Source: an uncultured Methanosarcinales archaeon
GTDB lineage: Archaea > Nanobdellota > Nanobdellia > Woesearchaeales > GW2011-AR4
Reading direction: 5' to 3'
DNA length: 64,000 nt
NCBI GenBank assembly: GCA_964396095.1
Contig: CAYNCK010000024.1
Coordinates: forward strand, 8,079 to 72,078
Shown here: positions 1-64,000 of the stretch, in pieces
How positions within the stretch are numbered: the stretch's first letter is position 1
Layout: the number at the start of each line of letters is the position of its first letter
The notes under the pieces: generated by a model
The model's database searches: none
Told to the model about the DNA's origin: nothing
The model's input: only the letters and a program-made list of their open reading frames with translations
Made by a program: the position numbers and the translations under genes

Positions 1-2
1 CA

Positions 3-548
3 TTGTCGAAAAAACTAGCCAATAAGTGTGATTTATATTATCTGGATGTCAATAAATTTGTGTCTCAAAAAAGATTGTATGAAGGCTACGATAAAAAAAG
101 AAAATCCAAGATTGTTGATATCAAGAAATTGAACAGGGGTTTACTTCAATTCATAAATTATTTTAAAAAGAATGATGGTAAAATAAGATTATTGGATTTG
201 CGCCAATTGTCAAGCGCGAGAAGCACTGCCACATCAAGTTTGTCGAAACTGCCAGGAAAAATATTTTTCAATAAAAAATACTATGGAATAATCATAGACT
301 CGCACCTTTCCCATTATCTTCTAAGAAAATATGTTAATTTATGCATAATTACAAAATGCGATATTACGGAATTAAACAAAAGGCTAAAGAACAAGAAATT
401 CAGTAAAAATAAAATAAAGGAAAACATCCAGTCAGAGATATTTGACATATGCCTGAATGAATCCAGGCAAAGAAAGCATAAAATCATTGTCGTAGACACA
501 ACAAAAGATTTTAAAATAAGCGCAATAGTCAGAAAAATGGGTGTGTAA
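3..548 (+). CDS. Fap7/AK6-type adenylate kinase-like NTPase, 5' end cut by window edge
   Basis: The frame is open from the window edge, so the P-loop is expected upstream. LYEGYDKKRKSKIVDIKKL, GIIIDSHLSH and CDITELNKRLKNKKFSKNKIKENIQSEIFDICLNES follow the Fap7/AK6 layout, with a ~25-aa insertion. Confidence 0.55.
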   Translation: MSKKLANKCDLYYLDVNKFVSQKRLYEGYDKKRKSKIVDIKKLNRGLLQFINYFKKNDGKIRLLDLRQLSSARSTATSSLSKLPGKIFFNKKYYGIIIDSHLSHYLLRKYVNLCIITKCDITELNKRLKNKKFSKNKIKENIQSEIFDICLNESRQRKHKIIVVDTTKDFKISAIVRKMGV

Positions 549-549
549 T

Positions 550-1698
550 ATGCTGTCACAAAGGGTTAAAAACATCGCGCCGAGCGCTACTCTGTCGATA
601 GATGCAAAAGCAAAGCAGCTTAGGAATGACGGAAAAGACGTTGTTATATTCGGCGCAGGGGAGCCTGATTTTAATACTCCTGAAAATGTAAAGCGGGCTG
701 CTAAGAAAGCAATTGACGACAATATTACAAGATATACTCCTGTAGGGGGAATGCCGGAGCTGAAGAATGCAGTTGCCGACAAATTCAAAAAATACAACAA
801 AATCATCTATGATACTTCTGAAATACTCATAAGCTGCGGTGGGAAGCACTCGCTGTACAACATAGCAATGGCTGTCCTCGACAAGGGTGATGAATGCATT
901 TTGCCTGTTCCTTACTGGGTTAGCTACGAGGAGATGATAAAGCTAGCAGAAGCAAAAGTCGTTCTTTGTGATACAGATAGCAAATTTAAATTGACTGCGG
1001 AAAATGTTGAGCAAAAAATAACCAAAAATACCAAGATGCTGATACTCAACAGCCCGAGCAACCCGGCAGGAGCTGTAGTGGATCCTTCTGAAATAAGAAA
1101 AATAGCAAAGCTTGCTGTTGAAAACAATTTTTATGTTGTTTCAGATGAAGTCTATGAGTTTTTTGTTTACGGTAGGGAGCACTTAAGCATTGGGTCGTTG
1201 AATGACGAGATTAGAAATTTGACAATAACTGCAAATTCTGTCTCAAAAACCTATGCAATGACAGGCTGGCGCATAGGCTACTGCGGGGCAAATAAAGAAA
1301 TAATAAGGGCCATGGACAACCTTCAAAGCCACTCGACAAGCAACCCCAGCAACATAGCACAAATGGCGGCAATTGAGGCATTGAGCGGTCCCCAAGACAG
1401 CGTGCAACAGATGGTCAGGGAATTTGACGAGAGAAGAATATTCATGCACAAAAGGCTTAATGAGATTGACGGAATTTCTTGCGTTGAACCTGAGGGCGCA
1501 TTTTACGCTTTTCCAAATATAAGCGAAACTGGGTTTACTTCAATTGAATTTGCATCAAGATTGCTTGACGAGGCTCTTGTTGCTGTTGTGCCTGGAATGG
1601 CATTCGGCTATGACAAGTGCATAAGGCTCAGCTACGCAACATCTATCAAGGAAATAGAAAGAGGGATTGACAGGATTGAAAAATGGCTGAAGAAATGA
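550..1698 (+). CDS. aspC: Aspartate aminotransferase (class I PLP-dependent aminotransferase)
   Basis: Motifs NSPSNPAGAV, SVSKTYAMTGWRIGY (PLP lysine context) and IRLSYATS; ~383 aa. ATG at 550 is preferred over GTG at 541; it lies 2 nt after the upstream stop. Confidence 0.85.
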   Translation: MLSQRVKNIAPSATLSIDAKAKQLRNDGKDVVIFGAGEPDFNTPENVKRAAKKAIDDNITRYTPVGGMPELKNAVADKFKKYNKIIYDTSEILISCGGKHSLYNIAMAVLDKGDECILPVPYWVSYEEMIKLAEAKVVLCDTDSKFKLTAENVEQKITKNTKMLILNSPSNPAGAVVDPSEIRKIAKLAVENNFYVVSDEVYEFFVYGREHLSIGSLNDEIRNLTITANSVSKTYAMTGWRIGYCGANKEIIRAMDNLQSHSTSNPSNIAQMAAIEALSGPQDSVQQMVREFDERRIFMHKRLNEIDGISCVEPEGAFYAFPNISETGFTSIEFASRLLDEALVAVVPGMAFGYDKCIRLSYATSIKEIERGIDRIEKWLKK

Positions 1699-2063
1699 AA
1701 ATAAAAATATTCTGCAATGATATTGGATCAGAGGCGGAGCTTGAGGACAGCGAGACAGCTAGATACATCTACAGCATGCTGCCTCTTGACGGTGCTGCGA
1801 ACAGATGGGGGGATGAAATTTATTTTGTCATTCCGGTAAGGCTTGAAGCAGAAAAGGATGCAACAGAAGTTGTTGAAAAAGGCGACATAGCTTACTGGCC
1901 GGAAGGGTGCTGCTTCTGCATTTTTTTTGGAAAAACCCCTGATTCAACAGAGACAGAAATAAAAGCAGCATCAAAAGTGAATATTTTCGGCAAGGTCAGG
2001 GGCGACCTGTCGGTTTTTAAAAAAATTAACAACGGAGACTTGATTATTGTCGAGCAGGCATGA
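1683..2063 (+). CDS. Cyclophilin-like fold protein (TM1367/DUF369-like)
   Basis: ANRWGDEIYF and GDIAYWPEGCCFCIFFGKTP are the family hallmarks as I recall them; 126 aa. An alternative ATG at 1695 forms an ATGA overlap with the aspC stop. Confidence 0.7.
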   Translation: MAEEMKIKIFCNDIGSEAELEDSETARYIYSMLPLDGAANRWGDEIYFVIPVRLEAEKDATEVVEKGDIAYWPEGCCFCIFFGKTPDSTETEIKAASKVNIFGKVRGDLSVFKKINNGDLIIVEQA

Positions 2064-3172
2064 AAAAACAGCTTTCTTCTGTAGACTTGCATTATCTTGT
2101 AAACGAGCTTGAGGTATTGAAAGACTCAAAGATAGATAAAATCTACCAGCCCGAGAAAGAAATAATAATTTTTGGATTCTACAAGACAAATTCAGGTAAA
2201 AAGTTTCTCAGGATTAACGTAGGCCAGTCTGCCTGCATTGTAGAGGAAAAAGAAGCAGGTGAAACCCTCGGCTTTGGCATGTTCCTAAGAAAGCATCTTG
2301 AAGGATTTTTTTTATCTGATATTGGGCAAATTAATCCCGAGAGAATCATCAAGATATCGTTCAGTATAAAAGACGAGAAAAAATATCTTTACCTAGAATT
2401 TTTTGGCAGGGGAAATGCGATACTTTGCGACGGGCATAATGTCATCCTTAATGCCCTGGAGCATCATGAGTTCAGGGAGAGGGTTGTCAAGCCTAGGCTT
2501 AAGTATGTTTATCCTGTCATGAATTATAATATTTTTGATTTAAATGAAAATGATTTGATTAAAATATTTACTAATTCAAAAAAGGAAAGCCTTGTGACAG
2601 CATTGGCAACAGAGCTCGGGCTTGGCGGGTTATATTCTGAAGAGGTATGCCTGCTTTCCAATGTGGATAAAAACATTAATCCAAAAAATATAGGGGAGAA
2701 GCAAACCAATCCGATAAAAAATTCAATTAAAAAAATAATAACTCATAAAATTGAGCCATTATGTATTTTTGAAGATGCCAAAATTATAGACTTTACGCCT
2801 TTTGGATTGAAATTTTATTCTGATGAAAGATACCAAAAGCAGGGATTTTCTACATTCAGCGAAGCAGTTTCATTCTTCTATTCCCATTTCAAAGAGGAAA
2901 AGGAAACGGAATTCGACAAAAAGCAAAAATCACTGCAGCACATTATAGAGCAGCAAAAATCAGCCGTTGAACAATTAAAAAATGAGGAAAGGGATTTTAG
3001 GCATAAAGGCGAGATTGTTTATCACAATTACAACACCATAAAGGAGATACTTGACGAAATCAACAAAGCATCTAAGAAATATTCGTGGAAAGAAATTAAA
3101 GAAAAATTAAAAGGGCATAAAATGATAATGGAGATTAATGAGAAGGATAGGGAGGTTGTTGTGGAGATATGA
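2060..3172 (+). CDS. NFACT-N domain protein (RqcH/Rqc2/FbpA-like), lacking the C-terminal NFACT-R/C half
   Basis: The N-terminus (LSSVDLHYLVNELEVLKDSKIDKIYQP ... FLRKHLEG ... INPERIIKISF ... LEFFGRGNAILCD) matches the NFACT-N pattern. It is followed by a coiled-coil-like region and ends at 370 aa. ATGA overlaps occur at both ends. Confidence 0.7.
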   Translation: MKKQLSSVDLHYLVNELEVLKDSKIDKIYQPEKEIIIFGFYKTNSGKKFLRINVGQSACIVEEKEAGETLGFGMFLRKHLEGFFLSDIGQINPERIIKISFSIKDEKKYLYLEFFGRGNAILCDGHNVILNALEHHEFRERVVKPRLKYVYPVMNYNIFDLNENDLIKIFTNSKKESLVTALATELGLGGLYSEEVCLLSNVDKNINPKNIGEKQTNPIKNSIKKIITHKIEPLCIFEDAKIIDFTPFGLKFYSDERYQKQGFSTFSEAVSFFYSHFKEEKETEFDKKQKSLQHIIEQQKSAVEQLKNEERDFRHKGEIVYHNYNTIKEILDEINKASKKYSWKEIKEKLKGHKMIMEINEKDREVVVEI

Positions 3173-3588
3173 AAATTAAAATTTTTGTCTGGGCGCTGCT
3201 ATGGGTAGTTCCATTTTGTCTTCTCAGTTGCATTGTTTTTTTAGTAAGAATTTTTGATAATCAATATGATAAGAAACATTTAATTCCATTAGGTAAATTT
3301 TTACAGGAAAAACATGGGCTAAGCTCAAAAAAAATTATTTTTAAAATATCTAAAAAGGGTTCTGGTACTAATGTTGTAATATATAATAAAAAATATGCCG
3401 TATATGTTAAAATTGTTAAATCCAGAATATTGATACATGAATTAGAGCATATAAGAAATGGCAGTGCTGATGAGGCATTTAAGCTAATTCCCAAATTAAC
3501 GCCAATTTTTACAATTTTATTCAAAATACCAAAAGAAATAAAATCATTTTTAAAAGAATTAACATTTTGGCCTGAAATAAAAATTTAA
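3169..3588 (+). CDS. Small membrane-anchored protein with HExxH motif (putative metallopeptidase-like)
   Basis: N-terminal hydrophobic helix (IFVWALLWVVPFCLLSCIVFLV) and the ILIHELEHIRNG motif. Translationally coupled (ATGA) to the NFACT gene. No other recognisable motif. Confidence 0.35.
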   Translation: MKIKIFVWALLWVVPFCLLSCIVFLVRIFDNQYDKKHLIPLGKFLQEKHGLSSKKIIFKISKKGSGTNVVIYNKKYAVYVKIVKSRILIHELEHIRNGSADEAFKLIPKLTPIFTILFKIPKEIKSFLKELTFWPEIKI

Positions 3589-3642
3589 CCTGAAAATCTT
3601 TTTTACCGCAACCTTTTTAAACCGTTTATTCTTCCAAAGTAC

Positions 3643-3756
3643 TGGACGGCCATAGGGGCTTGGTTCCATCCGTTCCCATCTCGAACACGGCAATTAAGCA
3701 AGCCTCCGTTTCTGTGTGTACTGCACTTACGTGTGGGAAATCAGAAAAGCTGTCCA
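3643..3756 (+). rRNA. rrf: 5S ribosomal RNA (archaeal type), not linked to 16S/23S in this window
   Basis: GGACGGCCATAGGGGC...CCGTTCCCATCTCGAACACGGCAATTAAGC...GTACTGCACTTACGTGTGGGAAA...GCTGTCC. Conserved loop C and loop E-like segments are present. The terminal helix GGACGGC/GCTGTCC pairs with one G-U. A T-rich tract follows. The ends are approximate (+/- 3 nt). Confidence 0.9.
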
Positions 3757-3763
3757 CCTTTTC

Positions 3764-3888
3764 TTTAATTGTTAGGAATTTCCCATCGCTTGTGATGATT
3801 GGGTTTTTGAAAACCAATATGCTAAAATTTTAAGGGAATTCATAACTTTAAAAATACCCCGCCCTTGGGGCGATTGGGATTTTTATTT
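3764..3888 (+). repeat. Copy A of a ~125-nt structured intergenic repeat (long hairpin + GC hairpin/T-tract)
   Basis: Aligns over its whole length with 32252-32376 in the same orientation. Arms GTTAGGAATTTCCC / GGGAATTCATAAC enclose two small hairpins. Then CGCCC-TTG-GGGCG is followed by GATTTTTATTTT, which is terminator-like. It starts 8 nt after the 5S rRNA. Confidence 0.6.
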
Positions 3889-3987
3889 TATTGTTAATTT
3901 TAATGCAATTTATCTTTTGAATTTTATTTGGCGTGGCCAATTGTCACAGGCAGGGGGATTCATAACATTTAATTCTTTAGAATAAAT

Positions 3988-4788
3988 TTATCTCAACTTT
4001 TCCAAATCTTTCTTTGAATGAATGTGCACTTCTTTCTCAGAGCTCAAATGCCCGTTCAGCAGACCTTTCTTCGCCAATTCAGGAAATACGTTAAATTCAA
4101 GGCTTTCCCCTGAATACTCGAATATCTGGGGCTCTGTGACGAATATAGGCGAGAAAACAAGGTAGATGTCTGATTTCTTTGGCTTTTGGGTGAACGAAAG
4201 CACTTTGTTCCCTTCAACCCTGACAGTCCCCTTTTCGCTTGGCTTTGATGATGTGGTAAGCATTATTGTTGCTGTGGCGCTCTGCTTTATGTGGTCATTC
4301 CACAATTCATCTATGCTTATTTTGCCAAAAATAATGTCCCCATAAACAACAAGAAAATTAGTGCTGACTTTGCCTTTCAAATGCCTCAGAGAATCTGCTG
4401 TCCCATTGGATGATCTCTCTTCTATATAACTTATTTTAACTCCCCGGTCAGTTCCATCTTTCAGCACCTCAAATAATTTCGTCAGCAAATTATGCCTTGC
4501 AACAACAAATATTGTCTTAAAATTATTCTCCCTTAGCTTTTTAATAGCCAGCCCTATCACGCTGGAATTTTTAATTCTTGCAGTGCACATATACTCATTT
4601 CTTGAAATCCTGAGCTTTTCTTCACTGCCGCCGAGAAGGATGACTGCAGTCTTATTTTCCCCAAGAGCATTCTTCACAAGATGCTCTATTACCTGCGACC
4701 TGTTCCTTATGTATATGTTGTCTACTATTGAGTCTATATCATCAAGGATTTTCTCGTTTATTGTTATTGATATTTTGGTTTTTGCCAT
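3988..4788 (-). CDS. Ribbon-helix-helix (CopG-like) domain fused to a sugar-nucleotidyltransferase-like domain with degenerate catalytic signature
   Basis: The N-terminus KISITINEKILDDIDSIVDNIYIRNRSQVIEHLVKNAL is RHH-like. The remainder follows the NTP_transferase layout (VILLGG..., ISYIEERSSNGTADSL, FLVVYGDIIF). However GGSEEKLR replaces the canonical GGxGTRL. Confidence 0.6.
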   Translation of the reverse strand: MAKTKISITINEKILDDIDSIVDNIYIRNRSQVIEHLVKNALGENKTAVILLGGSEEKLRISRNEYMCTARIKNSSVIGLAIKKLRENNFKTIFVVARHNLLTKLFEVLKDGTDRGVKISYIEERSSNGTADSLRHLKGKVSTNFLVVYGDIIFGKISIDELWNDHIKQSATATIMLTTSSKPSEKGTVRVEGNKVLSFTQKPKKSDIYLVFSPIFVTEPQIFEYSGESLEFNVFPELAKKGLLNGHLSSEKEVHIHSKKDLEKLR

Positions 4789-4813
4789 TTTCTATTGTTT
4801 TATATTTTTACTT

Positions 4814-5146
4814 TTAGCGCATTTTAAATTCCCTTACTATGTGGTGTTTTTCTAACAAATATTTTCTAATTTTTTGGCGCCGCAAATGACCTTTATGCCC
4901 TTTTTGCTTTATTGTAATGTGACTTGCGCTAATAGCCATTCTAAATAATTCGCTTTTAGCTGGGTTACGCTGATATTTACGCCTGAATTTGTTGATCAAT
5001 TTATTGAATTTTCTATCTGCCTTGAGTCTTATCCTTATGGAAAGAAATATTTGCTTTTGTAGTATTTTTAGTATGGACTTTATTATGATATATGAGCCTA
5101 CTATTAATCCTAAAATTAATAATAAATTCTGTGTAGTGTACTCCAT
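4814..5146 (-). CDS. Small basic protein with N-terminal transmembrane helix, unknown function
   Basis: LLLILGLIVGSYIIIKSIL is followed by a Lys/Arg-rich tail. Same strand as the RHH fusion gene and immediately upstream of it. No recognisable motif. Confidence 0.35.
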   Translation of the reverse strand: MEYTTQNLLLILGLIVGSYIIIKSILKILQKQIFLSIRIRLKADRKFNKLINKFRRKYQRNPAKSELFRMAISASHITIKQKGHKGHLRRQKIRKYLLEKHHIVREFKMR

Positions 5147-5208
5147 TTCAATAATTAATCATTCTTAATATTAAACTTCTTTAGTGTATCCACGGAATTA
5201 TTAGGTAC

Positions 5209-5225
5209 GATAAAGTAGGATAAAG
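5209..5225. promoter_or_regulatory. Direct repeat GATAAAG-N3-GATAAAG abutting the TATA-like box of the ugd operon
   Basis: GATAAAG occurs at 5209-5215 and 5219-5225 (10-bp register). The TATA-like ATATTTAAATAT at 5231-5242 lies ~20 nt before ATG 5262. The site is in the divergent intergenic region shared with the RHH-fusion operon. Weak statistically in AT-rich DNA. Confidence 0.25.
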
Positions 5226-5261
5226 GTAAGATATTTAAATATATTTCTATTTTCAGGCATT

Positions 5262-6563
5262 ATGAAAATCGCAGTTGCTGGTGCAGGCTATGTGGGGTTG
5301 GTGACAGGAGCGTGCTTTGCAGAGCTCGGCAATGATGTTGTATGCGTTGACATAGATGAGTCCAAGATAAAAAAGCTCAACCATGGGCAAATTCCTATCT
5401 ATGAGCCCGGATTGCACGAGATGATTACAAGAAACTTAAAAGAAAAAAGACTAGTCTTCACCACAGACTTAAAGATTGCAGTAAAGAATTCTGAAATGAT
5501 ATTTATTTGCGTAGGGACACCTCCAAAGGAAAACGGAGAGGCCGATTTGAGCCATGTTGAGGATGTCGCAAGGACTATAGCTGAGGTAATGGACTCCTAC
5601 AAGGTTATTGTTGAAAAAAGCACAGTTCCTGTCGAGACCGGCAGCAAGGTTGCTAAATCAATTAGGGATTACAACATCCACAAGGTCGATTTTGACGTTG
5701 TGAGCAACCCGGAATTTTTGAGGGAAGGCAGCGCCGTAACAGATTTCATGCATCCTGACAGGATTGTCATAGGATGCGAAAGCGAAAAAGCAAAGGAAAT
5801 CATGCAAAGGCTTTACGCGCCCCTGAAAGCGCCTATTCTTTTCACTGATATAAAAAGCGCTGAGATAATAAAGCATGCCTCCAATTCGTTTCTTGCTGCA
5901 AAAATCTCATTCATCAATGCAATTGCAAGCATATGCGAGCTTGCCGGAGCTGACGTCGAGAAAGTCGCTGAAGGGATGGGGCTTGACAAGCGAATCGGAA
6001 GAAGCTTCCTTAATGCAGGAATTGGATACGGGGGTTTTTGCTTTCCAAAGGACGCAGAGGCCTTCATCAAGATATCTGAAAAGCTTGGATATGATTTTAG
6101 GCTTCTCAAGGCTGTGCAGGAAATAAACCAAAGCCAGAAAAAACATTTTGTAAAAAAAATAGAAAAGGCATTATGGGTTGTAAAAGGAAAAACAATTGGA
6201 ATTCTCGGGCTTGCATTCAAGCCAAATACAGACGACATGAGATTTGCCCCTTCAATTGAAATCATAAAAGAGCTTCAAAAAGAAGGCGCAAAAATAAATG
6301 CATACGATCCTAAGGCCTCTGAAAGGGCAAAGGAAATTTTCAATGATATAAATTATTACAGCAATCCTTATGAGGCTGCGAAAAATGCAGATGCCTTGGT
6401 TATCATAACAGAATGGCCGGAATTCATCAAGCTTGACATGAAAAAACTGAAGTCAGTGATGAGAAATCCTCTGGTGATAGACGGCAGGAACATGTACAAT
6501 CCTGAGGAGCTTAAAAAAGAAGGATTCAAATACATCAGCATCGGCAGAAAGGACGTGGCTTGA
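5262..6563 (+). CDS. ugd: UDP-glucose 6-dehydrogenase
   Basis: MKIAVAGAGYVGLVTGACFAELGN (Rossmann fold), NPEFLREGSA and GGFCFPKD (catalytic Cys context); 433 aa. Confidence 0.9.
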   Translation: MKIAVAGAGYVGLVTGACFAELGNDVVCVDIDESKIKKLNHGQIPIYEPGLHEMITRNLKEKRLVFTTDLKIAVKNSEMIFICVGTPPKENGEADLSHVEDVARTIAEVMDSYKVIVEKSTVPVETGSKVAKSIRDYNIHKVDFDVVSNPEFLREGSAVTDFMHPDRIVIGCESEKAKEIMQRLYAPLKAPILFTDIKSAEIIKHASNSFLAAKISFINAIASICELAGADVEKVAEGMGLDKRIGRSFLNAGIGYGGFCFPKDAEAFIKISEKLGYDFRLLKAVQEINQSQKKHFVKKIEKALWVVKGKTIGILGLAFKPNTDDMRFAPSIEIIKELQKEGAKINAYDPKASERAKEIFNDINYYSNPYEAAKNADALVIITEWPEFIKLDMKKLKSVMRNPLVIDGRNMYNPEELKKEGFKYISIGRKDVA

Positions 6564-7298
6564 ATGGATGCAATAATATTGGCGGCAGGCTATGCAACAA
6601 GGCTTTACCCTCTTACAGAAAACACCCCAAAGCCGCTGCTAATCGTGGCCGGCAAGCCGATTATAGAGCACATCATATCAAAGCTTGACGGCATAGCTGC
6701 AATAAGCACAGTCTATATTGTGACAAACGGCAAATTTGAAAATAATTTCAAAAAATGGCTGAATGATTTTGATGCACAAAAACCAATAGAGATAATATGC
6801 GACGGCACAAACAGCAACGAGGACAGGCTTGGGGCTCTTGGCGACATCAACCATGTTATAAATTTAAAGAATATAGATGGCGAGCTTCTTATTGTTGCAG
6901 GCGACAATCTTTTTGAGCTGTCATTAATGGATGTTGTTAATTACTTTAAAAAAAGAAACTCCAATGTAATAGTTTTGCATGACGTAAAAGATAGTGAATT
7001 GGCAAAGCACTACGGAATTGTCGAAACAAGCGGCGATCTTGTAATCAACTTCGAAGAGAAGCCGCAATCGCCAAAATCTACCCTTGCATCAACAGGAATA
7101 TATTTATTTCCAAACAAAACAATTGAGCTTATAAAGAAATACATTGCACAAGGCAATAATCCTGACAAGACAGGGAGCTTTATAGAATGGCTTCACAAAA
7201 GGGAAAAGGTATATTCATTCGTTACTGATAGGAAATGGTATGACATCGGAAATTTTGAGCAGCTTGAAAGCGCAAACAGGGATTACAAAGTGAAATGA
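6564..7298 (+). CDS. Sugar-1-phosphate nucleotidyltransferase (UDP-/dTDP-glucose pyrophosphorylase-like)
   Basis: [26 protein letters not shown] signature and LIVAGDNLF. The start abuts the ugd stop. Confidence 0.8.
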
Positions 7299-8224
7299 AA
7301 AAAATTCTAGTGACAGGGGGGGCTGGCTTTATCGGAAGCCATCTGTGTGAATTTCTTTTGGAAAAAGGGTACAAAGTCATTGCAATGGACAATCTCATTA
7401 CAGGCAGCATAAAAAACATTGAGCGCCTCAGAAGCAGCGGTAATTTTGAATTTATACATCAGGATGTAAGCAAGCACATTGTTGTCAATGATGGCTTGGA
7501 TTTTGTGCTGCATTTTGCCTCTCCTGCAAGCCCGATTGACTACCAGAAAATCCCTATACAAACCTTGAAGGTGGGGAGCCTCGGCACTCACAATACTCTT
7601 GGACTTGCTCTTGCAAAAAATGCAAAATACCTTCTTGCATCAACATCGGAAGTTTATGGCGATCCATTGGTAAATCCCCAGCCTGAAAGCTACTGGGGCA
7701 ATGTCAATCCGATTGGACTGAGGGGATGTTATGATGAAGCTAAGAGATTTTCAGAGGCACTAACAATGGCTTACCATAGGATTCATGGGCTCGACACAAA
7801 AATAGTTAGAATATTCAATACTTACGGCCCGAGGATGAGAAAAGACGATGGAAGGGTTGTCCCGAATTTCATAGAGCAGGCCTTGAAAAATCTTCCAATG
7901 ACTGTTTATGGAGACGGAAATCAGACAAGAAGCTTCTGCTATGTAAGCGACTTAGTTGAAGGAATTTACAGGCTTATGCTTTCGGATACTAACGAGCCTG
8001 TCAATATTGGCAATCCGGAGGAAAGAACAATTCTTGAATTTGCAGAGTTAATAAAAAAACTTACCAACACAAAAAGCAAAATAGTTTTTGAGCCACTGCC
8101 TGTTGATGATCCGCATGTAAGGTGCCCAGACATATCAAGGGCAAAAAAAGAGCTTAAGTGGAATGCAGGGGTTGATATCGAAGAAGGGCTGAAAAAGACG
8201 ATTGAATGGTTTAAGTCAAATTAA
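7295..8224 (+). CDS. uxs: UDP-glucuronate decarboxylase (UDP-xylose synthase)
   Basis: [23 protein letters not shown], the YDEAKR catalytic Tyr/Lys motif and [11 protein letters not shown]; 309 aa. ATGA overlap with the upstream gene. Confidence 0.85.
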
Positions 8225-9339
8225 AATCTTGCCTTGTCAAGCATGCCTATAATCCGGTTGTTTATTCCTGATTTGTTCCTGAAGCCGAAATCAAAAAATG
8301 CTGCAAAATCAGAATGCTTAAGCCGTGATGCAAGCTCTGCCTGTTTATTCAGTATTCTTATTCTTTCGCCAATAACATCACTATCCTTAAGCTCATAATC
8401 AATGCTGCCAGCCATGTTACTTCTTATGTAGCTGCTGATGAGTCCATTATTCTTTGCATATTCACAAATCTGCGCAGATAATTCCAATGGAAGGATTGAA
8501 TAAAATTTTTTGCCTGATTTAATCAAGTCCGACATTTTTTTCAATGCATCATCCCTATTCCATTCTTTTGAAAACAGGCTTCGGTTTTTAATTCCGTTAT
8601 ATATTATCTGGTTTCCTGACATTATTTTTACAATTCCATCCTTAATCAACAACGCCTTAAACCTTTCTGTTATTTCCAATGTGATTGCTGCAGCATCTTT
8701 GTTTAGCGAAGCAAGCAAATTAAAATCTTTTTTCTCAAACCAGTTTTTTCTTAAACTGTCTATGAGCTTCAGCTTTTCATTCCAGCCGCATTTTTCATTT
8801 GTAAGGCTTTCAAGAATGCCTGTGCTGTATTTCAATGAGTTGAGCCTTAGCAAGGTATTTCTCACATTTATTTTTTTTGTCACAACCTGCTCAAGAAAAT
8901 CCCTTGGATAATGCCTTACTATTATATCATTGAGGAGAGTAGTGTCTGCATATTTATTTTCAGCAGGAGTAAGGTTTTTTATTCTTATGTTTTTTCCGTA
9001 CAAAAGCTTGAAGCTTGTGTTCCTGTAGACATATCTTACGCTTTGAAGCGATTCCTTGTCAATGAAGATAAACGGATGTGACATAAGGTATTTTGTTTTT
9101 GAGTTAAGAAAGTAATAGCTTCGCTTGAAAATTGGCATGGGTTTTTCTGCATTATTACTAAAAACTAGTAGCAAGTCCATGTCTGAAATTCCCGGAACAG
9201 AAGGGTCGCCCCAGTTGTAAATTGATGTAAGATTCCGTATTTTTGAATATTTTTCAATCACGATGCTTGCAGCTTTCTTGTAATCTAAGATGCCGCACTC
9301 TACTGGCAGGTTAAAAAACTTATAATTTTCTTTTTGCAT
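8221..9339 (-). CDS. Pol-beta-type nucleotidyltransferase-fold protein, unknown substrate
   Basis: [18 protein letters not shown] fits the G[SG]-x(n)-D-x-D NTase signature and is followed by a long helical region. Last gene of the flippase operon. Confidence 0.5.
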
Positions 9340-10618
9340 TTTTCTTTATTTTGCCCCATGCCTCTTCAGAAAGGCTGAGCATATTTTTTATTATTTTCTC
9401 AGAATTAATTTTATTTGAATTGTTAAAAATATCCATGACCTTGGAGTTTAGCCTGTAATAAAGGAGCGGATTTTGCTTTGAAAATAATCCCGATAAATGC
9501 AGTTTCCCCGAAGGCTTCCATTTTTTTCTTATGGAACTTACTTCATCAATGATTTTCCACGTTGTTTCAGGAAAATCCCTTCTTGCTATGTCAAATGCAA
9601 ATTTTTTGTAAACAAGAGTTCCCTTTGCCTGCAAGTATAATGACGGAAATAATGTAATGCTGTGCAGCAGCGTCTTTGTATCATAGCTTCCAAGCCTGAA
9701 TATTTTTTCTTCATTCAGCCTTCTGAAATAGCTTACAAAATAAAATAGCCTTTCCATCGCCTCGCTTGAATAATCCCTTGCTGAAAATCCCATTATCTTG
9801 TCGTCTTCAAAAAATGATCTTGCGTATTTCAGAACAGGTACTGGAAAATAAGCCTGGCAATAATTGCCTATGTCATATTCGCTAATTATTATAGTGCCAT
9901 GGTGCTGCAATGGGTCAATTTTGTAAAAATAATATCTCATACGATAAATCTTATTCCTCAGCTCAAGCAACAATTTTGGATCACTTATGGTTTCTTTTGA
10001 GACAAAGCTTAATGTGTCAACATCACTCCAGCCCTTGATGTAGTCATTTGTCGCAAGGCTTCCGTGAAGGTAGAATCCTTTAAGGTGCTGCCTCAGGTTT
10101 TTGTCTGCATATTCCTTAATCTCTTTCAGCGGCTTTAGGTACTCCAGGTCATTTTTGACATAATCATTTAAATTAAATTCCTCACAAGCTAATTTTTTGA
10201 TCAATTTCAAATTTTTGTTTTTTATTTTAGAAAGATCCCGGTACAATGCCGATAATATTCCTGCAAAATTGCTATTGCCTATTTTTTTGTTGAATTTGGT
10301 GATGCTGTTGCTGAAATCATGGCCGTTATTTTGCAAAAATAACGCAACTTTCTCCAGACTTCTTATTTTTCTAATATTATTTTTTGATATGTCCTTTACG
10401 GCAGGATAGAGCAGATACCCCTTGTAAGAAAACCCGCCGTTAAGGAACGAGTGCAGAAGCGAATTCAGCTCGTTCTGCAGAAACCTTGCTGCATAATCGG
10501 AATCGATGCCTCCGCTGTTCAAATTTTGGTCGACAAAATATTTGGGAATTATATGCCTAAGCAAAAGTTCTTCGTCATCAGCAACAAAATAATCACAAAT
10601 TTGCCTGAATTTTTTCAT
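9320..10618 (-). CDS. Pol-beta-type nucleotidyltransferase-fold protein with ~185-aa N-terminal extension, unknown substrate
   Basis: FYLHGSLATNDYIKGWSDVDTLSFV fits the hGS...D-x-D NTase signature. Overlaps both neighbours (20 and 26 nt). Confidence 0.55.
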   Translation of the reverse strand: MKKFRQICDYFVADDEELLLRHIIPKYFVDQNLNSGGIDSDYAARFLQNELNSLLHSFLNGGFSYKGYLLYPAVKDISKNNIRKIRSLEKVALFLQNNGHDFSNSITKFNKKIGNSNFAGILSALYRDLSKIKNKNLKLIKKLACEEFNLNDYVKNDLEYLKPLKEIKEYADKNLRQHLKGFYLHGSLATNDYIKGWSDVDTLSFVSKETISDPKLLLELRNKIYRMRYYFYKIDPLQHHGTIIISEYDIGNYCQAYFPVPVLKYARSFFEDDKIMGFSARDYSSEAMERLFYFVSYFRRLNEEKIFRLGSYDTKTLLHSITLFPSLYLQAKGTLVYKKFAFDIARRDFPETTWKIIDEVSSIRKKWKPSGKLHLSGLFSKQNPLLYYRLNSKVMDIFNNSNKINSEKIIKNMLSLSEEAWGKIKKNAKRKL

Positions 10619-12035
10619 TCCTGAAAATCCTCCTTACGATATCATAATCCTTGCCGTCAAATGCCCTTAGGGCAAGCAAAACCGCGAAATAAACAAGAGC
10701 TGAAAATATAATTGTTAAAACCAATCCGAAGATTGAAAGCCGGATAAATGCATACATGGCTAGTGAGGCTATGGCGGGCTTTGCAAGCAGCCTTGTGAAA
10801 TTGAAAAAATAAAAGCTCTTTGAAACATACCAGAAATACAGGACAATCAAAAGTATTTCTGTTATAAAGGTAGCCCACGCTGCGCCGACATAGCCGAATT
10901 TTGGAATCAGCGCAATATTGAGCCCTATATTGAAGACTGCAGTTATTCCCTGCCCAAGCATCCTTTTTCCCTGCTGGTCTATTGATGAAAGTACAGTTCC
11001 AAGAAGGAAGTTTATGAATTTTATGAACAAATACCATCCAACAATCTGCAGCACAATTATTGCCTCAAAGTATGATTTTCCATATAAAAAATAAACTATC
11101 CTTGACGCAAGCACGTACGTTCCTACTGAGATCGGAAGCCCGATGATGTAAAGGTATTTGAAAGACCTCTCATAAATCAGCCTTAATTCGGATTTCTTTT
11201 CCTTGAAGTATCTTGACATTACCGGATATATTGCATTTGTGTATACAGTTGGTATGAACTGAATTGCAAGCGCGATGTTGTAAGCCACGCTGAATATTGC
11301 AACCTGTGAGTCATTTGTCATCTTTGAAAGGATAACGCTGCTTATGTTGAAATAAATGCTGCCGAATACTAGGGCCAATCCAAATGGCAGTGATTTTTTG
11401 AGCAGGCTTTTCATGAATTGAATGTCAATTCTGATTTTTAATTTTATGAATTTTTTTGATGCAACTGCAAAAGCCGCAATTACGGCAATGAATTCTGTTG
11501 CAACAAAAGCATAGCTGAATGCAATAACGCCATAACCGTTGAATAAAAGGTAGAGGCTTGATGCAGCCAGCAATGTCATCTTGAATATTTTTAGGCACGA
11601 ATCGTAAAACATCATCTCAAAAGCCCTGAATATAGAGAAGAAAAGCTCGGTGAAAGTTAGCAGTATAGTGTATGCCCAAATTATATAGACAATCTGCCTT
11701 GTATCCTGAGGGAAGTTGAGAAGATTTAATGCGGCAAATATTGCCAAAAATGTCAAGATTGACAGCAGAATTTTTGCAAAAAACGCATTGACAAAATATT
11801 TTGATGCAGACTTCTTGTCCCGTGCAATTTCCCTTATCAGAAGGGTGTTTATTCCCATGTCAGCAAGGAATATTGCAATCAGGGAAAGCGACAGCGCAAA
11901 GCTGAATTTGCCGAAATGATCCTTGCTCATAAGCCTCGCAGCATACAGCATGACAATGAATTGCAGCAGCCTTGACACTATCTCTGATGCGCCCGAATAG
12001 AGGCTGTTTTTGTATATCCTTCTCGCCGTTCCCAT
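10593..12035 (-). CDS. Polysaccharide/oligosaccharide flippase (Wzx-like, MOP superfamily)
   Basis: About 12-14 hydrophobic helices across ~480 aa, with the typical N-terminus (LYSGASEIVSRLLQFIVMLYAARLM). ATG at 12035 is preferred over TTG at 12047. Confidence 0.8.
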   Translation of the reverse strand: MGTARRIYKNSLYSGASEIVSRLLQFIVMLYAARLMSKDHFGKFSFALSLSLIAIFLADMGINTLLIREIARDKKSASKYFVNAFFAKILLSILTFLAIFAALNLLNFPQDTRQIVYIIWAYTILLTFTELFFSIFRAFEMMFYDSCLKIFKMTLLAASSLYLLFNGYGVIAFSYAFVATEFIAVIAAFAVASKKFIKLKIRIDIQFMKSLLKKSLPFGLALVFGSIYFNISSVILSKMTNDSQVAIFSVAYNIALAIQFIPTVYTNAIYPVMSRYFKEKKSELRLIYERSFKYLYIIGLPISVGTYVLASRIVYFLYGKSYFEAIIVLQIVGWYLFIKFINFLLGTVLSSIDQQGKRMLGQGITAVFNIGLNIALIPKFGYVGAAWATFITEILLIVLYFWYVSKSFYFFNFTRLLAKPAIASLAMYAFIRLSIFGLVLTIIFSALVYFAVLLALRAFDGKDYDIVRRIFRNEKIQANL

Positions 12036-12132
12036 ACGAAAAACCAATAAATGAAGCTATAAAAATGTTTGCTAACGTCTAAGCCTTAAAAGATGCAAAC
12101 CTTTTTATTCTGTTTTGTTTCATTAAAGCATC

Positions 12133-13302
12133 ATGAAAATATGCATAATCTGCACGTCTTACCCGCGATACAAAGGAGACTATTGGGTGCCGTTTATGCA
12201 CTCATGGGCAAGGGAGCTTGCAAAAACAGAAGACGTCACAGTAGTTACATCAGGAGGCCCGGGCACAAAGGATTTCGAAATTGTTGACAATGTTAAAATT
12301 CACCGCTTCAATTATTTCTGGCCAAAAAGGCTGCAAAGGCTGACTTACAAGGGGGGCATGAAGGAAAGCGTCAAGCAGGAATTGCTGCCAAAGCTGCAGA
12401 TGCCGTTTTTTATGCTGGCATTTATGCTGAAATCATGGAAAATAGCAAGGAAATGCGATGTAATCAATGCCCATTGGACATTATCGGGAATTGCCGCTAT
12501 GCCTTTGAAGATGTTCTGCAAGAAGCCGATTGTATTGACAGAGCACGGCGGAAGCATAAGAGGGTTGCCAAAATCGCTAAACAAGTTCGTTTTTAAAAAA
12601 GCAGATGTCATTACATCTGCACATAATGACATGATAGAATTGATAAGCAAAATGGGGTTCAATAATGTTGTAGATATCAAGAATTTCCTGAACGAGGAAA
12701 AATTTCTTAAGAACCACGACAGGGGAAAAATCAGGAAAGAGCTCAATATCAAAGAAAAGCATGTTGTTACATTCATTGGCAGGTTTGAAGAGCTGAAAGA
12801 CCCGTTGACTTTTGTCCGGGCTATTCCAATGATAATAAAAAAAATTAAAGGCATTAAATTTATTATGGTTGGAGACGGCCACTTAAAAAATGATATAGAA
12901 AATGAGATTAAAAAGCTCGGCATTGGAAAGCATGTCCTGCTGCCGGGCCCTACTTTTGAAGTTGACAAATTCTATTCAATTTCTGAAGTTTTCGTCGCAT
13001 GCAGCTCAACTGAAAACTGCTTTAGCACCACAATACTTGAAGCAATGCTGTCAAAAATTCCGTGCGTGATTACCAAAGCAGGCATGACAGAAAAATTCTT
13101 CGTGCATAAAAAAGATGCATACCTTGTTGAAAAGAAAAATCCCCGGAATTTGGCAGATGGAATAACCTATTTGTTAAAAAATAAAAAATTAAGAAAAGCC
13201 TTGTCAAAAAATGGAATGGAATTTCTTGAAATGAACGGCTTTAGGAACAAAGTTATAATAAAAAAAATTCTGAAAACACTGAATGAAGTACAGAAAAAAT
13301 AA
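12133..13302 (+). CDS. Glycosyltransferase family 4 (GT-B)
   Basis: C-terminal Glycos_transf_1-like block FIGRFEELKD ... CSSTENCFSTTILEAMLSKIPCVITKAG ... YLVE. Confidence 0.85.
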   Translation: MKICIICTSYPRYKGDYWVPFMHSWARELAKTEDVTVVTSGGPGTKDFEIVDNVKIHRFNYFWPKRLQRLTYKGGMKESVKQELLPKLQMPFFMLAFMLKSWKIARKCDVINAHWTLSGIAAMPLKMFCKKPIVLTEHGGSIRGLPKSLNKFVFKKADVITSAHNDMIELISKMGFNNVVDIKNFLNEEKFLKNHDRGKIRKELNIKEKHVVTFIGRFEELKDPLTFVRAIPMIIKKIKGIKFIMVGDGHLKNDIENEIKKLGIGKHVLLPGPTFEVDKFYSISEVFVACSSTENCFSTTILEAMLSKIPCVITKAGMTEKFFVHKKDAYLVEKKNPRNLADGITYLLKNKKLRKALSKNGMEFLEMNGFRNKVIIKKILKTLNEVQKK

Positions 13303-13304
13303 TA

Positions 13305-14069
13305 TTACAGAAATTTTGGCTCGTAGCTTATTTTGTACTCTTTCCTTAATTCCTTCATTACTTGGTCCAAAGTCCTGAATTCAAAGCCGTCTCTTGTGCT
13401 AAAATACTCCTGTATTGTCCTGCCCCATTTTTTGAAAGGAGTTGGGTGCGTCAGGACTATCAAAAGCCCGTTTGTTTTCCTGCAGGCATCAACAATGTCG
13501 GAGTAAATTGCCTTTATATTCTCGCCCTCGCCCTTGTACAAATTTATAAACTCAATTTCAGGCAAATGTGGAAATTCAATCAGCCCTAGGTCAGTGAGGA
13601 ATGGCTTGAAAAGGCTTATTTTTGTCCAGTTGTCATAGCTCGAATCAGCCTTGAAGTGGTCCTTTATAAGCTTCAGGTCAGGCAAATGATATTGATGGGC
13701 CCTGACTATCTCGGTCTTTTTTCCAATCAGCTCATCAATAATATTCTTTTCTTCAACAACATTTTTGATTCCGTTCCCAATAAAATTAGCATGGTACTGG
13801 AAGTCCCATTTGGAATTATTGCTTATCCATTTTTTTGAAGGGTGCGACATAGCAAGCAAAAACATTGTGGATTTTATTCCGTATTTTTTCTCAATGTCAA
13901 CAATGTTGTCAATATTCGGCTCATATCCTTCATCAATGTCATGTGTAAATACGATTGTTGGATTTCTCATCTCCAGGCTTTTCTTATAATGATCAAGATA
14001 TTTTGTTTTAGCGTATTTTTTTCTCAGCCTTCTTACCGAGGCTGCAAGGAGGTAATGGAGGTATTTCAT
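13305..14069 (-). CDS. Putative polysaccharide deacetylase-like (CE4-like) protein
   Basis: IVFTHDIDEG, STMFLL and VRAHQYH weakly resemble CE4 motif order. ATG at 14069 (MKYLHY), 1 nt after the upstream stop, is preferred over 14102. Confidence 0.4.
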   Translation of the reverse strand: MKYLHYLLAASVRRLRKKYAKTKYLDHYKKSLEMRNPTIVFTHDIDEGYEPNIDNIVDIEKKYGIKSTMFLLAMSHPSKKWISNNSKWDFQYHANFIGNGIKNVVEEKNIIDELIGKKTEIVRAHQYHLPDLKLIKDHFKADSSYDNWTKISLFKPFLTDLGLIEFPHLPEIEFINLYKGEGENIKAIYSDIVDACRKTNGLLIVLTHPTPFKKWGRTIQEYFSTRDGFEFRTLDQVMKELRKEYKISYEPKFL

Positions 14070-14070
14070 T

Positions 14071-15165
14071 TTATCCCAAGAATTCTTTAATCCTTTGTGC
14101 AACAGTTTTTATCTGTTCTTCCTCAAGTTCAGGATACATAGGGAGTGACAAAATTTCATCAGCATATTTTTCAGCAATTGGAAAGCTTCCTTTTTTGTAT
14201 CCCAATTGAGCATAAGCTTCCTGAAGATGTATCGGAGTCGGATAATGAATCCCGGTCTGTATTCCTTTTGAATTAAGGTGCTCAATTAATTTTTGCCTGT
14301 TTTTGACCCTTATAACATACAAATGATAAACGTTCTTGTTATAGTTTTTTTCAACCGGAAGTATAACCTCGCAGTTTTCAAGCAAATCATTGTATATTGA
14401 TGCATTTTTTCTTCTCATCTCCGTCCATGTGTCAAGATGCTTTAGCTTTACCCTCAGAATTGCGGCCTGCATTTCCTCAAGCCTGTAATTGTAGCCTATA
14501 TATTTGTGCACGTGTTTTTTTACCTGTCCATGGTCCCTCAAAGCCCTTAATTTTTCATAAAATTCTTGGTCATTGCTTACAATTGACCCTCCTTCGCCAT
14601 AAGCGCCAAGATTTTTTCCCGGATAAAAGCTAAAGCAGCCAATATCAGAAACAGGAACTCTTTTTCCATGATGCTCTACCCCATGAGCCTGGCAGGCATC
14701 TTCAATTACTATCAAACTATACTTTTTTGCAATTTCAAGTATCTCATTCATTTCAGCGCTCTGGCCGTAAATATGAACGGGAATTATTGCTTTTGTTTTT
14801 TTTGAGATTGCTTTTTCAAGCTTTTTTGGATCCATGTTGTAAGAATCTTCATCAATGTCTGCAAGTTTCGGAGTTGCGCCTGTATAGGAAATTGCAGCGC
14901 ATGTTGCAATGAAAGTGTTTGGAGTTGTTATGACTTCATCCCCTTTCCCAATGCCTTTTGCAGCCAAGGCAAGATGAAGTGCAGACGTTCCTGAATTCAG
15001 CCCAACAGAAAATTTTGCATTGCAGAAAACAGCAAATTCTTTTTCAAAGTTGCTCAGCTGCTCGCCCAGGATGAAGCTAGAGGAATCCAGCACATTCTGT
15101 ATGGCTCTGTCAACATCGCCCTTGATTGAATCATACTGGGCTTTTAAATCTACGAATTTTATCAT
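14071..15165 (-). CDS. DegT/DnrJ/EryC1-type PLP-dependent sugar aminotransferase (WbpE-like)
   Basis: FILGEQLSNFEKEFA, GLNSGTSALHLAL, IEDACQAHG and FSFYPGKNLGAYGEGG (PLP lysine). Confidence 0.9.
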   Translation of the reverse strand: MIKFVDLKAQYDSIKGDVDRAIQNVLDSSSFILGEQLSNFEKEFAVFCNAKFSVGLNSGTSALHLALAAKGIGKGDEVITTPNTFIATCAAISYTGATPKLADIDEDSYNMDPKKLEKAISKKTKAIIPVHIYGQSAEMNEILEIAKKYSLIVIEDACQAHGVEHHGKRVPVSDIGCFSFYPGKNLGAYGEGGSIVSNDQEFYEKLRALRDHGQVKKHVHKYIGYNYRLEEMQAAILRVKLKHLDTWTEMRRKNASIYNDLLENCEVILPVEKNYNKNVYHLYVIRVKNRQKLIEHLNSKGIQTGIHYPTPIHLQEAYAQLGYKKGSFPIAEKYADEILSLPMYPELEEEQIKTVAQRIKEFLG

Positions 15166-15389
15166 TTTTAATTAGGTTTATTTGATTTTTATTTAATTTT
15201 AATGGGATTTATCGTATTGGATTATTTTTAGTAATGGATTTTTCAATTATGGGTCATTTTCTGTAGCATATTCTGATACCTATATTCTTTTTGTAATTTT
15301 TTCCTAGCGCATTGAGAGCTTTTGCCATTTAAATTTTTAAAAATAATCATTAAAATAACTTTTTATTTAATGTTAATACTTATTAAATT

Positions 15390-15866
15390 TTATATCAAAT
15401 CCTTAATTTTTCCGATTACTTTTGCAGGATTCCCGACAGCAATTGAATTTGCAGGAACATCCTTTGTCACAACGGATCCTGCGCCTATCAGTGCATTTTC
15501 ACCTATTGCAACCCCGCAGATTATTGTAGCATTTGCGCCTATGCTTGCCCTTTTCCTTACAGTTGTCTTGGCGACTTCCCAGTCATCCGCGGATTTGATG
15601 GTTCCATCTTTGTTAGTGGCTCTTGGCATTTTGTCATTTGTGAAGCATGCATGCGGCCCGATAAAAACATTGTCTTCAATAACAACCCCTTCGGGGATGA
15701 ATGCAAATGCCTCAATCTTGCAGTTCCTGCCTATCTTCACATTTTTTTGAATCTCGACAAATGCTGCGATTTTTGTGCCCTCTCCAATCTCGCAGCCGTA
15801 TAAGTTGACAAGATCCTTGTGATGTATAATTAAGTTTTTCCCGAGCTTGACTTCATTGCTAATCAT
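15390..15866 (-). CDS. Left-handed beta-helix (hexapeptide) sugar N-acetyltransferase (WbpD-like)
   Basis: Hexapeptide repeats throughout ([51 protein letters not shown]). Confidence 0.85.
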
Positions 15867-16902
15867 TTTGGATCACGACTTTTGTCCCATCATTCTTCAA
15901 AGATTTTTGCACGGCTTCCAAAACCTTCACAACCCTCAATCCTGAATTGCCGTCTGTCAATGGCTTTTTATTATTTTTTATGCAGTCAATGAAATGATCT
16001 GCCATTATGCTTAGTGGCTCTTTGCTGTCAATCTTCGGCGTAAAAATATCCCCTGTCCTGTATGTCAGCGCCCATTGCTCATATGTGTCGTAATGCGGCA
16101 TAGCCGGTATATTATTTTTTTGTATTGTAACACCTTTGTCATATATTTTTATCTTTTCATCCTGCAGTATGTCGTCAAAAACAAGCATCTTTTTGTTTCC
16201 TACAATTGTAGTCCTTCTGATCTTGCACGGGTCAAGCCAGGATATATGCATGTTTGCTGTTATCTTGTTTTCAAAATTAAGGCTTATATGGGCGTCATCT
16301 TCAATGCCGTCCCTTATGTATGACTGCCCTGTTGCCATCACGCTTAATGGCGTGTTGCTGAGATAGTACAAAAGCATTGATATGTCATGCGGCGCAAGAT
16401 CCCACACTACATTTACTTTTTCCTGGAACAATCCCAAATTTACCCTTATCATGTCAATCGTGAGAATCTGCCCAAGCTCTCCTTTTTCAATTATATCTTT
16501 TATTTTTCTCACAGGGCTGCTGTATTCAAAAGTATGGTCAACCATCAAGACTTTTTTATTTTTTTCAGCCAGTTTTATCAGCTCAATTGCATCCTTCGAG
16601 CTGTTTGTTATGGGCTTTTCTATAAGGACATGCTTTCCAGCATTCAAGGCATCTTTTGCGATTTTATGATGAGTTTCAATTGTTGTTGCAATTACAACCG
16701 CATCAACATTTTTGTCTTCAAGAAGTTCCTTATAGTCTTTTGTTGCCTTTATTTTTGGATAAATGTTTTTTATATGGCTCAGCCTGGACTCATTTAGTTC
16801 AGCGCAATAAGTCATTTCTGAATCAGGAATGCTGTTGAAGTTCCTTATAAGGTTCGGGCCCCAGTATCCGCAGCCGATTATTCCAAGTTTTACCATATGC
16901 AC
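15859..16902 (-). CDS. Gfo/Idh/MocA-family NAD-dependent sugar oxidoreductase (WbpB-like)
   Basis: [19 protein letters not shown], the EKP motif (VLIEKPIT) and a C-terminal alpha/beta domain. Overlaps the acetyltransferase gene by 8 nt. Confidence 0.85.
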
Positions 16903-16946
16903 AGGTAAATATTAGGTATTTAAAAAGATATACTAAACCAAATAAA

Positions 16947-18491
16947 TCAAACAGAACTCTCAACAGCGGCCTTTTCTCCAATATTCTTATTCAGCTTATT
17001 GCTGTATATTAAGTTATTCTTGATCTTCCTCACAGCAGACCAGACTTTTATACCGGCTTTTTTCATTATTCCTCTTGTCGGCTTTGGAAGCCATGCCCAG
17101 TAAGCGAGTGTTCCCAAAACATTGCCGAATTCCTTTCTTGCAATGTACTTTATGACAAATTTTTCGCCAATTTCTAGAGCTTTTTTTCTGTCTTCCTGTG
17201 AGAATTCCGCAGTTTCAATTATTGGCTCTCCGTCCCAGACGCCGAGGTTATTCTGGTATTCCTCTTCCGTCATTGTAAACCAGCCGTTCTTTTTTGCAAT
17301 GTCATAAAATTCAGTCCCGATATAAGGCAAGGCAGAATAAAACCTTACCTCTTCCAGTGGAAGCTCCTGCGCAAGCTTTAGCGTCTGCTTGAAATTTTCC
17401 ATGTTGTCTCCAGGCAGTCCAATTATGAAAAATCCGCCTGCAGGCAGCCCAGCTTCATGCGCAAGCTTTGCAGCCCTTTTGATTTGCTCAACTGTGGCCC
17501 CTTTTTTCATCTTGTTCAAAACATCCTGCACTCCTGACTCAATTCCAAAAGCAATGTAAATGCACCCTGCCTTTTTCATCTTCTGGAACAATTCAAGATC
17601 AGTCTTGTCAACCCTGATTCCGTTTCTCAAGTCCCACTCTATTTTCAAGCCTTTTTCCACAATAAGGTCGCATATTTTCTTGACGCGATTCATGTCAAAA
17701 TTAAATACATCATCATTGAATGCAAATCTTCTGTACCCGTAATTCTTATACCAGTGCTCAAGCTCGTTTGCAACATTTTCAGGAGACCTTGCCCGAAAAG
17801 TTCTTCCCATTGTGAGAAATATTGAGCAGAAAATGCAGCGATGAGGGCAGCCCCTTGATGTGACGATAGGTAGTTTCTTGTCCATGTATTCCTTGAGTTC
17901 GAATAAGTCAAACGCAGGCCTTGGAAGCTCGTCAAGGTTGTCAAGGAAAGGCCTTTCAGCATTAAGCACAAATTCATTTCCTTTCTTGAATCCTATGCCA
18001 AGAATATTCTCCAATGGCATACCTTCCAGAATTTCCTTCAGGCCCATTTCCCCTTCCCTTAAAACAGCAATGTCTGCGCCGGATTGTTTAAGCACTTCTT
18101 TTATTGTCGCAGAAGTGTGGGGTCCTCCGATTAAGACCTTAATATTGCTGCCGAGTTTTTTTACTTCCTTGATAAGCACGTAAACATCGTCATGCCCCTG
18201 CGTCACGGTTGTAGTTGCAAAAAAATCCGGCCTGAATTTTTTAACATAGTCAATGACATACTTGTCGTCATATCCAAATCTCATGTCAATTATTTTTGTT
18301 TCATATCCGCACAAGTCCCTTGAAACTCCTGCCAAAATTGCAATTCCGTAATGGGGGGAAGTTGGCTTGCCCATGATGCCGACAAGTCCGGGAATCACAA
18401 AAAGAATCTTCCCTTTGATTGAGGGAGCATGCAGCAAAACAGACTGTTCAGTAGAAACTTTATGCATAGGCGCATTATTGTTATCTTCCAT
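16947..18491 (-). CDS. B12-binding-domain radical SAM protein (class B rSAM), paralog 1
   Basis: N-terminal Rossmann-like region (KILFVIPGLVG ... VLIGGPHTS), the cluster motif TSRGCPHRCIFCS, then GIESG and FIIGLPGD. Confidence 0.85.
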   Translation of the reverse strand: MEDNNNAPMHKVSTEQSVLLHAPSIKGKILFVIPGLVGIMGKPTSPHYGIAILAGVSRDLCGYETKIIDMRFGYDDKYVIDYVKKFRPDFFATTTVTQGHDDVYVLIKEVKKLGSNIKVLIGGPHTSATIKEVLKQSGADIAVLREGEMGLKEILEGMPLENILGIGFKKGNEFVLNAERPFLDNLDELPRPAFDLFELKEYMDKKLPIVTSRGCPHRCIFCSIFLTMGRTFRARSPENVANELEHWYKNYGYRRFAFNDDVFNFDMNRVKKICDLIVEKGLKIEWDLRNGIRVDKTDLELFQKMKKAGCIYIAFGIESGVQDVLNKMKKGATVEQIKRAAKLAHEAGLPAGGFFIIGLPGDNMENFKQTLKLAQELPLEEVRFYSALPYIGTEFYDIAKKNGWFTMTEEEYQNNLGVWDGEPIIETAEFSQEDRKKALEIGEKFVIKYIARKEFGNVLGTLAYWAWLPKPTRGIMKKAGIKVWSAVRKIKNNLIYSNKLNKNIGEKAAVESSV

Positions 18492-18601
18492 TTTATTGTA
18501 TGAACAAGCCTATTATAGTTTATAAACATTTCTACCTACGGCTCACAAAAATAACTATTTTGCTATTAGAGAATATGCATTCAGTTTATTAGTAAATGTA
18601 T

Positions 18602-19774
18602 TTACTTCATCTTTTTCAAAGAATTATTTAATTTTAATGCTATCCTGCCCCATGTGCTTTCCTTAAGGTTTTTTCTGTAATTTATCTTTCCTTTGGAAAT
18701 CTGCGCTTTGATTTTTTTTACCATGTCATTTTTGTCATCCGGATTGCAGAGGCTTCCCTTGTAATTTCCCAAAATGAATTCAACATCACCGAGACGTGTA
18801 GCAACTATAGGGGTGTTGCATGCCATGTACTCAACAACCTTGTATGGGAAGCAGTATTTTGTGAAGTCATTTTCCCTGTTTGGCACAACGCATACATCTG
18901 CCGCATTGATCAGCATAGCAACTTTATTCTGCGGCAATGAGCCGAGATATTTAACCCCTTCCTGGGTTAAATCAGGCTCGTTGGCTTTTCCTTTAGTAAA
19001 AAATCCCCTTATCAGATGCAAAAATTTCTGAAAGTCATTGTATCTAAGGCTTGTATCGCTTCCTTTTCCGTAAACAAATCTTCCCGCAATAACCAGCTTA
19101 AGGTTTTTTATTTCTGTTTTCAGTTCCCTGAATGTTTCAATCAGCAAATCTATCCCTTGCCTTGTCTGGATGCTTCCCGTGTACGCGATTATTTTTTCAT
19201 CCTTAAATCCAAAAGCTTTCCTGCATTTTTTCCTGTCCATCGGCCTGAACAATCCCGTGTCAACTCCGTTTTGTATTACTACAACATCTTTTTTTCTTAT
19301 AGAGCCGAGTTTGTTTTTCAACGAATTGCTTACAGTAGTAATCATGCCTGCGTTCTTGACAACATGGCTGTCAAGAACCCTGTAAAACGGAATCCTGAAC
19401 ATGTCGTATGTCTCATAATTATCGTGCAGGTCATAAACAAGCCTTACATTGTATTTTTTTGAGTAGAAATAGCCTATAGCTCCCCATAAAGGGTCGCTTG
19501 TAGCAATAATGAAATCATATTTTTCATTTCTTAACTTATTGTTTAATTCCCTTAAAAAACTTAGAAAATAAAAAAAACTGAATGGCCTTATTGAGACATA
19601 AATGCCGTGCAGCTTCAAATCCTTAGTTTCAAATTTCCTGTAATCAGCAACAAGAAAATCAATATCATTGTCCAGCTCTTTTAATGCGCTAAAAAGCCTG
19701 GTTTGCCTGCCAAAATCCTCGTCTATTATGTCTCTTGTTGCAGTATACCTGCTTGTAAGAACAAGTATTTTCAT
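18602..19774 (-). CDS. Glycosyltransferase, GT-B fold (GT4-like)
   Basis: MKILVLTSRY, IAYTGSIQTRQGIDLLIE and VCVVPNRENDFTKYCFPYKVVEYMACNTPIVATRLGD. Confidence 0.75.
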   Translation of the reverse strand: MKILVLTSRYTATRDIIDEDFGRQTRLFSALKELDNDIDFLVADYRKFETKDLKLHGIYVSIRPFSFFYFLSFLRELNNKLRNEKYDFIIATSDPLWGAIGYFYSKKYNVRLVYDLHDNYETYDMFRIPFYRVLDSHVVKNAGMITTVSNSLKNKLGSIRKKDVVVIQNGVDTGLFRPMDRKKCRKAFGFKDEKIIAYTGSIQTRQGIDLLIETFRELKTEIKNLKLVIAGRFVYGKGSDTSLRYNDFQKFLHLIRGFFTKGKANEPDLTQEGVKYLGSLPQNKVAMLINAADVCVVPNRENDFTKYCFPYKVVEYMACNTPIVATRLGDVEFILGNYKGSLCNPDDKNDMVKKIKAQISKGKINYRKNLKESTWGRIALKLNNSLKKMK

Positions 19775-19775
19775 C

Positions 19776-20660
19776 TTACTTCCTGTTCATATCCGCTATA
19801 AACCCGAATATAATTATCTGCAGGCCAAGGCTTAAAACCAGCACGTCTAGCATCATGAGGCCAAGATGCCTGAATGCGCCGTTTCCAAAAAACTGGAAGT
19901 AAACAAGATAAAGCCCGAGAACAAATCCAACAAAAAATATCATACTGCCCACAATCCCAAAAAATTTCAGAGGCTCAAAATCCCGGTATACTCTTATTAG
20001 GTTAATGAAAGCCCTTACTGCGTACCCAAACGGGTTGGAGATGAGCCTGCTCTTGTCTTTTCTTTTTGCGAAATAAATAGGGACTTCCTTTATCCTGAAT
20101 TTCTCCTTTACTGCCCTTATTATCTGCTCCTGAGTATAGGTATGAGTTGAATTTATCTTCACATTTTCAGCAACCTCCCTTGTAAAAGCCCTAAAGCCGG
20201 TCTGCGCGTCAGAAATACTGATTCCAGTTATCTGCGAGACAACCTTTGAAAAAGCAATGTTGCCCAGCCTTTTTACAAGAGGCATCTGCTCTATTGTTCC
20301 TAAGAACCTGCTTCCAAGCACCATGTCATAGCCATTCTTAATCTCCTTCACGAGTTTTGGAATATCCTTGGGAAGATACTGCATGTCGGCGTCAATATGC
20401 ACTATAACATCTGCCTTTTGCTCTATGCATTTTTTCAGCTCTGTTCGGAAGCACTCAGCAAGCCCGTAATTTTTTGGATGGGAAAAAACAATTGCGCCTG
20501 CCTTTTTTGCAGCGTTTCTGGTGTTGTCAGTGCTCCCGTCATCAACTACGATAATCTTGAAATTATAGCCTTTGCCTTTCAGCGATTTCTTTATCCTGCC
20601 GATTACATTGCCGATTGTATCTCCTTCATTATAGGCAGGGATTGTAACTATTACGTTCAT
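19776..20660 (-). CDS. GT2 polyprenyl-phosphate sugar synthase-like glycosyltransferase with C-terminal TM helices (GtrB/DPM1-like)
   Basis: VTIPAYNEGDTIGNVI, VVDDGSTDNT, HIDADMQY and VLGSRF. Two C-terminal hydrophobic helices, as in GtrB/ArnC. Confidence 0.85.
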   Translation of the reverse strand: MNVIVTIPAYNEGDTIGNVIGRIKKSLKGKGYNFKIIVVDDGSTDNTRNAAKKAGAIVFSHPKNYGLAECFRTELKKCIEQKADVIVHIDADMQYLPKDIPKLVKEIKNGYDMVLGSRFLGTIEQMPLVKRLGNIAFSKVVSQITGISISDAQTGFRAFTREVAENVKINSTHTYTQEQIIRAVKEKFRIKEVPIYFAKRKDKSRLISNPFGYAVRAFINLIRVYRDFEPLKFFGIVGSMIFFVGFVLGLYLVYFQFFGNGAFRHLGLMMLDVLVLSLGLQIIIFGFIADMNRK

Positions 20661-20738
20661 ACCCGCACTTAAGGTAAAATATTTATATACCTTTCTGTTT
20701 TTTTCGGATGCTTAATACTGATTAATTAGAGTTGAAAA

Positions 20739-21452
20739 ATGACAGCAATAAAAGATTATGTTAATTTCTTCAAATTAGCAAGGAAAAGGGAAAGATCAAG
20801 CGATGATTATTTTGAGTTTGAAGCGTTCCAGTCATCGCTTGTAATCAGGTCGCTGAAAAAAAGAGGCATAGCCTTCAGCAAAATGAAAATTCTCGATGTA
20901 GGCTCTGGGAGAGGGGGGTATGCATCCATGCTTTCAGATGAAAATGCAAAAGTCGTGTCGCTTGACATAACAAGAGAATTTTTCCTTAAAACAAAAGCTG
21001 TTGAATTTGTGCAGGGGGACGCAGCAAGGCTTCCATTCAAATCCGATTCTTTTGATTTTGTTTTCTGCTCAAGTCTTATAGAGCACGTCAAAGATTCCGA
21101 TGAGATGGTAAATGAAATTAAGAGGGTTTTGAAAAGAGACAGGATGTGCTACCTAAGCTTCCCTCCCTTCTGGAGCCCTGTAGGCTCTCATCAGTTCAAG
21201 CCGTTCCATTATCTTGGCGAGAAAGTTGCCGTAAAGCTTTCAAGAAAATTTTACCATGTAAGAAGCCATACTTATGGTGATTATTACGGAAAATTATACA
21301 TAAGGACAATAAAACAAGTCAAAAGGATTATTATTGCGAACAATATGGAAATTCTGTCGCTTACAACAAGAATGTCGCCAATCAATTTTGCAAAAATTCC
21401 GATAGCCCGGGACTTCCTGACATGGCATGCGGAGTTTCTTATAAAAAAGTAA
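20739..21452 (+). CDS. Class I SAM-dependent methyltransferase
   Basis: Motif I ILDVGSGRGGYA, then VSLDIT and FDFVFCSSLIEHV. Confidence 0.8.
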   Translation: MTAIKDYVNFFKLARKRERSSDDYFEFEAFQSSLVIRSLKKRGIAFSKMKILDVGSGRGGYASMLSDENAKVVSLDITREFFLKTKAVEFVQGDAARLPFKSDSFDFVFCSSLIEHVKDSDEMVNEIKRVLKRDRMCYLSFPPFWSPVGSHQFKPFHYLGEKVAVKLSRKFYHVRSHTYGDYYGKLYIRTIKQVKRIIIANNMEILSLTTRMSPINFAKIPIARDFLTWHAEFLIKK

Positions 21453-21492
21453 GTTATATATACGCATTGGTTTTTCTCCGATAGGGGATTTG

Positions 21493-23604
21493 ATGTACGC
21501 TTCAAGCATTATTTTGTTCTTTTTGTATTGCTACGGGTTTGGCCTAGGTTTAGGTATGTTTGTAAAGGAATCGGAGGATTTTTTTGAAAGGCATTTGATG
21601 CGCATAGGCATTGGCCTGGGGGCAGTAGCTGCTTTTGGCTTGCTGCTGAATTTGATAAAAATTCCGCTTGACTGGAGAATTTTTACCGCAATCAGCATAG
21701 TTCCGATTATTATTTTATTATTGAAAAATCTGAAGAAGATTTCATCAGTATTTAAGGGCATAAAGCTTAACGTCTATGTCCTGGTCATGCTTGTTATATT
21801 TTTCCTGACATTGCATATGTACATGAAGGGCGCTTTTGCCTACCCTTACCTTGAAGATGATGATTCATGGAGCCATGCTGTCGGCGTGAAATATGTTTCT
21901 GTTGAGAAGACGATTTTTGACCCTGCCAACAGGATACAATACATCGATCCTTATCCTCCTTTATACGACATGCTTATAGGAATTCTTCACCAGACAAATG
22001 ACTCTGTTTTCTGGTCGCTGAAATTCTTCAACGCATTAATAATATCTCTAAGCATAATATTCTTTTATTTTTTTGCAAAGGCTTTTTCAAGCAGCTCAAA
22101 AAAGGCATTGTTTTCTACATTCATCCTTTTTTCAGTCCCCGCTTTCATGAGCCATTTCATCTGGGCAATTTCTCTAACAATGCCTTTGTTCTTTGTCGCA
22201 TTTTATGCCATTGAAAAAATAAAGGACGATAGGAAATGGATAATTGTGTCTGCAACAGTCATTGCAGCTGCCCTTACATCTTCACCATCGCACAGCACTT
22301 ATTTTGGATTGTTTTTTGTTATTTATTTTATTGTCAAAACATTGTCTGAGAAAAAATTCATGTTTTATCATTTAATTGCCTGTATTTTTGGAGTATTGCT
22401 TTCATTTGCCCTTTGGTGGCTGCCGATGATTCTTAAGCATGGTGTTGAAGCAACCCTGAGGGGGGTGGGCCTGCATGCAGGAGGCAGCGTGCTTAGCATT
22501 GGAGGGACCGGTGACAGGGTTTATTCATTTTCAGATTTTCTTTGCGGATTTGATTCTGGTTGCTATAATGGCTCCAATACAATAAACAATCCAGTCGGAA
22601 TCGGCATAGCTGTTATTTTTCTTGTTTTTGCCGCGCTGGTATTTTTTATCTATAACTCAAGGCAAGAATTGAAAAAAAGCAGGATGACCATAATCATTTC
22701 TTATGCAGTTATTGCATTGCTGATTCTATATTTTTTAGGAAGCACATACCTCAAGTATATAGACACAAAAACCACAAGAGCGTTGGCACAAGGATCTGTC
22801 CCATTTTTTGATTTTCTCTCTGAGCAAAGGTTTCTCGTCATAACTTTGCTGTTATTTGTTTTTGTGCTGTTGCTAGTTATTATTTCGCAATGGAAAAATT
22901 CAGATAAAAATTCAAGTTATATTGCTGTAGCCCTCGCATGGCTTGCTTTTGGCTTTTATGCAGTAAGCGCGGGCCCATTTGAATACAAGCTTTCATCTTT
23001 CAGGGCATGGATGATTCTTGCGATTCCGGTTTCCATAATTGCAGGGGAAGGAATTTATTTTATCCAAAGCCTTGCAAATTCAATTGCAAATGGAATTATT
23101 CGAAACAAAAATATTTCAGCTGCACTTTCTTTGATAGCGATTTGCTTGATTGCATTTGCTGTTGTAAAGACTTCATTCATCCCAAAATATAAAGTTAATA
23201 CCGCCCAGTGGGGCTCAGGGGGCTTCTGGACTTATATTCAGGACTCTTCAGGAAAAGTGACTTCTCCGGAATTAAGCGGCTATCTGTGGCTTAAGGACAA
23301 TATTCCGTCTAATGCAAAAATATTTACTTTCTCCAATGACGGAATTATAATAGGATTTGACAAGTTCATCTGCCATTGGTGCACAGATGTTGTAGAATAC
23401 CAAAAAAGCGGATTCAACCAAAGCGCTGAGGAGAATTACAACTGGCTTAAAAAGGAACAGTACCAATATATTATTATAGATGCGCAGGCAGCAAAAAAAT
23501 TTGGATATAATGAAACATCTGGCAAGCTTCGCGGATTTATAAATTCAACAAGATTCAAGCCGATTTTCGGCAATAACGGCTTTGTTATATTTGCAGTGGC
23601 CTGA
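21493..23604 (+). CDS. GT-C fold polytopic membrane glycosyltransferase (ArnT/PMT-like)
   Basis: More than 12 hydrophobic helices. Acidic first-loop motif YPYLEDDDSWSHA. C-terminal soluble region. ATG at 21493 is preferred over TTG at 21490. Confidence 0.7.
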   Translation: MYASSIILFFLYCYGFGLGLGMFVKESEDFFERHLMRIGIGLGAVAAFGLLLNLIKIPLDWRIFTAISIVPIIILLLKNLKKISSVFKGIKLNVYVLVMLVIFFLTLHMYMKGAFAYPYLEDDDSWSHAVGVKYVSVEKTIFDPANRIQYIDPYPPLYDMLIGILHQTNDSVFWSLKFFNALIISLSIIFFYFFAKAFSSSSKKALFSTFILFSVPAFMSHFIWAISLTMPLFFVAFYAIEKIKDDRKWIIVSATVIAAALTSSPSHSTYFGLFFVIYFIVKTLSEKKFMFYHLIACIFGVLLSFALWWLPMILKHGVEATLRGVGLHAGGSVLSIGGTGDRVYSFSDFLCGFDSGCYNGSNTINNPVGIGIAVIFLVFAALVFFIYNSRQELKKSRMTIIISYAVIALLILYFLGSTYLKYIDTKTTRALAQGSVPFFDFLSEQRFLVITLLLFVFVLLLVIISQWKNSDKNSSYIAVALAWLAFGFYAVSAGPFEYKLSSFRAWMILAIPVSIIAGEGIYFIQSLANSIANGIIRNKNISAALSLIAICLIAFAVVKTSFIPKYKVNTAQWGSGGFWTYIQDSSGKVTSPELSGYLWLKDNIPSNAKIFTFSNDGIIIGFDKFICHWCTDVVEYQKSGFNQSAEENYNWLKKEQYQYIIIDAQAAKKFGYNETSGKLRGFINSTRFKPIFGNNGFVIFAVA

Positions 23605-23623
23605 ATTATTTTGCAGAAGCATT

Positions 23624-24367
23624 TTAATTATATTTTCCCATAAAGTCCCATATCCTTATTTTTAACAGGTCTATCGGGTCGAATAGCACGCATTTTACAA
23701 AATTTATTTTTGAGTCCGGGTTATTTATCCAAACAACAGGCACTTCCTTCATCTTAAGCCCAAATTTTTTTCCGAGATATATAATTTCGGCATCGAACAT
23801 GCCCCCGTCAAGCCTCTGCTTTCTGAATAAAATCTGAGCACTCTTTTTCGTGAAAAGCTTGAAGCCGCACTGGGTGTCTTTTGGGGGATGCGTAAAAGTA
23901 AATAGGACAGCATGAGCATAAATTTTTGCAAGGAAAGCAAACAATCTCCTGTAGAAAGGCTGAGCCACCTTAACTTTGCCTTTATCCAGGCTTCTTGAGC
24001 CGAATGCAAAATCATACCCTTTTTTTATGTAATGCATCAGGCTGTCAAGCTCCTCTATTGGTGCAGACAAATCAGCATCTGTAAACAGGACATAATCGCC
24101 TTTCGCACTGAGCATTCCAGCTTTGGTCGCATAGCCCTTTCCTTTGTTTTTTTTGTATCCTATTACCCTTAGGCTTTTGTGATTTCTGGAAAAATTCCTT
24201 ACAACATCCACTGTGTCGTCTTTGCTGCCGTCGCTTACAACAATAACCTCGAAATTTAATTTCTTGACCTTGGAATAGGATAATATCTTTTCCAGAGACG
24301 GGACTATTCTGTTTGACTCGTTATACGCAGGTATGACGATAGAGAGCGATATATTCTTTCCCATCAT
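23624..24367 (-). CDS. GT2 polyprenyl-phosphate sugar synthase-like glycosyltransferase (Alg5/DPM1-like)
   Basis: LSIVIPAYNESNRI, VVSDGSKDDT, FTDADLS, FGSRS and QCGFK. Confidence 0.85.
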   Translation of the reverse strand: MMGKNISLSIVIPAYNESNRIVPSLEKILSYSKVKKLNFEVIVVSDGSKDDTVDVVRNFSRNHKSLRVIGYKKNKGKGYATKAGMLSAKGDYVLFTDADLSAPIEELDSLMHYIKKGYDFAFGSRSLDKGKVKVAQPFYRRLFAFLAKIYAHAVLFTFTHPPKDTQCGFKLFTKKSAQILFRKQRLDGGMFDAEIIYLGKKFGLKMKEVPVVWINNPDSKINFVKCVLFDPIDLLKIRIWDFMGKYN

Positions 24368-24420
24368 GCCTGAGTTTTAATGAATGTTTAAAAATATTGT
24401 GAAAATGAAATAATCATTCA

Positions 24421-25131
24421 TTATTTCCTGCAATATCCTATAATGCTGAGCCCAAAAGGGAGCTGCACGCCATTTTTTATCAAAGAATTCTCAATCTTGA
24501 AAATCGAATAGAAAAAAGAATGAATAATTTTCGGGAATTTGATGTGGTCCGCTTTGCTTGATTTCTTTTTGAGGATTCTTAAGAGCGCAATCTGGGGAAA
24601 AAGTACAGAGTTCCAGTAGTTTAGTTCCAGGCCATGAAATTTTTCCAGCAATTTTCTTAAAATTTTTTTGCTGTATCTCCTTTTATGGTCCAGCGCCCTG
24701 TCGTGGCTGCTGAATAAAAATGGGTATGCGGGTACCGAAAAAACAAGATAGCCGTCTTTCTTAAGCACCCTGTTTGATTCTGAAACTGCCTTTTTGTCGT
24801 CATATATGTGCTCGAAAACATCAAACGATACAACAATGTCAAAAAAATTATTTCTGTATGGGATATTGCAGGCATCGGCCGCTTTCTTTTCAATGCACAA
24901 TTCTTTTGGCACAAGCTTCAAAACATCTTTGCTTATGTCAATCACATAAACTTCACCATACTTGTTAAGAACCTCCAAGTCGTAACCGCTTCCTGCCCCG
25001 ATGTTCAGTATCCTGAGCTTTCCTTTTTTTGATTTTGTAAGTCTTGAGAGAAGTATTTTAATTAGATCCTTCTTGCCCCTCAGCCAGCAATGTGTCATCG
25101 GCTGCCCTCCAACATAATCTGCGTAGTCCAT
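24421..25131 (-). CDS. Class I SAM-dependent methyltransferase
   Basis: ILNIGAGSGYDL, VYVIDIS and FDIVVSFDVFEHI. The start abuts the stop of the upstream GT-C gene. Confidence 0.8.
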   Translation of the reverse strand: MDYADYVGGQPMTHCWLRGKKDLIKILLSRLTKSKKGKLRILNIGAGSGYDLEVLNKYGEVYVIDISKDVLKLVPKELCIEKKAADACNIPYRNNFFDIVVSFDVFEHIYDDKKAVSESNRVLKKDGYLVFSVPAYPFLFSSHDRALDHKRRYSKKILRKLLEKFHGLELNYWNSVLFPQIALLRILKKKSSKADHIKFPKIIHSFFYSIFKIENSLIKNGVQLPFGLSIIGYCRK

Positions 25132-26859
25132 TTATTTCTTTATATCATATACAAATATTGTGTAGCCAATGCTCTTTATCGGTTTATATTTGCTCAGCCA
25201 CTCGAAGCAAGATTCATTAAGCAGATTGTAGCCGTGAAGATTGGAGGCGCTTATTGCAATTATACCATATTTTTTTGAGCAATCTTCTTTATATTCATCT
25301 AATCCAAAATTCGGAGCCCATGGAATATAATCCTCCATTGGCAGAGGCTCATATGATATATTATAATATGAAGGGTCAAAAGCTCCATGATAGCTTAGCC
25401 AGATTTTTTTGATGCCGTTAATTTCTATATAACTTTTCATGCCATTTAAATCCTGCCCAAAATCTAGATTTGATGAGAGCAGATATTTATGCCCGTTTGC
25501 ATGCCCAATAATTTCATTGAAATACGCAATGTAATGCGGCATAATAAAAATTGTTCCTATTATATACCATGCCAGAAGTATAAAAATAATCCATCTAAAA
25601 ATAGTGTTGTTCTCTTTAAATCTTAGATTCATAATCCTTGAGCTGAACAGAAATACGAAAGGCATTATGGGCAGAATATGCCTCAATCCAAGATTGAAAT
25701 TTGTTATTATAAAAATTCCCGCAAAAAACAGGATTGGCAGCAATATGAACAGATCGCTGAAATCCTTCTTCTTTGACTTGAAATAAAAAAATAATGTAAC
25801 TACAAAAAAAATAATCAATGGCAGGGGATTTTTTATTAGCAAAACCTCAAAAAAATAGTACCACTTGCCTCCATTGTAAAGCTGCCCGTTTATATATCCC
25901 AGTTTTACTTTTGACGACTCAACCCGGTACTGTCCAGCAAAACCTGCAGGGTACTGCGGCATTGGAATCTTAACATCATTTATGAAAAAATTAGCGAGAT
26001 GGTTAAATGTGCTTCCTTTTGCAAAATTCTTGTCAATGGCAGAATGCATTGCATTGACATACCTATCCGGAACAGATTCCGCAATTGAACCAAAGCTGAA
26101 GAAATATGTAGAATAAAGCACAAAAAAACCAATTGCCATGATGATCATGAAATGCAAAAAATACCTCTTTAGCAGTTTTTTTTTGTTTTTATTTTTCCTA
26201 TATGCCGATGCCAAAAAAAGTATAAGCATTATCGGAATAAGAAATATGGCTGTGAATTTTGATGCCATTGCAAAGCCGAAAGAAACTCCTGCAAGTGCGA
26301 GCCTTGCTTTTGTGTATCCTTTTATAAGCAGTTTCCAGAGCAAATAAATTGTTGTGAATACAAAAAAGGCAATAAGGAAATCAGTAAAAACTAAAGTATT
26401 GTAAGACAAAATTGTAGGTGAAAATGAATATAAAGCTAACGCAAAAAATGCCGGTTTTATGCCATAAATCTCCTCAGCAAATAAAAATAGCAGAATGCCC
26501 AATATAACGGACAGAATCAGGAATGGCAGCCTGGCATAGATTGTGATTTTTTCAACATCATTTCCTGACTTGAAAATCATGTCCTCAGAGCATTGGTAAT
26601 AGCCGAAATCAATGCAATTCTGGTAGGAATACGGAAGATTAACTTTGGTGAAAAGCAAAGGAAGGCCGGTTAAAAGAAATGTCAGCGGAGGGTGCAAAAT
26701 AACCATGCGTGTGTCAAGATGCTTAACAAAATAATAGCCAACAGCAATGTACGCAGGCTCGTCTATGACAAGATTATTATTCAGCAATGCATATAATGAC
26801 TGGGCTAGAAAAAGCAAAAGAAGCATTGATGCAAACAAATATTTTTTGCCATTACTCAT
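25132..26859 (-). CDS. GT-C fold membrane glycosyltransferase (GT39/83, ArnT/PMT_2-like)
   Basis: LVIDEPAYIAVGYYF and ILHPPLTF motifs in the first loop/helices, about 12 helices, and a C-terminal soluble domain. Confidence 0.8.
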   Translation of the reverse strand: MSNGKKYLFASMLLLLFLAQSLYALLNNNLVIDEPAYIAVGYYFVKHLDTRMVILHPPLTFLLTGLPLLFTKVNLPYSYQNCIDFGYYQCSEDMIFKSGNDVEKITIYARLPFLILSVILGILLFLFAEEIYGIKPAFFALALYSFSPTILSYNTLVFTDFLIAFFVFTTIYLLWKLLIKGYTKARLALAGVSFGFAMASKFTAIFLIPIMLILFLASAYRKNKNKKKLLKRYFLHFMIIMAIGFFVLYSTYFFSFGSIAESVPDRYVNAMHSAIDKNFAKGSTFNHLANFFINDVKIPMPQYPAGFAGQYRVESSKVKLGYINGQLYNGGKWYYFFEVLLIKNPLPLIIFFVVTLFFYFKSKKKDFSDLFILLPILFFAGIFIITNFNLGLRHILPIMPFVFLFSSRIMNLRFKENNTIFRWIIFILLAWYIIGTIFIMPHYIAYFNEIIGHANGHKYLLSSNLDFGQDLNGMKSYIEINGIKKIWLSYHGAFDPSYYNISYEPLPMEDYIPWAPNFGLDEYKEDCSKKYGIIAISASNLHGYNLLNESCFEWLSKYKPIKSIGYTIFVYDIKK

Positions 26860-26986
26860 ATTTATTCCAAAAATGAGTACGCATTTTTATAGGTTATGGA
26901 AAATACAGTAAGCCATACTTGATTATTAAATAATATTCCCTTAATTTTTATTATAAATTTAATTCAATAATAAGAAGCCGAAGAAA

Positions 26987-28492
26987 TTAAGTTGAAGATT
27001 TTGCTGTACCGCCAATAAGCCTTTTTAGGCTTTTTGAGAGGAACAATGAAAAGCTTCTCTCTGTCTTTGTCTCCTGCTTTGAAGTCAAAATATTCCTCAT
27101 CATCCTTAGCTGCTTGAACGGATGGTATAAGCTCTTGTAAAAATAGAATGTCTTGTAGACTCCTGCAATCCTTTGGTTGGCAATCTCCCTGTCAGGATAC
27201 CAGTCAGGAAGATCATTTACGTTTGCGCCTGCATCCTGCTCCATCAACGCTGGATCTATGTCAGCAAAATATTTCTTTGTTATTGGAGTGTTGGGATATG
27301 GTAGCATCGGTGCAGGGCAGATTTCATCAAGGCCTGCCTTTGCCAGCCTCTTAACATAATTTGTGGTAAGTGTGTAATCCTCTTCTGTCTCCGCCTTTGC
27401 GAGTCCAGTTATGATAAAGCAGCCTGTCTTTATTCCAATCTTGTGGCATATATTGACGAGCTTTACTATAAGCTCCAAGTCAATGAACTTGCTGTAAACC
27501 TCTTTCAAAAGCCTTTGCGAGCCCGATTCAGGCGCGAAAATCAGATATTTGCAGCCGGCATCCTTGAATAATTGCAGATTTTCCTCGTTCATCTTTTCCG
27601 GCCTAACTCCGCTTGGAGTTGTCCATGTTATCTTAAGTCCCCTATTTATTATCTCTTTGCAGATTTCAACAGCCCTGCCCATGTTAAGCGTGAAATTGTC
27701 GTCGTTTATCTCAAAATGAGTAATTCCATGTTTTGTTATGCATTCCTCAATCTCATCTACAAAATTCATCGGGCTTCTTGCTCTCCATGTTCTCTGCCAG
27801 AAAACAATGCTTGCGCAGTAAGAGCATGTCAAGGGGCATCCTCTCGAAGAAGTGATTGAAGTGAATTTGTTTACAACAGGCCCGTGAGAAAATTTCCTTT
27901 TCCAGTAGTTCTCCAGGGGTATCAAGTCCCTTGCCGGGAATGGAATTTCATCAAGATTCTGCACAAATTTTGTTTTTTTATTTACCTTGATTTCCTTGTT
28001 GGAATCCATAAACGACAGCCCGTCCAATTGCGAGTAATCTTTTCCGGTTGATAGGCATTCAATTAAATCATAGCAAGTCGCTTCGCCTTCTCCAAGAACA
28101 GCAAAATTTGCGCCATGCTCAAGATAAAAATCAGGATGCATTGTTGGGTCATTTCCTCCGACAATAATTGCGGTATCCGGAAATTTTTCCCTTATCCTTT
28201 TCAGGATTTCAACATACATTCTTTGCTGGGTTGAGAAATTGGTTGCAACAGTTATGTAATCCGCCCTTGGGTTTATCTTAGAGACTATCTGATCAAAATT
28301 CAGCCCAATATAGATTATATCGCCCCACTTATTCTTCTGGAATATGCCTTCTCCAACAGCATCAATAACCTGGACATCAAAGCTTTTTCTTAAATAACCT
28401 GCAAGATATGCAACGCCCATCGGAACAGCCAAAGAAACTGTAGGTTTCTCTATTAATGGGGGGTTTATAATGGTAACATTTACATTATTCAT
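26987..28492 (-). CDS. B12-binding-domain radical SAM protein, paralog 2
   Basis: N-terminal Rossmann-like region (IIVGGNDPT), SSRGCPLTCSYCAS, APESG and FIITGL. Confidence 0.85.
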   Translation of the reverse strand: MNNVNVTIINPPLIEKPTVSLAVPMGVAYLAGYLRKSFDVQVIDAVGEGIFQKNKWGDIIYIGLNFDQIVSKINPRADYITVATNFSTQQRMYVEILKRIREKFPDTAIIVGGNDPTMHPDFYLEHGANFAVLGEGEATCYDLIECLSTGKDYSQLDGLSFMDSNKEIKVNKKTKFVQNLDEIPFPARDLIPLENYWKRKFSHGPVVNKFTSITSSRGCPLTCSYCASIVFWQRTWRARSPMNFVDEIEECITKHGITHFEINDDNFTLNMGRAVEICKEIINRGLKITWTTPSGVRPEKMNEENLQLFKDAGCKYLIFAPESGSQRLLKEVYSKFIDLELIVKLVNICHKIGIKTGCFIITGLAKAETEEDYTLTTNYVKRLAKAGLDEICPAPMLPYPNTPITKKYFADIDPALMEQDAGANVNDLPDWYPDREIANQRIAGVYKTFYFYKSLYHPFKQLRMMRNILTSKQETKTERSFSLFLSKSLKRLIGGTAKSST

Positions 28493-28535
28493 TAAGCCAT
28501 ACAGTCTTGTAATATCTTTATAAATTTTTTCATTT

Positions 28536-28549
28536 TTAACAATTGTTAA
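28536..28549. promoter_or_regulatory. Perfect 14-bp palindrome TTAACAATTGTTAA in the divergent rSAM-rSAM intergenic region
   Basis: Read directly. Related to the 16-bp motif at 28634 and 38900 (core TTAACAAT-N-GTTAA). A further half-site-like TTAATATTGTTAA lies at 28552-28564. Confidence 0.4.
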
Positions 28550-28633
28550 TTTTAATATTGTTAATCAAAACATCTAAAAACCAAAGTACTTTACCCATGC
28601 TTAAAAAACCACAGAAAAGAATTTAAATAGTAG

Positions 28634-28649
28634 CTTAACAATAGTTAAG
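28634..28649. promoter_or_regulatory. 16-bp inverted repeat CTTAACAATAGTTAAG (operator-like) upstream of rSAM paralog 3
   Basis: Identical 16-mer to 38900-38915. Arms CTTAAC/GTTAAG. Flanked by TATA-like AATTTAAATAG (upstream) and TATTTAAAA (downstream). Lies 31 nt before ATG 28681. Confidence 0.5.
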
Positions 28650-28680
28650 TATTTAAAACACAAGAGAGGTGCTTTTCAAG

Positions 28681-30096
28681 ATGAAAGTTTTACTTATAAC
28701 CCCACCATATCCAAAAGACAGGATTTTTAGGAAATCAATGAAGAATCTTGGAGCTGTATTGCCTCCTTTAGGTATAGCTTACATAGCTTCAATGCTTGAA
28801 AAAGATGGCCATAATGTGAAGATTATCGACGGCCCTGCATGGGCAACTATTCTTGGCTATGATTTTACTGATCTGGAAAGGGACATAAAGGAATTTGCCC
28901 CTGATGTTGTAGGAATTTCAGCGTCAACCTCTCAAATAGACCATGCAAAAAGGGCAATTTCAATCGCAAAATATGTAAACAAGAAATGCGTTGTCATACT
29001 TGGAGGCACCCTTATAAGCGCTGACCCAAAGGCTTTGCTGAAATTCGAGCAGGTTGATTTTGGAGTCTACGGGGAAGCAGACTTGACCTTTTCTGAAATT
29101 TTGAAAACTGTTGAAGCCAAAAAGTCTGTTGAAGGCATGGAAGGGGTAATCTGGAGAGAAAATGAAGATGTAAGATTCCTAAAGCCAAAGGTAATTACAG
29201 AATTAGACCAGATTCCAATGCCTGCAAGGCATCTTTTAAGGATGGAAATATATAGGCCATCTCCTGCAAATTACAGAAGATTGCCAGCCACAACAATAAT
29301 GACATCAAGAGGCTGCCCTTACCAATGCATTTTCTGCTCAAGGCCGACAGAAGGCACTGCATTTCGGGCGCATTCTGCTGAAAGGGTTGTTGCTGAAATA
29401 GAGCAGCTCACAACAAAATACGGCATAAAAGACCTGCAGATTTTTGACGACACATTCAGCTTGATTCCAAGCAGAGTTGAAAGAATTTGCAAATTGCTTA
29501 TTGAAAAAAAGATTGACATAAGCTGGAACTGCATGACCAGAGTTGACAAGATAAATCCCGAATTGCTTGCATTGATGAAAAAAGCAGGCTGCTACGAAAT
29601 TGGCTTTGGAATCGAGTCAGGCTCTGACAGGATATTGCAATTCATCAAGAAATCAACAACAACAGAGCTGATAAGGAGGGGAGTCAAAATGACAAAGGAA
29701 GCTGGAATTGATGTCAGGGGATTTTTCATGATTGGCTTTCCTACAGAGACAAGACAAGAGATTCTTCAGACAATCAGCTTTGCCAAAGAGCTTGATGTTG
29801 ATGTTGCTCAGTTCATGGTTTCAACTCCATTCCCCGGAACTGAAATGTGGGAGATAGCAAAGCAGAATGGAAATATAAATGATGATGACTGGAACAGCTT
29901 CACGTTTTACGCTCCAGACAAGATGCCATTCTCTTCAAATTTATTGAGCGACAATGAACTGCTTTCACTTTACAAGAAAGCCTACAAGTCATATTACTTA
30001 AGGCCAAAGTTCATGCTTAGGCAGCTGATGAAAATGAAATCTCCAGCAGATATAAGCAGGTACTGGCTTGCAGCAAAAGGAGTCCTTGGATGGTAG
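28681..30096 (+). CDS. B12-binding-domain radical SAM protein, paralog 3
   Basis: MKVLLITPPYP, ILGGTLIS, TSRGCPYQCIFCS, GIESG and FMIGFPTE. ATG at 28681, with GAGAGGTG ~12 nt upstream, is preferred over GTG at 28669. Confidence 0.85.
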   Translation: MKVLLITPPYPKDRIFRKSMKNLGAVLPPLGIAYIASMLEKDGHNVKIIDGPAWATILGYDFTDLERDIKEFAPDVVGISASTSQIDHAKRAISIAKYVNKKCVVILGGTLISADPKALLKFEQVDFGVYGEADLTFSEILKTVEAKKSVEGMEGVIWRENEDVRFLKPKVITELDQIPMPARHLLRMEIYRPSPANYRRLPATTIMTSRGCPYQCIFCSRPTEGTAFRAHSAERVVAEIEQLTTKYGIKDLQIFDDTFSLIPSRVERICKLLIEKKIDISWNCMTRVDKINPELLALMKKAGCYEIGFGIESGSDRILQFIKKSTTTELIRRGVKMTKEAGIDVRGFFMIGFPTETRQEILQTISFAKELDVDVAQFMVSTPFPGTEMWEIAKQNGNINDDDWNSFTFYAPDKMPFSSNLLSDNELLSLYKKAYKSYYLRPKFMLRQLMKMKSPADISRYWLAAKGVLGW

Positions 30097-30105
30097 ATAA
30101 TTAAA

Positions 30106-30372
30106 TTATTTATATGCCCTGTCATGATGCTCAAATTCTACTAATTGAACTGCATTTCTTTCTTTATCTATTTTGAAAATCAAAACAAAAGAGCCCGAGA
30201 TATGCACTCTTCTTAAATGCTGCATTGGAGATTTTAATGGTTTGTAATGATGAGGATTTTGCAAAATCTCATTAATCTTCTTATTGATTGCATCAGGAGT
30301 TTTTTTATCTTTTTTGTATAATTTACCAAAAGCTTTATTTAAATTTTCAGCAACTTCCAAAGAATAAGCCAC
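30106..30372 (-). CDS. RelE/ParE-family type II toxin
   Basis: 88 aa with PHHYKPLKSPMQHLRRVHISGSFVLIFKIDKERNAVQLVEFEHHDRAY, the typical RelE-like C-terminus. The GTG start overlaps the antitoxin TAG by 1 nt. Confidence 0.8.
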   Translation of the reverse strand: MAYSLEVAENLNKAFGKLYKKDKKTPDAINKKINEILQNPHHYKPLKSPMQHLRRVHISGSFVLIFKIDKERNAVQLVEFEHHDRAYK

Positions 30373-30605
30373 TAGCCAACACCATACTGCTCGGCGAAAT
30401 TCCTTACCTTGACAAATTTGCCCTTCTCTGCCTTCTTTATCCTTTCAATGAACTCCGGCTTAAGCTCCGGCTCATTTGCATTTTCTATATAATACTCTAT
30501 AACCGCTTTAACAGCTTCTGACTTGCCCTTCAATCCCAATTTAGCCTTGACTATATTAAGCACCCTGTTTTCATTTTCATCAATTTCAATCAATGCCTGC
30601 ACCAT
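30372..30605 (-). CDS. Antitoxin-like small protein (DUF2683-like)
   Basis: 77 aa. MVQALIEIDENENRVLNIVKAKLGLKGKSEAVKAVIEYY resembles the archaeal DUF2683 pattern as I recall it. Immediately upstream of the RelE-like toxin and overlapping it. Confidence 0.6.
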   Translation of the reverse strand: MVQALIEIDENENRVLNIVKAKLGLKGKSEAVKAVIEYYIENANEPELKPEFIERIKKAEKGKFVKVRNFAEQYGVG

Positions 30606-30615
30606 ATAACCTCAC

Positions 30616-30647
30616 CTAAGTTTGTCTAAGTTGGACTTATTTATAAA
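30616..30647 (-). promoter_or_regulatory. Promoter/operator region of the RelE locus: TATA-like box plus tandem AACTTAG repeats
   Basis: Minus-strand reading: TTTATAAAT (30639-30647), then AACTTAG-ACA-AACTTAG (30616-30632), then GGTGAGGT (30609-30616) 3 nt before ATG 30605. Confidence 0.4.
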
Positions 30648-30771
30648 GGTTGCTGTTTTTAGTGACGAATATAGAATGGCTAATCCTATGGATCAAGAGG
30701 GATATAAGAATATCGATTATGCCAACTTCAACAAATAAACTTTTAAATATCCCTTATGTTTCTCCTGTATT

Positions 30772-31506
30772 ATGAAAAAGCCAGACATTACAATGTTTTT
30801 TCCTGCTTACAATGAAGCTGAAAATATACCAAAAATGCTCAATTCTGCAGTTAAAGTCCTGAAAGATGTTGCAAATGAATATGAAATACTTGTTGTTGTT
30901 TACGGAGGCTCAACAGACGGAACTATAGATACCGTGAAGAAATTTGAGAAAAAGAATAAAAAAATAAGGCTTCTGATTCAGCCAAAAGAAAAAAAAGGGA
31001 TAGGATATGCAAAGATTATGGGATTTACAAATGCAAAATACCCTTATATATTTTATGCTGATTCTGACAACCAGTTTGACCTGAATGATTTCAGGAAATT
31101 TCTGCCTTACATAGGAAAGTACGACATAATTGCAGGATACAGGATTGAAAGGAATGACCCAAAGACAAGAATAGTAATCTCGAAAATATATAATTCTGTA
31201 ATGAAGGTTTTGTTCGGCGCAAAGGAAAAGGACTTGGACTGCGCATTCAGGCTTGTCAGCAAAAAGGTTATAAACAGCATAAGCTTGACATGCTCGACAG
31301 GACTGGCGACGACAGAGATACTTGTGAAGGCAAGGAAAAAGGGCTTTAGTATAAAAGAAGTCGGAGTCAACCATTATCCGAGAATCTTGGGCAAGCCGGT
31401 TTTCGAGTGGGAAATCGGATTGAATTTGCCGAAGCCTAAAGTTGTAATGAATATTTTGAAGGAAACGGCAAAGCTGTGGATTGACATGCGCATAAGGGGA
31501 AAATAA
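30772..31506 (+). CDS. GT2 polyprenyl-phosphate sugar synthase-like glycosyltransferase
   Basis: TMFFPAYNEAENI, GGSTDGT, FYADSDNQF, IIAGYRIER and LDCAFRL. Confidence 0.85.
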   Translation: MKKPDITMFFPAYNEAENIPKMLNSAVKVLKDVANEYEILVVVYGGSTDGTIDTVKKFEKKNKKIRLLIQPKEKKGIGYAKIMGFTNAKYPYIFYADSDNQFDLNDFRKFLPYIGKYDIIAGYRIERNDPKTRIVISKIYNSVMKVLFGAKEKDLDCAFRLVSKKVINSISLTCSTGLATTEILVKARKKGFSIKEVGVNHYPRILGKPVFEWEIGLNLPKPKVVMNILKETAKLWIDMRIRGK

Positions 31507-31507
31507 A

Positions 31508-31681
31508 ATGGCAGGATTAATCTGGCATGCAAGGAATTTTTTCAGGCTCCTGTGGAATGTTCACATTCGCCATAGATGCCCCGTCTGCAAGAAAAAAATA
31601 ATCGAAACAAATTATCCGGAAGAGTTCATCCAGCAGGCAAAATGCTCTGACAAAAAGTGTGGCTGGGGATGGAACAGATGA
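31508..31681 (+). CDS. Unlisted 57-aa ORF with zinc-ribbon-like CxxC...CxxxxC motif
   Basis: My translation: MAGLIWHARNFFRLLWNVHIRHRCPVCKKKIIETNYPEEFIQQAKCSDKKCGWGWNR. It starts 1 nt after the GT2 stop. Its TGA overlaps the ATG of the next gene (ATGA at 31678-31681). It is below the 60-aa cutoff of the ORF track. Confidence 0.5.
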   Translation: MAGLIWHARNFFRLLWNVHIRHRCPVCKKKIIETNYPEEFIQQAKCSDKKCGWGWNR

Positions 31682-32241
31682 GCCTTTTTGAATCAGCAAT
31701 AAAATCCCTCCTCCTCATAAAGGCAGCCAAAATTAATGATTGCTGCAGTGAATTTCTCAGTGGAAAAGTTCTTGATGTGGGCTCTGGAAGATGCTATATT
31801 GCAGACGAAATACTGTCAAAAAACAACCTCAGTGTGACATGCCTTGACGTTAATGATTTAAGCCAGACAAAAATGAAGGTTGTTGTCTATGACGGGTTGA
31901 ACTTTCCTTTCAAAAACAACGAGTTTGACTCTGCATTGGTGGCCTATGTTTTCCACCATTGCGAGGATCCAATAAAAGTTCTGAAAGAAGTTATCAGGGT
32001 CTGCAAAGGCAACATAGTAATTTTCGAGGACACAAAACCATCCTTATTCACAAATTCAATGGATTTTTTGGCAAACAAGATAAGGGGAGTTGAAACTCCG
32101 TTTAAGTTCATGACAGAAAAGCAATGGCTGGCCATTTTTAAAAAGTTAAATTTAAAAGTAATGGCAGTTAAGCACAAGGTAGAGCAGGAGTGGTTTTACC
32201 CATTGGTGGAGCATACAATGATAGTTGTAAGGAAAAAATAA
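31678..32241 (+). CDS. Class I SAM-dependent methyltransferase
   Basis: VLDVGSGRCYIA, TCLDVN and FDSALVAYVFHHCEDP. ATG at 31678 (ATGA coupling) is preferred over GTG at 31657. Confidence 0.8.
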   Translation: MSLFESAIKSLLLIKAAKINDCCSEFLSGKVLDVGSGRCYIADEILSKNNLSVTCLDVNDLSQTKMKVVVYDGLNFPFKNNEFDSALVAYVFHHCEDPIKVLKEVIRVCKGNIVIFEDTKPSLFTNSMDFLANKIRGVETPFKFMTEKQWLAIFKKLNLKVMAVKHKVEQEWFYPLVEHTMIVVRKK

Positions 32242-32251
32242 CTAAGTTTAG

Positions 32252-32376
32252 TTTAATTGTTAGGAATTCCCCATCACTTGCGATGGATGGGTTTTTAAAA
32301 CCAATACACTAAACTTTTATGGGAATTCCTAACATTAAAAATACCCCGCCCCTTAGGGCGGTTGGGATTTTTATTT
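32252..32376 (+). repeat. Copy B of the ~125-nt structured intergenic repeat
   Basis: A perfect 13-bp stem GTTAGGAATTCCC / GGGAATTCCTAAC encloses CCATC-ACTTGC-GATGG. Then CCGCCC-CTTA-GGGCGG is followed by TTGGGATTTTTATTT. Begins ~10 nt after the methyltransferase stop. Confidence 0.6.
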
Positions 32377-32778
32377 GATTTTAACAATGTAATAAATAGG
32401 CGAGGTGGCTCGACTTGGCAATAGGAGAGACGCCGAGCACTAAATATTGTGAGCGAAGCGAACAGATTAAAAATAATTCAAAGTAAGATACAATCAAATT
32501 TTGTAAATAATTTTCCACAAATTAAATATCCTTACTTACTGTCTGCCTGGACATGTAGGAAATGAAACATTTCCGAGCACACTCAAAAATTTTCAATTTT
32601 CGATTATTGGGCACGTCCAATATCACTCAAAGTGAGATTTGAACGTTAAGTGAGAATAAATAAAATCCATAAACGATTGAAACAAACAATATACAATAAA
32701 TAATAAATAAACTCATTAAAAAATCAATAAACAAAATTCAAATTAAAATATACAAATCAAAATTAAAAAACCAATAAA

Positions 32779-34248
32779 ATGAAATCACAAAAGGACTTTC
32801 CGGCAATTGATGCTTATGAATCGATGTTTGGGAGAAAGGTTGAAGAAACTGAAAGCTTCATGCCGAGCATTCTTCCATTGAACCTAAACAAGCAGCTGAT
32901 CCATTCAGTGATGGGGAAAGCCAAAAAGGAAAAGAAATGGGTTCTTGCTTTTGTCATAGGCACAAAGCCCTGCTTCTACAAGTTCTACGGCTCGATTGTT
33001 GCTGCGAACAAGGCAGGAATTCCAAGCTTCATAATAAATTCAAACCAGCATTACGATGATGTCTTGACTCATGGGCTTACAGAATTCAATCTAAAAAGCC
33101 AGGTTGCATGCAACCTATCTATAAGGGGCGACTTGGCTCAAAAATCTGCAGAGCTTATGCTGAAAGTAAGCTGGCTTGCACGCTACCTAAAGAATGAATG
33201 GCCCGATGTGACTGTTGTCCCTGTTGTCTTAGGTGACACAATTATGACGGCGATTGTTCCTGCTGCGTGGATGTTTGCACGGCTTGAAAAAGCTATACAG
33301 GTTGAAGCCGGACTGAGGTCAATGGCTCCTGAAGTCATGAAAAGATACAAGGATGTTGACATTGAGACTTTCATAGACCAGCAGTTTTACGGCAAATGGC
33401 TGTTGCTGAGGAACGAGCCGTTTCCGGAGCAATGGGATACCTTTACATCAGCTGCAGGGAGCGAATATTTGTTTGCTCCTGTAAATCTCAACAGAGACCA
33501 TTTGATAAGGGAAGGCTATCCTGAAAAAAACATCTGGGTTACAGGCGGGGTTGTTGTTGACGCGCTTGAGCTCAAAAGAAAAGAGAAATCTGAAAAAAGC
33601 GTTTTTAATGTATATCCTCAGCTTGAAAAAGGAAAGTGGCTCAGGGTTGACATTCACAGAAGGGAAAATTTGACTCCGAGAAGGTTCAAGTCAATTATAG
33701 GGGCAGTTGAAGAACTTGTCATGAAAGGGTACAATCTGAATTTTATCGAGATGAGCGCAACAAGAAGCGCTCTTGACTTCTACAAAATGAGAGGGGTAAT
33801 AGAAAAGCTCAAGAAAAAGAAGAACTTTTTGCATACTAATGTATGGCCCGAATATGCCCATGTCATTGAGTTTTTTCAGTCAAAAAACTGCCTTGCTGCA
33901 TTAACAGACTCCGGAGGCGTTCAGGAGGAGCTCAACCTAATTGGAAAAGCATGCCTGACCTGCAGGCTGAGCACCGACAGGCCCGAAACAGTTTTTGATG
34001 CAAAAAGCAACATTCTATCTCCGCCAATAAGCAAAGAGTACCTTGTAAAAATCATCAAGCACATAAATTCTGATGAGGAGCTTGTAAAAAAAATGAACAT
34101 GCCAAAAAAGCTTTACGGCAACAAGGCAGGCCAAAAAATAATATCAATTGTTTCTGAACTTATAAAAAAGAAGGACCATCCGTTTAAATGGGCACACGAA
34201 GTGCTGGGATTGTGGACAGAAGAGGAAAAAGGTGTTAGATATCTCTGA
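32779..34248 (+). CDS. UDP-N-acetylglucosamine 2-epimerase family protein (WecB/WbpI-like) with N-terminal extension
   Basis: FVIGTKPCFYK, the hallmark LTDSGGVQEE, and STDRPE; 489 aa, long for the family. Confidence 0.8.
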   Translation: MKSQKDFPAIDAYESMFGRKVEETESFMPSILPLNLNKQLIHSVMGKAKKEKKWVLAFVIGTKPCFYKFYGSIVAANKAGIPSFIINSNQHYDDVLTHGLTEFNLKSQVACNLSIRGDLAQKSAELMLKVSWLARYLKNEWPDVTVVPVVLGDTIMTAIVPAAWMFARLEKAIQVEAGLRSMAPEVMKRYKDVDIETFIDQQFYGKWLLLRNEPFPEQWDTFTSAAGSEYLFAPVNLNRDHLIREGYPEKNIWVTGGVVVDALELKRKEKSEKSVFNVYPQLEKGKWLRVDIHRRENLTPRRFKSIIGAVEELVMKGYNLNFIEMSATRSALDFYKMRGVIEKLKKKKNFLHTNVWPEYAHVIEFFQSKNCLAALTDSGGVQEELNLIGKACLTCRLSTDRPETVFDAKSNILSPPISKEYLVKIIKHINSDEELVKKMNMPKKLYGNKAGQKIISIVSELIKKKDHPFKWAHEVLGLWTEEEKGVRYL

Positions 34249-36505
34249 TTTCAATCCGTCTAAAAAACCAAGGCAGCATATTTTTGCAGTTTTTCTGTTG
34301 TTTGCAGTATCCTTGATTTTTTTTCATAGTATAATCTCTAATAGTACCTTGCTGGATAATGTCCATCACATAAACAATCTTGCATTTCTCTCTTACAGCA
34401 TAAAAGACGGGATTTTCAACCATCACGAATTTCCGTTATGGACTCCTTATTTCTTCAGCGGCATTCCTTTGATAGCAATTCCGGAGCATTACATCTTTGA
34501 CATGAACCTTGTTTTAATTCTTCTCTTCAGAGATATTTATCTCGCAATGAACATGTCAGTCATCATTTATTTTTTTGCAGCAGGGCTTGGAATGTATTTT
34601 CTAGTTTTTGAGATGATAGGCAGCAAAAAATCTGCATTTATATCTGCCTTGATTTATATGCTAAATGGATTCATGCACACCTTTTTGATTGGCGCCCATA
34701 TAAACCTCCTTGAAAGCTATGCATTGATTCCGTTTGCAGTTTTATTCACCATAAAGGCATTGAAGGAAAAGGAATGGATCGCATATTCTATTCTTGCAGG
34801 GGCTTTCCTTGCAATGCAGATTTTGATGGGTGGCGTTATTTTTTTCTTTTACACGGCTGTATTGCTTGGATTGCTGATTGTATATAATTTTGTTTTAAAT
34901 CCAAATCTTAAAAATATTAAAAGGATAACATCTGCTGTGGCCATTATTGCTTTTGTCATGCTCGGTCTGTCAGTAGTTAAATTATTGCCGACAATAGAGT
35001 TTGTCAGGCAGTCATCAAGGGCATCGGCAGTCAGCTATGGGGAATACCTTGGCAACCCTTTGAATATTAAGAATGCATTTAATATTTTTATTTATAACAT
35101 CGGCTACAATGATATTTCAGGAGCTCTTGGAATTGTTGGGTTTGCACTTCTTCTGCTTGGATTGATGTCGTTCAGGAAAAAATACCTGATTTTTTCAATA
35201 ATTATTGTTGTTCTTGGCATCTTGCTTGCTGCAGGCACCCCTATTGCTAAATTATTCTTCAATTATGTTCCAGGATTCTCGCAGATGAGGCACATTGAAC
35301 GAGCCCTTGTGTTTTTTGTTTTGGGAAGCTCGGTGGCAATAGGATATGGTTCATTAAATTTGTTCTCAAAATTGCAAAACAAAAAAATTTCAAAATTTAT
35401 TATTAATGCAGTTTTTATTTTGCTTGTTGTTGCTATATTTTCAGAAATGTTTCTATTTCAAAACAAATTTGCAGTCGTGAAAGTTGTCAATCCAGATGAT
35501 ATCGGGCTTTTGCAGCACATTAGCAAAGACAAGGATTTGTTCAGGACAATGAACCTTGGATTAAAGGAGATTGTTGGCACTTCAGGCTATGTTTACTATG
35601 CTCAAAAAGGAATTGAAGATGCGAAAGGGGGAGGGGGCATCTGGACAGACGATTACATAAATTACATTGCCATCTCTGAGCAGCTTAACCCTTCAAGATT
35701 ATGGGGATTAATAAATGTCAAGTATGTCGTTTCAGACAATCCGGTCGATATTCCAAATATTGAGTTCATAGGAAAATTCAATGAATGCAAGGATTGCGGA
35801 ATCTGGCAGGCATTCGGGCCTTACCTGTACCTCAACAAGGATTATGTTGAAAAAGCGTATTCAACTGACAAGGCAGTCCTAGTTGTCGGGGATGGCAAAT
35901 CAGCAAAAGATACTATTTATTTTCTAATTTCAAGAAATCCAAACCCATCTAATAGCGTTATAATTCAGGGGGGCGTAAGCATTAATGATTATTCCTCTCA
36001 AGATTTAAGAAAATTTTCTGCAATAATCCTCGGCAAAGGCTCTGCTGATCAAAACAGCCTTGCATTGCTCAGAAATTACCAGGCATCCGGAGGAACAATT
36101 CTTCCTGATGTCCTAAATGACAAGTCGGTTATTGACCAGAATGACATTAATGATTTGTTCCATAAAATAAACGGCACCCATGAGCATATTGATATAAAAT
36201 CATTTTCCTATAATGATGCTGCACTGGACATTTCGGGCAAGAAAGGTTTTGTCGTTTTTGGGGAAAGATATGCATTCTTTCCCGGCTGGAAGGTAATGCT
36301 TGACGGCAAAAATGCAGAAATCATGAAGGCAAACAACTATATCACCAGCATTTACATTGACGGGAATTATAATGAGATGAAATTCCAATACAAGCCAGCT
36401 TCATTTTATAACGGGCTTTACATAACTCTTGCAGCTTTATTTTTAATTATTATTTATTTTTCATTTTTAGCATACAAAAGAATTAATGCTAAAAAAGCCC
36501 TGTAG
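34232..36505 (+). CDS. YfhO-like GT-C membrane glycosyltransferase
   Basis: HHEFPLWTPYFFSGIPLIA resembles the YfhO N-terminal signature. It has more than 10 N-terminal helices, a large soluble domain and a final C-terminal TM helix (LYITLAALFLIIIYFSFLAY). The only in-frame start is GTG at 34232, overlapping the epimerase by 17 nt. Confidence 0.65.
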   Translation: MLDISDFNPSKKPRQHIFAVFLLFAVSLIFFHSIISNSTLLDNVHHINNLAFLSYSIKDGIFNHHEFPLWTPYFFSGIPLIAIPEHYIFDMNLVLILLFRDIYLAMNMSVIIYFFAAGLGMYFLVFEMIGSKKSAFISALIYMLNGFMHTFLIGAHINLLESYALIPFAVLFTIKALKEKEWIAYSILAGAFLAMQILMGGVIFFFYTAVLLGLLIVYNFVLNPNLKNIKRITSAVAIIAFVMLGLSVVKLLPTIEFVRQSSRASAVSYGEYLGNPLNIKNAFNIFIYNIGYNDISGALGIVGFALLLLGLMSFRKKYLIFSIIIVVLGILLAAGTPIAKLFFNYVPGFSQMRHIERALVFFVLGSSVAIGYGSLNLFSKLQNKKISKFIINAVFILLVVAIFSEMFLFQNKFAVVKVVNPDDIGLLQHISKDKDLFRTMNLGLKEIVGTSGYVYYAQKGIEDAKGGGGIWTDDYINYIAISEQLNPSRLWGLINVKYVVSDNPVDIPNIEFIGKFNECKDCGIWQAFGPYLYLNKDYVEKAYSTDKAVLVVGDGKSAKDTIYFLISRNPNPSNSVIIQGGVSINDYSSQDLRKFSAIILGKGSADQNSLALLRNYQASGGTILPDVLNDKSVIDQNDINDLFHKINGTHEHIDIKSFSYNDAALDISGKKGFVVFGERYAFFPGWKVMLDGKNAEIMKANNYITSIYIDGNYNEMKFQYKPASFYNGLYITLAALFLIIIYFSFLAYKRINAKKAL

Positions 36506-36507
36506 CT

Positions 36508-37410
36508 TCAAATTGATTTTAAAATTCCTTCCTTAAAGCCCGTGAACACGAAATTCAGGTCTTTTTTAATTTCTGAATTGTCAAGTTTTTCCCTCAGAGG
36601 AAAATACCTTAACTGCTGCGTTGTCAGGCTCGGGTTTGGAACAATTATCTCGTAAAAAGCAACAGCAGGCTTCAGCAGAAGCATCGGAACATGAATTTTT
36701 ATTACTTTTTTATCCATGGCATCAGCAATCATATCAATAATTTCATTTAGCGTAATCGCTTCATCACAGCAAGCATTGTAGGTTTTTTTCTTTTTTAAAA
36801 CAAGGCATTTAATTATTATTTCGACAATATCGTTCACAAAAACCGGCTGGAAAATATAATCTCCTGTGCCTATTACGGGAATAATTCTTGATTTTTTTAC
36901 CATTCCCGCAAGCTCGATGATGAATTTGTTGTCGCCTTTGCCGTAAATAACTGTCGGCCTTAATATTGTATAATTGATTTCGGATTTTTTTATTTCAATC
37001 TCAGCATCATGCTTGCTTTTGCCATACTCGGTCATTATTTTCCTTCCTGCCAAATCACTGCTTATGAAAATGAAATTATTGATTTTATTTTTTTTGGCAA
37101 TTCTCAGCAGGTTTTGCGTGGATTTCACATTAGAGTCAAGATAATCCTTGAAAGAATTTGATTTTATTATTCCTGCCAGGTGAATGATGCTAGAAATTTT
37201 TATTTTTTCAAGCGATTTTTCCAGCATATTGAAGTCAGTTAGCTGGCAAATAATTACTTTTATTTTATTGACTTTAAGATATTTTATGAATTTTTTGTCT
37301 GAAGATTCCCTCAGGATGCAGCATAGCTCATATTTTTCCCCGACAAGCTTTGAAATTAAATTCCTGCCAACAAAGCCGGAAGCCCCAGTGACTAAAATCA
37401 TGGTATTCAC
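36508..37410 (-). CDS. NAD-dependent epimerase/dehydratase (extended SDR)
   Basis: MILVTGASGFVGRNL and YGKSKHDAE (YxxxK). 4-nt overlap with the upstream rSAM gene. Confidence 0.8.
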   Translation of the reverse strand: MNTMILVTGASGFVGRNLISKLVGEKYELCCILRESSDKKFIKYLKVNKIKVIICQLTDFNMLEKSLEKIKISSIIHLAGIIKSNSFKDYLDSNVKSTQNLLRIAKKNKINNFIFISSDLAGRKIMTEYGKSKHDAEIEIKKSEINYTILRPTVIYGKGDNKFIIELAGMVKKSRIIPVIGTGDYIFQPVFVNDIVEIIIKCLVLKKKKTYNACCDEAITLNEIIDMIADAMDKKVIKIHVPMLLLKPAVAFYEIIVPNPSLTTQQLRYFPLREKLDNSEIKKDLNFVFTGFKEGILKSI

Positions 37411-38855
37411 AATTGCTTTATCAAAACACCGACATCCTTTAAAAATCTCCCGTTCAGAACTTCTCTGATCAAAAATCTCGGGCTGAAATAAAACCTGTTG
37501 AATGCGCTGGTGACTTCCTTCTCAAGATATTCCTGGGTTATTTCGTCAGATACCTGCATTGCGGCGCTGTATCCCCCAAGCATGTCAAGAGTCTCTGACT
37601 TAAGCCATTTGTTTTCTTTTGCCATGTCATAAAGCTGCGTGCCGGGAAAAGGGGTTGCAATCTTGTATTCCACCTGGCTCGGCAGCAATTTAAGGCTGAA
37701 ATCAATTGTTTCCTTGATTGTCTGCTTTGTCGACCCGGGTAATCCAAGTATGAAAAAGCACGTTGTTCTTATTCTGTTTTTGTGCAGCAGCATTACTGTC
37801 TCAAGAATCTTGCCAGTATCCAATGGCTTCCTGTTGATAAGCTTCAGTATTTCCGGATGTATATCCTCTACGCCAAGATTGACACATTCGCATCCCGCTT
37901 TTGCAAGAAGCTCGATGGTTTCTTTTTTCAGCAATTCTGGCCTAGTCTCGAATGCAAACCCTACTTTTAGCTTGCTTTCAATCAAAAGATGGCACAAATC
38001 CTCAACTCTTTTCTGGTTCAGCGAAAACAAAGGATCCCTGAAGAAAAATCCTTTTGCGCCAAATTTTTCATAATCATACTTCATCTCATCAAAAATATTT
38101 TTTGCATCCCTTGCTCGCCACTTCAGCCCCTGGTTTGCAGGATATGGGCAGTACCCGCATCCGTAAGGGCAGCCTCTTGAAGCCTGGATTGTAACTAACG
38201 GTGTTTTTGAAACCATGGGAAAGTATCTGTACTTTTTGTATGGAAACAGGCTCCAGTCAGGGAAAGGCAATTCTTCAAGCTGCTCTTTCTCCAGCCTTCC
38301 TGACTGCTCTGTCTTTACAACTTCGCCTTTTTCTACATAAGCAATGTTTGAAATATTTTTTAGATTTTCACCGTTGCAGATATTTGCAATTGAAGTTTCA
38401 ACCTCTCCGAGAATTCCGATGTCAAAATTCGGCATGAGAAGATTTGGCCTTTCATTTATCATTTCCCCTTCAACAATTATCTTGACATTTTTACAGCTGT
38501 CCTTTATTTGCTTTGCAACAATATCCCTTTCGAATATAAAGCAGCTTGCAGAGCATGCCATAACAGCATAATCCGGCTTGAAGGCAGTTATTTTTGGCAT
38601 TATATCGTCTAATTTCAAGTCCTCTGTTGCGGCATCTATCACCAAAAGCTCGAATCCTTTCTGCTTTAGTATTGTTGCTGCATAAACAAGCTGTAATACA
38701 GGAATATGCACATAAGAATTCTTCATCTTGGTAACCATTGTAGAAAGAATGTTGGAGCTGAGGCTATTCTTGACACCCATCCCGCCCATCAAGTCCCTGT
38801 TGATATGGTTTTCATCAGGGCTCGGAGGGTTTAAAACAAGCACTTTAGCTGCCAT
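37407..38855 (-). CDS. B12-binding-domain radical SAM protein, paralog 4
   Basis: AAKVLVLNPPSP, an N-terminal Rossmann-like region, ASRGCPYGCGYCPYP, GVEDI and FILGLPGS. ATG at 38855 is preferred over 38894. Confidence 0.85.
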   Translation of the reverse strand: MAAKVLVLNPPSPDENHINRDLMGGMGVKNSLSSNILSTMVTKMKNSYVHIPVLQLVYAATILKQKGFELLVIDAATEDLKLDDIMPKITAFKPDYAVMACSASCFIFERDIVAKQIKDSCKNVKIIVEGEMINERPNLLMPNFDIGILGEVETSIANICNGENLKNISNIAYVEKGEVVKTEQSGRLEKEQLEELPFPDWSLFPYKKYRYFPMVSKTPLVTIQASRGCPYGCGYCPYPANQGLKWRARDAKNIFDEMKYDYEKFGAKGFFFRDPLFSLNQKRVEDLCHLLIESKLKVGFAFETRPELLKKETIELLAKAGCECVNLGVEDIHPEILKLINRKPLDTGKILETVMLLHKNRIRTTCFFILGLPGSTKQTIKETIDFSLKLLPSQVEYKIATPFPGTQLYDMAKENKWLKSETLDMLGGYSAAMQVSDEITQEYLEKEVTSAFNRFYFSPRFLIREVLNGRFLKDVGVLIKQL

Positions 38856-38899
38856 TTTGTTTTGAAATAATTGAAAGAGAGATACACACAACATCTGCC

Positions 38900-38915
38900 C
38901 TTAACAATAGTTAAG
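38900..38915. promoter_or_regulatory. 16-bp inverted repeat CTTAACAATAGTTAAG (operator-like) upstream of rSAM paralog 4
   Basis: Identical to 28634-28649. It lies 44 nt upstream of ATG 38855. On the minus strand, TTTATAAATA lies 12 nt further upstream. Confidence 0.5.
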
Positions 38916-39272
38916 CACGGCAAGTGTATTTATAAAGTTTGTGATAGGCATCTGTAATAATAGGAAGTTTTAAATAAATGCAGATTGGAATTAATTCACT
39001 GCAAGCTCTGTACCAGAATTCAAGCGAGGCGATTGTAAATGCTTTGGTTGTGAATAATATTAATCCTTTGAATGTTTCTCGGCAGCTTAACAACACGCAA
39101 GAACTAATCCAGTCAACACAAGGATTATATCTGAACACATCCGAGCAGGCCTTTGTGATTATCGAGAGCAATTTCTCCAATTCTATTTTCTTTCTGAGGA
39201 ACGCTTCAAAGCTCATTGTTTTTTCCCATTTCATGACTGTCTTTAGGCTAAAATCAGAAAGATTTATATACT

Positions 39273-39308
39273 TCCGTAAAAACGGATTATATAATCCGTA
39301 AAAACGGA
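39273..39308. promoter_or_regulatory. Operator/promoter of the MNT-HEPN locus: two TCCGTAAAAACGGA inverted repeats around a TATA-like centre
   Basis: TCCGTAAAAACGGA occurs at 39273-39286 and 39295-39308. Together they create the perfect 18-bp palindrome ACGGATTATATAATCCGT (39282-39299). The site ends 11 nt before ATG 39320. Confidence 0.6.
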
Positions 39309-39319
39309 ACACAATAAAA

Positions 39320-39940
39320 ATGCTTACAAAACCGCAGATAAGGATATTCGGGCAATTTTTGAAGAATGTATTCGCTGAATATACTTACAAGGAAATAAAG
39401 GAGATGTCCAAAGAGAAATCAAGCGACACCTTCCATTGCGCAATACAGAAATTCAAGGACGAGGGGCTGGTGAATGAAAAGATAATCGGGAAATCAAAGC
39501 TCTATTCTATTGCGCTTTCAAATGAAGCAAGTTATAATTATCTGGCAATAGCTGCCATGGGAAGGCTTAACAAGCAAGCTAGGTTAATCTTGCAGAAGCT
39601 AACTGAAGAAATAAACAGGTACACCTTATTTTACTCTCTAGTTGTTTTCGGCTCTTATTCAGACGGCACCCAAGATAAAAAATCTGACTTGGACATAGCA
39701 ATTATAATTGAATCAAAGAAGAAAGAGCACGAGGTCAAGACGGCTATTAACTCAATAGCTAAAATTTCACTCATAGAGCTAGACTGCCATGTCATAACAA
39801 AAGAGGAGTTTCTTGAAATGCTAAAAGCAAGCTATGAAAACCTTGGCAAGCAGATAGCAAGGAAAAACCTTCCAATCCATAACAATTATATATTCTATGC
39901 AATAATCAAAGAGGGAGTTGAAAATGGATTCAGACATTAA
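39320..39940 (+). CDS. Minimal nucleotidyltransferase (MNT) with N-terminal wHTH-like domain; antitoxin-type partner of HEPN
   Basis: The NTase signature VVFGSYSDGTQDKKSDLDIAII. The N-terminal ~90 aa are helix-turn-helix-like. Overlaps the downstream HEPN gene. Confidence 0.75.
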   Translation: MLTKPQIRIFGQFLKNVFAEYTYKEIKEMSKEKSSDTFHCAIQKFKDEGLVNEKIIGKSKLYSIALSNEASYNYLAIAAMGRLNKQARLILQKLTEEINRYTLFYSLVVFGSYSDGTQDKKSDLDIAIIIESKKKEHEVKTAINSIAKISLIELDCHVITKEEFLEMLKASYENLGKQIARKNLPIHNNYIFYAIIKEGVENGFRH

Positions 39941-40409
39941 ACTGTTCATAGAAAGGTCAAAGAATGAAATGGACCTGGCAAATGTTGTTTACATTGTCAC
40001 AGGCAACAAGAGGATGCAGATAGAGGAATTTCATCTTGACAGTGCGCAGACATTCTACAGCGGCGTCATTGCCCATTCCTATTATTCAATATTTTATGCA
40101 GCTAAAGCCTATCTTTTGATGAAAGGCATAAAGACAAGGCTGCCAAGCGAGCATAAGAAAACTTTCGACCATTTCAGGGATTTGGCATCAAAAGGCGTGA
40201 TAAAAAAAGACCTTATCAAAATCTATGAGCAGGAATACATCAAGGCAGAGGAACTGCTCAGGATATTCAAGTCTGAAAAAGGCAAGAGAGGGCATTTCAC
40301 ATACCAAAGAATAGCCCAGGCAAACAAGGAGCCGTCTGACATCAGCATGAAGAATGCAGGAATTTTCTTTAAGCACATATACAATCTCTGCGAAAAGCAC
40401 ATCGCATAA
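39924..40409 (+). CDS. HEPN domain protein (toxin-type partner of MNT)
   Basis: The helical pattern AHSYYSIFYAAKAYLLMKGI ... SEHKKT is HEPN-like as I recall it. The gene pairing with an MNT supports the call. The start could be TTG 39918 or ATG 39924. Confidence 0.65.
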   Translation: MDSDIKLFIERSKNEMDLANVVYIVTGNKRMQIEEFHLDSAQTFYSGVIAHSYYSIFYAAKAYLLMKGIKTRLPSEHKKTFDHFRDLASKGVIKKDLIKIYEQEYIKAEELLRIFKSEKGKRGHFTYQRIAQANKEPSDISMKNAGIFFKHIYNLCEKHIA

Positions 40410-40620
40410 GCGACAATTATGCTTCTTTTATGCGCAGCAGATTATATCTCGTGGAGATTACCAAATTTATTTTGCTTAATGGAAACAACATCGACTAGAA
40501 AGTAATTTAATCAATAAAAAGTTAATATTTCAGCCTGCAAAATTCTGCATATGACGATTAGCCTTGAAATCTTGATTAAAAGCAGAAAATTTAAATTTCT
40601 AAGCTTTATTTTGTTGTTTA

Positions 40621-41571
40621 ATGACCAAGAAATTTTGGATATTGTTGATTTTATTATTAAATATCTCCCTAGCTGAAGGAAGCGGATTATTTAGTACTGA
40701 CGGCAAACCAATACCAAATTATGAACTATATTTTTATACCCACAATAAGACACTGTGATACTTTAAATCAGGACTTGATGGATCATTTTACCCAAGAGAA
40801 GGCATAATTCCAGAAAATGATGTTGTGCGTTTGTCAATATGCAAAAATTCCACCTACACTCAGGGGAAAAAAGATATTGAGAATAGGGCAGATTCAAAGC
40901 TGCTTTGTGATGGAGTTATCAATGCAAATTTTTATACTGCCTTAAAAAATATTACAAACTTAAATATAAATATTGATAATAAAAATGATGGGCGGGAGAT
41001 TTCCAGACTTTCTATAGGTTGTGGGGGTGGTGGAGACTTATATTGCTCACATACTCTTTCAAACTTTCAGCTATCTACTAATAATTCTATTATATTATTT
41101 AAGAAAGAATATTTTTTAAATTTTTCAGACCAAGATACAAATCTTAATATCGGTCAACTTAAGCTAGAACAAGGAGTATACTCCCTATCTACTTTTGCCA
41201 CCAATGGGAAAGATTCAAGATTATTTTTAGTGCAATTTAATGCTTACGAGTATAATATTACTAATCCTTACTGCTGCGAAAAAGTCAAGGCAGTTGTCAA
41301 TACAACCAAATCAGGATGATTATTGGCCGATGGCAACACAACAACTACACAATTCTTAGGTCCCAATGAAACCATAGGCATACCAATTGTCAATTTTAGC
41401 GAAGGTGCTAAATGCAATCCAAGTAAAATAGAAATTAATTTCTTTAAAATTGAGAATCTTAATGTGAATATAACTCTATTTGAAATACTTTCATTTTCAT
41501 TATTTTGGGGTTTAATGCTTTTTGGTGGCATTTATCTTCATAAGAAAAAGTCATCAAAGCCTAAAACTTAA
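40621..41571 (+). pseudogene. Secreted, C-terminally membrane-anchored Asn-rich surface protein; single frame interrupted by two in-frame TGA codons
   Basis: Signal peptide MTKKFWILLILLLNISLAEG. TGA at 40756-40758 and 41317-41319 are both in the same frame as ATG 40621. C-terminal TM ILSFSLFWGLMLFGGIYL followed by KKKSSKPKT. About 12 N-x-S/T sequons. Confidence 0.55.
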
Positions 41572-41602
41572 TCCACAACATTAATTATTTCTAAACAATT
41601 TA

Positions 41603-41732
41603 GCACTCCTCACATAATTTTCTTTCGGCACACTTCAAAATTCAAACTAGTTTTTTTCTTTATTGCACTCTCCAACGCTAATTTTCTTTCTTAGGCACGC
41701 TCCAAAGCTTCATTGTGTTTTCCATTTTTAAT
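41603..41732 (+). repeat. Four degenerate direct repeats (25-38 bp) beginning GCACNC...
   Basis: Units start at 41603 (GCACTCCTCACATAATTTTCTTTC), 41628 (GCACACTTCAAAATTC...TTTTTTTCTTTATT), 41665 (GCACTCTCCAACGCTAATTTTCTTTC) and 41695 (GCACGCTCCAAAGCTTCATTGTGTTTTCC). A similar stretch, GCACACTCAAAAATTTTCAATTTTC, occurs at 32577-32601. Confidence 0.35.
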
Positions 41733-41937
41733 GTCGCTTTCGCTAAAACATCATGGCTTCTCCGCTGCAAGTCACCTCCAAGAAAATTTTGCAATGAAAG
41801 TGAATAAAAATCTCAGGAAAACATGCAGTTGAATATAAATTAAATAATTAAGTCATCTGCGGCATATCCTTTCCAAAAACCAAATCTTTTATAAATCAAC
41901 ATAAGTTCTTTCACATAGTTTAGTGGGGTTTTATTTC

Positions 41938-43575
41938 ATGAAGTTTGAATCAAAGCATCTTGAGTATTTGTGCCTTTTCTTCTTTATAGGATTATTGCTT
42001 TACACTGGCATGGGTGTTGTTCTTGACTACAGGCTTTCACATTTTGCTCCTTACGGCTATATGGCATCAGATGCATTCTGGGATTTGGCGCAGCAGATGT
42101 ATCTGCAGGATTCAGGCAATTACCGCTTTATGCCATATTACATGCGCGCAGGATTCAAAGACACAATCGGATTCCATATGCCTATTTTTGCCCATACTGT
42201 TGTCTTGTTTTCAAATGCAAGCGGCATTCCTGTGCATGATGCAAACCTCATAATTGCTTTTATCTTTTCTATTGTCTCATTGATGATATTCTATCTGATA
42301 ATGAGGAATTTCAACAAAAACATTGCAGTCATTGCTTTGTCGCTTGGCACTTTTCTTTACATGAAGAATTTCATGATATTTTATCCCTGGGGTGTTTGGG
42401 ATATTATAGAAACATCCTCATTTTTTCTTGCTGCCCTGTGGGCATTGGACAGGCTTGAAATAAAGAGAATTTACATTTTGCTTGGGATATTTATTGCAGG
42501 AGTCATGCTCACGCATATTACAGAATCATTTTATCTGGGTTTTTTCATTTTGGTTTTTCTAATAATAAAATTCCTGAAAAAGAGGCTTGAAATTTCAGAC
42601 ATAGCAAGGGTTTTTATTGCAGGAACGCTGGCTTTGGCTTTGGCTTTTTACTATATTGTTATATTCAAATTCGGCTACGGCCATAATTCCTCTGATTTTT
42701 CATTCTACATAAATATTTCAAATCCTGAATGGTATGATGTTGTCATAACCCATTTCGGATATGCGCTTCCTTTGATTGCAGTTGGCGCACTCATTTCAAT
42801 TTACCTTGTTTTCACAAAAGAAAAATATTTTGCGCCTTTGGCTGGATTGCTGTTCCTTTTTGCAGGCTATACAAATTTTATCTCGGTTCTTGGCCCAAGA
42901 GCGCTCCAGATGCGCTCATTGTGGCCTGTTGAGCTCTCGGTTTTTTTTGGAATATCAATATATTTTATTTTAAAAATATTCATTAAGAATTGGAAGCTAT
43001 ATATCTCAGTTGCAATAAGCGTGATTCTTGCAATTGCTTTTGTCAATGCTTACCACACAGCAACGCCGCAGCAGGGGCTTATGGATGACGAGCACTGGAA
43101 GGCATTTACATGGTTTTGGAGCAACACAGACCCTGATGCAAGGCCGCTGTTCTTTTACGGAGACTCTTATACGCAGGAAGCAGTTACCTTCACGACAAAA
43201 AGAAACGGCTACAGAGTCGATACTGATGATTTTGTCAATGCCCTCAAAAACAGGACAATAAAAAGATATTACAGCTCAACTGTCGCCGCAGCTGATGACG
43301 GCGACCTGCAGTACAGGATTTCATTCTTCAAATACGGCTACCATTACCATGAAGAAGACCCTGCAAAATTCTCAGGCCCTCAGGATATCTGCAAGTTTGA
43401 CTATTTTGTCTTTGACAAGGCTGCAAGGCAGCTTGTCCTTGCCCAATATAACCTTTTGATTGTATCAGAGCTTTTGAAAAAAGATTTCATAAAAATAGCA
43501 TTTGAAAACAGCGAAGTGCTGGTTTTGAAGAACAATAAGCTAGGAGCAGATTGCATTGAAAAAAGAAATTTTTAG
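41938..43575 (+). CDS. Polytopic membrane protein with C-terminal soluble domain, GT-C-like (paralog of 44234-45862)
   Basis: More than 10 helices. First-loop acidic motif YMASDAFWDLAQ. Post-TM segment HWKAFTWFWSNTDPDARPLFFYGDSY. ATG at 41938 is preferred over GTG at 41923. Confidence 0.5.
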   Translation: MKFESKHLEYLCLFFFIGLLLYTGMGVVLDYRLSHFAPYGYMASDAFWDLAQQMYLQDSGNYRFMPYYMRAGFKDTIGFHMPIFAHTVVLFSNASGIPVHDANLIIAFIFSIVSLMIFYLIMRNFNKNIAVIALSLGTFLYMKNFMIFYPWGVWDIIETSSFFLAALWALDRLEIKRIYILLGIFIAGVMLTHITESFYLGFFILVFLIIKFLKKRLEISDIARVFIAGTLALALAFYYIVIFKFGYGHNSSDFSFYINISNPEWYDVVITHFGYALPLIAVGALISIYLVFTKEKYFAPLAGLLFLFAGYTNFISVLGPRALQMRSLWPVELSVFFGISIYFILKIFIKNWKLYISVAISVILAIAFVNAYHTATPQQGLMDDEHWKAFTWFWSNTDPDARPLFFYGDSYTQEAVTFTTKRNGYRVDTDDFVNALKNRTIKRYYSSTVAAADDGDLQYRISFFKYGYHYHEEDPAKFSGPQDICKFDYFVFDKAARQLVLAQYNLLIVSELLKKDFIKIAFENSEVLVLKNNKLGADCIEKRNF

Positions 43576-43921
43576 CAGGCTGAAAAAGGAAGTGGGTTAT
43601 ATCCTAATTATCTTTTTGATAATCTTAGCCATTTTTAATTTTATTTTCTACAAGGAAATCTTTTTGGTAAAATTAAGCGCTGTATTTTCATTCTTCTGGC
43701 TTTTTATTTTGCCGGGATATGCAATAATGCTCTACTGGAACGAGAAGCTTGAATTTATTGAAAGATTCATCATAGGAATCGCTGCAGCAGCTGCAGTAAC
43801 AGGAATTTCGAGCTATTATCTTGGACTGCTTGGATTAAATTTAAAGTACAACATATATTTGCTTCCCATCATCCTCATTGTTGCAGGAATATTTTTCGCT
43901 TCAAGGAAAAACATTGACTAA
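43556..43921 (+). CDS. Small 3-4 TM membrane protein (LPGY motif)
   Basis: FWLFILPGYAIMLYWNEKLEFIERFIIGI. Overlaps the upstream large membrane protein by 20 nt. The start codon is uncertain (TTG 43556 / GTG 43592). Confidence 0.45.
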   Translation: MKKEIFSRLKKEVGYILIIFLIILAIFNFIFYKEIFLVKLSAVFSFFWLFILPGYAIMLYWNEKLEFIERFIIGIAAAAAVTGISSYYLGLLGLNLKYNIYLLPIILIVAGIFFASRKNID

Positions 43922-44253
43922 TTCTTCTTTTTGAATTTTCCGGCTGCAAAAGCCAGAATTAAAAGTATTGCAAATATCATTATTATGGAAATTTTGAATG
44001 ATATTAAAAACCCCGTCAAATATACCAGCGCAGGAAATATTGTTAGTCCTAGGATTATTGAAAATACAAACTTCTCTCCGTCATTAAGCTGGAAATTATT
44101 GAGCATGATATAAAACGGCAGAGCCATTAATACAATTCCAATTACAATCCATATCCCGGTCATTTCGAATAAATAATAGGCGAATCCAACTGACGCTATT
44201 GCTGTAATAAATGCGAACATCATCAATACCTTGTCATATTTTTTTAGGATCAA
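43918..44253 (-). CDS. Small 3-4 TM membrane protein (LPFY motif), paralog-like of 43556-43921
   Basis: MALPFYIMLNNFQLNDGEKFVFSIILGL. Overlaps the upstream large membrane protein by 20 nt, and converges on 43556-43921 with a 4-nt overlap. Confidence 0.45.
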   Translation of the reverse strand: MILKKYDKVLMMFAFITAIASVGFAYYLFEMTGIWIVIGIVLMALPFYIMLNNFQLNDGEKFVFSIILGLTIFPALVYLTGFLISFKISIIMIFAILLILAFAAGKFKKKN

Positions 44254-45862
44254 GCTTGAACACCCTTATATTGTTTTGATTGTAAACGATAGTATGATTT
44301 ATTAACATTTCTTTCTCAAAAAGCTGCATTGCATTAAATGTATTCTGATCTTTCATAGGCCCAATCATTGTATAGTCCATCATTACATACCACTGTTGTG
44401 ATTTTATAACATCTTCCTTGTTAAGCAACAAATAATAAAACCTTGTCACGTGCTGCGATGCAGCTCCCATCCATCTTATCTTCTTCGCTGTAGCAGAAAC
44501 AAAATTATCCTGGTATGGGATGCCTATTATTGTTATGTTATATTCTTTTGGAACATTTACAAGCACCCATTGCGCTGCCAGGTACTCTTCGTTGTTCAAA
44601 GAAACAAAAAATCCGTCATTTGTGTATGGATTGTATGTATTTTTAGTGAGGATATTTGATGCAAGCGCCATGTTAACGGAAATTGCAAAATAAATGAAAA
44701 CTGCCGCAAGCCCGTATTTCAGCAGCTTGTTGAAATTATACGGCAGCTTGACAAACGACGAAAGATAAACAGCGCCTATTGCTGCCAAAGGAGCAAATAT
44801 ATGCGCGGATGCAGACAAGGACCTGTGCAAAAAAGAAGCCTTTCCCAAAATATCGCGGTGAAGCACAAGATAAAGGCTTACAAGCCAAGCAAGCATAAGC
44901 AAATCCTTTTCTTCCCTTCTCCAAAGCAGGAATAGAATTCCAATCAGCAAAAATGGCAAAGTCCACAATCCATGCATCTGTCCGAATGAAAAATAGCTTT
45001 CAGGAACGCTGCCAGCATAGTCTTTAGGATTTAAACTCCATTGGAATAATCTTGAAAAGTCAAAAGAGCTTTGTGGATTTCCGCTTGCAGCTGGCTTGTT
45101 GAAAAGCTGCGGGAAAATATTGAATGTCTGGTATGGGAACATGAAAAATAAAATCAGGAAAATTATCGCAGCAATTGAAAAATGCCTGAAACTGAAAATA
45201 AATCTTTTCTGCTTTATGGACAGAAATATGTAAAGCACAATCAATCCAAAAACAGAATGGAAAAAGGCAAGAGGATGTATCCAGATATTTATTCCCAAAA
45301 GCAAAGCCGTAAGGTAAGCATAAATTGGCTTTTCCTTCTCAGTGCAATACCTGTAGAAGCAATACAAAATTATTGGAATAAATGCATAACCAAATCTTTC
45401 AGGCCACTGCCCCCATAAGTACGGCATGAAGTCCCTTGGAGAGAAAATCAGCAGCAAAGACGACAAAATTGCAGGCAAAAACCCGAATAATGAGTTGACA
45501 ACAAAATAAGCCGTTATTATGATGAATGAAGCCATAATTGTATTTAACAGGAATACGGGCACAACCCGATCTCCACTGATAGATTCCATAATTCCAAGAG
45601 CAGTGTGAAATGGGGGCGGGTACCACAAAGTATGGGGCTTGAACCTGTTGTCCATTCCATACCTCAAGTCAATATAGGGCGGGAGGTTAATGAATGACCT
45701 GTCGTTGTATGACATGTAGTCAGCAACTTCAAAATGCGACATTGCATCATATTCTCCGTATGGGAGCTTTCTATCCTGCAAAGGCTGGCTCCAAAAATAA
45801 ATGCCAAAAAGATATACTGCCAAAAATATCAAAGTCTGCAGGTAATTTTTATTCAGTTTCAT
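44234..45862 (-). CDS. Polytopic membrane protein with C-terminal soluble domain, GT-C-like (paralog of 41938-43575)
   Basis: More than 10 helices. First-loop segment LPYGEYDAMSHFEVADYM aligns by eye with APYGYMASDAFWDLAQQM of the paralog. Also contains LWYPPPFH. Confidence 0.5.
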   Translation of the reverse strand: MKLNKNYLQTLIFLAVYLFGIYFWSQPLQDRKLPYGEYDAMSHFEVADYMSYNDRSFINLPPYIDLRYGMDNRFKPHTLWYPPPFHTALGIMESISGDRVVPVFLLNTIMASFIIITAYFVVNSLFGFLPAILSSLLLIFSPRDFMPYLWGQWPERFGYAFIPIILYCFYRYCTEKEKPIYAYLTALLLGINIWIHPLAFFHSVFGLIVLYIFLSIKQKRFIFSFRHFSIAAIIFLILFFMFPYQTFNIFPQLFNKPAASGNPQSSFDFSRLFQWSLNPKDYAGSVPESYFSFGQMHGLWTLPFLLIGILFLLWRREEKDLLMLAWLVSLYLVLHRDILGKASFLHRSLSASAHIFAPLAAIGAVYLSSFVKLPYNFNKLLKYGLAAVFIYFAISVNMALASNILTKNTYNPYTNDGFFVSLNNEEYLAAQWVLVNVPKEYNITIIGIPYQDNFVSATAKKIRWMGAASQHVTRFYYLLLNKEDVIKSQQWYVMMDYTMIGPMKDQNTFNAMQLFEKEMLINHTIVYNQNNIRVFKLDPKKI

Positions 45863-45945
45863 AATCTTAAGCCATTAAGTTGGATTTATAAAGATTTGTC
45901 TGCATTCAAGGAAAAAGCTTTAAAACAGGCTTGGAATAGTCATTC

Positions 45946-46947
45946 ATGATGAACATACTTATAATCAAGCTTGGAGCAATAGGCGATGTAATTAGGACAA
46001 CTTCCATACTTCCAGGCCTTAAATCAAAATTCAAAAACTGCAAAATTGACTGGGTCACAAAAAAAGAGTCGTTTGATATTTTAAAGAACAATAAGCTGAT
46101 TAATGAAATGTGCCTTATTGATGATGTAAATAAATTGAATAAAAAATATGATTTGGTTATTGGCCTTGACGACGAAGATTCTGCTTGCGAATTGATATCA
46201 AAAATAAAATCAAAAAAAATAATCGGCGCTTATTTTGATGAAAATAATAAAACCTATACAAGTGATTCTTCTGAATGGTTTGACATGGGCTTGATATCCA
46301 GGTTCGGAAAGCAAAAAGCGGATGAATTGAAGGCTAAAAATCAGAAAACCTATCAGTCAATAATGTATAGGATTCTTGGCTTGGAATACAAAAAGCAGGA
46401 GCCAATCCTGAATTTGGATAAAAAATCACTGGATTTTGCTGAAAAATTTGCATCGAAAAACAAAATCAAAAAATCCAGTTTGGTTGTAGGAATAAATACT
46501 GGCGCAGGAGGGAGATGGCATGACAAGAAATTAAGCGAAAAGGCAGCTGCAGAACTGATTGACAAGCTGAATAATTTAAAAAATGTGAAAATAATCCTTT
46601 TCGGAGGTCCTGAAGAAGAAGAGAGAAATAAAAAAATAAAAAAACTTGTCAAAACAGAGATCATAGATGCCGGCTGCAATAATTCTCTCATGGAATTCTC
46701 TTCTTTGGTTAACTTATGCAATGTTATTGTCACAAGCGACAGCCTTGCATTGCATGTCGGTGTTGCCTTGAAAAAGAAAATTGTCTGTTATTTTTATCCT
46801 ACTTCCGCAAGCGAGATTGAATTGTACAGAAGAGGAACAAAAATAATATGGGAAGGAAAATCCTATTGCTCTTACCAGCCCAAATGCGACTTTCCTCCGA
46901 AAATAGAAATTGGGAAAATTATAGGCGCAGTTAATTCTTTAATTTAA
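45946..46947 (+). CDS. Glycosyltransferase family 9 (heptosyltransferase-like)
   Basis: The N-terminal NILIIKLGAIGDVIRTTSILPGLK signature, GINTGAGGRW and VTSDSLALHVGVAL. Confidence 0.8.
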   Translation: MMNILIIKLGAIGDVIRTTSILPGLKSKFKNCKIDWVTKKESFDILKNNKLINEMCLIDDVNKLNKKYDLVIGLDDEDSACELISKIKSKKIIGAYFDENNKTYTSDSSEWFDMGLISRFGKQKADELKAKNQKTYQSIMYRILGLEYKKQEPILNLDKKSLDFAEKFASKNKIKKSSLVVGINTGAGGRWHDKKLSEKAAAELIDKLNNLKNVKIILFGGPEEEERNKKIKKLVKTEIIDAGCNNSLMEFSSLVNLCNVIVTSDSLALHVGVALKKKIVCYFYPTSASEIELYRRGTKIIWEGKSYCSYQPKCDFPPKIEIGKIIGAVNSLI

Positions 46948-47958
46948 AAAATTTCAGGTAGCCAAAAATTCCAGTAGCCAATAAAATTATTGCGCCAATA
47001 TACATACCGGAAGGTAATTGTTTTGTATTTATGTCCTGAACTGCCATGCCGGTTATCTGGCTTTTTTTGCTTTGGTTTTCAGATTCTTGTTTGACAGAAT
47101 TCACTTTTGTTTCTTTTAATTGTTCATTATTTTTATTTTCAATATTCTGTGTAATTTCACATTTTTGTGAAGTAGATGGCGATTTGCTTGCATCAGGACA
47201 TTTTGCGTCCTGTGAATGCTGGGGAACTTTAACAAAGCTGCAGTCACGTGACTGAATTCCATTGGAGCATGCTGTCCAGTCTCCGCATTTCCACCCACAA
47301 TTACATATCCGCCATCAGATGTTTGTATAGAAGAAGAAGCAGATATCCTAGTAGAGCTGGAAATAGTTTTATTCCATTGAAAATTTCCATCAGAGTCTAT
47401 TTTATAAATATCAATATCGATATTTTGTGTACTTCCGTCTATATTACTTACAACAAAATACCCATCAGAGGTTTGCTTCACACCAGCTGTCGCTGAATTG
47501 AAACTGCCACTGACGAGAAGGGAGGTATTCCAAATTCTATTACCATCAGAATCTATTTTGAGCAGTTTTATACTACCCTGCCAGGAACCTATGTCTGTGA
47601 GACCATTTACAGATATTATATATCCGCCATCAGATGTCTGCTCAATTGAGGGAGTGCTTTCAACAATAGAAAAATTAAATGTGTTATTCCAAATTTTATT
47701 TCCATTAGAATCGGTTTTTATTAATCGTAAATCCGTTTCATGGGAACCTGTAGCTGGTTCAGTTGTAGTATAATTTGACCCCAAAATTCCAGCTATTATA
47801 TAACCTCCATCATTTGTTTGCTTAACTGATTGGCCGGAATCATTTCCCAAACCCCCATAAGTTCTGTTCCACTCAATTACTGCAGGAACTTGTGCAGAAA
47901 CAATACTACAATAAATTACAAAAAATAATATTAATAAGATTACAGGCTTAATAGCCAT
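46931..47958 (-). pseudogene. Secreted repeat (beta-propeller-like) surface protein with Cys-rich module and C-terminal TM anchor, split by a 1-nt frameshift
   Basis: ORF 47116-47958 has a signal peptide and about five repeats of the form QTSDGGYII...L.K.DSDGN..WN.T. After ...YVIVGG its tail becomes nonsense. The -1 frame is open from 47314 to 46934. It reads KCGDWTACSNGIQSRDC...linker...MYIGAIILLATGIFGYLKFFKLKN. Adding one A to the run at 47288-47290 fuses the two frames. Confidence 0.6.
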
Positions 47959-48048
47959 TGATTAACCCCCCAATCGTTAAAAAAGAGCATTCTATTTAAA
48001 TATTGCCATGAATTATCTTTATAAATAGCCTATCTATACTAATACACA

Positions 48049-48765
48049 ATGAAAACCTATGTAATGATTCCAACCTATAACGAAAGAGAAAACATCAGGA
48101 ATCTGATAGGTGAAATCCTGAAACTGAAAATTAAGGACCTGCATATTGTTGTTGTTGACGACAATTCACCTGACGGAACATGGAAAGCTGTTGAGGATAT
48201 TTCAAGGAAAAACAGGAATGTTAATCTTTTGCTTAGAAAATACAACAAGGGAAGGGGCTCTGCAGGAAAAGACGGCTTCATCTACTGCCTTGAGCATAAT
48301 GCCGATGTTGTCATAGAAATGGACGCGGATTTTTCGCATGACCCAAGATATATCCCTTCAATGATTAAGGAATTAAAAAATGCAGACCTTGTTCTTGGCT
48401 CAAGAAGAGTTTCAGGCGCTAAAGAAATTGGAAGGGGATTATTTAGGAGATTTGTAACTTCAGGCGCAAATTTTTACACAAAAACAATGCTCGGAATTAA
48501 AGTCAGGGACTGCAATTCCGGATTTCGGTGCTTCAAAAGAGAAGTTCTTGAGGGAATTGATATTCATTCACTCGAGTCAAAAGGCCCTGCAATCGTGCAG
48601 GAAGTTCTTTTCAAGGCTCATCTCAAGGGATTTAAAATCAAGGAAATGCCGATAACATTCATAAACAGGACAAAGGGCCATTCAAAGCTCGGCATTCCGC
48701 AATTGGCGCAGGGTTATTTTATGGTGATGAAGCTGAAAGCAAAAAATGTTTTAGGATTGATATAA
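48049..48765 (+). CDS. GT2 polyprenyl-phosphate mannose synthase-like glycosyltransferase (DPM1/Ppm1-like)
   Basis: VMIPTYNERENI, VVDDNSPDGT, EMDADFSHDP, VLGSRR and CNSGFRCF. Confidence 0.85.
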   Translation: MKTYVMIPTYNERENIRNLIGEILKLKIKDLHIVVVDDNSPDGTWKAVEDISRKNRNVNLLLRKYNKGRGSAGKDGFIYCLEHNADVVIEMDADFSHDPRYIPSMIKELKNADLVLGSRRVSGAKEIGRGLFRRFVTSGANFYTKTMLGIKVRDCNSGFRCFKREVLEGIDIHSLESKGPAIVQEVLFKAHLKGFKIKEMPITFINRTKGHSKLGIPQLAQGYFMVMKLKAKNVLGLI

Positions 48766-48894
48766 ATAATTTTTACTAAATTATTGTTTAAATTAAAAGT
48801 AATGCGTCGAGAAATAAAGTTAAACATGAATTGCAAAAGATTGTTGGCATTATCTAAAACATAACTAAAACCAGCATTGAAATAAAAACCAAAA

Positions 48895-49905
48895 ATGAAA
48901 ATAGCGATTTTAACCCCGACATTTTCTTATTATAGCGGGATTGACAGGGTTGCAGAAATGCAGGCAATAGAATATTCAAAAAAAGGCAATCAAGTTACAG
49001 TTTTCACCCTGGAAGCAAACCTTAAGCCCAAGGGTTACGTGCTTGAAGTGCTTGGAATGCCAAAAACGCCTTTTCTTCAGAGGCTGTACAGGCTGTTTTT
49101 CTTTATAGATGTTAATAAAATAAAAAATACAGCAATTAAACTGAAAGATTGTGACTTGATAATCTCGCATTTTTATCCTATGAACTGGATTGCAAACTGC
49201 GCAAGCAAAAAATACAATGTTAAATATATTTACTACAACCACGGCATCGGTTACAGTAATTTGTTCGGGAATATTTTTGAGAAATTTTACATGAAATTAT
49301 TTGGCTTCTTAAACAAATTGTCTTTGAAGAATGCAAGCTCTGCAATTTCAATAAGCAAGTTCATGCAAGCCGAGCTGAAAAGAGAAACAGGAATCAGCAG
49401 CAGGGTTGTCTACGATAAAATTGACACCAGCAGATTCAAGAAAGGAATTGACAGAAGCAGGATAAGGAAAAAATTCAGCATTAAAGGCAATGAAAAACTA
49501 CTGCTATTTGTCGGAAGAATTTCTCCGCATAAGAACATACATACTTTGATTGAAATATTCAATATTGTGAATGAAAAACTTCCTAATGCAAAATTGCTGG
49601 TTGTGGGAAAGCCAGCTTTTCCTTCGTATTATGAAAAATTAAAAAATATGGCGAACAGGAATGTCATTTTTGTGGAATTTGTGGACGACAATGACCTGCC
49701 ATATTATTATGCTGCATGCGATTTATATGGTACGGCATCATTATGGGAGGGATTTAACCTGCCGATTGCAGAGGCCCAGGCCTGCGGCAAAAGAGTTGTT
49801 GCTTTTGACGTCTGCTCGCATCCTGAGGTTGTGAAGGGAGGCATATTGGTAAAAAAAGATGACAAGCGGGCATTTGCAAGTGCAATTATAAATATATTAA
49901 AATGA
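48895..49905 (+). CDS. Glycosyltransferase family 4 (GT-B)
   Basis: LLFVGRISPHKN, LVVGKP and ASLWEGFNLPIAEAQACGKRVVAFD. Confidence 0.85.
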   Translation: MKIAILTPTFSYYSGIDRVAEMQAIEYSKKGNQVTVFTLEANLKPKGYVLEVLGMPKTPFLQRLYRLFFFIDVNKIKNTAIKLKDCDLIISHFYPMNWIANCASKKYNVKYIYYNHGIGYSNLFGNIFEKFYMKLFGFLNKLSLKNASSAISISKFMQAELKRETGISSRVVYDKIDTSRFKKGIDRSRIRKKFSIKGNEKLLLFVGRISPHKNIHTLIEIFNIVNEKLPNAKLLVVGKPAFPSYYEKLKNMANRNVIFVEFVDDNDLPYYYAACDLYGTASLWEGFNLPIAEAQACGKRVVAFDVCSHPEVVKGGILVKKDDKRAFASAIINILK

Positions 49906-51401
49906 AAAAATTCAGCGAGCTGGATAAATGCAAGAAGCATTCGATTATTGTAATTGTAATGTTCTCTTTAATTGTATTATCCTTAACTTCTGCCTATCAC
50001 GTTTCAGGTGATGGGTGCTGGCACATCCCTGCTGCAAGGTTCATTGCTGAAAACAAAAAATTCCCGCTGTTCGAGCCTCTTGGAAGGGACGAGCCATTCT
50101 GGAGCCCTCCATTGTATCATATTTTTGCCGCAGCTGTTTACGGAATTTTCAACAGCATCAGCCATAATGCAGCGGATTTTGCAGTAAAATTTGTTTCACC
50201 TGTTTTTGGTATAATGTCATTAATATTATCTTTTTTAATAATTAATAAATTATTTAAATCCAAAATTGCATTTTACTCAGCAATTTTCCTTGCATTTGTT
50301 CCAATATTCATAGACTACGGCATTTTGAGCTATGTGGAAAGCACGCTCACCTTTTTTGTTTTGCTGAGCATTTATTTCCTTTTAGAAGACAAGGTTGTTT
50401 TGTCAGGAATTGCAGCAGGGTTGTCAGTTCTTGCAAAATACAACGGATTATTCATCCTTCCACTTCTGATTTACCTGATTTATAAGAAATCAGATAATAA
50501 AAAAATATTCTATAAAAAATCCATTACACTTCTATTTATTGCAATTGCCGTTTCATCCCCCTGGCTAATAAGGAACTGGATTTTGCTTGGAAATCCAATC
50601 TGGCCGTTCCTTAACTTCGTATTCCACGGCTTTGCGCCAAAATCATATTCAGCGGCAAATTTTTCATATATTCTGCATCCAAACACAATAATATTTACCT
50701 ATCTTGGAGTTTTTGGAGTCCCAGACGGGAATTACCATTCAATTTCATATTTTAACCTGCCTTACATGAATATTTTGCTGATTGTATGGCTGGCAGGAAC
50801 GCTTATTTTTTTCACGCCATTGATTTTAGGAATTTTCAGAATTATAAATGACAGAAAAAATAAAATAAGAAAAATTCTATCCATGTGGATTATTCCATTT
50901 ATATTGCTCTTCTTGCTTTATATCATTAATGTAGGCTGGTCAGTTTCAAGAATAATTCTTCCTGCATTTCCTGCAATAGCCGTTTTCTGGGCAGTCGGAT
51001 TTAAAAAATTTGCATCCATTTCAAAATCAAAATTAATTCTGGTTTTGTTTATTTTGGTTATTGCCGGGCTGGTTTCGTCAGAAATAATAAAATTTAGTTT
51101 TGCTGCACATGAATGGGATAAGTACGAACTAGATTTTAATTGGGTTAAATCAAATACCAATTCAGGTTCTATTTTCATCGCAAACGGCCAGTGCGTCCCT
51201 TATAACATAGAAAGAACATCGTTATATGCAACTGATGAAAATATTAAAGAAGCAGATTACATCTGGGTTAACCAGAACTTCAATCTTGACAAGGTGTCAA
51301 TTTACGACGATAAAGCATTAAGCTTCATCAAGTCCCAGAATTATAAAATTGAATACAGAAACAAAAATACAGGAACTATAATTTATTCAACTAAACAATG
51401 A
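49902..51401 (+). CDS. GT-C fold membrane glycosyltransferase (GT39/83-like)
   Basis: ATGA-coupled to the GT4 gene. About 12 helices. First-loop motif GRDEPFWSPPLYH. Short C-terminal soluble domain. Confidence 0.75.
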   Translation: MKKFSELDKCKKHSIIVIVMFSLIVLSLTSAYHVSGDGCWHIPAARFIAENKKFPLFEPLGRDEPFWSPPLYHIFAAAVYGIFNSISHNAADFAVKFVSPVFGIMSLILSFLIINKLFKSKIAFYSAIFLAFVPIFIDYGILSYVESTLTFFVLLSIYFLLEDKVVLSGIAAGLSVLAKYNGLFILPLLIYLIYKKSDNKKIFYKKSITLLFIAIAVSSPWLIRNWILLGNPIWPFLNFVFHGFAPKSYSAANFSYILHPNTIIFTYLGVFGVPDGNYHSISYFNLPYMNILLIVWLAGTLIFFTPLILGIFRIINDRKNKIRKILSMWIIPFILLFLLYIINVGWSVSRIILPAFPAIAVFWAVGFKKFASISKSKLILVLFILVIAGLVSSEIIKFSFAAHEWDKYELDFNWVKSNTNSGSIFIANGQCVPYNIERTSLYATDENIKEADYIWVNQNFNLDKVSIYDDKALSFIKSQNYKIEYRNKNTGTIIYSTKQ

Positions 51402-52350
51402 ATTTTGGCCTGAAAAGGTATTTCTCGGAAAAAATATTCAATATATAATAATCATCAGCTTTTCTCAGCTTTTGGGCGTGTTTTCTCTTTTTCAATATAA
51501 AATTGAAATTAAAAATTACAAATAAAATTGCCTTTATCCTGGCAAATGCCAAATCAAGCCTTAAGGTAATAAGATCCTTTACGACTGCAATAAACCTTAA
51601 AAGCAAGACATAAGGCAGATACATAAGAATATTCTTCCATGATAAAACCTTGAAAAATGTAGTGAGCAGGTTCCTTTCCATCAGGTAAGCGGAAAATGAT
51701 TTGCTTGATTTCTGCATTGTAACAGCATGCATATGGTGCAACACAGCATCAGGGGCAAAAACGACCTTTTTTGCAAGGAGCCTTATCCTTAATCCCAGGT
51801 CAACATCCTCTGCATAAATAAAATAGTCCGGGTCGAACAAATAGCCAAATTTTTCAACAAAATCCTTTCTTACCAATCCAACTCCAAGGTATGGAATCTC
51901 TTTTATTTCATTATTTTTATTTCCTTTTATGTGCCCGTTGTAAAATGCCCGTGAAATCCATGTTCCTCCTGATTCCAGCTTTTTATGGTAAAAATTTACA
52001 AGCTTCGGCGCAGCCATTGCAATATTTTTTGCATTAATCGCCTTTACAAGATTTTCAATGCAGTTCTTGTCAATCTCCATGTCGTTGTTGAGAAATAAAA
52101 TATACTCGCCTTTGCAGAACTTCAATGCAGAATTTATCCCCGAATATCCGAGGTTTTTTTTATTTTGGACCAATCTAACATTTCTGAAATTTTTTTTCAG
52201 AAATTCCTGGCTTCCATCACTTGAGTTATTGTCTACAATTATTATCTCAAAATTCTTATAATTTGACTTTTCAAGCGAAGAAATAATTCTTTTTAGGAGG
52301 TTTTTCCCGTTGTAATTCACTATTAATGCTGAAACAAGCCCTTTTTTCAT
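51391..52350 (-). CDS. Glycosyltransferase family 2 (non-DPM1 subtype)
   Basis: VSALIVNYNGKNLL, IIVDNNSSDGS and LFLNNDMEI, with a C-terminal hydrophobic segment. Confidence 0.8.
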   Translation of the reverse strand: MKKGLVSALIVNYNGKNLLKRIISSLEKSNYKNFEIIIVDNNSSDGSQEFLKKNFRNVRLVQNKKNLGYSGINSALKFCKGEYILFLNNDMEIDKNCIENLVKAINAKNIAMAAPKLVNFYHKKLESGGTWISRAFYNGHIKGNKNNEIKEIPYLGVGLVRKDFVEKFGYLFDPDYFIYAEDVDLGLRIRLLAKKVVFAPDAVLHHMHAVTMQKSSKSFSAYLMERNLLTTFFKVLSWKNILMYLPYVLLLRFIAVVKDLITLRLDLAFARIKAILFVIFNFNFILKKRKHAQKLRKADDYYILNIFSEKYLFRPKFIV

Positions 52351-52880
52351 TTCTTGGCAACCTTCATAGTGAAGTCTATTTTTAATATAATCTCGCCAAG
52401 AAGGTAGCTTACCAAATGCCTCAGGTCAATCACATTTGGAAACAATGACTTTGGAACAGGCAACGGCGGAATAATCCATCCTATTTTTGACGGAATCAAT
52501 TTTATTTTTCCCATAATGAACCCGGGATATGAGTCATAGCTCCTCTTTTTTTCTGTGAAAAATTTCATCCCGTCAATATTGAAGAAATAATTATGATTTG
52601 GATAAAAAGCTCCTGAAGAATGCCAGTAAGGCACGATAATCCTGACAATTGCATTGTTTTTGCAAATCCTTCTGATTTCCTGCATTGCACTGAACAAATC
52701 ATTAACATGCTCAATTACATCCTGCCCGTACACTTCATCAAAATAACTGCTTGGGAAAGGCCACGGGTACTTGTCAAGGTCGTGAACAACATCAACTCCC
52801 TTATGTCTTGACTTGTCCAGATTAACATAGCCTTTTCTAATGTCCATTCCGCATCCGAGATTTAGTTTTCTTGGCTTCAT
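52347..52880 (-). CDS. Class I SAM-dependent methyltransferase
   Basis: LNLGCGMDIRKGYVNLD and FDEVYGQDVIEHV. 4-nt overlaps with both neighbours. Confidence 0.7.
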   Translation of the reverse strand: MKPRKLNLGCGMDIRKGYVNLDKSRHKGVDVVHDLDKYPWPFPSSYFDEVYGQDVIEHVNDLFSAMQEIRRICKNNAIVRIIVPYWHSSGAFYPNHNYFFNIDGMKFFTEKKRSYDSYPGFIMGKIKLIPSKIGWIIPPLPVPKSLFPNVIDLRHLVSYLLGEIILKIDFTMKVAKK

Positions 52881-53593
52881 TCTATCTTATATTTTTTCCA
52901 TCTTTTTGTTGAAAGGCTCATGTCAACCGTCAACATGGGCCCTTTGTATTCCTGCAAAGTCATCTTACCCACATTTTTTGAGCCTGCAAGCACAGCCAAT
53001 TCATGCATGCTCATTCTTTTGCTGCCTACAATATGCACTATGCCCTTTATTTTCTTCTTGCATACATCCAAAATTCCATCTGCAACATTGTCGCTGAACA
53101 GATAAGTGCCAAACCTGTCAACAAATGCTTTAGGGTATTTCCACTGCCCTTTTGGCACAAAATTAGTTCTTATGATGCATGTGTTTTCATATTGCCTTGA
53201 AACAATCTCTCCGCATAATTTTGTGATTGAATAGTAATTTTTAGGTGAAGGAGCATCGTCTTCTGTGTAATATTTTTCTTTTTCACCTGAAAAAACACAT
53301 GCGGTTGACATGTAAATCAGATAGCAGTTGTTGTTCAGCTTTTTTAAGGCATTCACGATATTTTGAGTGCCTTCGGCATTTGTGAGCCATGCCTTTTCCT
53401 TATTTTCTTCGCATTCCCTTATTCCAACCAATGCAGCAGTATGTATCAGGATTTCAGGCTCGTACTTCAATATAATCTTATTCACAGAATCAGTAATATC
53501 CATTTCTTTATGAATTGGGAAATATGCATCTTTGAAAACTTTTTTCAATGATTTCCCTAATGCACCGCTTCCGCCAGTTACAAGCACTTTCAT
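52877..53593 (-). CDS. RmlD-like sugar-nucleotide reductase/epimerase (SDR)
   Basis: MKVLVTGGSGALGKSL, IHTAAL and YSITKLCGE (YxxxK); 238 aa. Confidence 0.7.
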   Translation of the reverse strand: MKVLVTGGSGALGKSLKKVFKDAYFPIHKEMDITDSVNKIILKYEPEILIHTAALVGIRECEENKEKAWLTNAEGTQNIVNALKKLNNNCYLIYMSTACVFSGEKEKYYTEDDAPSPKNYYSITKLCGEIVSRQYENTCIIRTNFVPKGQWKYPKAFVDRFGTYLFSDNVADGILDVCKKKIKGIVHIVGSKRMSMHELAVLAGSKNVGKMTLQEYKGPMLTVDMSLSTKRWKKYKIE

Positions 53594-53713
53594 AAAGCAT
53601 AAAGTACAATATTGCCCTTTTTAAAGCTTGTTGGAAATAGGGCGTTACACTAAAGTCATCAAAATATCAAAACAAAAACCTTTAAATAGGCATTACTTCC
53701 CTTTATTTCATAA

Positions 53714-55258
53714 ATGAATGAGGGAAAAGAACAGCTGGATTTCGTATTTATTTCTACAGCTTCTGATATACAGTGTTACAGCATCAGGAGAGTGTCTGCG
53801 TATTTGAAAAAGCACGGGTTCAAAACTAAAATGGTATTTTTGCCGCAGCCTTTTTCCAAGCGGTATTCCGATCAAGTGCTTGAGCAAGTTGTGGACATAT
53901 CAAAGGATGCAAAACTAATTGGCATCTCTCTTATGAGCAACTACTGGCACAATGCGGTTCAGCTGATTAAATCTCTCAGGAGCAAATCCGATTCTTTAAT
54001 CATAGGCGGGGGCCCTCACCCAAGCACAAATCCCGACCAATGCCTGGAGGAAGTCGATATGATATGTGTTGGGGAAGGGGATGACACTTTGCTTGAGCTT
54101 ATGAAGAGGATTAAAGCCGGCATTACAGACTACTCAGGAATACCCAACCTGCAGTATAAGCAGAACGGCCAGATTATAAAAAATACGCAGGAGCTTTTTG
54201 AAAAATCAGACGAAATTCCGATTCCTGATTATGACCTTGAAGATCATTTTGTTCTTTTTGAAAACAAGATACAGCCAATGACTTACGACTTGTTCAGGTG
54301 TTTTCACGGCCACGATTACATGACGATTTTTGCTTTTGGCTGCCCTTATACATGCAGCTACTGCATTCATAATATATACAATAAAAGGTTTAAGTTTAGG
54401 TTCAGGAAGAGGCCGGTTAAAAATGTGATTGAAGAGCTTAAGTATGTCAAGCAAAAATTCCCTTTCATCAACAGGCTAAGGATTGAAGATGACACTTTCT
54501 TCTTTTACAGCAAGGAGGAAATGGAATATTTCAGGGATGAGTTCAAGAAATATATCAATATTCCGATTTATGTCTGCGGCGGCCAGCCAATGGTGATTAA
54601 AGAGGAATTGATGAAGCCGATGGTTGAGGCAGGCATGAACAGGATAAGGATGGGCATAGAGACTGGTGCAGAAAGAATACAAGCCATGTACCAAAGAGTC
54701 ATATCAAACAAGAAAATACTTGAAGCCTGTAAAGTAATAAACAAATTCAAGGAAGTAACAGTGACATACGATTTTATAACAGATAATCCTTGGGAGACGG
54801 AAGAGGAAACTTTGCATACACTTAAGTTTATTCTTGAGATTCCGCATCCTTACAGCTTAAGCGTTTTTTCACTTACATTTTACCCAAACACGGACATACA
54901 CCTTCAGGCTATTGCCGATGGCATAGTGAAGAAAGATGAGGATACCCTTGCAAAGCATTATTGGGGTGTCAAGAATAATTACCTGAATCTGATGTACTAT
55001 CTTTGTGATGTCAGGTGGATTCCAACAAGATTCAAGGCATTTTTGCTGAACGACAATGTGAGGAATTCCAAATTCAAGCCCATCATTATGGCTTTCCTAA
55101 GATTAAACAGGATTGTGAAGAACAGGAGCTCCTTGTTCAAGTACTTATGGAGTTATGTTACGGAATTGGATTACACAAGAATTAAATTCTCCATAAAAAA
55201 ATATTATAATGACTACAAGTACTATTATTCATTAAAAAGCAATGTGCTTGGAAACTAG
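53714..55258 (+). CDS. B12-binding-domain radical SAM protein, paralog 5
   Basis: N-terminal Rossmann-like region (LIIGGGPHPS ... ICVGEGD), FAFGCPYTCSYCIHN and GIETG. Confidence 0.8.
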   Translation: MNEGKEQLDFVFISTASDIQCYSIRRVSAYLKKHGFKTKMVFLPQPFSKRYSDQVLEQVVDISKDAKLIGISLMSNYWHNAVQLIKSLRSKSDSLIIGGGPHPSTNPDQCLEEVDMICVGEGDDTLLELMKRIKAGITDYSGIPNLQYKQNGQIIKNTQELFEKSDEIPIPDYDLEDHFVLFENKIQPMTYDLFRCFHGHDYMTIFAFGCPYTCSYCIHNIYNKRFKFRFRKRPVKNVIEELKYVKQKFPFINRLRIEDDTFFFYSKEEMEYFRDEFKKYINIPIYVCGGQPMVIKEELMKPMVEAGMNRIRMGIETGAERIQAMYQRVISNKKILEACKVINKFKEVTVTYDFITDNPWETEEETLHTLKFILEIPHPYSLSVFSLTFYPNTDIHLQAIADGIVKKDEDTLAKHYWGVKNNYLNLMYYLCDVRWIPTRFKAFLLNDNVRNSKFKPIIMAFLRLNRIVKNRSSLFKYLWSYVTELDYTRIKFSIKKYYNDYKYYYSLKSNVLGN

Positions 55259-55315
55259 TCGATAATTCTGCTTTTGTAGGAAAAATTTATAAAACAATCC
55301 CTGTTGGTTTTTAGG

Positions 55316-56599
55316 ATGAATACAATAACTATTGTTGGCCTTGGGTACGTCGGCCTGCCTCTTGCTTGCTTGTGCGCTGAAAGAGGCAATAAAGTCTATG
55401 GGTATGAAATTGACCAAAATAAGGTGGGTTTGATTAATAATGGCACAAGCCCGATTGAAGATGAATACCTTGCAAACAAATTAAAGAATTTAAAAAATAA
55501 AATCCATGCAACAGCAAATCCAGGTGACTGCATTCCAAATTCTGAAGTTGTAATAATTTGCGTTCCAACCCCCGTTGACAATAACAATGCCCCTGACCTG
55601 ACTGCATTGATGGGTGCAGTTGCGTCAGTCTCAAAATTCATAAAGAGGGGGACTTTGCTCGTTATAGAATCAACAATTTACCCGGGCACAATCGAGGAAG
55701 TTGCGCTTCCTATATTAAAAAAGCAGAAATTTGATGTCTATAAAAATGACATTCTTGTTGCGCATTGCCCTGAAAGGATTGACCCCGGCAATAAAAAATG
55801 GACAATTGAAATGCTGCCAAGGGTTGTTGGAGGAATCACAAAAGAGGCAACAAAAAAAGCAGCTGAATTTTACAGGAGCATTATAAATGCCGATGTCCTG
55901 GAATTAAGCAGCGTAAAGGCAGCAGAAGCAACAAAAATAATGGAAAACACTTTTCGCGATATAAACATAGCATTTGTCAATGAGATGGCCCAGAGCTTTG
56001 ACAAGGCAGGCATTGATATTATTGAAGTAATCAAAGGCGCTTCAACAAAGCCGTTTGCCTTCATGCCGCATTACCCTGGCGCAGGAGTTGGAGGGCACTG
56101 CATTTCAGTTGACCCGTATTATCTAATAGAAAAAGCAAAACAGCTTGGCTTCAACCACAGGTTTTTGATTCTTGCAAGGGAGATAAACAACGGCATGCCG
56201 CATTATACAGTTGAACTGTTGGAAAATGAGCTTAAAAAATTAAAAAAATCCCTGAACAAAGCAAAAGTCGGTGTTCTTGGATTGGCATACAAGGCAAATG
56301 TTGATGATATAAGGGAAAGCCCTGCATTTGACATAATAAATATCCTGAATTCAAAAGGCGCAGATGTTTTTGTATTTGACCCTCATGTAAAAAAAGGCAG
56401 CAATGTAAAAGACTTGGATGAACTCCTGAACAAAAGCGATTTTATAATTCTTGCAACAGACCACAATGAATTCAAAAATATGGACTTAGATAAATTAAGA
56501 AAATATAAGATTCTAGTTTTTATCGACGGCAGGAACTGCATTGATAAAGATAAAATAAAATCAATGGGAATTCTGTATCACGGGATTGGGAGAAGCTGA
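55316..56599 (+). CDS. UDP-N-acetyl-D-hexosamine (GlcNAc/ManNAc) 6-dehydrogenase (WbpA/WecC-like)
   Basis: ITIVGLGYVGLPLA, CPERIDPG and GAGVGGHCISVDPYYL (catalytic Cys). ATG at 55316 is preferred over TTG at 55304. Confidence 0.85.
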   Translation: MNTITIVGLGYVGLPLACLCAERGNKVYGYEIDQNKVGLINNGTSPIEDEYLANKLKNLKNKIHATANPGDCIPNSEVVIICVPTPVDNNNAPDLTALMGAVASVSKFIKRGTLLVIESTIYPGTIEEVALPILKKQKFDVYKNDILVAHCPERIDPGNKKWTIEMLPRVVGGITKEATKKAAEFYRSIINADVLELSSVKAAEATKIMENTFRDINIAFVNEMAQSFDKAGIDIIEVIKGASTKPFAFMPHYPGAGVGGHCISVDPYYLIEKAKQLGFNHRFLILAREINNGMPHYTVELLENELKKLKKSLNKAKVGVLGLAYKANVDDIRESPAFDIINILNSKGADVFVFDPHVKKGSNVKDLDELLNKSDFIILATDHNEFKNMDLDKLRKYKILVFIDGRNCIDKDKIKSMGILYHGIGRS

Positions 56600-56624
56600 T
56601 TAACCATTTCTTTTAAAACTATGA

Positions 56625-57758
56625 TTAAATATTTAACCAATAAAAAATCAAGAGTAATAAGAGTAGTAACCAAATTAAAGGTCTAAAAAATAGTTTATTC
56701 AATCTATCATTTTTATTTCTCAAATCAAAAACAAACAATCCAATTAAAAATGCACCCATACTAACAAGGTGCAAAATGGTAAATTCATTAACTGGCAGTC
56801 CAAAGCTTAAAAATCCTAATATTAATGTTGAAATGAAAAATAAAGAATAGTCATAAAAAATAAGGGATATACTGGATTTAGGCTGATAAGCTACAAAAAA
56901 ACTTATAAAAACTATTAATATTAAAATGGAACCAATCCAAAATGGTTTTAATGAAACTTCCCTTACCAAGTCCAATTTTATATGAAAGTATTGATCTTTG
57001 CTCATATCAATCTTATAAATTGCCGTTTTACCAGAATTAACACTTTCTTGAGCTTGTTGTAGACTATTAAATGGAGGTTTATCTCTTGTACTTTCAACTT
57101 TAATATTTTTAATAGCAAAGTAAGGAGGTGCATTAATAAATAATTCATATTCGGAGTTTTGACTTGATTGTAAGAATAGTTCTATTGAATAAGAATCAAT
57201 AGGAAAATATTTTGGTGGTCTAGTAAAATTTACATAGTCACCTTCAAGAACAAACTCTTGATGAAGATCTATTGGAGTTTTGTTTATTAAATAATCAGGA
57301 ATATTAAAATCAATCTTTTGTCTTAGAAAAGGTCCACTAGTGGTTTCTCTGGAGAGGGATGCTGTATTTATTTTACTATAAAAAAAAGTACTCCAAGATG
57401 TTAAAATTACACCATTTAGAGTTACAGAAACTGACTTAATAAAATTATTACCTTTAACTATTATTCCATCTATAAATCTAGGATCGGAATTATTGGCACG
57501 ATTTGTTACCTGAGCTATACTTGATTCAATTGGAATAAAATTAGTCTGTTCAAAGATTTTTAGGTATTTTTTTACAAAGAAATCATTGGGAATTTCAATA
57601 TTTATTTTAGTAAAATTTAGACTATTTGGTGGCATAGTAAATGTTGCAGTGTGTGCGACTTCGTATGTTTCTTTATTAGTCCTATAAATATACAATACAG
57701 AAACAATAAACAAAATTAAATATATAAGCCCGAGAAGGTATTTATATTTTATTTTCAT
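56625..57758 (-). CDS. Membrane protein of unknown function (N-terminal TM, ~250-aa external domain, C-terminal TM bundle)
   Basis: Hydrophobic segments at both ends; no recognisable motif. Confidence 0.4.
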   Translation of the reverse strand: MKIKYKYLLGLIYLILFIVSVLYIYRTNKETYEVAHTATFTMPPNSLNFTKINIEIPNDFFVKKYLKIFEQTNFIPIESSIAQVTNRANNSDPRFIDGIIVKGNNFIKSVSVTLNGVILTSWSTFFYSKINTASLSRETTSGPFLRQKIDFNIPDYLINKTPIDLHQEFVLEGDYVNFTRPPKYFPIDSYSIELFLQSSQNSEYELFINAPPYFAIKNIKVESTRDKPPFNSLQQAQESVNSGKTAIYKIDMSKDQYFHIKLDLVREVSLKPFWIGSILILIVFISFFVAYQPKSSISLIFYDYSLFFISTLILGFLSFGLPVNEFTILHLVSMGAFLIGLFVFDLRNKNDRLNKLFFRPLIWLLLLLLLIFYWLNI

Positions 57759-57812
57759 ATTGTAACAGTAATAATTAATTTTTTGAAGCTGTATGTTTTG
57801 AGTTCTTCCTGA

Positions 57813-58397
57813 TTAATTATTATTCTTTAACAAATAACTTAAAATAACTCCAACGCTTCTGTATTCCCCTATATTTCCATTCAGGCACATGTCTTTCACT
57901 TCATCAAAAGTTTTCCACTCAACGTAAATCTCCTCACTAAATCCCAATTGCTGGCCTTTTTCGTTCTCTTCAAAATCATCAACAATGAAATAAAACAAAT
58001 CCCATTGGACAGTCAGGCCTGCACTTGAAGTTAAATAATGACTTATGTTCTTTGCAATCAATCCGGTTTCTTCAAGGCACTCTTTCTTTGCAGCCTTTGT
58101 TGCATGCTTCAGTATGTCAGAATCCTTAGCAAGAGCTTCCTTGTATTCTTTCAGCGAATCAAAAACCTTGCCTCCCGGAAGCCTGTAATCATACGCATTT
58201 AATTCAAAGCGAAATTCCCTGGTAATCAGCATTTTACTGTCTTTTATTATAATCAGCCTGACGCCAGGCGCTCTTCGTGCAATCTCAATATTGGATGATT
58301 TTTCACCGGAAATAAAATTCTTTTTTATAATCTCGAAGGTTTTTCCTTCGAACAATAATTCTTCATTGTTTGATTGATTTACCATAGAATTAATCAC
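57813..58397 (-). CDS. NUDIX hydrolase with expanded Nudix box
   Basis: LPGGKV ... (~20-aa insertion) ... AAKKECLEETGL approximates Gx5Ex7REUxEExGU. 4-nt overlap with the upstream SDR gene. Confidence 0.65.
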   Translation of the reverse strand: MINSMVNQSNNEELLFEGKTFEIIKKNFISGEKSSNIEIARRAPGVRLIIIKDSKMLITREFRFELNAYDYRLPGGKVFDSLKEYKEALAKDSDILKHATKAAKKECLEETGLIAKNISHYLTSSAGLTVQWDLFYFIVDDFEENEKGQQLGFSEEIYVEWKTFDEVKDMCLNGNIGEYRSVGVILSYLLKNNN

Positions 58398-59326
58398 TCA
58401 TAAAACAATTCTTCTTTTCCAAGATTATCTTTGTACCAGTTGTATGTTTTTGCCAGCCCTTCCTGAATATTAACCTGAGGCTTCCATCCAATTGATTTCA
58501 GTTTTTCAATTGACGGAACCCTTTTCATTATCTCCCTTTCCTTTGTCCTTGTTTCTTTTCCAAAGCTTACAATTTTCGGCTTCAGATTCTTTCCTGAAAT
58601 TTTAATTATGAGTTCAGCAAGCTCTTTCATTGTAATCTGGTCGGTGTTTGCAATATTATATGCTTCTCCTTTCACGCCATTCTCCATCACCTTTTCAATC
58701 CCGCTCACGATATCTTCTATGTAAGTAAAGCACCTGACTTGAGACCCATCACCAAATACAACAGGCGCTTCGCTGTTCAAAACTTTTTGTATAAAGATTG
58801 ACATAACCCATTCAAATCCCTGCCCGGGGCCATAGACATTGAACAGCCTTACAGGATTAATGTCCATATTGTGCTCCTGCACATAGCCCTTGGCATACAT
58901 TTCAGCTGTCAATTTTGAAACTCCGTAAACGCTAACAGGGCTTTTCGGGCTGTCCTCTTTTAACGGAATCTCCCTGGCTTCGCCGTAAACTTCAGAAGAG
59001 GATGTATAAACAATTTTTTTCACGTTTGTATTTAGTGCGCATTTGAAAACATTCACAGTTCCGTCGATATTTACAGCCAAAGTATGAAGCGGCTTTTTGT
59101 CGGAATTAACAACTCCAAGTTCTGCAGCGAGATGGTAAATTGCATCGCAGCCCTCCATCTCCGGCTTTAAATCTTCAAGTACGGATTTTTTTACAAACTC
59201 GAGCCCATCGTGCTTGAACTTTATCGGCTTTATATCTATGACTTTTACGTCATTGCCTCCATTAAGAAGATGCCTTACCAAGGTGTGGCCTATAAATCCA
59301 TTTCCCCCTGTAACCATTATTTTCAT
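58394..59326 (-). CDS. NAD-dependent nucleotide-sugar epimerase/dehydratase (GalE-like SDR)
   Basis: MKIMVTGGNGFIGHTL, TSSSEVYG and YGVSKLTAE. Confidence 0.85.
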   Translation of the reverse strand: MKIMVTGGNGFIGHTLVRHLLNGGNDVKVIDIKPIKFKHDGLEFVKKSVLEDLKPEMEGCDAIYHLAAELGVVNSDKKPLHTLAVNIDGTVNVFKCALNTNVKKIVYTSSSEVYGEAREIPLKEDSPKSPVSVYGVSKLTAEMYAKGYVQEHNMDINPVRLFNVYGPGQGFEWVMSIFIQKVLNSEAPVVFGDGSQVRCFTYIEDIVSGIEKVMENGVKGEAYNIANTDQITMKELAELIIKISGKNLKPKIVSFGKETRTKEREIMKRVPSIEKLKSIGWKPQVNIQEGLAKTYNWYKDNLGKEELFYE

Positions 59327-59363
59327 GTTGTGCCTGAAAACTGCGATTGTTTATAAATTTAAT

Positions 59364-60521
59364 TTATTTTTTAGGAATTACCCCATTTTTTCCAAGATAA
59401 TCATAAATTAAATCCGCTGCAAGCTCATGCCCTTTTTCATTCCAGTGCCCGTCAATATTGAAATAAAAAGTGTTGTTGATGTTTTTCTGCCGGAAATAAG
59501 GAAGCAGGTCAAGAAATCCAATTTTATTTTCAGCTGCAAATTTTGCAGCCAGTTTTTGAATCTTGTCAGGCTCCAGATTTTTTTCATCAATATTGTTTTG
59601 CTTTGCAAATTCAGCCAGCTTATTTTTGTCAACCTGTTCCCTGTTCGGAATAATTACCATAAGCAGGGGAATCTTGTTTTCATCGGCAACACTTTTTATT
59701 TCATCTATTAAAAGGAAAGCTTTTTTGATTGCCCCGCCCGCTTCAGCAGTTGTGTTTTTGTAGAGCATATCAGCAATCGTAACGTCCCTTTTCACATTAT
59801 CACTGCTGCTTATCTTGGATTTTGAAAGGAATAATCTTATTAGAAAATTATTTTTTGAGTTTTCAATAATCACTGTTTGTGTTAAGGCGCACAAATGCGA
59901 ATATCTGCTGCAATACAGCAAAAAGCTTTTCGCCCATGATATTTTCACAGGAATATTCTCAACAAGCTTTTCGTTTTCCACTGAAACAAGGGGAGTTATA
60001 GCATTTTCAGCAACATCTCTTGAAGAAAAGTCAAGCAAAATCAAGTCAGGATTATATTTCAAGCCCTCGGTTCTCAAATAAAATAATTCCTGCGCCGTGC
60101 TGTAGCCGCCGACAGCCATGTTTATGACTTCATATTTTCCTTTTAATTCATTGTTGAGCTTTTTTTCTAGAATATTTTCATAAGTCTGGTTTAGCTGCAC
60201 CTGCAGTGCCTGCGAAAAAGAAGAGCCTATAAGCAATATCCTGAAAGTTCCTTTAGGCTTTTCATAGCTGTACTCGTAATCCCTTAACCCATGCGAGTTG
60301 AACTTTATTGTATTTGAAAATTCCTGCCTGTGGTAATTTGTTTCAAAATTCGGAATGTGCTTAAACATCAAAGTGCTGTCAAACTCAGTATAGTTGAGGT
60401 TCTGCGGGAAAAATATTCTTATGATTATTTCAGCAAGAAAAAGCATGATAATCACTACAATAAGCAACACAAGCAGGTTCTGTAAAATTGCCTTGAGTCT
60501 GCTGGCTTTTTTCTTTGGCAT
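59364..60521 (-). CDS. Membrane-anchored SGNH-like protein of the AlgJ/AlgX/DltD type (DxHW motif)
   Basis: N-terminal TM helix, FRILLIGSSFSQ (Ser block), and NIDGHWNEKGHELAA, which resembles the D-x-H-W signature of AlgJ/AlgX-type O-acyltransferases. Confidence 0.6.
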   Translation of the reverse strand: MPKKKASRLKAILQNLLVLLIVVIIMLFLAEIIIRIFFPQNLNYTEFDSTLMFKHIPNFETNYHRQEFSNTIKFNSHGLRDYEYSYEKPKGTFRILLIGSSFSQALQVQLNQTYENILEKKLNNELKGKYEVINMAVGGYSTAQELFYLRTEGLKYNPDLILLDFSSRDVAENAITPLVSVENEKLVENIPVKISWAKSFLLYCSRYSHLCALTQTVIIENSKNNFLIRLFLSKSKISSSDNVKRDVTIADMLYKNTTAEAGGAIKKAFLLIDEIKSVADENKIPLLMVIIPNREQVDKNKLAEFAKQNNIDEKNLEPDKIQKLAAKFAAENKIGFLDLLPYFRQKNINNTFYFNIDGHWNEKGHELAADLIYDYLGKNGVIPKK

Positions 60522-60586
60522 AATCTAAGTTTATTATATTCGGTTATAAAGTTTTCTTAAAAAATCAATAAATATCAGCTATAGCT

Positions 60587-60763
60587 GTGCCGAAAGAAAG
60601 ATTTAACATAATTAAAGATGATACAGACGACAATGCAATATTAGAATGTGCAATAGCTTGAAATGTAGATTGTATTGTTAGTAATGATAAGCATTTATTA
60701 AAGCTTAAAAAATTTCGGAATATAACTATATTAACGCCAGATGATTTTATAAATATTTATAGG
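60587..60763 (+). pseudogene. Decayed C-terminal fragment of a PIN-domain (PIN_3-like) toxin gene
   Basis: My translation: VPKERFNIIKDDTDDNAILECAIA*NVDCIVSNDKHLLKLKKFRNITILTPDDFINIYR. It matches the C-terminal ...DpdDn.fLecAia..AdyiVsgDkhLL.lk.f.gi.Iltp.eF pattern. The N-terminal ~70 aa are absent, and there is an in-frame TGA at 60659-60661. Confidence 0.6.
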
Positions 60764-60915
60764 TGCTTGCTTCTTAGCATAAGTATAATCGCTTGTGGTA
60801 TGTAAAGTTCTTCCTGCTCCTATTAAAAGAATGTTTTGTGAACTTAATTACTCATTTTTAGTCTATGCTTAATAAATAACTTTATAAATGAATATGCGGC
60901 TCTGCAGATTTAAAA

Positions 60916-61941
60916 ATGGCAAAGAATAAGCCGAAAAATATTCTTAAAAATATAATTTTGCTAGTTATAGTTCTCTTGGTTTTTCTCGCTTTACTTGAAA
61001 TTATTTTGAGGATAACCTACCCTATTTATTCAAACTATAACACTGAAATGTGGAGATATTCAGTTCTTTTGAAAAGAGCCAGCCCCAATCCAAATGTTTC
61101 CCATGAGCATATACCAAACACCGAAGCATTCCTGTACGGAGTTGATGTAAAAATAAACTCTTATGGATTCAGGGACAATGAATATTCATTGAAAAAGCAG
61201 GACAACACTTATAGGATTCTAATTTTAGGCGATTCATTCACTCTTGGGTGGGGCGTGCCAATTGATGATGCCTATTCAAAAGCCCTTGAGAAAATGCTGA
61301 ATGAAAACATAAAAGGGAAAAAATTTGAAGTAATCAATACAGCTTTGGGCAATTACAACACTCAGATGGAATACGAGCTTTTGAAGGAAAAAGGAATCCA
61401 ATTCCAGCCTGATATGGTTATAGTCGGCTATTATCCCAACGACCCTGAACTGACTGTTAAATTCGACGACAAGGGAATTTCAACATTCGTGAAAAGGCAC
61501 AGCTACATTTACGTGTTTTTCTGGGACAGGATAACCAAGCTGCAGACAAGAATTCAATTGGCAGGCAACAATGGCCCTTACACCGGCTATGTTCATAACC
61601 TGTATAAAGGCGATTTTGAAGGCAGAAAAATAATGGAAAGCTCACTGAATGGAATTATCGATTTAAGCAAAAAAAATAATGCAACTCCTGTCGTTGCTGT
61701 TCTTCCTCAGTTTTTCGGCAAATTTGAGGATTATGAGTTCAAGGAAATCTATCCTGCCGTGAGCAACATCACAACAGGAAAGAATGTCTTAGCCATTGAC
61801 ATGCTGCCGTATTTCAAAAATCATGAGGTAAGGGACGTGATTGTTTCATTTGAAGATGCTCACCCAAACAAGCTCGGCCACAGCATAATAGCAAAGGCAA
61901 TTTACGACAACATTTACGGGATTGTATCAAAAAAGAAATAG
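60916..61941 (+). CDS. Membrane-anchored SGNH/GDSL hydrolase-family protein
   Basis: N-terminal TM helix, YRILILGDSFTLGWG (block I GDS), and EDAHPNKLGH (block V DxxH). Confidence 0.75.
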   Translation: MAKNKPKNILKNIILLVIVLLVFLALLEIILRITYPIYSNYNTEMWRYSVLLKRASPNPNVSHEHIPNTEAFLYGVDVKINSYGFRDNEYSLKKQDNTYRILILGDSFTLGWGVPIDDAYSKALEKMLNENIKGKKFEVINTALGNYNTQMEYELLKEKGIQFQPDMVIVGYYPNDPELTVKFDDKGISTFVKRHSYIYVFFWDRITKLQTRIQLAGNNGPYTGYVHNLYKGDFEGRKIMESSLNGIIDLSKKNNATPVVAVLPQFFGKFEDYEFKEIYPAVSNITTGKNVLAIDMLPYFKNHEVRDVIVSFEDAHPNKLGHSIIAKAIYDNIYGIVSKKK

Positions 61942-62039
61942 CAAGGTTGCCTGTTTTTATTAATATAATTAATAAATCTATAAACATTTCAAAACACAAA
62001 GCAAAATATAAAAACACATCTTATTTTCATCTCTTAAAA

Positions 62040-62180
62040 ATGGAAAAAAGCCAAACTTTCCTTAAAAGGAACTGGAAGATGATTTTGATTATAGCGGTAA
62101 TAGTGATACTTCTTGTATTGTTCATTATCTTAAGCGGCAAAAATGTTGTATCTCCTGACTTGAGGTATTTTCCTTCATAG
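62040..62180 (+). CDS. 46-aa single-pass membrane protein directly upstream of the MBOAT gene
   Basis: MEKSQTFLKRNWKMILIIAVIVILLVLFIILSGKNVVSPDLRYFPS. An internal ATG of track ORF 61947-62180 is preferred. Its position is analogous to DltX. Confidence 0.4.
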   Translation: MEKSQTFLKRNWKMILIIAVIVILLVLFIILSGKNVVSPDLRYFPS

Positions 62181-62188
62181 GTGTTTAA

Positions 62189-63403
62189 ATGCTTTTACTC
62201 CAAGAGCCTTCAATTTTTAGGTCAGTTCTTGAGCCTTATACAAAGCTTTTATTCGGGGATTATTTCAACACAGGGCTTCTGCTGGTATTTGGGATTTTGT
62301 TTGCTTTAATTCTTTACACAATCCCAAAAAAATTCAAGTTCAAGGCAATTTTAACAGCAAGCATCATTTTTGCATTAATCTCGTCAACATTTGCAAATTT
62401 TATTTTGTTCATCATTATTGTAGTGATCCTTTTTTTCTGCTCAAATTATAATTTCAGGCTAAAAAATATTTTATTCTGGCTTACGGAGGCATTTTTGCTG
62501 ATATCAACAATGCTGGTTTTCAGGATTTTTAAATATCATTCCGCTTTCTATTCATTTGCAGCTTATTACACCATGTACCGCTCAATCCACTATTTTGTTG
62601 ACGTGAAGCAGGGCTCTTTGAAGAAAGTTGGAATTATTGATTACATAAGCTACTTGTTTTTCTTCCCGTCATTCTCCCATGGGCCTGTTGAAAGGTTTGA
62701 AAATTTAAATTTAGAGAATGTAAATAAAATCCATGTAGTATTTGGGTTTAAAAGAATCCTGGTTGGAATTGTAAAATACGTATTATTGCTTTATGTTTTT
62801 TCTAAAATACCTATAATTCCGTTCTCATTCAGTAATTTCTTGCAATGGCTCGTCTATACCGCTTACGGGAATGCCATTAAGCTTTACGTGCTTCTGTCAG
62901 GTGACATAGATATAGTAATTGGAATATCATCGTTGATGGGGTTCAAAATAAGTGAGAACTTCCCTAAATTCCCCTACATTCAGGAGACCCTGACAAAATT
63001 CTGGCAGAACTGGCAGGCAACGATTGTCAGCTGGCTCACAGCCTACGTTTACTTTCCTCTTTGCAGGAACAGGAAATATGTTTACCTGAAGACGATGATA
63101 ATAATTATGATAATAGGCTGGGCGCATTTGTTTTATTATTTTCAGGATTTCCCATCCACAGAATACATTTTGTATTACACTTTGTGGGGAATATTCTTAG
63201 GAGGCACATTTGCATTGTCAAAAGTTATTGAAAAAAAGAAAGCAGATTCAAGAAAATCAGTCGAGGCAAAGCACCCTTCAATTGCAAAAATCCTATACGC
63301 TGACAATATTTTCACAAAATCATTAAACACCTTCATTACCTTCAACATAATTGCAATTGGATGGCTTTCACCATTGTACATATTGCTGGCAAGCTTACGA
63401 TGA
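62189..63403 (+). CDS. MBOAT-family membrane O-acyltransferase (DltB/AlgI-like), with Gln at the canonical His position
   Basis: FFFPSFSHGPVERF aligns with FFPqliAGPIvR. LSGDIDIVIG aligns with FSGYSDmaIG. ENFPKFPYIQETLTKFWQNWQATIVSWLTAYVYFPL aligns with ENFn.PY.a.si.eFWRRWHISLStWlRDYlYiPL. Confidence 0.75.
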   Translation: MLLLQEPSIFRSVLEPYTKLLFGDYFNTGLLLVFGILFALILYTIPKKFKFKAILTASIIFALISSTFANFILFIIIVVILFFCSNYNFRLKNILFWLTEAFLLISTMLVFRIFKYHSAFYSFAAYYTMYRSIHYFVDVKQGSLKKVGIIDYISYLFFFPSFSHGPVERFENLNLENVNKIHVVFGFKRILVGIVKYVLLLYVFSKIPIIPFSFSNFLQWLVYTAYGNAIKLYVLLSGDIDIVIGISSLMGFKISENFPKFPYIQETLTKFWQNWQATIVSWLTAYVYFPLCRNRKYVYLKTMIIIMIIGWAHLFYYFQDFPSTEYILYYTLWGIFLGGTFALSKVIEKKKADSRKSVEAKHPSIAKILYADNIFTKSLNTFITFNIIAIGWLSPLYILLASLR

Positions 63404-63744
63404 TACTCAACATAGGGATAGACATAGAGAAAATTTCAAGGTTCAAAGGCAAAAGCAAGAGTCTGCTGGCCAGGATTCTTACTGGAAGGGAATTGAAATC
63501 CCTGAAAAATAAAAATTCACAAACAATTGCGGGAATTTTCTGCGCAAAGGAAGCAATTATCAAGGCATGCAGCATAATAGAAAAAATAAATTTCAATGAT
63601 ATTGAAATTTTTCATAAAAAGAATGGCATGCCTTTTGTCAAAATAAAAAATTTAAAGAAGATAAGCTCAAAAGATTTAAAAATAAGCATCTCGCATTCAA
63701 AGGATTATGCAGTCGCAGCTGCAGTTCTGCTAAAGGTGATTTAA
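63400..63744 (+). CDS. acpS: Holo-[acyl-carrier-protein] synthase (4'-phosphopantetheinyl transferase)
   Basis: MILNIGIDIEKISRF, FCAKEAIIKA and ISISHSKDYAVAAAVL. ATG at 63400 forms an ATGA overlap with the MBOAT stop. Confidence 0.8.
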   Translation: MILNIGIDIEKISRFKGKSKSLLARILTGRELKSLKNKNSQTIAGIFCAKEAIIKACSIIEKINFNDIEIFHKKNGMPFVKIKNLKKISSKDLKISISHSKDYAVAAAVLLKVI

Positions 63745-63972
63745 ATTAACGAAAAATTAAGGGGAATATGCACAAAAGTCTTCAACATTGCCCCAAATGA
63801 AGTATCTTCTGATATTTCAAAAGCAAACACTCCTGAATGGGATTCCCTAAGCCACCTGATGCTGTTGACCGAAATTGAAAAAGAGTTCAAAATTAAGTTC
63901 ACTGCAAGCGAGACAATCAAAATTAAATCAGTTGAAGACATTGAAGCAGTTCTAAAAGGAAAAGGGTTATAA
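63745..63972 (+). CDS. Acyl/peptidyl carrier protein (DltC/ACP-like) with no canonical start codon
   Basis: My translation: INEKLRGICTKVFNIAPNEVSSDISKANTPEWDSLSHLMLLTEIEKEFKIKFTASETIKIKSVEDIEAVLKGKGL. The DSL Ser sits at the usual ~35-aa position. It is in the same frame as acpS and starts right after the acpS TAA. The first codons are ATT AAC GAA, and there is no in-frame ATG, GTG or TTG before the DSL motif. Confidence 0.65.
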   Translation: MNEKLRGICTKVFNIAPNEVSSDISKANTPEWDSLSHLMLLTEIEKEFKIKFTASETIKIKSVEDIEAVLKGKGL

Positions 63973-64000
63973 ATTCTGGGATGTTCTTAGATATAGTGCA

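What the first reader, a model, noticed from the sequence alone, without database searches (positions are those of the whole stretch)
16947..55258. Four-fold iteration of a GT2 (polyprenyl-P-sugar synthase-like) + class I methyltransferase + GT-C transferase + B12-binding radical SAM gene set
The same four protein types recur together four times across the island.
- Set 1: rSAM 16947-18491(-), GT2 19776-20660(-), MTase 20739-21452(+), GT-C 21493-23604(+).
- Set 2: GT2 23624-24367(-), MTase 24421-25131(-), GT-C 25132-26859(-), rSAM 26987-28492(-), plus a divergent second rSAM 28681-30096(+).
- Set 3: GT2 30772-31506(+), MTase 31678-32241(+), YfhO-like GT-C 34232-36505(+), SDR 36508-37410(-), rSAM 37407-38855(-).
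- Set 4: GT2 48049-48765(+), GT-C 49902-51401(+), MTase 52347-52880(-), SDR 52877-53593(-), rSAM 53714-55258(+).
Pairs of a DPM1/GtrB/Alg5-like GT2 with a GT-C enzyme are the established route for decorating surface polymers outside the membrane via polyprenyl-phosphate sugars (GtrB/GtrC, ArnC/ArnT, Dpm1/PMT, CsbB/YfhO). That paradigm does not explain the constant companionship of a SAM methyltransferase and a cobalamin-type radical SAM enzyme. All five rSAMs have an N-terminal Rossmann-like B12-domain-like region. All five carry a CxxxCxxC motif: CPHRCIFC, CPLTCSYC, CPYQCIFC, CPYGCGYC, CPYTCSYC. Class B rSAMs typically methylate or rearrange unactivated carbons (Fom3, GenK, HpnP/HpnR, GDGT-MAS). 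A plausible reading is a family of modules that each make, chemically tailor and export a distinct lipid-linked sugar. The tailoring could be C- or O-methylation or another modification of the sugar or its lipid carrier. I know of no characterised system with this composition.
Basis: partly seen in the sequence, partly recalled or inferred. Interest (0 to 1): 0.85.

Follow-up and report, generated by a model that had tools for sequence, protein, structure and literature searches.

The report
Radical-SAM enzymes embedded in surface-sugar gene island
A tiny-genome archaeon (Woesearchaeota-like) carries a 60-kb surface-sugar gene island with five vitamin-B12-type radical enzymes next to methyltransferases and lipid-linked sugar transferases, a pairing that recurs in many uncultured microbes and that I could not find described or tested.

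Summary
Pfam, a structure model and motif checks confirm five B12-binding-domain radical SAM (rSAM) proteins, four DPM1/GtrB/AglJ-like GT2s, four class I methyltransferases (MTs) and at least five GT-C membrane transferases.

"Four-fold iteration" overstates the case. The paralogs are ancient (23-36% identity), their trees are not parallel, and the five rSAMs fall in five different subfamilies. Only set 2 is a tight four-gene operon.

The association itself is real and widespread. In 26 genomes with close rSAM1 homologues, 20 have a GT2 nearby, 21 a GT-C-like protein, 17 an MT and 20 another rSAM paralog. One 15-kb metagenome locus holds six rSAM genes. The hosts are DPANN, CPR, Omnitrophota, Planctomycetota, Methanosarcinales and others. 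GT4 genes are equally frequent neighbours, so the link is to glycan assembly in general. Three independent rSAM::MT fusion proteins tie those two enzymes together.

No rSAM reaches any curated family cut-off. The nearest relatives are QCMT, AprD4 and a probable lipid methylase, Gmm.

Most likely these are cytoplasmic radical tailoring enzymes, probably C-methylases, acting on sugars of lipid-linked glycan intermediates. The chemistry is unproven. I rate it a new variant of a known kind.

The parts
16947..18491 (-). rSAM1: B12-binding-domain radical SAM protein (514 aa)
   Evidence: Pfam hits PF04055 at 96.8 bits and PF02310 at 63.6 bits. Motif CPHRCIFC at residue 215. AlphaFold model pLDDT 90.3, with Foldseek top hits QCMT, AprD4, TsrM, OxsB, CysS and TokK. 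It belongs to a 54-member subfamily among the fetched loci.
18602..19774 (-). GT4 glycosyltransferase, between rSAM1 and GT2_1
   Evidence: Pfam Glycos_transf_1 and Glyco_transf_4.
19776..20660 (-). GT2_1: AglJ/Dol-P-hexose-synthase-like GT2 with two C-terminal TM helices
   Evidence: PF00535 at 96.8 bits. Best NCBIfam hits are AglJ at 160 bits (cut-off 325), Dol-P-hexose transferase, PpgS and ArnC. TM helices.
20739..21452 (+). MT1: class I SAM methyltransferase
   Evidence: PF08241 at 71.9 bits. Only generic hits in NCBIfam.
21490..23604 (+). GTC1: GT-C fold membrane glycosyltransferase (704 aa, about 13 TM)
   Evidence: AlphaFold pLDDT 91. Foldseek hits are STT3, DPY19, AglB, ArnT and ALG12, with E values down to 1e-9. 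The loop motif YPYLEDDDPW has invariant E122 and D125. Family members hit DUF6541, PMT_2 and PMT.
23624..24367 (-). GT2_2: short soluble DPM1/GtrB-like GT2; last gene of the set-2 operon
   Evidence: PF00535 at 103.9 bits. Nearest solved relatives are Pyrococcus DPMS 5MLZ and GtrB 5EKP, then ArnC.
24421..25131 (-). MT2: class I SAM methyltransferase
   Evidence: PF08241 at 72.5 bits. It abuts GTC2 with a 0-bp gap.
25132..26859 (-). GTC2: PMT_2-type GT-C transferase
   Evidence: PF13231 at 53.4 bits (cut-off 26.1). About 9 TM helices.
26987..28492 (-). rSAM2: B12-binding-domain radical SAM protein; first gene of the operon rSAM2-GTC2-MT2-GT2_2
   Evidence: PF04055 at 74 bits and PF02310 at 45.5 bits. 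In its subfamily (L076, L078, L080, L085) 5 of 5 members have an MT and a GT2 within 3 kb. P0167 is an MT fusion in this subfamily.
28669..30096 (+). rSAM2b: B12-binding-domain radical SAM protein, divergent from rSAM2
   Evidence: PF04055 at 95.4 bits and PF02310 at 81.5 bits. It is 37% identical to Archaeoglobaceae proteins that sit in a gms-gmm-like pair.
30772..31506 (+). GT2_3: short DPM1/ArnC-like GT2
   Evidence: PF00535 at 72.5 bits. NCBIfam top hits are ArnC and Dol-P-hexose transferase.
31657..32241 (+). MT3: class I SAM methyltransferase
   Evidence: PF08241 at 44.7 bits. Homologues of 33-36% identity occur in the loci of rSAM1-type genes: next to the rSAM in L010, and about 5.6 kb from it in L009.
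32779..34248 (+). UDP-GlcNAc 2-epimerase-like protein
   Evidence: PF02350 at 131 bits.
34232..36505 (+). GTC3: YfhO/PTPS_related-type GT-C candidate (757 aa)
   Evidence: The protein itself is sub-threshold (YfhO 23.7 bits). Most Woesearchaeota homologues carry PF09586 and/or PF10131.
36508..37410 (-). SDR3: NAD-dependent epimerase/dehydratase-family SDR, overlapping rSAM3 by 4 nt
   Evidence: PF01370 at 98.5 bits. Coordinates.
37407..38894 (-). rSAM3: radical SAM protein with a weak B12-type N-terminal domain
   Evidence: PF04055 at 89.2 bits. PF02310 at 30.0 bits, below the 32.1 cut-off. AprD4 ranks third in NCBIfam at 142 bits.
41923..43575 (+). Unclassified 10-TM membrane protein (possible additional GT-C or polymerase)
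   Evidence: No Pfam or NCBIfam hit. TM count and a weak BLAST hit to GTC1.
44234..45862 (-).
   Evidence: DUF6541 at 39.2 bits and PMT_2 at 28.8 bits (cut-off 26.1).
48049..48765 (+). GT2_4: short DPM1/AglJ-like GT2
   Evidence: PF00535 at 96.5 bits. NCBIfam top hits are AglJ, PgfS and PpgS.
48895..49905 (+). GT4 glycosyltransferase
   Evidence: Pfam.
49902..51401 (+). GTC4: PMT_2-type GT-C transferase
   Evidence: PF13231 at 54.9 bits.
51391..52350 (-).
   Evidence: PF00535 at 91.5 bits. NCBIfam hits. It overlaps MT4 by 4 nt.
52347..52880 (-). MT4: short class I methyltransferase (177 aa, N-terminal LNLGCG motif)
   Evidence: PF08241 at 33.4 bits. It is intact, with a full-length homologue in L036.
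52877..53593 (-). SDR4: RmlD-like reductase
   Evidence: PF04321 at 115.5 bits.
53714..55258 (+). rSAM4: B12-binding-domain radical SAM protein, the most divergent paralog
   Evidence: PF04055 at 68.3 bits and PF02310 at 55.3 bits. It is 23-25% identical to the other four.
55304..56599 (+). UDP-glucose/GDP-mannose dehydrogenase, downstream of rSAM4
   Evidence: Pfam. The same rSAM-UGDH adjacency occurs in L001.
14071..16902 (-). DegT aminotransferase, hexapeptide acetyltransferase and GFO/MocA oxidoreductase (WbpE/WbpD/WbpB-like trio), upstream of rSAM1
   Evidence: Pfam.

Best explanation
The window is a surface-glycan biosynthesis island of a DPANN (Woesearchaeota-like) archaeon.

Proposed mechanism:
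- Four DPM1/GtrB/AglJ-like GT2 enzymes load single sugars onto dolichyl or polyprenyl phosphate at the cytoplasmic face.
- Five or six GT-C enzymes transfer lipid-linked sugars to a surface glycan or glycoprotein outside the membrane.
- The five class-B-type radical SAM proteins and the class I methyltransferases are soluble cytoplasmic tailoring enzymes of the same pathways.
- The rSAM and the MT act on the same intermediate, since in other organisms they are fused into one polypeptide.
- That intermediate is most likely a sugar already attached to a lipid carrier. ArnD and the PpgS-pathway deacetylase act at this stage, and MoeK5, GenK and GenD1 C-methylate non-nucleotide-linked sugars.
- The most likely chemistry is methylation of an unactivated sugar carbon by the rSAM, plus O- or N-methylation by the MT.

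The cassettes are not recent copies of one another. They are members of an old, diversified and horizontally mobile toolkit that several lineages stack in multiple copies.

Shown: domain and fold assignments, cross-genome co-location, the fusions, and the absence of any curated family match.

Inferred: the substrate, the stage of action, the chemistry and cobalamin use.
For: Family and fold assignments.

Organism: rSAM1 and GTC3 homologues of 66-81% identity are from Woesearchaeota.

Conserved context around rSAM homologues:
- L001: PMT-rSAM-MT-GT2-SDR.
- L006: GT2-PMT-GT2-MT-GT4-rSAM.
- L089: rSAM-MT-GT2-SDR-SDR-DegT.
- L091: GT2-NTP transferase-SDR-SDR-DegT-rSAM.
- L090: six rSAM genes with a GT2 and a PMT_2.

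Systematic scan of 80 species genomes:
- Among 26 loci with at least 39% identity to rSAM1, a GT2 is present in 20, a GT-C-like protein in 21, an MT in 17, another rSAM in 20 and an SDR in 15.
- MT density falls with distance from the rSAM: 32, 11, 12 and 6 genes per successive 2.5-kb bin.
- 31 of 80 loci have at least 2 rSAM genes and 15 have at least 3.

Fusions B12-binding+Radical_SAM+Methyltransf_11:
- L036:9995-12229 (Omnitrophota) and L031:10001-12076 (archaeon), confirmed by Pfam.
- P0167 in the rSAM2 subfamily.

The rSAMs and MTs have no TM segments.

The nearest relatives with known chemistry include C-methylases: QCMT 9CCB and a probable Gmm.
Against: - No rSAM reaches any NCBIfam cut-off. 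The best hit, HpnJ, scores 100-204 bits against a cut-off of 577, so the chemistry is not assignable.
- AprD4 has the highest structural TM-score (0.68-0.78). It is a non-cobalamin dehydratase, not a methylase.
- GT4 genes flank the rSAMs about as often as GT2 genes do: 24 versus 25 of 124. The link is therefore to glycan assembly in general, not specifically to GT2/GT-C pairs.
- Within the window, only the four-type span and GT2-MT adjacency exceed permutation expectation.
- No GtrA- or ArnE/F-type flippase was found in the three small ORFs of the core island that I tested.
- I measured no genome-wide background for neighbourhood enrichment.
- DPANN archaea are not known to make cobalamin (general knowledge).
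Confidence: 0.55

Rival explanations
1. Radical deoxygenation rather than methylation. At least rSAM3 (with SDR3) and perhaps rSAM4 (with SDR4) work like AprD4/AprD3. In that system a radical SAM 1,2-diol dehydratase that needs no cobalamin removes a sugar hydroxyl, and an NAD(P)H-dependent reductase finishes the step, giving a deoxy sugar.
For: - rSAM3 and SDR3 overlap by 4 nt, which indicates translational coupling.
- rSAM3 has the weakest B12-domain score, 30.0 bits, below the cut-off.
- AprD4 ranks third for rSAM3 in NCBIfam at 142 bits.
- AprD4 is the second-best sequence hit and has the best TM-score for the rSAM1 model.
- SDR genes are present in 15 of 26 close loci.
Against: - The AprD4 model cut-off (500 bits) is far from met.
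- The other four rSAMs have good B12-binding domain scores of 45-82 bits.
- SDR genes are ordinary members of every nucleotide-sugar pathway. They show no distance decay from the rSAM.
- SDRs flank rSAMs directly in only 8 of 124 cases.
Confidence: 0.15
2. Isoprenoid-lipid modification. Some or all of the rSAMs methylate or cyclise isoprenoid chains, as Gmm and GrsA/B do on tetraether lipids. The target would be membrane lipids taken from the host or the dolichol carrier itself. Their position in a glycan island would then reflect shared lipid substrates.
For: - Window rSAM2b, rSAM3 and rSAM2 are 32-37% identical to Archaeoglobaceae B12-rSAMs with no glycan genes nearby.
- In L066 that gene overlaps an upstream AhbD-like SPASM rSAM and lies next to HMG-CoA reductase.
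- This is the gms-gmm arrangement reported for the GMGT methylase (PMC11214058).
- That paper lists a few DPANN Gmm homologues.
Against: - No SPASM rSAM and no lipid-synthesis gene lies in the window.
- The same rSAM subfamilies sit in glycan clusters of bacteria whose phyla are not known tetraether-lipid (GDGT) producers, such as Saccharibacteria, Omnitrophota, Planctomycetota and Elusimicrobia (general knowledge for the lipids; loci).
- Glycan-context homologues are as close or closer, at 35-38%.
- That the L066 protein is Gmm is an inference from synteny, not a sequence comparison with Tg-Gmm.
Confidence: 0.12
3. Protein or peptide modification. The rSAMs C-methylate a surface protein (S-layer protein or pilin) before export, as QCMT and Mmp10 do on MCR and PoyC and ApyD do on peptides. 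The PMT_2-type GT-C enzymes then O-glycosylate the same protein outside the membrane.
For: - QCMT is the best sequence and Foldseek hit.
- ApyD and RiPP C-methyltransferase models score 60-170 bits.
- PMT-family GT-Cs are protein O-mannosyltransferases in eukaryotes and actinobacteria (established knowledge).
Against: - No candidate precursor peptide or S-layer gene was identified beside the rSAMs.
- The conserved neighbours are nucleotide-sugar enzymes and glycosyltransferases.
- The curated cut-offs are not met.
Confidence: 0.06
4. Coincidental co-location. The rSAM and MT genes are unrelated passengers in a large, variable island, and the 'sets' are an artefact of grouping abundant gene types.
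For: - Within the window most pairwise adjacencies are not better than permutation.
- The sets as drawn skip a GT2, a GT-C and two GT4 genes.
Against: - The context recurs in dozens of unrelated genomes.
- Most rSAM-GT pairs are co-directional and within 400 bp.
- There are three independent rSAM::MT fusions.
- The Archaeoglobi subfamily serves as an internal negative control. My HMMs called no GT2, GT-C or SDR there, and an MT in only one of those loci (L057).
Confidence: 0.04

Closest known systems
Three-component polyprenyl-P-sugar decoration systems (GtrA/B/C, ArnC/D/E/F/T, PpgS/Rv3779, AglD/AglR/AglS, CsbB/YfhO)
   Same: - A DPM1-like GT2 is paired with a GT-C transferase.
- In Arn and PpgS the sugar is tailored (deformylated or deacetylated) while on the lipid carrier.
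- L089 and L091 also carry the ArnB-like DegT aminotransferase and SDR steps.
   Different: - None of these systems contains a radical SAM enzyme.
- No GtrA- or ArnE/F-type flippase was found here.
- Here several such pairs are stacked with five rSAM paralogs.
B12-radical SAM sugar C-methyltransferases of antibiotic pathways (GenK, GenD1 with the N-methyltransferase GenN; MoeK5 of moenomycin)
   Same: - They share the class B rSAM architecture.
- They act on sugars that are already glycosidically or lipid-linked rather than nucleotide-activated.
- They work alongside class I methyltransferases, GFO-type oxidoreductases and DegT aminotransferases (known from the literature, partly via PMC12931638 and PMC11214058).
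   Different: - Those are secondary-metabolite enzymes of actinomycetes.
- Sequence similarity to the TokK/CysS-type methylases is very low, at 24-27 bits.
- No GenK or MoeK5 sequence was available for direct comparison.
AprD4/AprD3 (radical SAM sugar 1,2-diol dehydratase plus reductase)
   Same: - AprD4 is the best structural superposition for the rSAM1 model, with TM 0.68-0.78.
- It acts on a sugar.
- It pairs with a reductase, as rSAM3 does with SDR3.
   Different: - AprD4 does not bind cobalamin (PMC12931638).
- Its NCBIfam cut-off is not met.
- It belongs to an aminoglycoside pathway.
HpnJ (with the GT2 HpnI) and BchE (with the methyltransferase BchM)
   Same: - These are the top NCBIfam similarities for all five rSAMs.
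- HpnJ rearranges a sugar that a GT2 has attached to a lipid.
- BchE acts after a class I MT has methyl-esterified its substrate.
   Different: - Scores are 100-204 bits against cut-offs of 481-578.
- No hopanoid or bacteriochlorophyll genes are present.
- Ring contraction would make the product non-transferable by a GT-C enzyme.
Gmm, the GMGT lipid methylase of archaea (PMC11214058)
   Same: - It is a B12-binding rSAM.
- Archaeoglobaceae proteins in a gms-gmm-like gene pair are 28-37% identical to the window rSAMs.
- It C-methylates an unactivated sp3 carbon.
   Different: - The substrate is an isoprenoid chain.
- It is partnered with a SPASM rSAM (Gms), which is absent from the window.
- The window context is glycan, not lipid.

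Membership tests
Class B (cobalamin-type) radical SAM enzymes | CxxxCxxC cluster motif inside a Radical_SAM (PF04055) TIM-barrel domain | tested here: met
   All five proteins meet it. Motifs lie at residues 210-242. PF04055 scores are 68-97 bits.
Class B (cobalamin-type) radical SAM enzymes | N-terminal Rossmann-type B12-binding domain (PF02310) | tested here: met
   Four score 45-82 bits against a cut-off of 32.1. rSAM3 scores 30.0, marginally below. The rSAM1 model superposes on QCMT, TsrM, OxsB, TokK and CysS.
Class B (cobalamin-type) radical SAM enzymes | Actual binding and use of cobalamin | not testable with these tools
   AprD4 has a related N-terminal domain but binds no cobalamin (PMC12931638). 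The domain alone therefore does not prove cobalamin use.
Any named NCBIfam rSAM family (HpnJ, BchE, PhpK, AprD4, QCMT, HpnR, ladderane rSAM, TIGR04295, and others) | Whole-protein score at or above the curated cut-off | tested here: not met
   The best hit is HpnJ at 100-204 bits against a cut-off of 577.6. No model is passed by any of the five.
Polyprenyl/dolichyl-phosphate sugar synthases (DPM1, GtrB, ArnC, AglJ, PpgS) | GT-A fold GT2 domain, closest to known members of this group rather than to chain-extending GT2s | tested here: met
   For GT2_1 to GT2_4 the top NCBIfam hits are mainly AglJ, Dol-P-hexose transferase, ArnC, PgfS and PpgS; for GT2_2 PgaC and EpsD rank above ArnC. For GT2_2 the best solved relatives are DPMS 5MLZ and GtrB 5EKP. 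GT2_5 instead resembles EpsD and PglI.
Polyprenyl/dolichyl-phosphate sugar synthases (DPM1, GtrB, ArnC, AglJ, PpgS) | Curated equivalog cut-off and membrane anchoring | tested here: not met
   No curated cut-off is reached; the best is AglJ at 160 bits against 325. Only GT2_1 has C-terminal TM helices. Soluble members such as PpgS and human DPM1 exist, so this does not exclude the function.
GT-C glycosyltransferases | Polytopic membrane protein with the GT-C fold and an acidic motif in the first outer loop | tested here: met
   GTC2, GTC4 and GTC5 pass PMT_2. The GTC1 model matches only GT-C structures and has invariant E122 and D125. GTC3 is supported only through its homologues' YfhO and PTPS_related hits. 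The protein at 41923-43575 is unassigned.
Gtr/Arn-type three-component decoration system | Small flippase (GtrA or ArnE/F type) encoded with the GT2 and the GT-C | tested here: inconclusive
   The three small ORFs of the core island that I tested (38911-39312, 40825-41319, 43556-43921) have no Pfam hit. A Wzx-type flippase lies at 10593-12047. I did not search ORFs below 100 aa.
AprD4/AprD3-like deoxygenation pair | rSAM dehydratase next to its reductase, and membership of the AprD4 family | tested here: inconclusive
   The adjacency is met for rSAM3 and SDR3, which overlap by 4 nt. The AprD4 model scores 53-144 bits against a cut-off of 500.
Gmm (GMGT methylase) | Gene paired with an AhbD-like SPASM rSAM (gms), and placement in the Gmm clade | tested here: not met
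   No SPASM rSAM is in the window. Clade placement could not be tested because no Tg-Gmm sequence was available.

The most novel reading that the evidence does not exclude
A widespread and so far unstudied class of surface-glycan tailoring. B12-type radical SAM enzymes, working with (and sometimes fused to) a class I methyltransferase, install C-methyl or other radical-derived modifications on lipid-carrier-linked sugars before GT-C enzymes export them. Episymbiotic, genome-reduced lineages (DPANN, CPR) and other anaerobes stack three to six divergent copies. This would generate unusual, variable surface sugars relevant to host attachment or virus evasion, and it would imply a cobalamin demand in organisms that cannot make the cofactor.
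Probability: 0.3. Interest if true: 0.78.

Novelty: new variant of a known kind. Interest (0 to 1): 0.62.

Why it matters
DPANN archaea and CPR bacteria live attached to other cells, and their surfaces are almost unknown chemically. Here a small genome spends five large iron-sulfur enzymes and about 60 kb on surface sugars.

If these enzymes do radical chemistry on glycan building blocks, that would have four consequences:
- It would add a new reaction class to cell-surface glycobiology. Such enzymes are so far known only from antibiotic, cofactor and lipid pathways.
- It would assign a role to a large block of the unannotated "B12-binding radical SAM" proteins in metagenomes. There were 7,140 relatives of rSAM1 at E<=1e-20 among the candidates scored.
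- It would predict a cobalamin dependence of the symbiont on its community.
- It would offer new biocatalysts for C-methyl or deoxy sugars.

The compact operon 23624-28492 and the natural rSAM::MT fusions give directly testable constructs.

Tried and rejected
1. Exact-sequence look-up of rSAM1 to find the source contig found nothing on record. I inferred the organism from homologues instead.
I repeated it with the closer set A2.
3. Module-wise co-duplication is rejected. Quartet scores favour ((1,4),(2,3)) for the GT2s. That grouping is the worst for the rSAMs, and the MTs are star-like. Clustering puts the five rSAMs in five subfamilies.
4. I considered MT4 and SDR4 as truncated remnants. This is rejected: MT4 has an N-terminal LNLGCG motif and a full-length homologue in L036.
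5. I considered GTC1 as a Wzy/EpsG-type polymerase because of a weak EpsG hit. This is rejected by the structure search.
6. I considered the GFO + DegT genes next to rSAM1 as a GenD2/GenS2-like garosamine route. The ordinary WbpB/WbpD/WbpE reading is simpler, given the hexapeptide acetyltransferase, UGDH and 2-epimerase in the island.
7. 'MT is the immediate partner of the rSAM' holds only partly. MT is enriched within 2.5 kb and sometimes fused, but GT2 and GT4 are more often the directly flanking genes.
8. jackhmmer within the fetched loci found no homologues for GTC3, GTC5 or 41923-43575.
9. Seven literature searches for a described rSAM + GT2/GT-C system found nothing relevant. The one paper returned for all terms (PMC6423787) was unrelated.
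10. tRNA scan: none found.

Full report
**What is in the window**

The 64-kb window has about 37% G+C and no tRNA genes. From about 4 kb to 63.4 kb, with few interruptions, it is a glycan-biosynthesis island. Pfam annotation of essentially every ORF of at least 100 aa finds the following.

- Nucleotide-sugar genes:
  - two NTP-transferases
  - two UDP-glucose/GDP-mannose dehydrogenases
  - several SDR epimerases/dehydratases
  - a DegT aminotransferase, a hexapeptide acetyltransferase and a GFO/MocA oxidoreductase, which together form a WbpE/D/B-like trio
  - a UDP-GlcNAc 2-epimerase
- A Wzx-type flippase.
- Three GT4 genes and one GT9 gene.
- SGNH and MBOAT acyltransferases.
- The genes named in the finding.

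The closest homologues of two of its proteins are from Candidatus Woesearchaeota, at 79% identity for rSAM1 and 40-47% for named homologues of the YfhO-like protein. The source is therefore a DPANN archaeon. The identical proteins are on record from one 77.6-kb NCBI contig.

**Check of the observation**

All five rSAM proteins carry PF04055.

Four pass the B12-binding domain model. rSAM3 falls just short, at 30.0 bits against a cut-off of 32.1.

An AlphaFold model of rSAM1 built on 53 homologues has pLDDT 90.3. It superposes on the solved class B enzymes MgmA/QCMT, TsrM, OxsB, CysS and TokK, and on AprD4.

For the four short GT2s, the best NCBIfam hits are mostly polyprenyl-phosphate sugar synthases: AglJ, Dol-P-hexose transferase, ArnC, PgfS and PpgS. 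The nearest solved relatives of GT2_2 are Pyrococcus DPMS and GtrB. No curated cut-off is reached.

The four methyltransferases are generic Methyltransf_11 proteins.

For the GT-C claims:
- Two proteins pass PMT_2.
- The 704-aa protein at 21490-23604 had only a weak EpsG hit. Its model (pLDDT 91) matches only GT-C enzymes: STT3, DPY19, AglB, ArnT and ALG12. Its family has an invariant acidic loop motif.
- The 757-aa protein at 34232-36505 is supported through its homologues, most of which carry YfhO and/or PTPS_related.

**Is it a four-fold iteration?**

Only in a loose sense.

- Paralogs are old: rSAMs are 23-36% identical, GT2s 28-35%, MTs 27-33%, and the GT-Cs are barely alignable.
- Quartet scores are not parallel. 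The GT2s favour ((1,4),(2,3)), which is the worst grouping for the rSAMs. The MTs are star-like.
- Clustering 121 rSAMs from the window and from other genomes puts the five window proteins in five different subfamilies.
- Where homologues were retrieved, each paralog (rSAM1, rSAM2, rSAM2b, rSAM4) is closer to proteins in other genomes than to its window paralogs. rSAM1 has 40-53% homologues in Methanosarcinales, Hydrothermarchaeota and Parcubacteria. rSAM3 clustered alone.
- The island has therefore accumulated different members of an old toolkit rather than duplicating a module in place.
- In a permutation of the 38-gene order, the smallest span holding all four types around each GT2 is shorter than expected (P=0.012). 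GT2-MT adjacency gives P=0.037. The rSAM-GT2, rSAM-GT-C and rSAM-MT distances are not significant.

The clean case is set 2. rSAM2, GTC2, MT2 and GT2_2 lie on one strand with gaps of 127, 0 and 53 bp.

**Evidence from other genomes**

This is where the finding gains weight. Gene neighbourhoods of rSAM1 and rSAM2 homologues retrieved with precomputed Pfam annotation are all glycan clusters with the same ingredients:

| Locus | Source | Gene order or content |
|---|---|---|
| L001 | related DPANN genome | PMT, rSAM, MT, short GT2, SDR |
| L003 | Ca. Hydrothermarchaeum | three rSAMs with GT2s, GT4s, PMT_2, MT |
| L006 | 2-Mb metagenome contig | GT2, PMT, GT2, MT, GT4, rSAM |
| L089 | GCA_040961635.1 | rSAM, MT, GT2, SDR, SDR, DegT |
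| L091 | Nitrospinales | GT2, NTP-transferase, SDR, SDR, DegT, rSAM |
| L090 | JGI metagenome | six B12-rSAM genes in 15 kb with a GT2 and a PMT_2 |

A scan of one genome per species returned 80 loci. They come from Woesearchaeota, Nanoarchaeota, Aenigmatarchaeota, Micrarchaeota, Methanosarcinales, Archaeoglobi, Parcubacteria, Saccharibacteria, Omnitrophota, Planctomycetota, Elusimicrobia, Chloroflexota, Myxococcota and others.

I annotated them with HMMs iterated from the window's own paralogs. The main counts:

| Measure | Result |
|---|---|
| 26 loci with at least 39% identity to rSAM1 and at least 8 kb of flank: GT2 present | 20 |
| Same 26 loci: GT-C-like protein present | 21 |
| Same 26 loci: MT present | 17 |
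| Same 26 loci: further rSAM paralog present | 20 |
| Same 26 loci: SDR present | 15 |
| All 80 loci: at least two rSAM genes | 31 |
| All 80 loci: at least three rSAM genes | 15 |
| MT genes per successive 2.5-kb bin from the rSAM | 32, 11, 12, 6 |

The other families are flat over 10 kb, because the clusters are larger than that.

Direct flanking genes within 400 bp of the 124 rSAM genes are GT2 (25), GT4 (24), another rSAM (23), MT (16), PMT_2 (10) and SDR (8). Most are co-directional with the rSAM. The rSAMs are thus embedded in glycosyltransferase operons in general, not only beside GT2/GT-C pairs.

The Archaeoglobi loci act as a built-in negative control. My HMMs called no GT2, GT-C or SDR there, and an MT in only one of them (L057).

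I did not measure a genome-wide background. The fold-enrichment therefore rests on general expectations of GT density. This is a stated gap.

**Gene fusions**

Two focal rSAMs of the rSAM1 subfamily are single ORFs with B12-binding, Radical_SAM and Methyltransf_11 domains:
- L036:9995-12229, 744 aa, from an Omnitrophota bacterium.
- L031:10001-12076, 691 aa, from an archaeon.

Their MT parts are most similar to window MT1 and MT2.

A third fusion, P0167 (756 aa), lies in the rSAM2 subfamily.

Independent fusions in two subfamilies and two domains of life are good evidence that the rSAM and the class I MT act in one pathway on one substrate.

A Planctomycetia MT is fused to a polysaccharide deacetylase domain (L027). 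Deacylases act on the lipid-linked sugar in the Arn and PpgS pathways, so this hints at amino-sugar substrates.

**What the rSAMs might do**

None of the five reaches any curated NCBIfam cut-off. HpnJ is always the top hit, at 100-204 bits against 577.6. BchE, ApyD, PhpK, AprD4 and the ladderane rSAM follow.

The nearest solved proteins by sequence are:
- 9CCB at 91 bits. This is the MCR glutamine C-methyltransferase, identified through PMC12931638.
- AprD4 at 84 bits. This is a sugar 1,2-diol dehydratase that, according to the same review, does not bind cobalamin.

The TokK/CysS-type methylases are distant, at 24-27 bits.

One lead to a characterised relative comes from the Archaeoglobaceae members of my locus set. 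They are 28-37% identical to the window rSAMs.
- In L066 such a gene overlaps an upstream AhbD-like SPASM rSAM and lies next to HMG-CoA reductase.
- PMC11214058 reports the same arrangement for gms-gmm. The two genes overlap, Gms is AhbD-related, Gms is frequent in Archaeoglobi, and gmm is reported in the Archaeoglobi genera Ferroglobus and Geoglobus.
- If that protein is Gmm, the nearest functionally tested relative is a C-methylase of unactivated carbons.
- That paper also reports Gmm as 31% identical to MoeK5. From my own knowledge of the moenomycin pathway, MoeK5 is the presumed C-methylase of a lipid-linked sugar.
- The identification of the L066 protein as Gmm is an inference from synteny. 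I could not compare it with the Tg-Gmm sequence.

**Best explanation and rivals**

I consider it most likely (about 0.55) that the rSAMs and MTs are cytoplasmic tailoring enzymes of the glycan pathways encoded around them. They would act on sugars already attached to a lipid carrier. The products would be delivered outside by the GT-C enzymes or built into the flipped oligosaccharide. Methylation of an unactivated sugar carbon is the leading chemistry.

The precedents are:
- ArnC/ArnD/ArnT and PpgS/Rv3779, which tailor the sugar on the carrier.
- GenK, GenD1/GenN and MoeK5, in which B12-rSAMs and class I MTs act on non-nucleotide sugars.

The rivals are:

1. An AprD4/AprD3-like deoxygenation, especially for rSAM3 and SDR3. 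These overlap by 4 nt, and rSAM3 has the weakest B12 domain (0.15).
2. Isoprenoid-lipid or carrier methylation of the Gmm type (0.12). The glycan contexts in bacteria not known to make tetraether lipids argue against it.
3. Protein or peptide C-methylation (0.06).
4. Coincidence (0.04). The cross-genome conservation and the fusions contradict it.

**Novelty**

Seven full-text searches combining radical SAM or B12 with dolichol, polyprenyl, GT-C, glycan, DPANN or Woesearchaeota terms found no description of this association. The library lacks most subscription papers, so this is not proof.

All the parts are known kinds. The combination appears new. It comprises B12-type rSAMs as recurrent, multi-copy and sometimes MT-fused components of cell-surface glycan clusters. 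It is prominent in genome-reduced DPANN and CPR organisms.

I class it as a new variant of a known kind and score interest at 0.62. It would rank higher if the chemistry proved to be a new glycan modification.

Noticed in passing
window 39320-40409 (+): A nucleotidyltransferase (NTP_transf_2/Polbeta) ORF overlaps a weak HEPN-domain ORF. This looks like an MNT-HEPN toxin-antitoxin pair in the middle of the glycan island. It sits between set 3 and the next GT-C genes, next to three small ORFs with no family hit.
   Followed up: no
window 59364-63744: An SGNH/AlgX-like protein, a GDSL lipase-like protein with an N-terminal TM segment, an MBOAT acyltransferase and an overlapping 4'-phosphopantetheinyl transferase (ACPS) lie together. 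This resembles an AlgI/J/X- or Dlt-like extracytoplasmic acylation set. No carrier protein was seen.
   Followed up: no
L047:2034-4907 (Aenigmatarchaeota): A B12-rSAM homologue is interrupted by an intein with a LAGLIDADG homing endonuclease and HTH domains. The insertion lies between the B12 domain and the rSAM core.
   Followed up: partly
L090 (JGI 3300009105 contig), 15.5 kb: Six B12-binding radical SAM genes lie in 15 kb, together with two GT2 genes and a PMT_2 gene. This is the most extreme paralog stacking I saw.
   Followed up: no
L084:7940-12913 and L086:7940-12913 (unclassified bacteria): A 1,657-aa protein contains two B12-rSAM modules, TPR repeats and a third, SPASM-type rSAM module. 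It lies next to a 1,365-aa triple-GT2 protein and several MT genes.
   Followed up: partly
L066:8562-12543 (Archaeoglobaceae): An AhbD-like SPASM rSAM overlaps a B12-rSAM and is followed by HMG-CoA reductase. This matches the published gms-gmm (GMGT synthase/methylase) arrangement. The B12-rSAM is 28-37% identical to the window rSAMs.
   Followed up: partly
L027:18472-20211 (Planctomycetia): A Methyltransf_11 domain is fused to a Polysacc_deac_1 domain within an rSAM-containing glycan cluster.
   Followed up: no
window 2060-8224 versus L001: The window shares local content with L001 (GCA_054040355.1): NFACT_N, UGDH, NTP-transferase, and then the rSAM/GT-C/MT/GT2 genes. In L001 MutS and MutL lie directly upstream of the rSAM.
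   Followed up: no
window 8221-10618 (-), 56625-57758 (-), 47116-47958 (-): Several sizeable island ORFs remain unassigned. They are a 372-aa ORF, a 432-aa ORF with a weak NTP_transf_2 hit, a 377-aa ORF, and a 280-aa ORF with a weak PQQ-like beta-propeller hit.
   Followed up: no

Follow-up and report, generated by a model that had tools for sequence, protein, structure and literature searches.

A conserved palindrome beside the TATA boxes of three B12-radical-SAM genes in a DPANN glycan island: a predicted operator shared with the promoters of HTH-Cys regulator genes that head iscS-iscU operons

The window analyzed in this study, a stretch of 64,000 nucleotides of archaeal DNA, is a glycan-biosynthesis island. 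It contains GT2, GT4, PMT_2, GT9, methyltransferase, epimerase, sugar-nucleotide and flippase genes, together with five B12-binding radical SAM (rSAM) paralogs. The closest relatives of the window, by protein and by DNA, are MAGs of Woesearchaeota/Nanoarchaeota (DPANN); the 91% relative is a Woesearchaeota MAG with contig JAHFQA010000038. The five rSAM genes, and the gene that overlaps one of them, are listed below.

16947-18491, minus strand: rSAM1.
26987-28492, minus strand: rSAM2 (501 aa), divergent from rSAM3, assigned by Pfam; a 78% ortholog is present in locus L001.
28681-30096, plus strand: rSAM3 (471 aa), Pfam PF02310 and PF04055; orthologs of 65-91% identity in Woesearchaeota/Nanoarchaeota MAGs.
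36508-37410, minus strand: NAD-dependent epimerase gene, assigned by Pfam, overlapping rSAM4.
37407-38855, minus strand: rSAM4 (482 aa), assigned by Pfam.
53714-55258, plus strand: rSAM5.

Three palindromic sites, named here O1 to O3 as putative operators, were found in the promoters of rSAM2, rSAM3 and rSAM4. The promoters of the window are archaeal in appearance: an A-rich BRE precedes the TATA box, which reads TTTAAATA or TTTATAAA. The sites and the promoter elements around them are as follows; start positions were derived from the usual archaeal distance between TATA box and start and from reading the sequence.

28517-28524, minus strand: TATA box of rSAM2, TTTATAAA, itself palindromic; a BRE-like GAAAAAA precedes it, and L001 has the same layout.
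28536-28549: O2, TTAACAATTGTTAA, a perfect palindrome that stands upstream of the rSAM2 TATA box at a distance of 11 nt.
28551-28564: half-site-like TTTAATATTGTTAA, which departs from the core at 3 positions and is unlikely to be functional.
28614-28621, plus strand: A-rich, BRE-like stretch of rSAM3.
28622-28629, plus strand: TATA box of rSAM3, TTTAAATA, the first seven bases of which (TTTAAAT) are invariant in 7 aligned orthologous promoters.
28634-28649, core 28635-28648: O1, CTTAACAATAGTTAAG as read on the plus strand, between the rSAM3 TATA box and the predicted start.
28665-28672, plus strand: Shine-Dalgarno-like GAGAGGTG of rSAM3.
38900-38915: O3, CTTAACAATAGTTAAG on the plus strand and CTTAACTATTGTTAAG as read toward rSAM4, overlapping the predicted start (about 38906).
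38929-38936, minus strand: TATA box of rSAM4, TTTATAAA, preceded by CACAAAC and located 14 nt upstream of the core.

An earlier reading made from the sequence only had reported the identical 16-mers of O1 and O3 and the palindrome of O2, and all three were recovered at these coordinates. The distances that it gave to the start codons were also correct: the ATG of rSAM3, at 28681, is 31 nt away, and that of rSAM4, at 38855 on the minus strand, 44 nt. rSAM4 and the epimerase gene (36508-38855) are a probable two-gene operon under O3, and the same pair of genes occurs in L207-L210.

The core TTAACAATTGTTAA was found at three sites with at most one mismatch in the 64-kb window, where 0.08 would be expected; in 100 dinucleotide shuffles the count never reached three. 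All three dyad sequences are intergenic, adjoin TATA boxes and lie in rSAM promoters. No site with two mismatches to the core exists in the window, and the sites with three mismatches (5155, 15373, 43625 and others) occur at about background frequency. With a weight matrix built from independent sites, O1-O3 ranked as the top three in the window and were the only ones to score above the mean best score of shuffled sequence. The best of 30 shuffles (15.8) exceeded the third site (13.1), so that one of the 30 beat it; the score of this site was lowered solely by its G+C-rich flanks. Neither the weight-matrix nor the mismatch scan of the window gave a further site, and none was found at rSAM1 or rSAM5, as had been stated before. 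The half-site-like sequence at 28551-28564, which the sequence-only reading had grouped with the palindromes, was rejected: it is absent from the closest relative, L001, and its weight-matrix score of 3.9 is below that of the shuffles.

The exact repetition of the 16-mer carries less weight than the palindrome itself. The window holds 23 repeated exact 16-mers, about 15 of them independent, and several are plain A/T-rich coincidences. O1 and O3 are each one base off a perfect palindrome and are oppositely oriented relative to their own genes (centre AATA versus TATT); because of these two one-base departures and the opposite orientation, the identity of the plus-strand 16-mers is partly a coincidence. 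The five rSAM paralogs are only 24-36% identical to one another and nothing is similar beyond the 16 nt, so the shared motif is not a relic of duplication.

The three promoters differ in where the palindrome stands. At rSAM3, the TATA box is followed by 5 bases, the core (28635-28648), a predicted start near 28652 and the ATG at 28681. At rSAM4, read on the minus strand, the TATA box (38936-38929) is followed by 14 bases, the core (38914-38901) and the ATG at 38855; the predicted start, near 38906, falls inside the palindrome. At rSAM2, again on the minus strand, about 24 nt separate the TATA box from the ATG at 28492, which makes a leaderless transcript probable; the start is predicted near 28494. 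By this layout of TATA boxes and starts, the sites of rSAM3 and rSAM4 are in a position typical of a repressor, and that of rSAM2 lies upstream of BRE/TATA. The proposal of an operator-type palindrome placed at archaeal promoters where a repressor would act thus fits the predicted promoter geometry of rSAM3 and rSAM4. One correction concerns the TATA-like boxes that had been placed next to the 16-mers: the TATA box of rSAM3 is the one at 28622-28629, upstream of the palindrome, and the tatttaaaa after the palindrome proved not to be conserved in orthologs.

Orthologous promoters were compared, with the following results.

L001: rSAM3 ortholog of 91% identity, palindrome present.
L082: rSAM3 ortholog of 85%, palindrome present.
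L083: rSAM3 ortholog of 84%, palindrome present.
L003: rSAM3 ortholog of 83%, palindrome present.
L081: rSAM3 ortholog of 82%, palindrome present.
L004: rSAM3 ortholog of 81%, palindrome present.
L002: rSAM3 ortholog of 85%, palindrome absent.
L005-L007: rSAM3 orthologs of 68-73%, palindrome absent.
L001: rSAM4 ortholog of 90%, identical 16-mer.
L211: rSAM4 ortholog of 83%, CTTAAATATTGTTAAG.
L207-209: rSAM4 orthologs of 77%, CTTAACTATCGTTAAG.
L210: rSAM4 ortholog of 75%, degenerate copy TAAACAATGGTTAG.
L212/L213: rSAM4-like genes of 56%, no motif and no promoter of their own, the gene lying inside an operon.

The palindrome is present in 7 of the 11 orthologous rSAM3 promoters. The six positive loci listed carry TTAACAAT[AT]GTTAA 1-6 nt past the TATA box, which is TTTAAATA in five of them and TTTAAATG in L004; each ortholog locus of about 20 kb gave one match. 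In the alignment of seven rSAM3 promoters, only the A-rich BRE, the TATA bases TTTAAAT and the palindrome are invariant. The palindrome is 18 to 121 nt from the ATG but always within 1-6 nt of the TATA box. The upstream neighbours vary (a divergent rSAM2, a co-directional GT2, a divergent wHTH), and the flanks are unrelated. At rSAM4, the site is kept in four of six distinct lineages, the window included, with one further degenerate copy. The order of TATA box and palindrome is maintained in L001, L207 and L211, and the flanks of the positive loci are again unrelated. O2 is kept at position 4087 of L001, which holds the sole rSAM2 ortholog available. The palindrome is thus conserved at orthologous promoters while the flanks diverge, as would be expected of the operator first suggested from the sequence. 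We judge the sites to be real because they are conserved across genomes and not because a 16-mer is repeated exactly; the 14-16 bp palindrome is, by prediction from sequence, a real and conserved regulator-binding site. The motif is absent from one close rSAM3 ortholog (L002), from every rSAM3 ortholog of 73% identity or less and from L212/213, so its link with rSAM genes is confined to a fairly narrow clade.

The palindrome itself has a much wider distribution. When metagenome contigs were scanned for TTTAWAWA-N(0-14)-TTAACWATWGTTAA, at least 120 loci were found, in which the spacing between TATA box and palindrome is 0-14 nt. Among the matches listed, the most frequent gene behind the palindrome encodes a small regulator, named here HTH-Cys, that heads iscS-iscU operons. 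Its gene starts directly after the palindrome in 24 of the 122 matches listed, and 39 loci among them carry a family member, some divergent from the motif-bearing gene. Eleven further metagenome loci have the regulator directly followed by IscS, mostly with IscU next. In 13 of 20 regulator genes, all motif-selected, the ATG comes 21-23 nt after the last base of the TATA box. Such spacing makes them leaderless, and the operator fills the gap between TATA box and start. The ATG follows the palindrome by 1-13 nt. The sequence-only reading had suggested a regulator dedicated to part of the rSAM set; the recurrence of the same TATA-proximal palindrome in these loci shows that this is probably not the case.

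Other genes behind the motif come from motif-selected loci and are mostly single observations, so the list is indicative only.

L127: SufBD.
L183: leaderless class-V aminotransferase.
L185: FTR1 iron permease.
L162: Fe/Mn superoxide dismutase.
Five near-identical, non-independent loci: 8-oxoguanine glycosylase (Ogg), each with a divergent family member.
L138: ferredoxin.
L169: one B12-rSAM.
Also behind the motif: a DUF362 protein and M28 peptidases.

A common thread of Fe-S biogenesis, iron and oxidative damage is indicated by these genes.

HTH-Cys proteins are 107-140 aa long (about 120), with an N-terminal XRE-type HTH and the C-terminal motif C-x-[IV]-H-x(8-11)-C-x(2-5)-C. The N-terminal pattern is ..PQEIEVWYILPAIRKELA..GLxQKEIAKLLGITEAAVSQY..KR. 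In the numbering of P0173, C99, C112 and C115 are invariant and H102 is nearly so, Cys replacing His in some members. Of 65 members, 56 matched HTH_3 (PF01381, Cro/C1) at an E-value of 0.001 or better, 3e-8 being the best; many of the matches fell just under the gathering score of 23 bits, and none of the 65 matched Rrf2 (PF02082). No Pfam or NCBIfam model spans the whole protein, NCBIfam giving only sub-threshold Tfx and PRK matches. The AF2 model is all-helical and confident (pLDDT 88, pTM 0.82). Among solved structures, neither sequence nor fold comparison gave more than generic Cro/XRE/HTH matches, and all Foldseek E-values were 0.78 or higher. By profile search, the family comprises at least 2,795 clusters at 90% identity, from Woesearchaeota/Nanoarchaeota, and it is common in Woesearchaeota MAGs. 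In the source records, its members are named only "transcriptional regulator", "helix-turn-helix domain-containing protein" or "hypothetical protein".

The association between motif and regulator was also examined in the reverse direction. Three family members (P0173, P0194 and P0170) were picked by protein homology or name, blind to the motif. In all three loci (L204-L206), a palindrome lies between the TATA box and the ATG, with tandem copies in two, and the regulator gene opens a regulator-IscS(Aminotran_5)-IscU(NifU_N) operon. L204 has TTAACAATTGTTAA, directly followed by TTAACGATTGTTAA and then the ATG; L206 has TTAACAATAGTTAA and then TTAACTATAGTTAA. L205 carries the symmetric variant TTCACAATTGTGAA (TTCAC...GTGAA), and its protein reads IAESAVSQY where other members read [VL][TS]EAAVSQY, which gives a single hint of co-variation between protein and operator. 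The neighbourhood of L204 also contains an anaerobic ribonucleotide reductase with its radical-SAM activase, rubrerythrin and ferredoxin-type genes.

The dyad symmetry, the position in promoters and the symmetric variant suggest a dimeric HTH protein as the binder, and since the association of motif and gene recurs in both directions, the HTH-Cys family is the candidate. We therefore consider it rather probable that O1-O3 are operators of a dimeric transcription factor, for which the HTH-Cys family is the likeliest source. The pairing of this family with the operator, and its autoregulation, are suggested by association, following the logic of an autoregulated gene with the operator in its own promoter.

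It is less likely, with perhaps a minor share of the probability, that the palindrome serves another regulator, one dedicated to the glycan island, for which RHH-like or ArsR-type wHTH proteins would be candidates. No HTH-Cys member was detected by tblastn or HMM in the 64-kb window or in the rSAM-selected loci L001-L083, so the regulator and an rSAM target have not been seen together in one genome. In L004, a gene for a 75-aa ArsR-type wHTH (HTH_5, E 3.5e-5) points away from the rSAM3 ortholog, and the palindrome lies in the 93-nt intergenic region between the two; tblastn found no homolog of the wHTH in the window or in the other loci. The protein encoded at 3988-4788, which had been put forward as the candidate regulator, is an NTP_transferase. 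Its N-terminal 48 aa give weak RHH matches (E 0.025-0.044) that remain below threshold, and it has no link with the motif. Neither candidate recurs with the motif, but HTH-Cys does, in the 39 loci among the matches listed and in 3 of the 3 motif-blind loci. A regulator dedicated to the island would also leave the same site before iscSU, SufBD, SOD and other genes unexplained.

It is improbable that the palindrome belongs to the core promoter and is recognized by the basal machinery itself, for instance by a TFB/TBP paralog or as an initiator-like sequence. The palindrome does always adjoin a TATA box and is found at many unrelated genes. Basal promoter elements, however, have fixed positions, whereas the spacing of the palindrome from the TATA box varies between 0 and 14 nt and the site of rSAM2 lies upstream of the box. 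The dyad symmetry and the variant TTCAC...GTGAA suit a dimeric HTH protein, and only 3 of about 55 window genes have the site, which argues against a basal element.

We give very little credence to a mobile-element remnant, a duplicated promoter or a recombination site, with the 16-mers as direct repeats that flank a cassette. The identical 16-mers are indeed in direct orientation, 10.3 kb apart, and bracket 28634-38915, with toxin-antitoxin modules nearby. However, the similarity stops at 16 nt, the flanking rSAM genes are 27% identical, and the sites occur singly with their own gene in L081-L083 and L003 (rSAM3) and in L207-L211 (rSAM4).

An RNA hairpin in the 5' leader, acting on translation or stability, is just as hard to credit. 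The palindromes could form hairpins with stems of 5-7 bp, at -6.3 kcal/mol for O1 and -9.3 kcal/mol for O3, but the stems are weak, and O2 reaches only -1.5 kcal/mol, which is no better than shuffles. The sites begin 1-14 nt past the TATA box, mostly upstream of the expected start, and the regulator genes, with the ATG so close behind the palindrome, have leaderless transcripts. The orientation of the palindrome relative to the gene is not kept either. Chance coincidence in A/T-rich DNA, for which the independent 16-mer repeats of the window might speak, has a negligible probability, given the excess of the core over expectation, the restriction of its sites to promoters of one gene family, and their conservation across genomes with unrelated flanks.

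If the palindrome is the operator of an autoregulated HTH-Cys regulator that acts like IscR, the promoter layouts suggest how it may work. The site of rSAM3 would fill the space from TATA box to start, and that of rSAM4 would cover the start. A bound factor would be expected to block the recruitment of RNA polymerase at both genes and so to repress them; we infer this from position, on the model of archaeal repressors that sit in the interval from TATA box to start. At rSAM2, where the site is upstream of BRE/TATA, the factor might either activate transcription or hinder TFB/TBP. The 3-Cys/1-His site is a candidate for holding an Fe-S cluster or a metal, and its likeness to the ligands of IscR is a lead that points to predicted Fe-S binding. 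The B12-radical-SAM glycan genes, whose products depend on Fe-S and are sensitive to oxygen, could in this way be tied to Fe-S, iron or redox status. Because the same site precedes, in related archaea, the HTH-Cys regulator that heads the iscS-iscU operon, we believe that these iron-sulfur enzymes are probably under a switch responding to Fe-S or redox status. The full proposal is put forward more tentatively, at somewhat less than even odds in our estimate: the palindrome may be the operator of a widespread, mainly DPANN, Fe-S/redox sensor convergent with IscR, whose regulon has expanded to surface-glycan B12-radical-SAM genes in this Woesearchaeota clade.

To our knowledge, next to nothing is known of gene regulation in DPANN archaea. 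A defined operator, a candidate protein family and target promoters permit testing in vitro without culturing the organism. If the proposal is true, B12-radical-SAM genes that modify glycans would join an iron-sulfur or redox regulon, an unexpected tie of cofactor economy to surface decoration in organisms attached to a host. If the sensor reading is also true, the surface chemistry of DPANN symbionts would be coupled to Fe-S, iron or oxygen status. Our search of the literature, with many subscription papers outside its coverage, returned no account of the regulator, the operator or the literal motif. A paper on the Methanosarcina ISC system does not mention such a regulator, and no archaeal regulator of Fe-S biogenesis comparable to IscR or SufR was found in the searchable literature.

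Several known regulators resemble the HTH-Cys family in part. Tfx of Methanothermobacter (TIGR00721) shares with the family its small size, its archaeal origin and an HTH at the N-terminus, but the HTH-Cys match to it reaches 16.8 bits against a cutoff of 60.25, and Tfx is without the Cys/His motif. MDR1, Phr, NrpR and TrmB are archaeal repressors whose sites occupy the stretch from TATA box to start. The sites described here have a like geometry, that of a dyad operator adjoining or overlapping the region of about -20 to +1, from which a block of the polymerase after TBP/TFB binding would be expected; those repressors belong to other protein families with other motifs, and the mechanism proposed here is read from position. 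SurR of Pyrococcus furiosus is a redox switch with a CxxC motif that activates or represses according to the position of its site relative to BRE/TATA. HTH-Cys is similarly an archaeal regulator with Cys residues and short palindromic sites, and a SurR-like dual mode is suggested by the sites downstream (rSAM3, rSAM4) and upstream (rSAM2) of the TATA box. SurR, however, is a winged-helix protein of about 230 aa with the motif GTTn3AAC, and the two are related neither in sequence nor in fold.

The closest parallel in function is IscR of E. coli, a member of the Rrf2 family in which three Cys and one His hold a [2Fe-2S] cluster and which is encoded in the iscRSUA operon. Like iscR, the HTH-Cys gene heads an operon of cysteine desulfurase and scaffold genes and has the operator in its own promoter. 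The protein has a 3-Cys/1-His motif, for which cluster binding is predicted by analogy, and its apparent regulon comprises genes for Fe-S biogenesis and for Fe-S enzymes. In contrast to IscR, its DNA-binding domain is a Cro/XRE-type HTH and not an Rrf2 winged helix, the operator TTAACAATTGTTAA differs from IscR sites, and the promoter is archaeal (TATA/BRE). Since the Rrf2 domain was tested for and is not present, HTH-Cys is not a member of the IscR family, and the analogy is one of function only. What would be new, then, is the regulator family and its operator. The job would be a familiar one, done here in an archaeal group that has been little studied, and its reach to glycan-tailoring radical-SAM genes would be unexpected.

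Further features were noted at the rSAM3 orthologs of two loci. In L004, the ortholog faced the following gene:

3599-3826, minus strand: ArsR-type wHTH gene (75 aa), divergent from the rSAM3 ortholog

The two genes have a 93-nt intergenic region with the palindrome in common, and DUF1326/DUF2182-like genes come after the wHTH gene. No homolog of this 75-aa protein was found in the window or the other loci. In L083, a 120-nt leader (9880-10000) lies between the operator and the rSAM3 ortholog, and extra palindromes were found inside it, namely ATGACA..TGTCAT and AGACAACAATTGTCT.

Between rSAM3 of the window and the next GT2 gene, a toxin-antitoxin module is sited:

30106-30605, minus strand: ParE-family toxin (88 aa) and DUF2683 antitoxin (77 aa)

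Because L001, the relative with 91% identity in rSAM3, has just about 286 nt at this position, this toxin-antitoxin pair seems to have been inserted recently.

Two features were located beside rSAM4:

38978-39301, plus strand: 107-aa ORF without a Pfam match
39263-40409, plus strand: nucleotidyltransferase (206 aa; gene at 39320-39940) and weak HEPN partner

The NTP_transf_2 domain of the nucleotidyltransferase was confirmed by Pfam. Its N-terminal 87 aa or so appeared wHTH-like by eye, with only a sub-threshold Pfam match (Mnd1 HTH, E 0.029), and the HEPN partner scored 20.4 bits, below the 22-bit cutoff. Two tandem palindromes, TCCGTAAAAACGGA, stand immediately 5' of the nucleotidyltransferase ATG and are probably the module's own operator. 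An MNT-HEPN pair also occurs in L082, directly 3' of the rSAM3 ortholog. rSAM4 and the nucleotidyltransferase gene are 464 nt apart, and the 107-aa ORF takes up the greater part of this interval. An ORF of 133 aa overlaps it on the opposite strand, and the 107-aa ORF is perhaps not a real gene. Rightward firing could also occur from the palindromic TATA box at 38929-38936.

The island also holds a 5S rRNA gene standing alone:

3642-3758, plus strand: 5S rRNA gene (Rfam, 69 bits)

At its 3' end begins a non-coding segment, about 155 nt long (3744-3897), and a second copy lies 28.5 kb off at 32232-32384, following the gene for a methyltransferase (31657-32241). The two copies share 76-78% identity, and both contain G+C-rich hairpins (CCCCGCCC..GGGGCG). 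This repeat could be a small RNA, or else an element common to both sites that acts in termination or processing.

Among the loci selected by TATA box and palindrome, a near-identical promoter, TTTAAATATTTCCTTAACAATAGTTAAT, recurs in L113, L120, L139, L168, L175, L179, L181, L184 and L192. No ORF of at least 70 aa was found within approximately 180-300 nt downstream of it in these nine loci; in L175, a DUF362-PKD protein of 730 aa begins at +186. The data suggest that an RNA gene or a long leader lies behind the operator.

The top-scoring relatives of the HTH-Cys regulator, the candidate operator binder, in the protein search (P0121-P0141) were 214-237 aa, twice the usual length, which suggests that the module may be present twice in tandem and would make a covalent dimer. 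At L205, chosen by protein homology, a symmetric operator variant, TTCACAATTGTGAA, lies at 5982-5995, 5' of the regulator gene for P0194. The recognition helix of P0194 reads IAESAVSQY instead of the usual [VL][TS]EAAVSQY, and the paired changes in operator and helix may, in this single case, reflect co-variation of specificity.

Follow-up and report, generated by a model that had tools for sequence, protein, structure and literature searches.

Can a carrier-fed MBOAT relay of the kind found in the Dlt system of Firmicutes operate in an archaeon, and if so, which acyl group would it carry? This question is raised by the closing genes of a 64,000-nucleotide stretch of DNA (the window), where, as the original prediction had pointed out, the logic of the Dlt system is brought together in one place: a small transmembrane (TM) protein, a DltB-type MBOAT, a carrier protein, an SGNH protein and a built-in phosphopantetheinyl transferase (PPTase). 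Our analysis confirms this arrangement and adds a ligase (P0069) of the fatty acyl-AMP ligase (FAAL) type, probably encoded just past the end of the window. Based on gene content, family assignments, synteny, the conservation of key residues and the type of the ligase, we propose, with a probability of roughly 60%, that the locus encodes an acyl relay of the MBOAT-SGNH kind that depends on a carrier protein, and that its host is a DPANN archaeon of the Woesearchaeota type.

An ORF check recovered all six predicted reading frames at the positions given below, five of them with a family match; the exception is a 46-residue membrane protein, hereafter the microprotein. The same gene set recurs in nine distinct loci, whose MBOATs share 56–78% identity, and because of this recurrence we conclude from the sequences that the arrangement is not due to chance. 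The module lies in a glycan island within the window, and glycan biosynthesis genes flank it in all related loci. Three of these (L002, L010 and L016) keep the microprotein, the MBOAT and the PPTase, are missing the ligase, and carry another loading cassette, in which FkbH, an SDR and a MaoC dehydratase are accompanied by a carrier that differs from the one in the window. The MBOATs of these FkbH-type loci form a clade nested among those of the FAAL-type loci, and such a swap of cassettes fits an MBOAT that is fed by acyl-carriers with different cargo. The loading role of FkbH has been described (PMC4552970), and in polyketide systems a set of FkbH, ketoreductase (KR) and dehydratase (DH) is reported to turn glyceryl-ACP into lactyl-ACP (PMC4765723). 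The sister loci resemble these lactyl-ACP modules, as in FR901464 and lankacidin, in their discrete genes for FkbH, an SDR-type KR, a MaoC-type DH and an ACP. They differ from such polyketide synthase (PKS) starter modules in that they have no PKS and in that their carrier adjoins the MBOAT relay; the window itself does not contain this cassette.

Two membrane-anchored SGNH proteins belong to the module. The first, SGNH1 (59364–60521, minus strand), matches PF16822 (ALGX; 41.6 bits) and PF13472 (38.6 bits), and we propose it as the final acyltransferase, in a role like that of DltD or PatB. Its catalytic residues, Ser101 and His359, do not vary among 45 homologs, its AF2 model (pLDDT 93.6) confidently shows an SGNH fold and, at the N-terminus, a TM helix (residues 5–37), and in PDB profile searches its C-terminal half matches AlgX, AlgJ and PatB1, which belong to bacterial MBOAT-SGNH acetylation systems. 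An SGNH1-like gene, full or partial, is found in eight of the nine loci. The second, SGNH2 (60916–61941, plus strand), is a GDSL/SGNH protein with GDS and DAH motifs, which we regard as accessory; it occurs in the FAAL-type loci except L011. It scores 36.2 bits against PF13472 and, over its full length, 49 bits against an NCBIfam model of the LA_2486-type esterase, its best models being of the esterase and lysophospholipase types. Each of the two genes has a TATA-like box of its own (60544–60551 for SGNH1, 60881–60888 for SGNH2). The DltD-like identity that had been suggested for the first of these proteins was not borne out: DltD is absent from the PDB profile matches (E ≤ 1), the Foldseek top 50 and the Pfam matches (E ≤ 0.1), and both SGNH proteins fall outside the DltD family.

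The microprotein (62040–62180, plus strand) is encoded directly 5′ of the MBOAT in all nine loci. Its C-terminus follows the pattern [SN]P[DG][LV]xYFP throughout, usually with a subsequent T, S or K, and the tyrosine is invariant, being the fourth residue from the C-terminal end in eight loci and the third from the end in L016. In the window, it is Tyr43 within the C-terminal LRYFPS, the proposed acyl-shuttle residue. DltX, for which an acyl-shuttle mechanism with the motif FxYxxF has been described, likewise has its tyrosine fourth from the extracytoplasmic C-terminus (PMC12148441). The expectation of a DltX-like protein thus holds for the single TM segment and the position of the tyrosine, but not for family membership: the microprotein gives no Pfam match to DltX at E ≤ 0.1, and no family match at all, and its motif is [LV]xYFP[TSK]. 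We class it, from its sequence, as an analog of DltX and not as a member of the DltX family. Its basic N-terminus suggests, by the positive-inside rule, an N-in/C-out topology, and a TATA-like box at 62004–62014 lies ahead of the gene, which is likely leaderless.

The SGNH proteins could be taken to indicate that the locus serves lipid scavenging or remodeling, in which extracellular SGNH/GDSL lipases would act on host lipids, the fatty acids set free would be activated by the FAAL and the carrier, and a membrane lipid or glycolipid, instead of a glycan polymer, would be acylated by the MBOAT. The esterase and lysophospholipase models of SGNH2 agree with this, as does the typical activation of fatty acids by FAALs; moreover, DPANN archaea are thought to be host-dependent, and some have bacterial fatty-acid genes (PMC8204110). 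We nevertheless consider this explanation unlikely, since the FkbH-type sister loci would provide a C3 hydroxyacyl group, useless for lipid building, the microprotein with its shuttle tyrosine implies outward transfer, the C-terminal half of SGNH1 matches polysaccharide acyltransferases, and all loci are surrounded by glycan biosynthesis genes.

A carrier-fed acyl relay would depend on an MBOAT that accepts a carrier-bound donor. The MBOAT of the window (62189–63403, plus strand; 404 aa) scores 32.5 bits against PF03062 and, over its full length, 84 bits against the DltB model TIGR04091, far below the equivalog cutoff of 375; these scores mark it as DltB-like, but not as a DltB equivalog. DltB (6bug, 8jem) is the only protein of solved structure matched by its profile in the PDB, again over the full length, and is also the top Foldseek match of its structural model (TM 0.62; the model is of moderate quality, pLDDT 73.7). 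It is similar to DltB in size and has no fused C-terminal shuttle extension. His313, the presumed catalytic residue, in a GWxH motif, is invariant in 19 sequences and may be the equivalent of DltB His336, a position at which the HMM alignment is gapped and ambiguous; the profile alignment places Gln276 at the position of DltB His289. An SD-like GGTG lies at −10 of the MBOAT gene. The AcpS-type PPTase (63400–63744, plus strand; PF01648, 59.9 bits; TIGR00516, 70.5 bits) is coupled to it by an ATGA overlap, just as predicted: its ATG at 63400 overlaps the MBOAT stop codon, and the AcpS profile begins there. AcpS is present in eight of the nine loci, in variable position, and is missing from L006/L007.

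The next reading frame (63745–63972, plus strand; 75 codons) had been assigned as a carrier protein, and it indeed passes the PP-binding model PF00550, albeit narrowly, with 21.8 bits and a gathering score of 20.8. Its best models are those of generic ACPs (29–30 bits), the serine of the DSL motif is conserved (attachment site Ser34, in EWDSL), and no DltC model is among its matches. The 75-residue frame is present as described, except that its first codon, at 63745, is ATT and not a canonical start; GGTGA is found 4 nt upstream, and we found no canonical in-frame start upstream of Ser34. Only one TAA separates the carrier from AcpS, the two sharing one reading frame. With a pN/pS of 0.20–0.31, and with codons 1–23 constrained as well, its substitution pattern is that of a protein under purifying selection.

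Could the MBOAT instead use acyl-CoA, as PatA and AlgI do, while the carrier, AcpS and the ligase have a role of their own in some cytoplasmic acylation, such as the N-acylation of an amino sugar, and only share the island with it? We find this improbable. A carrier and a loading enzyme lie beside the microprotein-MBOAT pair in all nine loci, AcpS in eight of them, and this association persists although the two loading cassettes are unrelated and the order of the genes varies; the overlap of the MBOAT stop with the AcpS start also speaks against separate functions, as does the resemblance of the MBOAT to DltB, which is, to our knowledge, the only MBOAT with a carrier-bound donor. Furthermore, a FAAL-carrier-MBOAT triad exists in bacteria: in L014, a locus on a metagenome contig, FAAL, PP-binding carrier and MBOAT genes stand in a row, with a gene for a GDS-motif protein upstream. 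The FAAL is 45% identical to P0069; the MBOAT (460 aa) is alignable over roughly half of its length, with only 27% identity, and has a fused shuttle, FLYQRY, at its C-terminus, and neither the microprotein nor AcpS is present in this locus. The acyl-CoA reading draws on an Opitutae genome, in which a related FAAL-carrier pair adjoins a WcbI-type protein without an MBOAT, and on the nearest bacterial MBOAT relatives, which have no carrier. We considered the latter (P0023 and P0026) as intermediate forms and rejected them, as they are carrier-less MBOATs in loci with AlgX, DHHW or unannotated neighbors.

For the acyl relay that we favor, the nature of the cargo hinges on the ligase. The original prediction had suspected an adenylating enzyme in the truncated reading frame at the end of the window. 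A FAAL-type ligase gene does follow the carrier directly in five relatives (L005, L006, L009, L011 and L017), but the gene probably does not begin at the supposed start codon, ATG 63981: this frame translates to MFLDIV, and the DNA aligned to it in L005 is intergenic. By this comparison, positions 63973–64000 (plus strand) form a spacer ahead of the ligase gene, whose true start is most likely to be found shortly after base 64000. P0069 is a 552-aa AMP-binding protein (starting MNTLVSVLEEN), and the NCBI contig that encodes it is 77,597 bp long. The contig that bears the proteins of the window is of equal length, and from this match and from synteny with the five orthologs, rather than from a direct reading of the sequence, we infer that P0069 is encoded next to the module.

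The top model of P0069 is the FAAL model PRK09192, with 350 bits (cutoff 600), and both P0069 and its orthologs score best on FAAL models (344–350 bits). Against solved structures, P0069 reaches 226 bits with the FAAL 3kxw and 60 bits with DltA (226–274 and 60–62 bits, respectively, with its orthologs included). It aligns contiguously with 3kxw through the FAAL-type segment (residues 308–363), where alignments with acyl-CoA synthetases are broken up or displaced by some 23–33 residues, the boundaries of the insertion being approximate. By these measures, the ligase is FAAL-like, and the DltA-like enzyme that had been expected is not what P0069 represents. Ligase and carrier genes are adjacent in five archaeal and two bacterial loci, and the enzyme may pass its acyl-AMP to the carrier in preference to CoA. 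Enzymes of the FAAL type differ in their substrates. Since the ligase is FAAL-like, the likelier cargo is a fatty or organic acyl group, and of the acylation or aminoacylation of a surface glycan that had been put forward, the second option appears unlikely. A true Dlt analog, one that attaches D-alanine or some other amino acid to a surface polymer, would account for the overall dlt-like architecture and for DltB as the closest solved MBOAT; yet the ligase scores and the gapless alignment at residues 308–363, a carrier that fits generic ACP models and not DltC, and a sister cassette of FkbH, KR and DH that yields hydroxyacyl-ACP and not aminoacyl-ACP (PMC4765723) make it very improbable, and D-alanylation in particular was set aside because of the FAAL-type ligase.

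The archaeal origin that had been predicted is upheld by named relatives and by promoter architecture. All four related loci in the genome collection come from Woesearchaeota or Nanoarchaeia MAGs, and three homologs are assigned to Nanoarchaeota or Woesearchaeota. Of 53 genes, 16 have a TATA-like box that begins at −36 to −27 relative to the start codon, compared with 2–6 in each other 10-nt bin, and the genes with such boxes have no SD sequences; box position and missing SD sequences together indicate an archaeal leaderless architecture. No tRNA was found in the window, and an Rfam scan of it returned only a 5S rRNA, neither result supplying a taxonomic marker directly. That the contig is bacterial or mis-binned, and its archaeal context an artifact, is scarcely credible in view of these relatives and promoters, even though the window holds no ribosomal protein or 16S marker and all parts of the module have bacterial relatives, the FAAL homologs of about 45% identity being mostly from Chloroflexota.

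Returning to the acyl relay, we infer its chemistry, membrane topology, acyl group and acceptor from these genes as follows. AcpS would turn the 75-aa carrier into its holo form, and the FAAL-type enzyme would adenylate a carboxylic acid, a fatty or other organic acid and not an amino acid, and load it onto the carrier. At the cytoplasmic face, the DltB-like MBOAT would take the acyl group from the carrier and pass it to the microprotein, onto Tyr43 at the C-terminal, extracytoplasmic end, from where it would move on to Ser101 of SGNH1. SGNH1 would then esterify a surface glycan from the surrounding glycan island, while SGNH2 may act as an accessory second transferase or as an editing esterase. 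Several features weigh against this scheme: the low TIGR04091 score of the MBOAT, its Gln276, the ambiguous alignment around His313 and the moderate MBOAT model, the deviation of the microprotein from FxYxxF and from Pfam DltX, the displaced tyrosine in L016, SGNH proteins outside the DltD family, and the noncanonical start of the carrier gene.

Such a relay would resemble the Dlt system in its carrier-bound donor, its DltB-type MBOAT, which is some 400 aa long and has no fused shuttle, its separate single-pass microprotein with a tyrosine at −4, its membrane-anchored SGNH-fold partner and its organization in one locus. It differs in its FAAL-type ligase in place of DltA, its carrier with best matches to generic ACPs rather than to DltC, its [LV]xYFPx motif in place of FxYxxF, its two SGNH proteins, its built-in PPTase and the glutamine in its MBOAT; in an archaeal host, moreover, a teichoic acid acceptor cannot be assumed. 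The PatA/PatB and AlgI/AlgJ/AlgX systems also pair an MBOAT with a transferase of SGNH fold whose substrate is an extracytoplasmic glycan, and an acyl-tyrosine shuttle has been proposed for them, but they use acetyl-CoA as the donor, have the shuttle fused to the MBOAT and do without carrier, ligase and PPTase (PMC12148441). According to the same mechanistic study from 2025, MBOAT/SGNH pathways other than Dlt have no carrier protein or DltX-like microprotein (PMC12148441). The archaeal loci have both, together with a different loading enzyme, and in the bacterial L014 a FAAL and a carrier accompany an MBOAT that has its shuttle fused. In full-text literature searches, we found no paper joining these components. 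Schultz et al. 2023 reportedly mention archaeal MBOATs with a fused motif.

Carrier-fed MBOAT acylation would, accordingly, reach beyond D-alanine and beyond bacteria. It is conceivable, if still speculative, that carrier-fed MBOAT relays are a general and modular means of acyl export rather than a D-alanine-bound peculiarity of Firmicutes, and that the microprotein-MBOAT-SGNH core of DPANN archaea takes swappable cassettes, with FAAL supplying fatty or organic acyl groups and FkbH-KR-DH supplying lactyl or glyceryl groups. With one microprotein, MBOAT, carrier, PPTase and ligase each, the system is compact and should be reconstitutable in vitro. For uncultured DPANN archaea, the module predicts an ester modification, possibly a lipid, on surface glycans. 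If the modular view is true, an archaeal cell would place esters of fatty acids or of lactate on its surface glycans, and fatty acylation could lipid-anchor the glycan or aid attachment to the membrane of a host.

All open reading frames (ORFs) named in the original prediction were recovered at the same positions, and each of its family assignments is backed by family models. SGNH1 (59364-60521, - strand) matches PF16822 ALGX with 41.6 bits and PF13472 with 38.6 bits, and SGNH2 (60916-61941, + strand) matches PF13472 with 36.2 bits and, over its full length, an NCBIfam model of LA_2486-type esterases with 49 bits. They are followed by a microprotein of 46 residues (62040-62180), which has a single hydrophobic segment and no family match, and by an MBOAT protein (62189-63403), which matches PF03062 (32.5 bits) and the whole profile of the DltB model TIGR04091 (84 bits, cutoff 375). 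The MBOAT stop codon overlaps the ATG of AcpS (63400-63744; PF01648, 59.9 bits, with the profile starting at ATG 63400) as ATGA, and the last gene encodes a carrier protein (63745-63972) with the serine motif EWDSL, scoring 21.8 bits against a gathering threshold of 20.8 for PF00550.

The MBOAT has about 22 close homologs (53-100% identity), beyond which identity drops to 29% or less, the level of ordinary bacterial MBOATs. Near the close homologs, a window-like gene order recurs: SGNH1 (-), SGNH2 (+), microprotein, MBOAT, AcpS (sometimes absent) and carrier. At the loci L005/L008, L006/L007, L009, L011 and L017, an AMP-binding gene of 551-559 codons (PF00501) lies directly 3' of the carrier. 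A search with the L005 ligase recovered P0069, a ligase of 552 residues with 72% identity to the query. Its record places it on one NCBI contig of 77,597 bp, a length shared by the NCBI contig on which three window proteins (MBOAT, epimerase and SGNH1) are recorded. The adenylating ligase had been tentatively equated with a truncated ORF at ATG 63981. The relatives bear out a ligase behind the carrier, but not this start: positions 63981-64000 encode MFLDIV, which does not match the N-terminus of P0069 (MNTLVSVLEEN), and the L005 DNA aligned to 63973-64000 is intergenic. Given this mismatch and alignment, ATG 63981 is probably not a gene start, and the ligase gene most likely begins a few bases beyond 64000.

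The original prediction had further anticipated a DltA-like enzyme, an expectation at odds with the scores. P0069 reaches 350 bits with the NCBIfam fatty acyl-AMP ligase (FAAL) model PRK09192 (cutoff 600), and its other best-scoring NCBIfam models are likewise of the FAAL and FadD32 types. It matches PDB 3kxw, deposited as 'Saframycin Mx1 synthetase B' and presumably a Legionella FAAL, with 226 bits and 3pbk, deposited as 'Fatty Acyl-Adenylate Ligase', with 193 bits, but DltA (3e7w) with only 60 bits; the L005 and L006 orthologs score in the same manner. Residues 308-363 of P0069 align with 3kxw without gaps, while matches to acyl-CoA synthetases, luciferases and 4-coumarate ligases are interrupted in this region or displaced by about 23-33 residues, which fits a FAAL-type extra segment. 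By these comparisons, the predicted loading enzyme is FAAL-like, not DltA-like.

The start of the window's carrier gene is unusual. Its first codon, at 63745, is ATT, and no canonical in-frame start is found in the window 5' of the attachment serine. AcpS and the carrier lie in one frame, separated by the single TAA at 63742-63744, because this triplet, at carrier codon 3, doubles as the AcpS stop. We compared the carrier starts of the window (63736-63747), L005 (7559-7570), L009 (10704-10715), L017 (7786-7797) and L011 (2116-2127). L009 and L017 read GTG AGC AAA ATY AAY and L011 reads GTG ATT CAC ATC GAC, whereas the window and L005 read GTG ATT TAA ATT AAY, with a stop at codon 3. The comparison indicates that the canonical start is lost from the window's gene. 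Carrier codons 1-23 are still under purifying selection (pN 0.17, pS 0.77, window versus L005), and GGTGA is found 4 nt upstream of the ATT, which suggests that the carrier may be translated from an ATT start, by reinitiation or by read-through.

A profile of 19 archaeal MBOATs matched only DltB among PDB sequences (6bug and 8jem, E about 1e-18), with profile residues 14-392 aligned to DltB 11-400. The best Foldseek match of a moderately confident AF2 model (pLDDT 73.7) is likewise DltB (TM 0.62), with PORCN and HHAT next. The window's protein is as long as DltB and does not have the two additional C-terminal helices that bear a fused shuttle motif in PatA-type MBOATs (PMC12148441). His313, in the motif GWxH, is invariant in the MBOAT alignment and is the putative catalytic histidine, a position at which the HMM alignment to DltB is gapped. 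The second conserved histidine of bacterial MBOATs, DltB His289 (motif WH), aligns with Gln276 (NWQ), which is invariant in the archaeal clade; conversely, the clade has an additional invariant His164 (SFSHGP) without a counterpart in DltB. The clade is small, with 7 clusters at E<=1e-30 among 1.84 billion representatives.

The microprotein, to which Pfam DltX shows no match, immediately precedes the MBOAT in each of the nine distinct loci. Its C-terminus always reads [SN]P[DG][LV]xYFP, in most cases with a further T, S or K, so that the tyrosine is fourth from the C-terminus in eight of the nine; in L016, the protein stops at YFP and the tyrosine is third from the end. In DltX and PatA, the acylated tyrosine sits in the motif FxYxxF (PMC12148441), at the same position as the archaeal tyrosine in these eight loci. 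The basic N-terminus suggests an N-in, C-out topology. For SGNH1, a confident model (pLDDT 93.6) has an SGNH core behind an N-terminal transmembrane helix, and Ser101 and His359 are invariant in 45 homologs. Its C-terminal half has sequence links to AlgX, AlgJ and PatB1, and none were found to DltD; by Foldseek, it resembles generic SGNH esterases, with PatB at rank 28. Between SGNH1 and SGNH2, at 60587-60763 (+), lies the remnant of a PIN-domain gene (PF13470 PIN_3, 27.8 bits), which comprises only the C-terminal part and contains an in-frame stop.

As the protein families and the coupling of the genes suggest, AcpS would activate the carrier, onto which the FAAL, by its enzyme type and adjacency, would load a carboxylic acid. 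By analogy with DltB and DltX, the MBOAT would then transfer the acyl group to Tyr43 of the microprotein, from where it would pass via SGNH1 Ser101 to a glycan hydroxyl; SGNH2 might, speculatively, be a second relay member or an esterase. We assign this scheme as a whole a probability of about 0.6, and would place any particular acyl group as the cargo far lower. The entire window is a glycan island, with nucleotide-sugar enzymes, GT2, GT4 and GT9 glycosyltransferases, several PMT_2-type GT-C proteins and a Wzx-like flippase; a role of the module in lipid scavenging or remodelling appears unlikely. Scattered among the glycosyltransferases and PMT_2-type GT-C genes are five paralogous B12-binding radical SAM genes (16947-18491, 26987-28492, 28669-30096, 37407-38894 and 53714-55258), unusually many for a sugar cluster. 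Between UDP-glucose dehydrogenase and NUDIX genes lies a 377-residue ORF (56625-57758, -) without a Pfam match and with a hydrophobic C-terminal third.

A further set of loci (L002-L004, L010 and L016) retains the microprotein, MBOAT and AcpS; L002-L004 also have an SGNH1-like gene and L010 a partial one, and in L016 its place is taken by a 380-residue protein with GGS and DWAH motifs, which we read as SGNH-like. Here, the FAAL and carrier are replaced (L002 6522-9729, L010 440-3600, L016 9584-12794) by an FkbH-domain protein (TIGR01686, 315 bits), an SDR/FabG-like reductase, a MaoC-type dehydratase and another carrier with 34% identity to the window's. FkbH domains load unusual units onto acyl carrier proteins, as described with reference to work on glyceryl-S-ACP (PMC4552970), and in the biosynthesis of FR901464 and lankacidin, lactyl-ACP is formed from glyceryl-ACP by DH-KR enzymes (PMC4765723). 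The enzyme set that makes lactyl-ACP in some polyketide pathways is encoded in these loci by discrete genes, adjoining the same microprotein, MBOAT and AcpS. In a rough neighbor-joining tree, the FkbH-type MBOATs group as a single clade within those of FAAL type, and therefore the loader was swapped on a conserved core. This swap is the strongest comparative argument for a carrier-fed MBOAT, and we regard it as improbable that the enzyme uses acyl-CoA and the carrier pathway is unrelated. Aminoacylation is more doubtful still, because the loader is FAAL-like and not DltA-like.

That the contig is bacterial is very improbable as well. Titles in the genome collection assign four related loci to Candidatus Woesearchaeota or Nanoarchaeia, and one MBOAT and several SGNH1 homologs also carry source names of this type. 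In 16 of the 53 window genes, a TATA-like hexamer begins 27-36 nt before the start codon, against 2-6 genes in any other 10-nt bin. All 16, with the genes of SGNH1, SGNH2 and the microprotein among them, lack a Shine-Dalgarno (SD) sequence, the pattern of archaeal leaderless promoters as judged from sequence. The TATA-like elements, for example CTTTATAA, include those at 60544-60551, 60881-60888 and 62004-62014. In genes inside operons, the MBOAT gene for one, GGTG precedes the start by about 10 nt. Elsewhere in the window, a lone 5S rRNA (3642-3758, +; Rfam RF00001, 69 bits) lies between NFACT-like and nucleotidyl transferase genes, with no 16S or 23S gene nearby.

The nearest bacterial relatives of the MBOAT have carrier-less loci, where their neighbors are AlgX, DHHW or proteins without annotation. 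Outside the archaea, the ligase is most closely related to P0087 (47% identity to the L005 ligase, 45% to P0069), which is found on a bacterial-looking metagenome contig (L014, 5084-9715) in the order GDS-motif protein, FAAL, PP-binding carrier and 460-residue MBOAT. The latter ends in FLYQRY, a putative fused FxYxx[FY] shuttle. Given this row of FAAL, carrier and MBOAT, bacteria, too, seem to have carrier-fed MBOATs other than Dlt. A related FAAL-carrier pair also lies in an Opitutae MAG (L015, 8001-11253), where the next gene encodes a WcbI-domain protein and not an MBOAT.

MBOAT-SGNH acylation via an acyl-tyrosine shuttle is already known, with Dlt as the carrier-dependent case; non-Dlt MBOAT/SGNH pathways have neither carrier nor microprotein, according to a 2025 paper (PMC12148441). 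Full-text literature searches found no description of such an archaeal module, of which an earlier bioinformatic mention may exist. A carrier-dependent, split-microprotein version in DPANN archaea, with a FAAL- or FkbH-type loader and a built-in PPTase, thus appears to be undescribed, and the exchange of its loaders argues for a general route by which carrier-bound acyl groups are exported.
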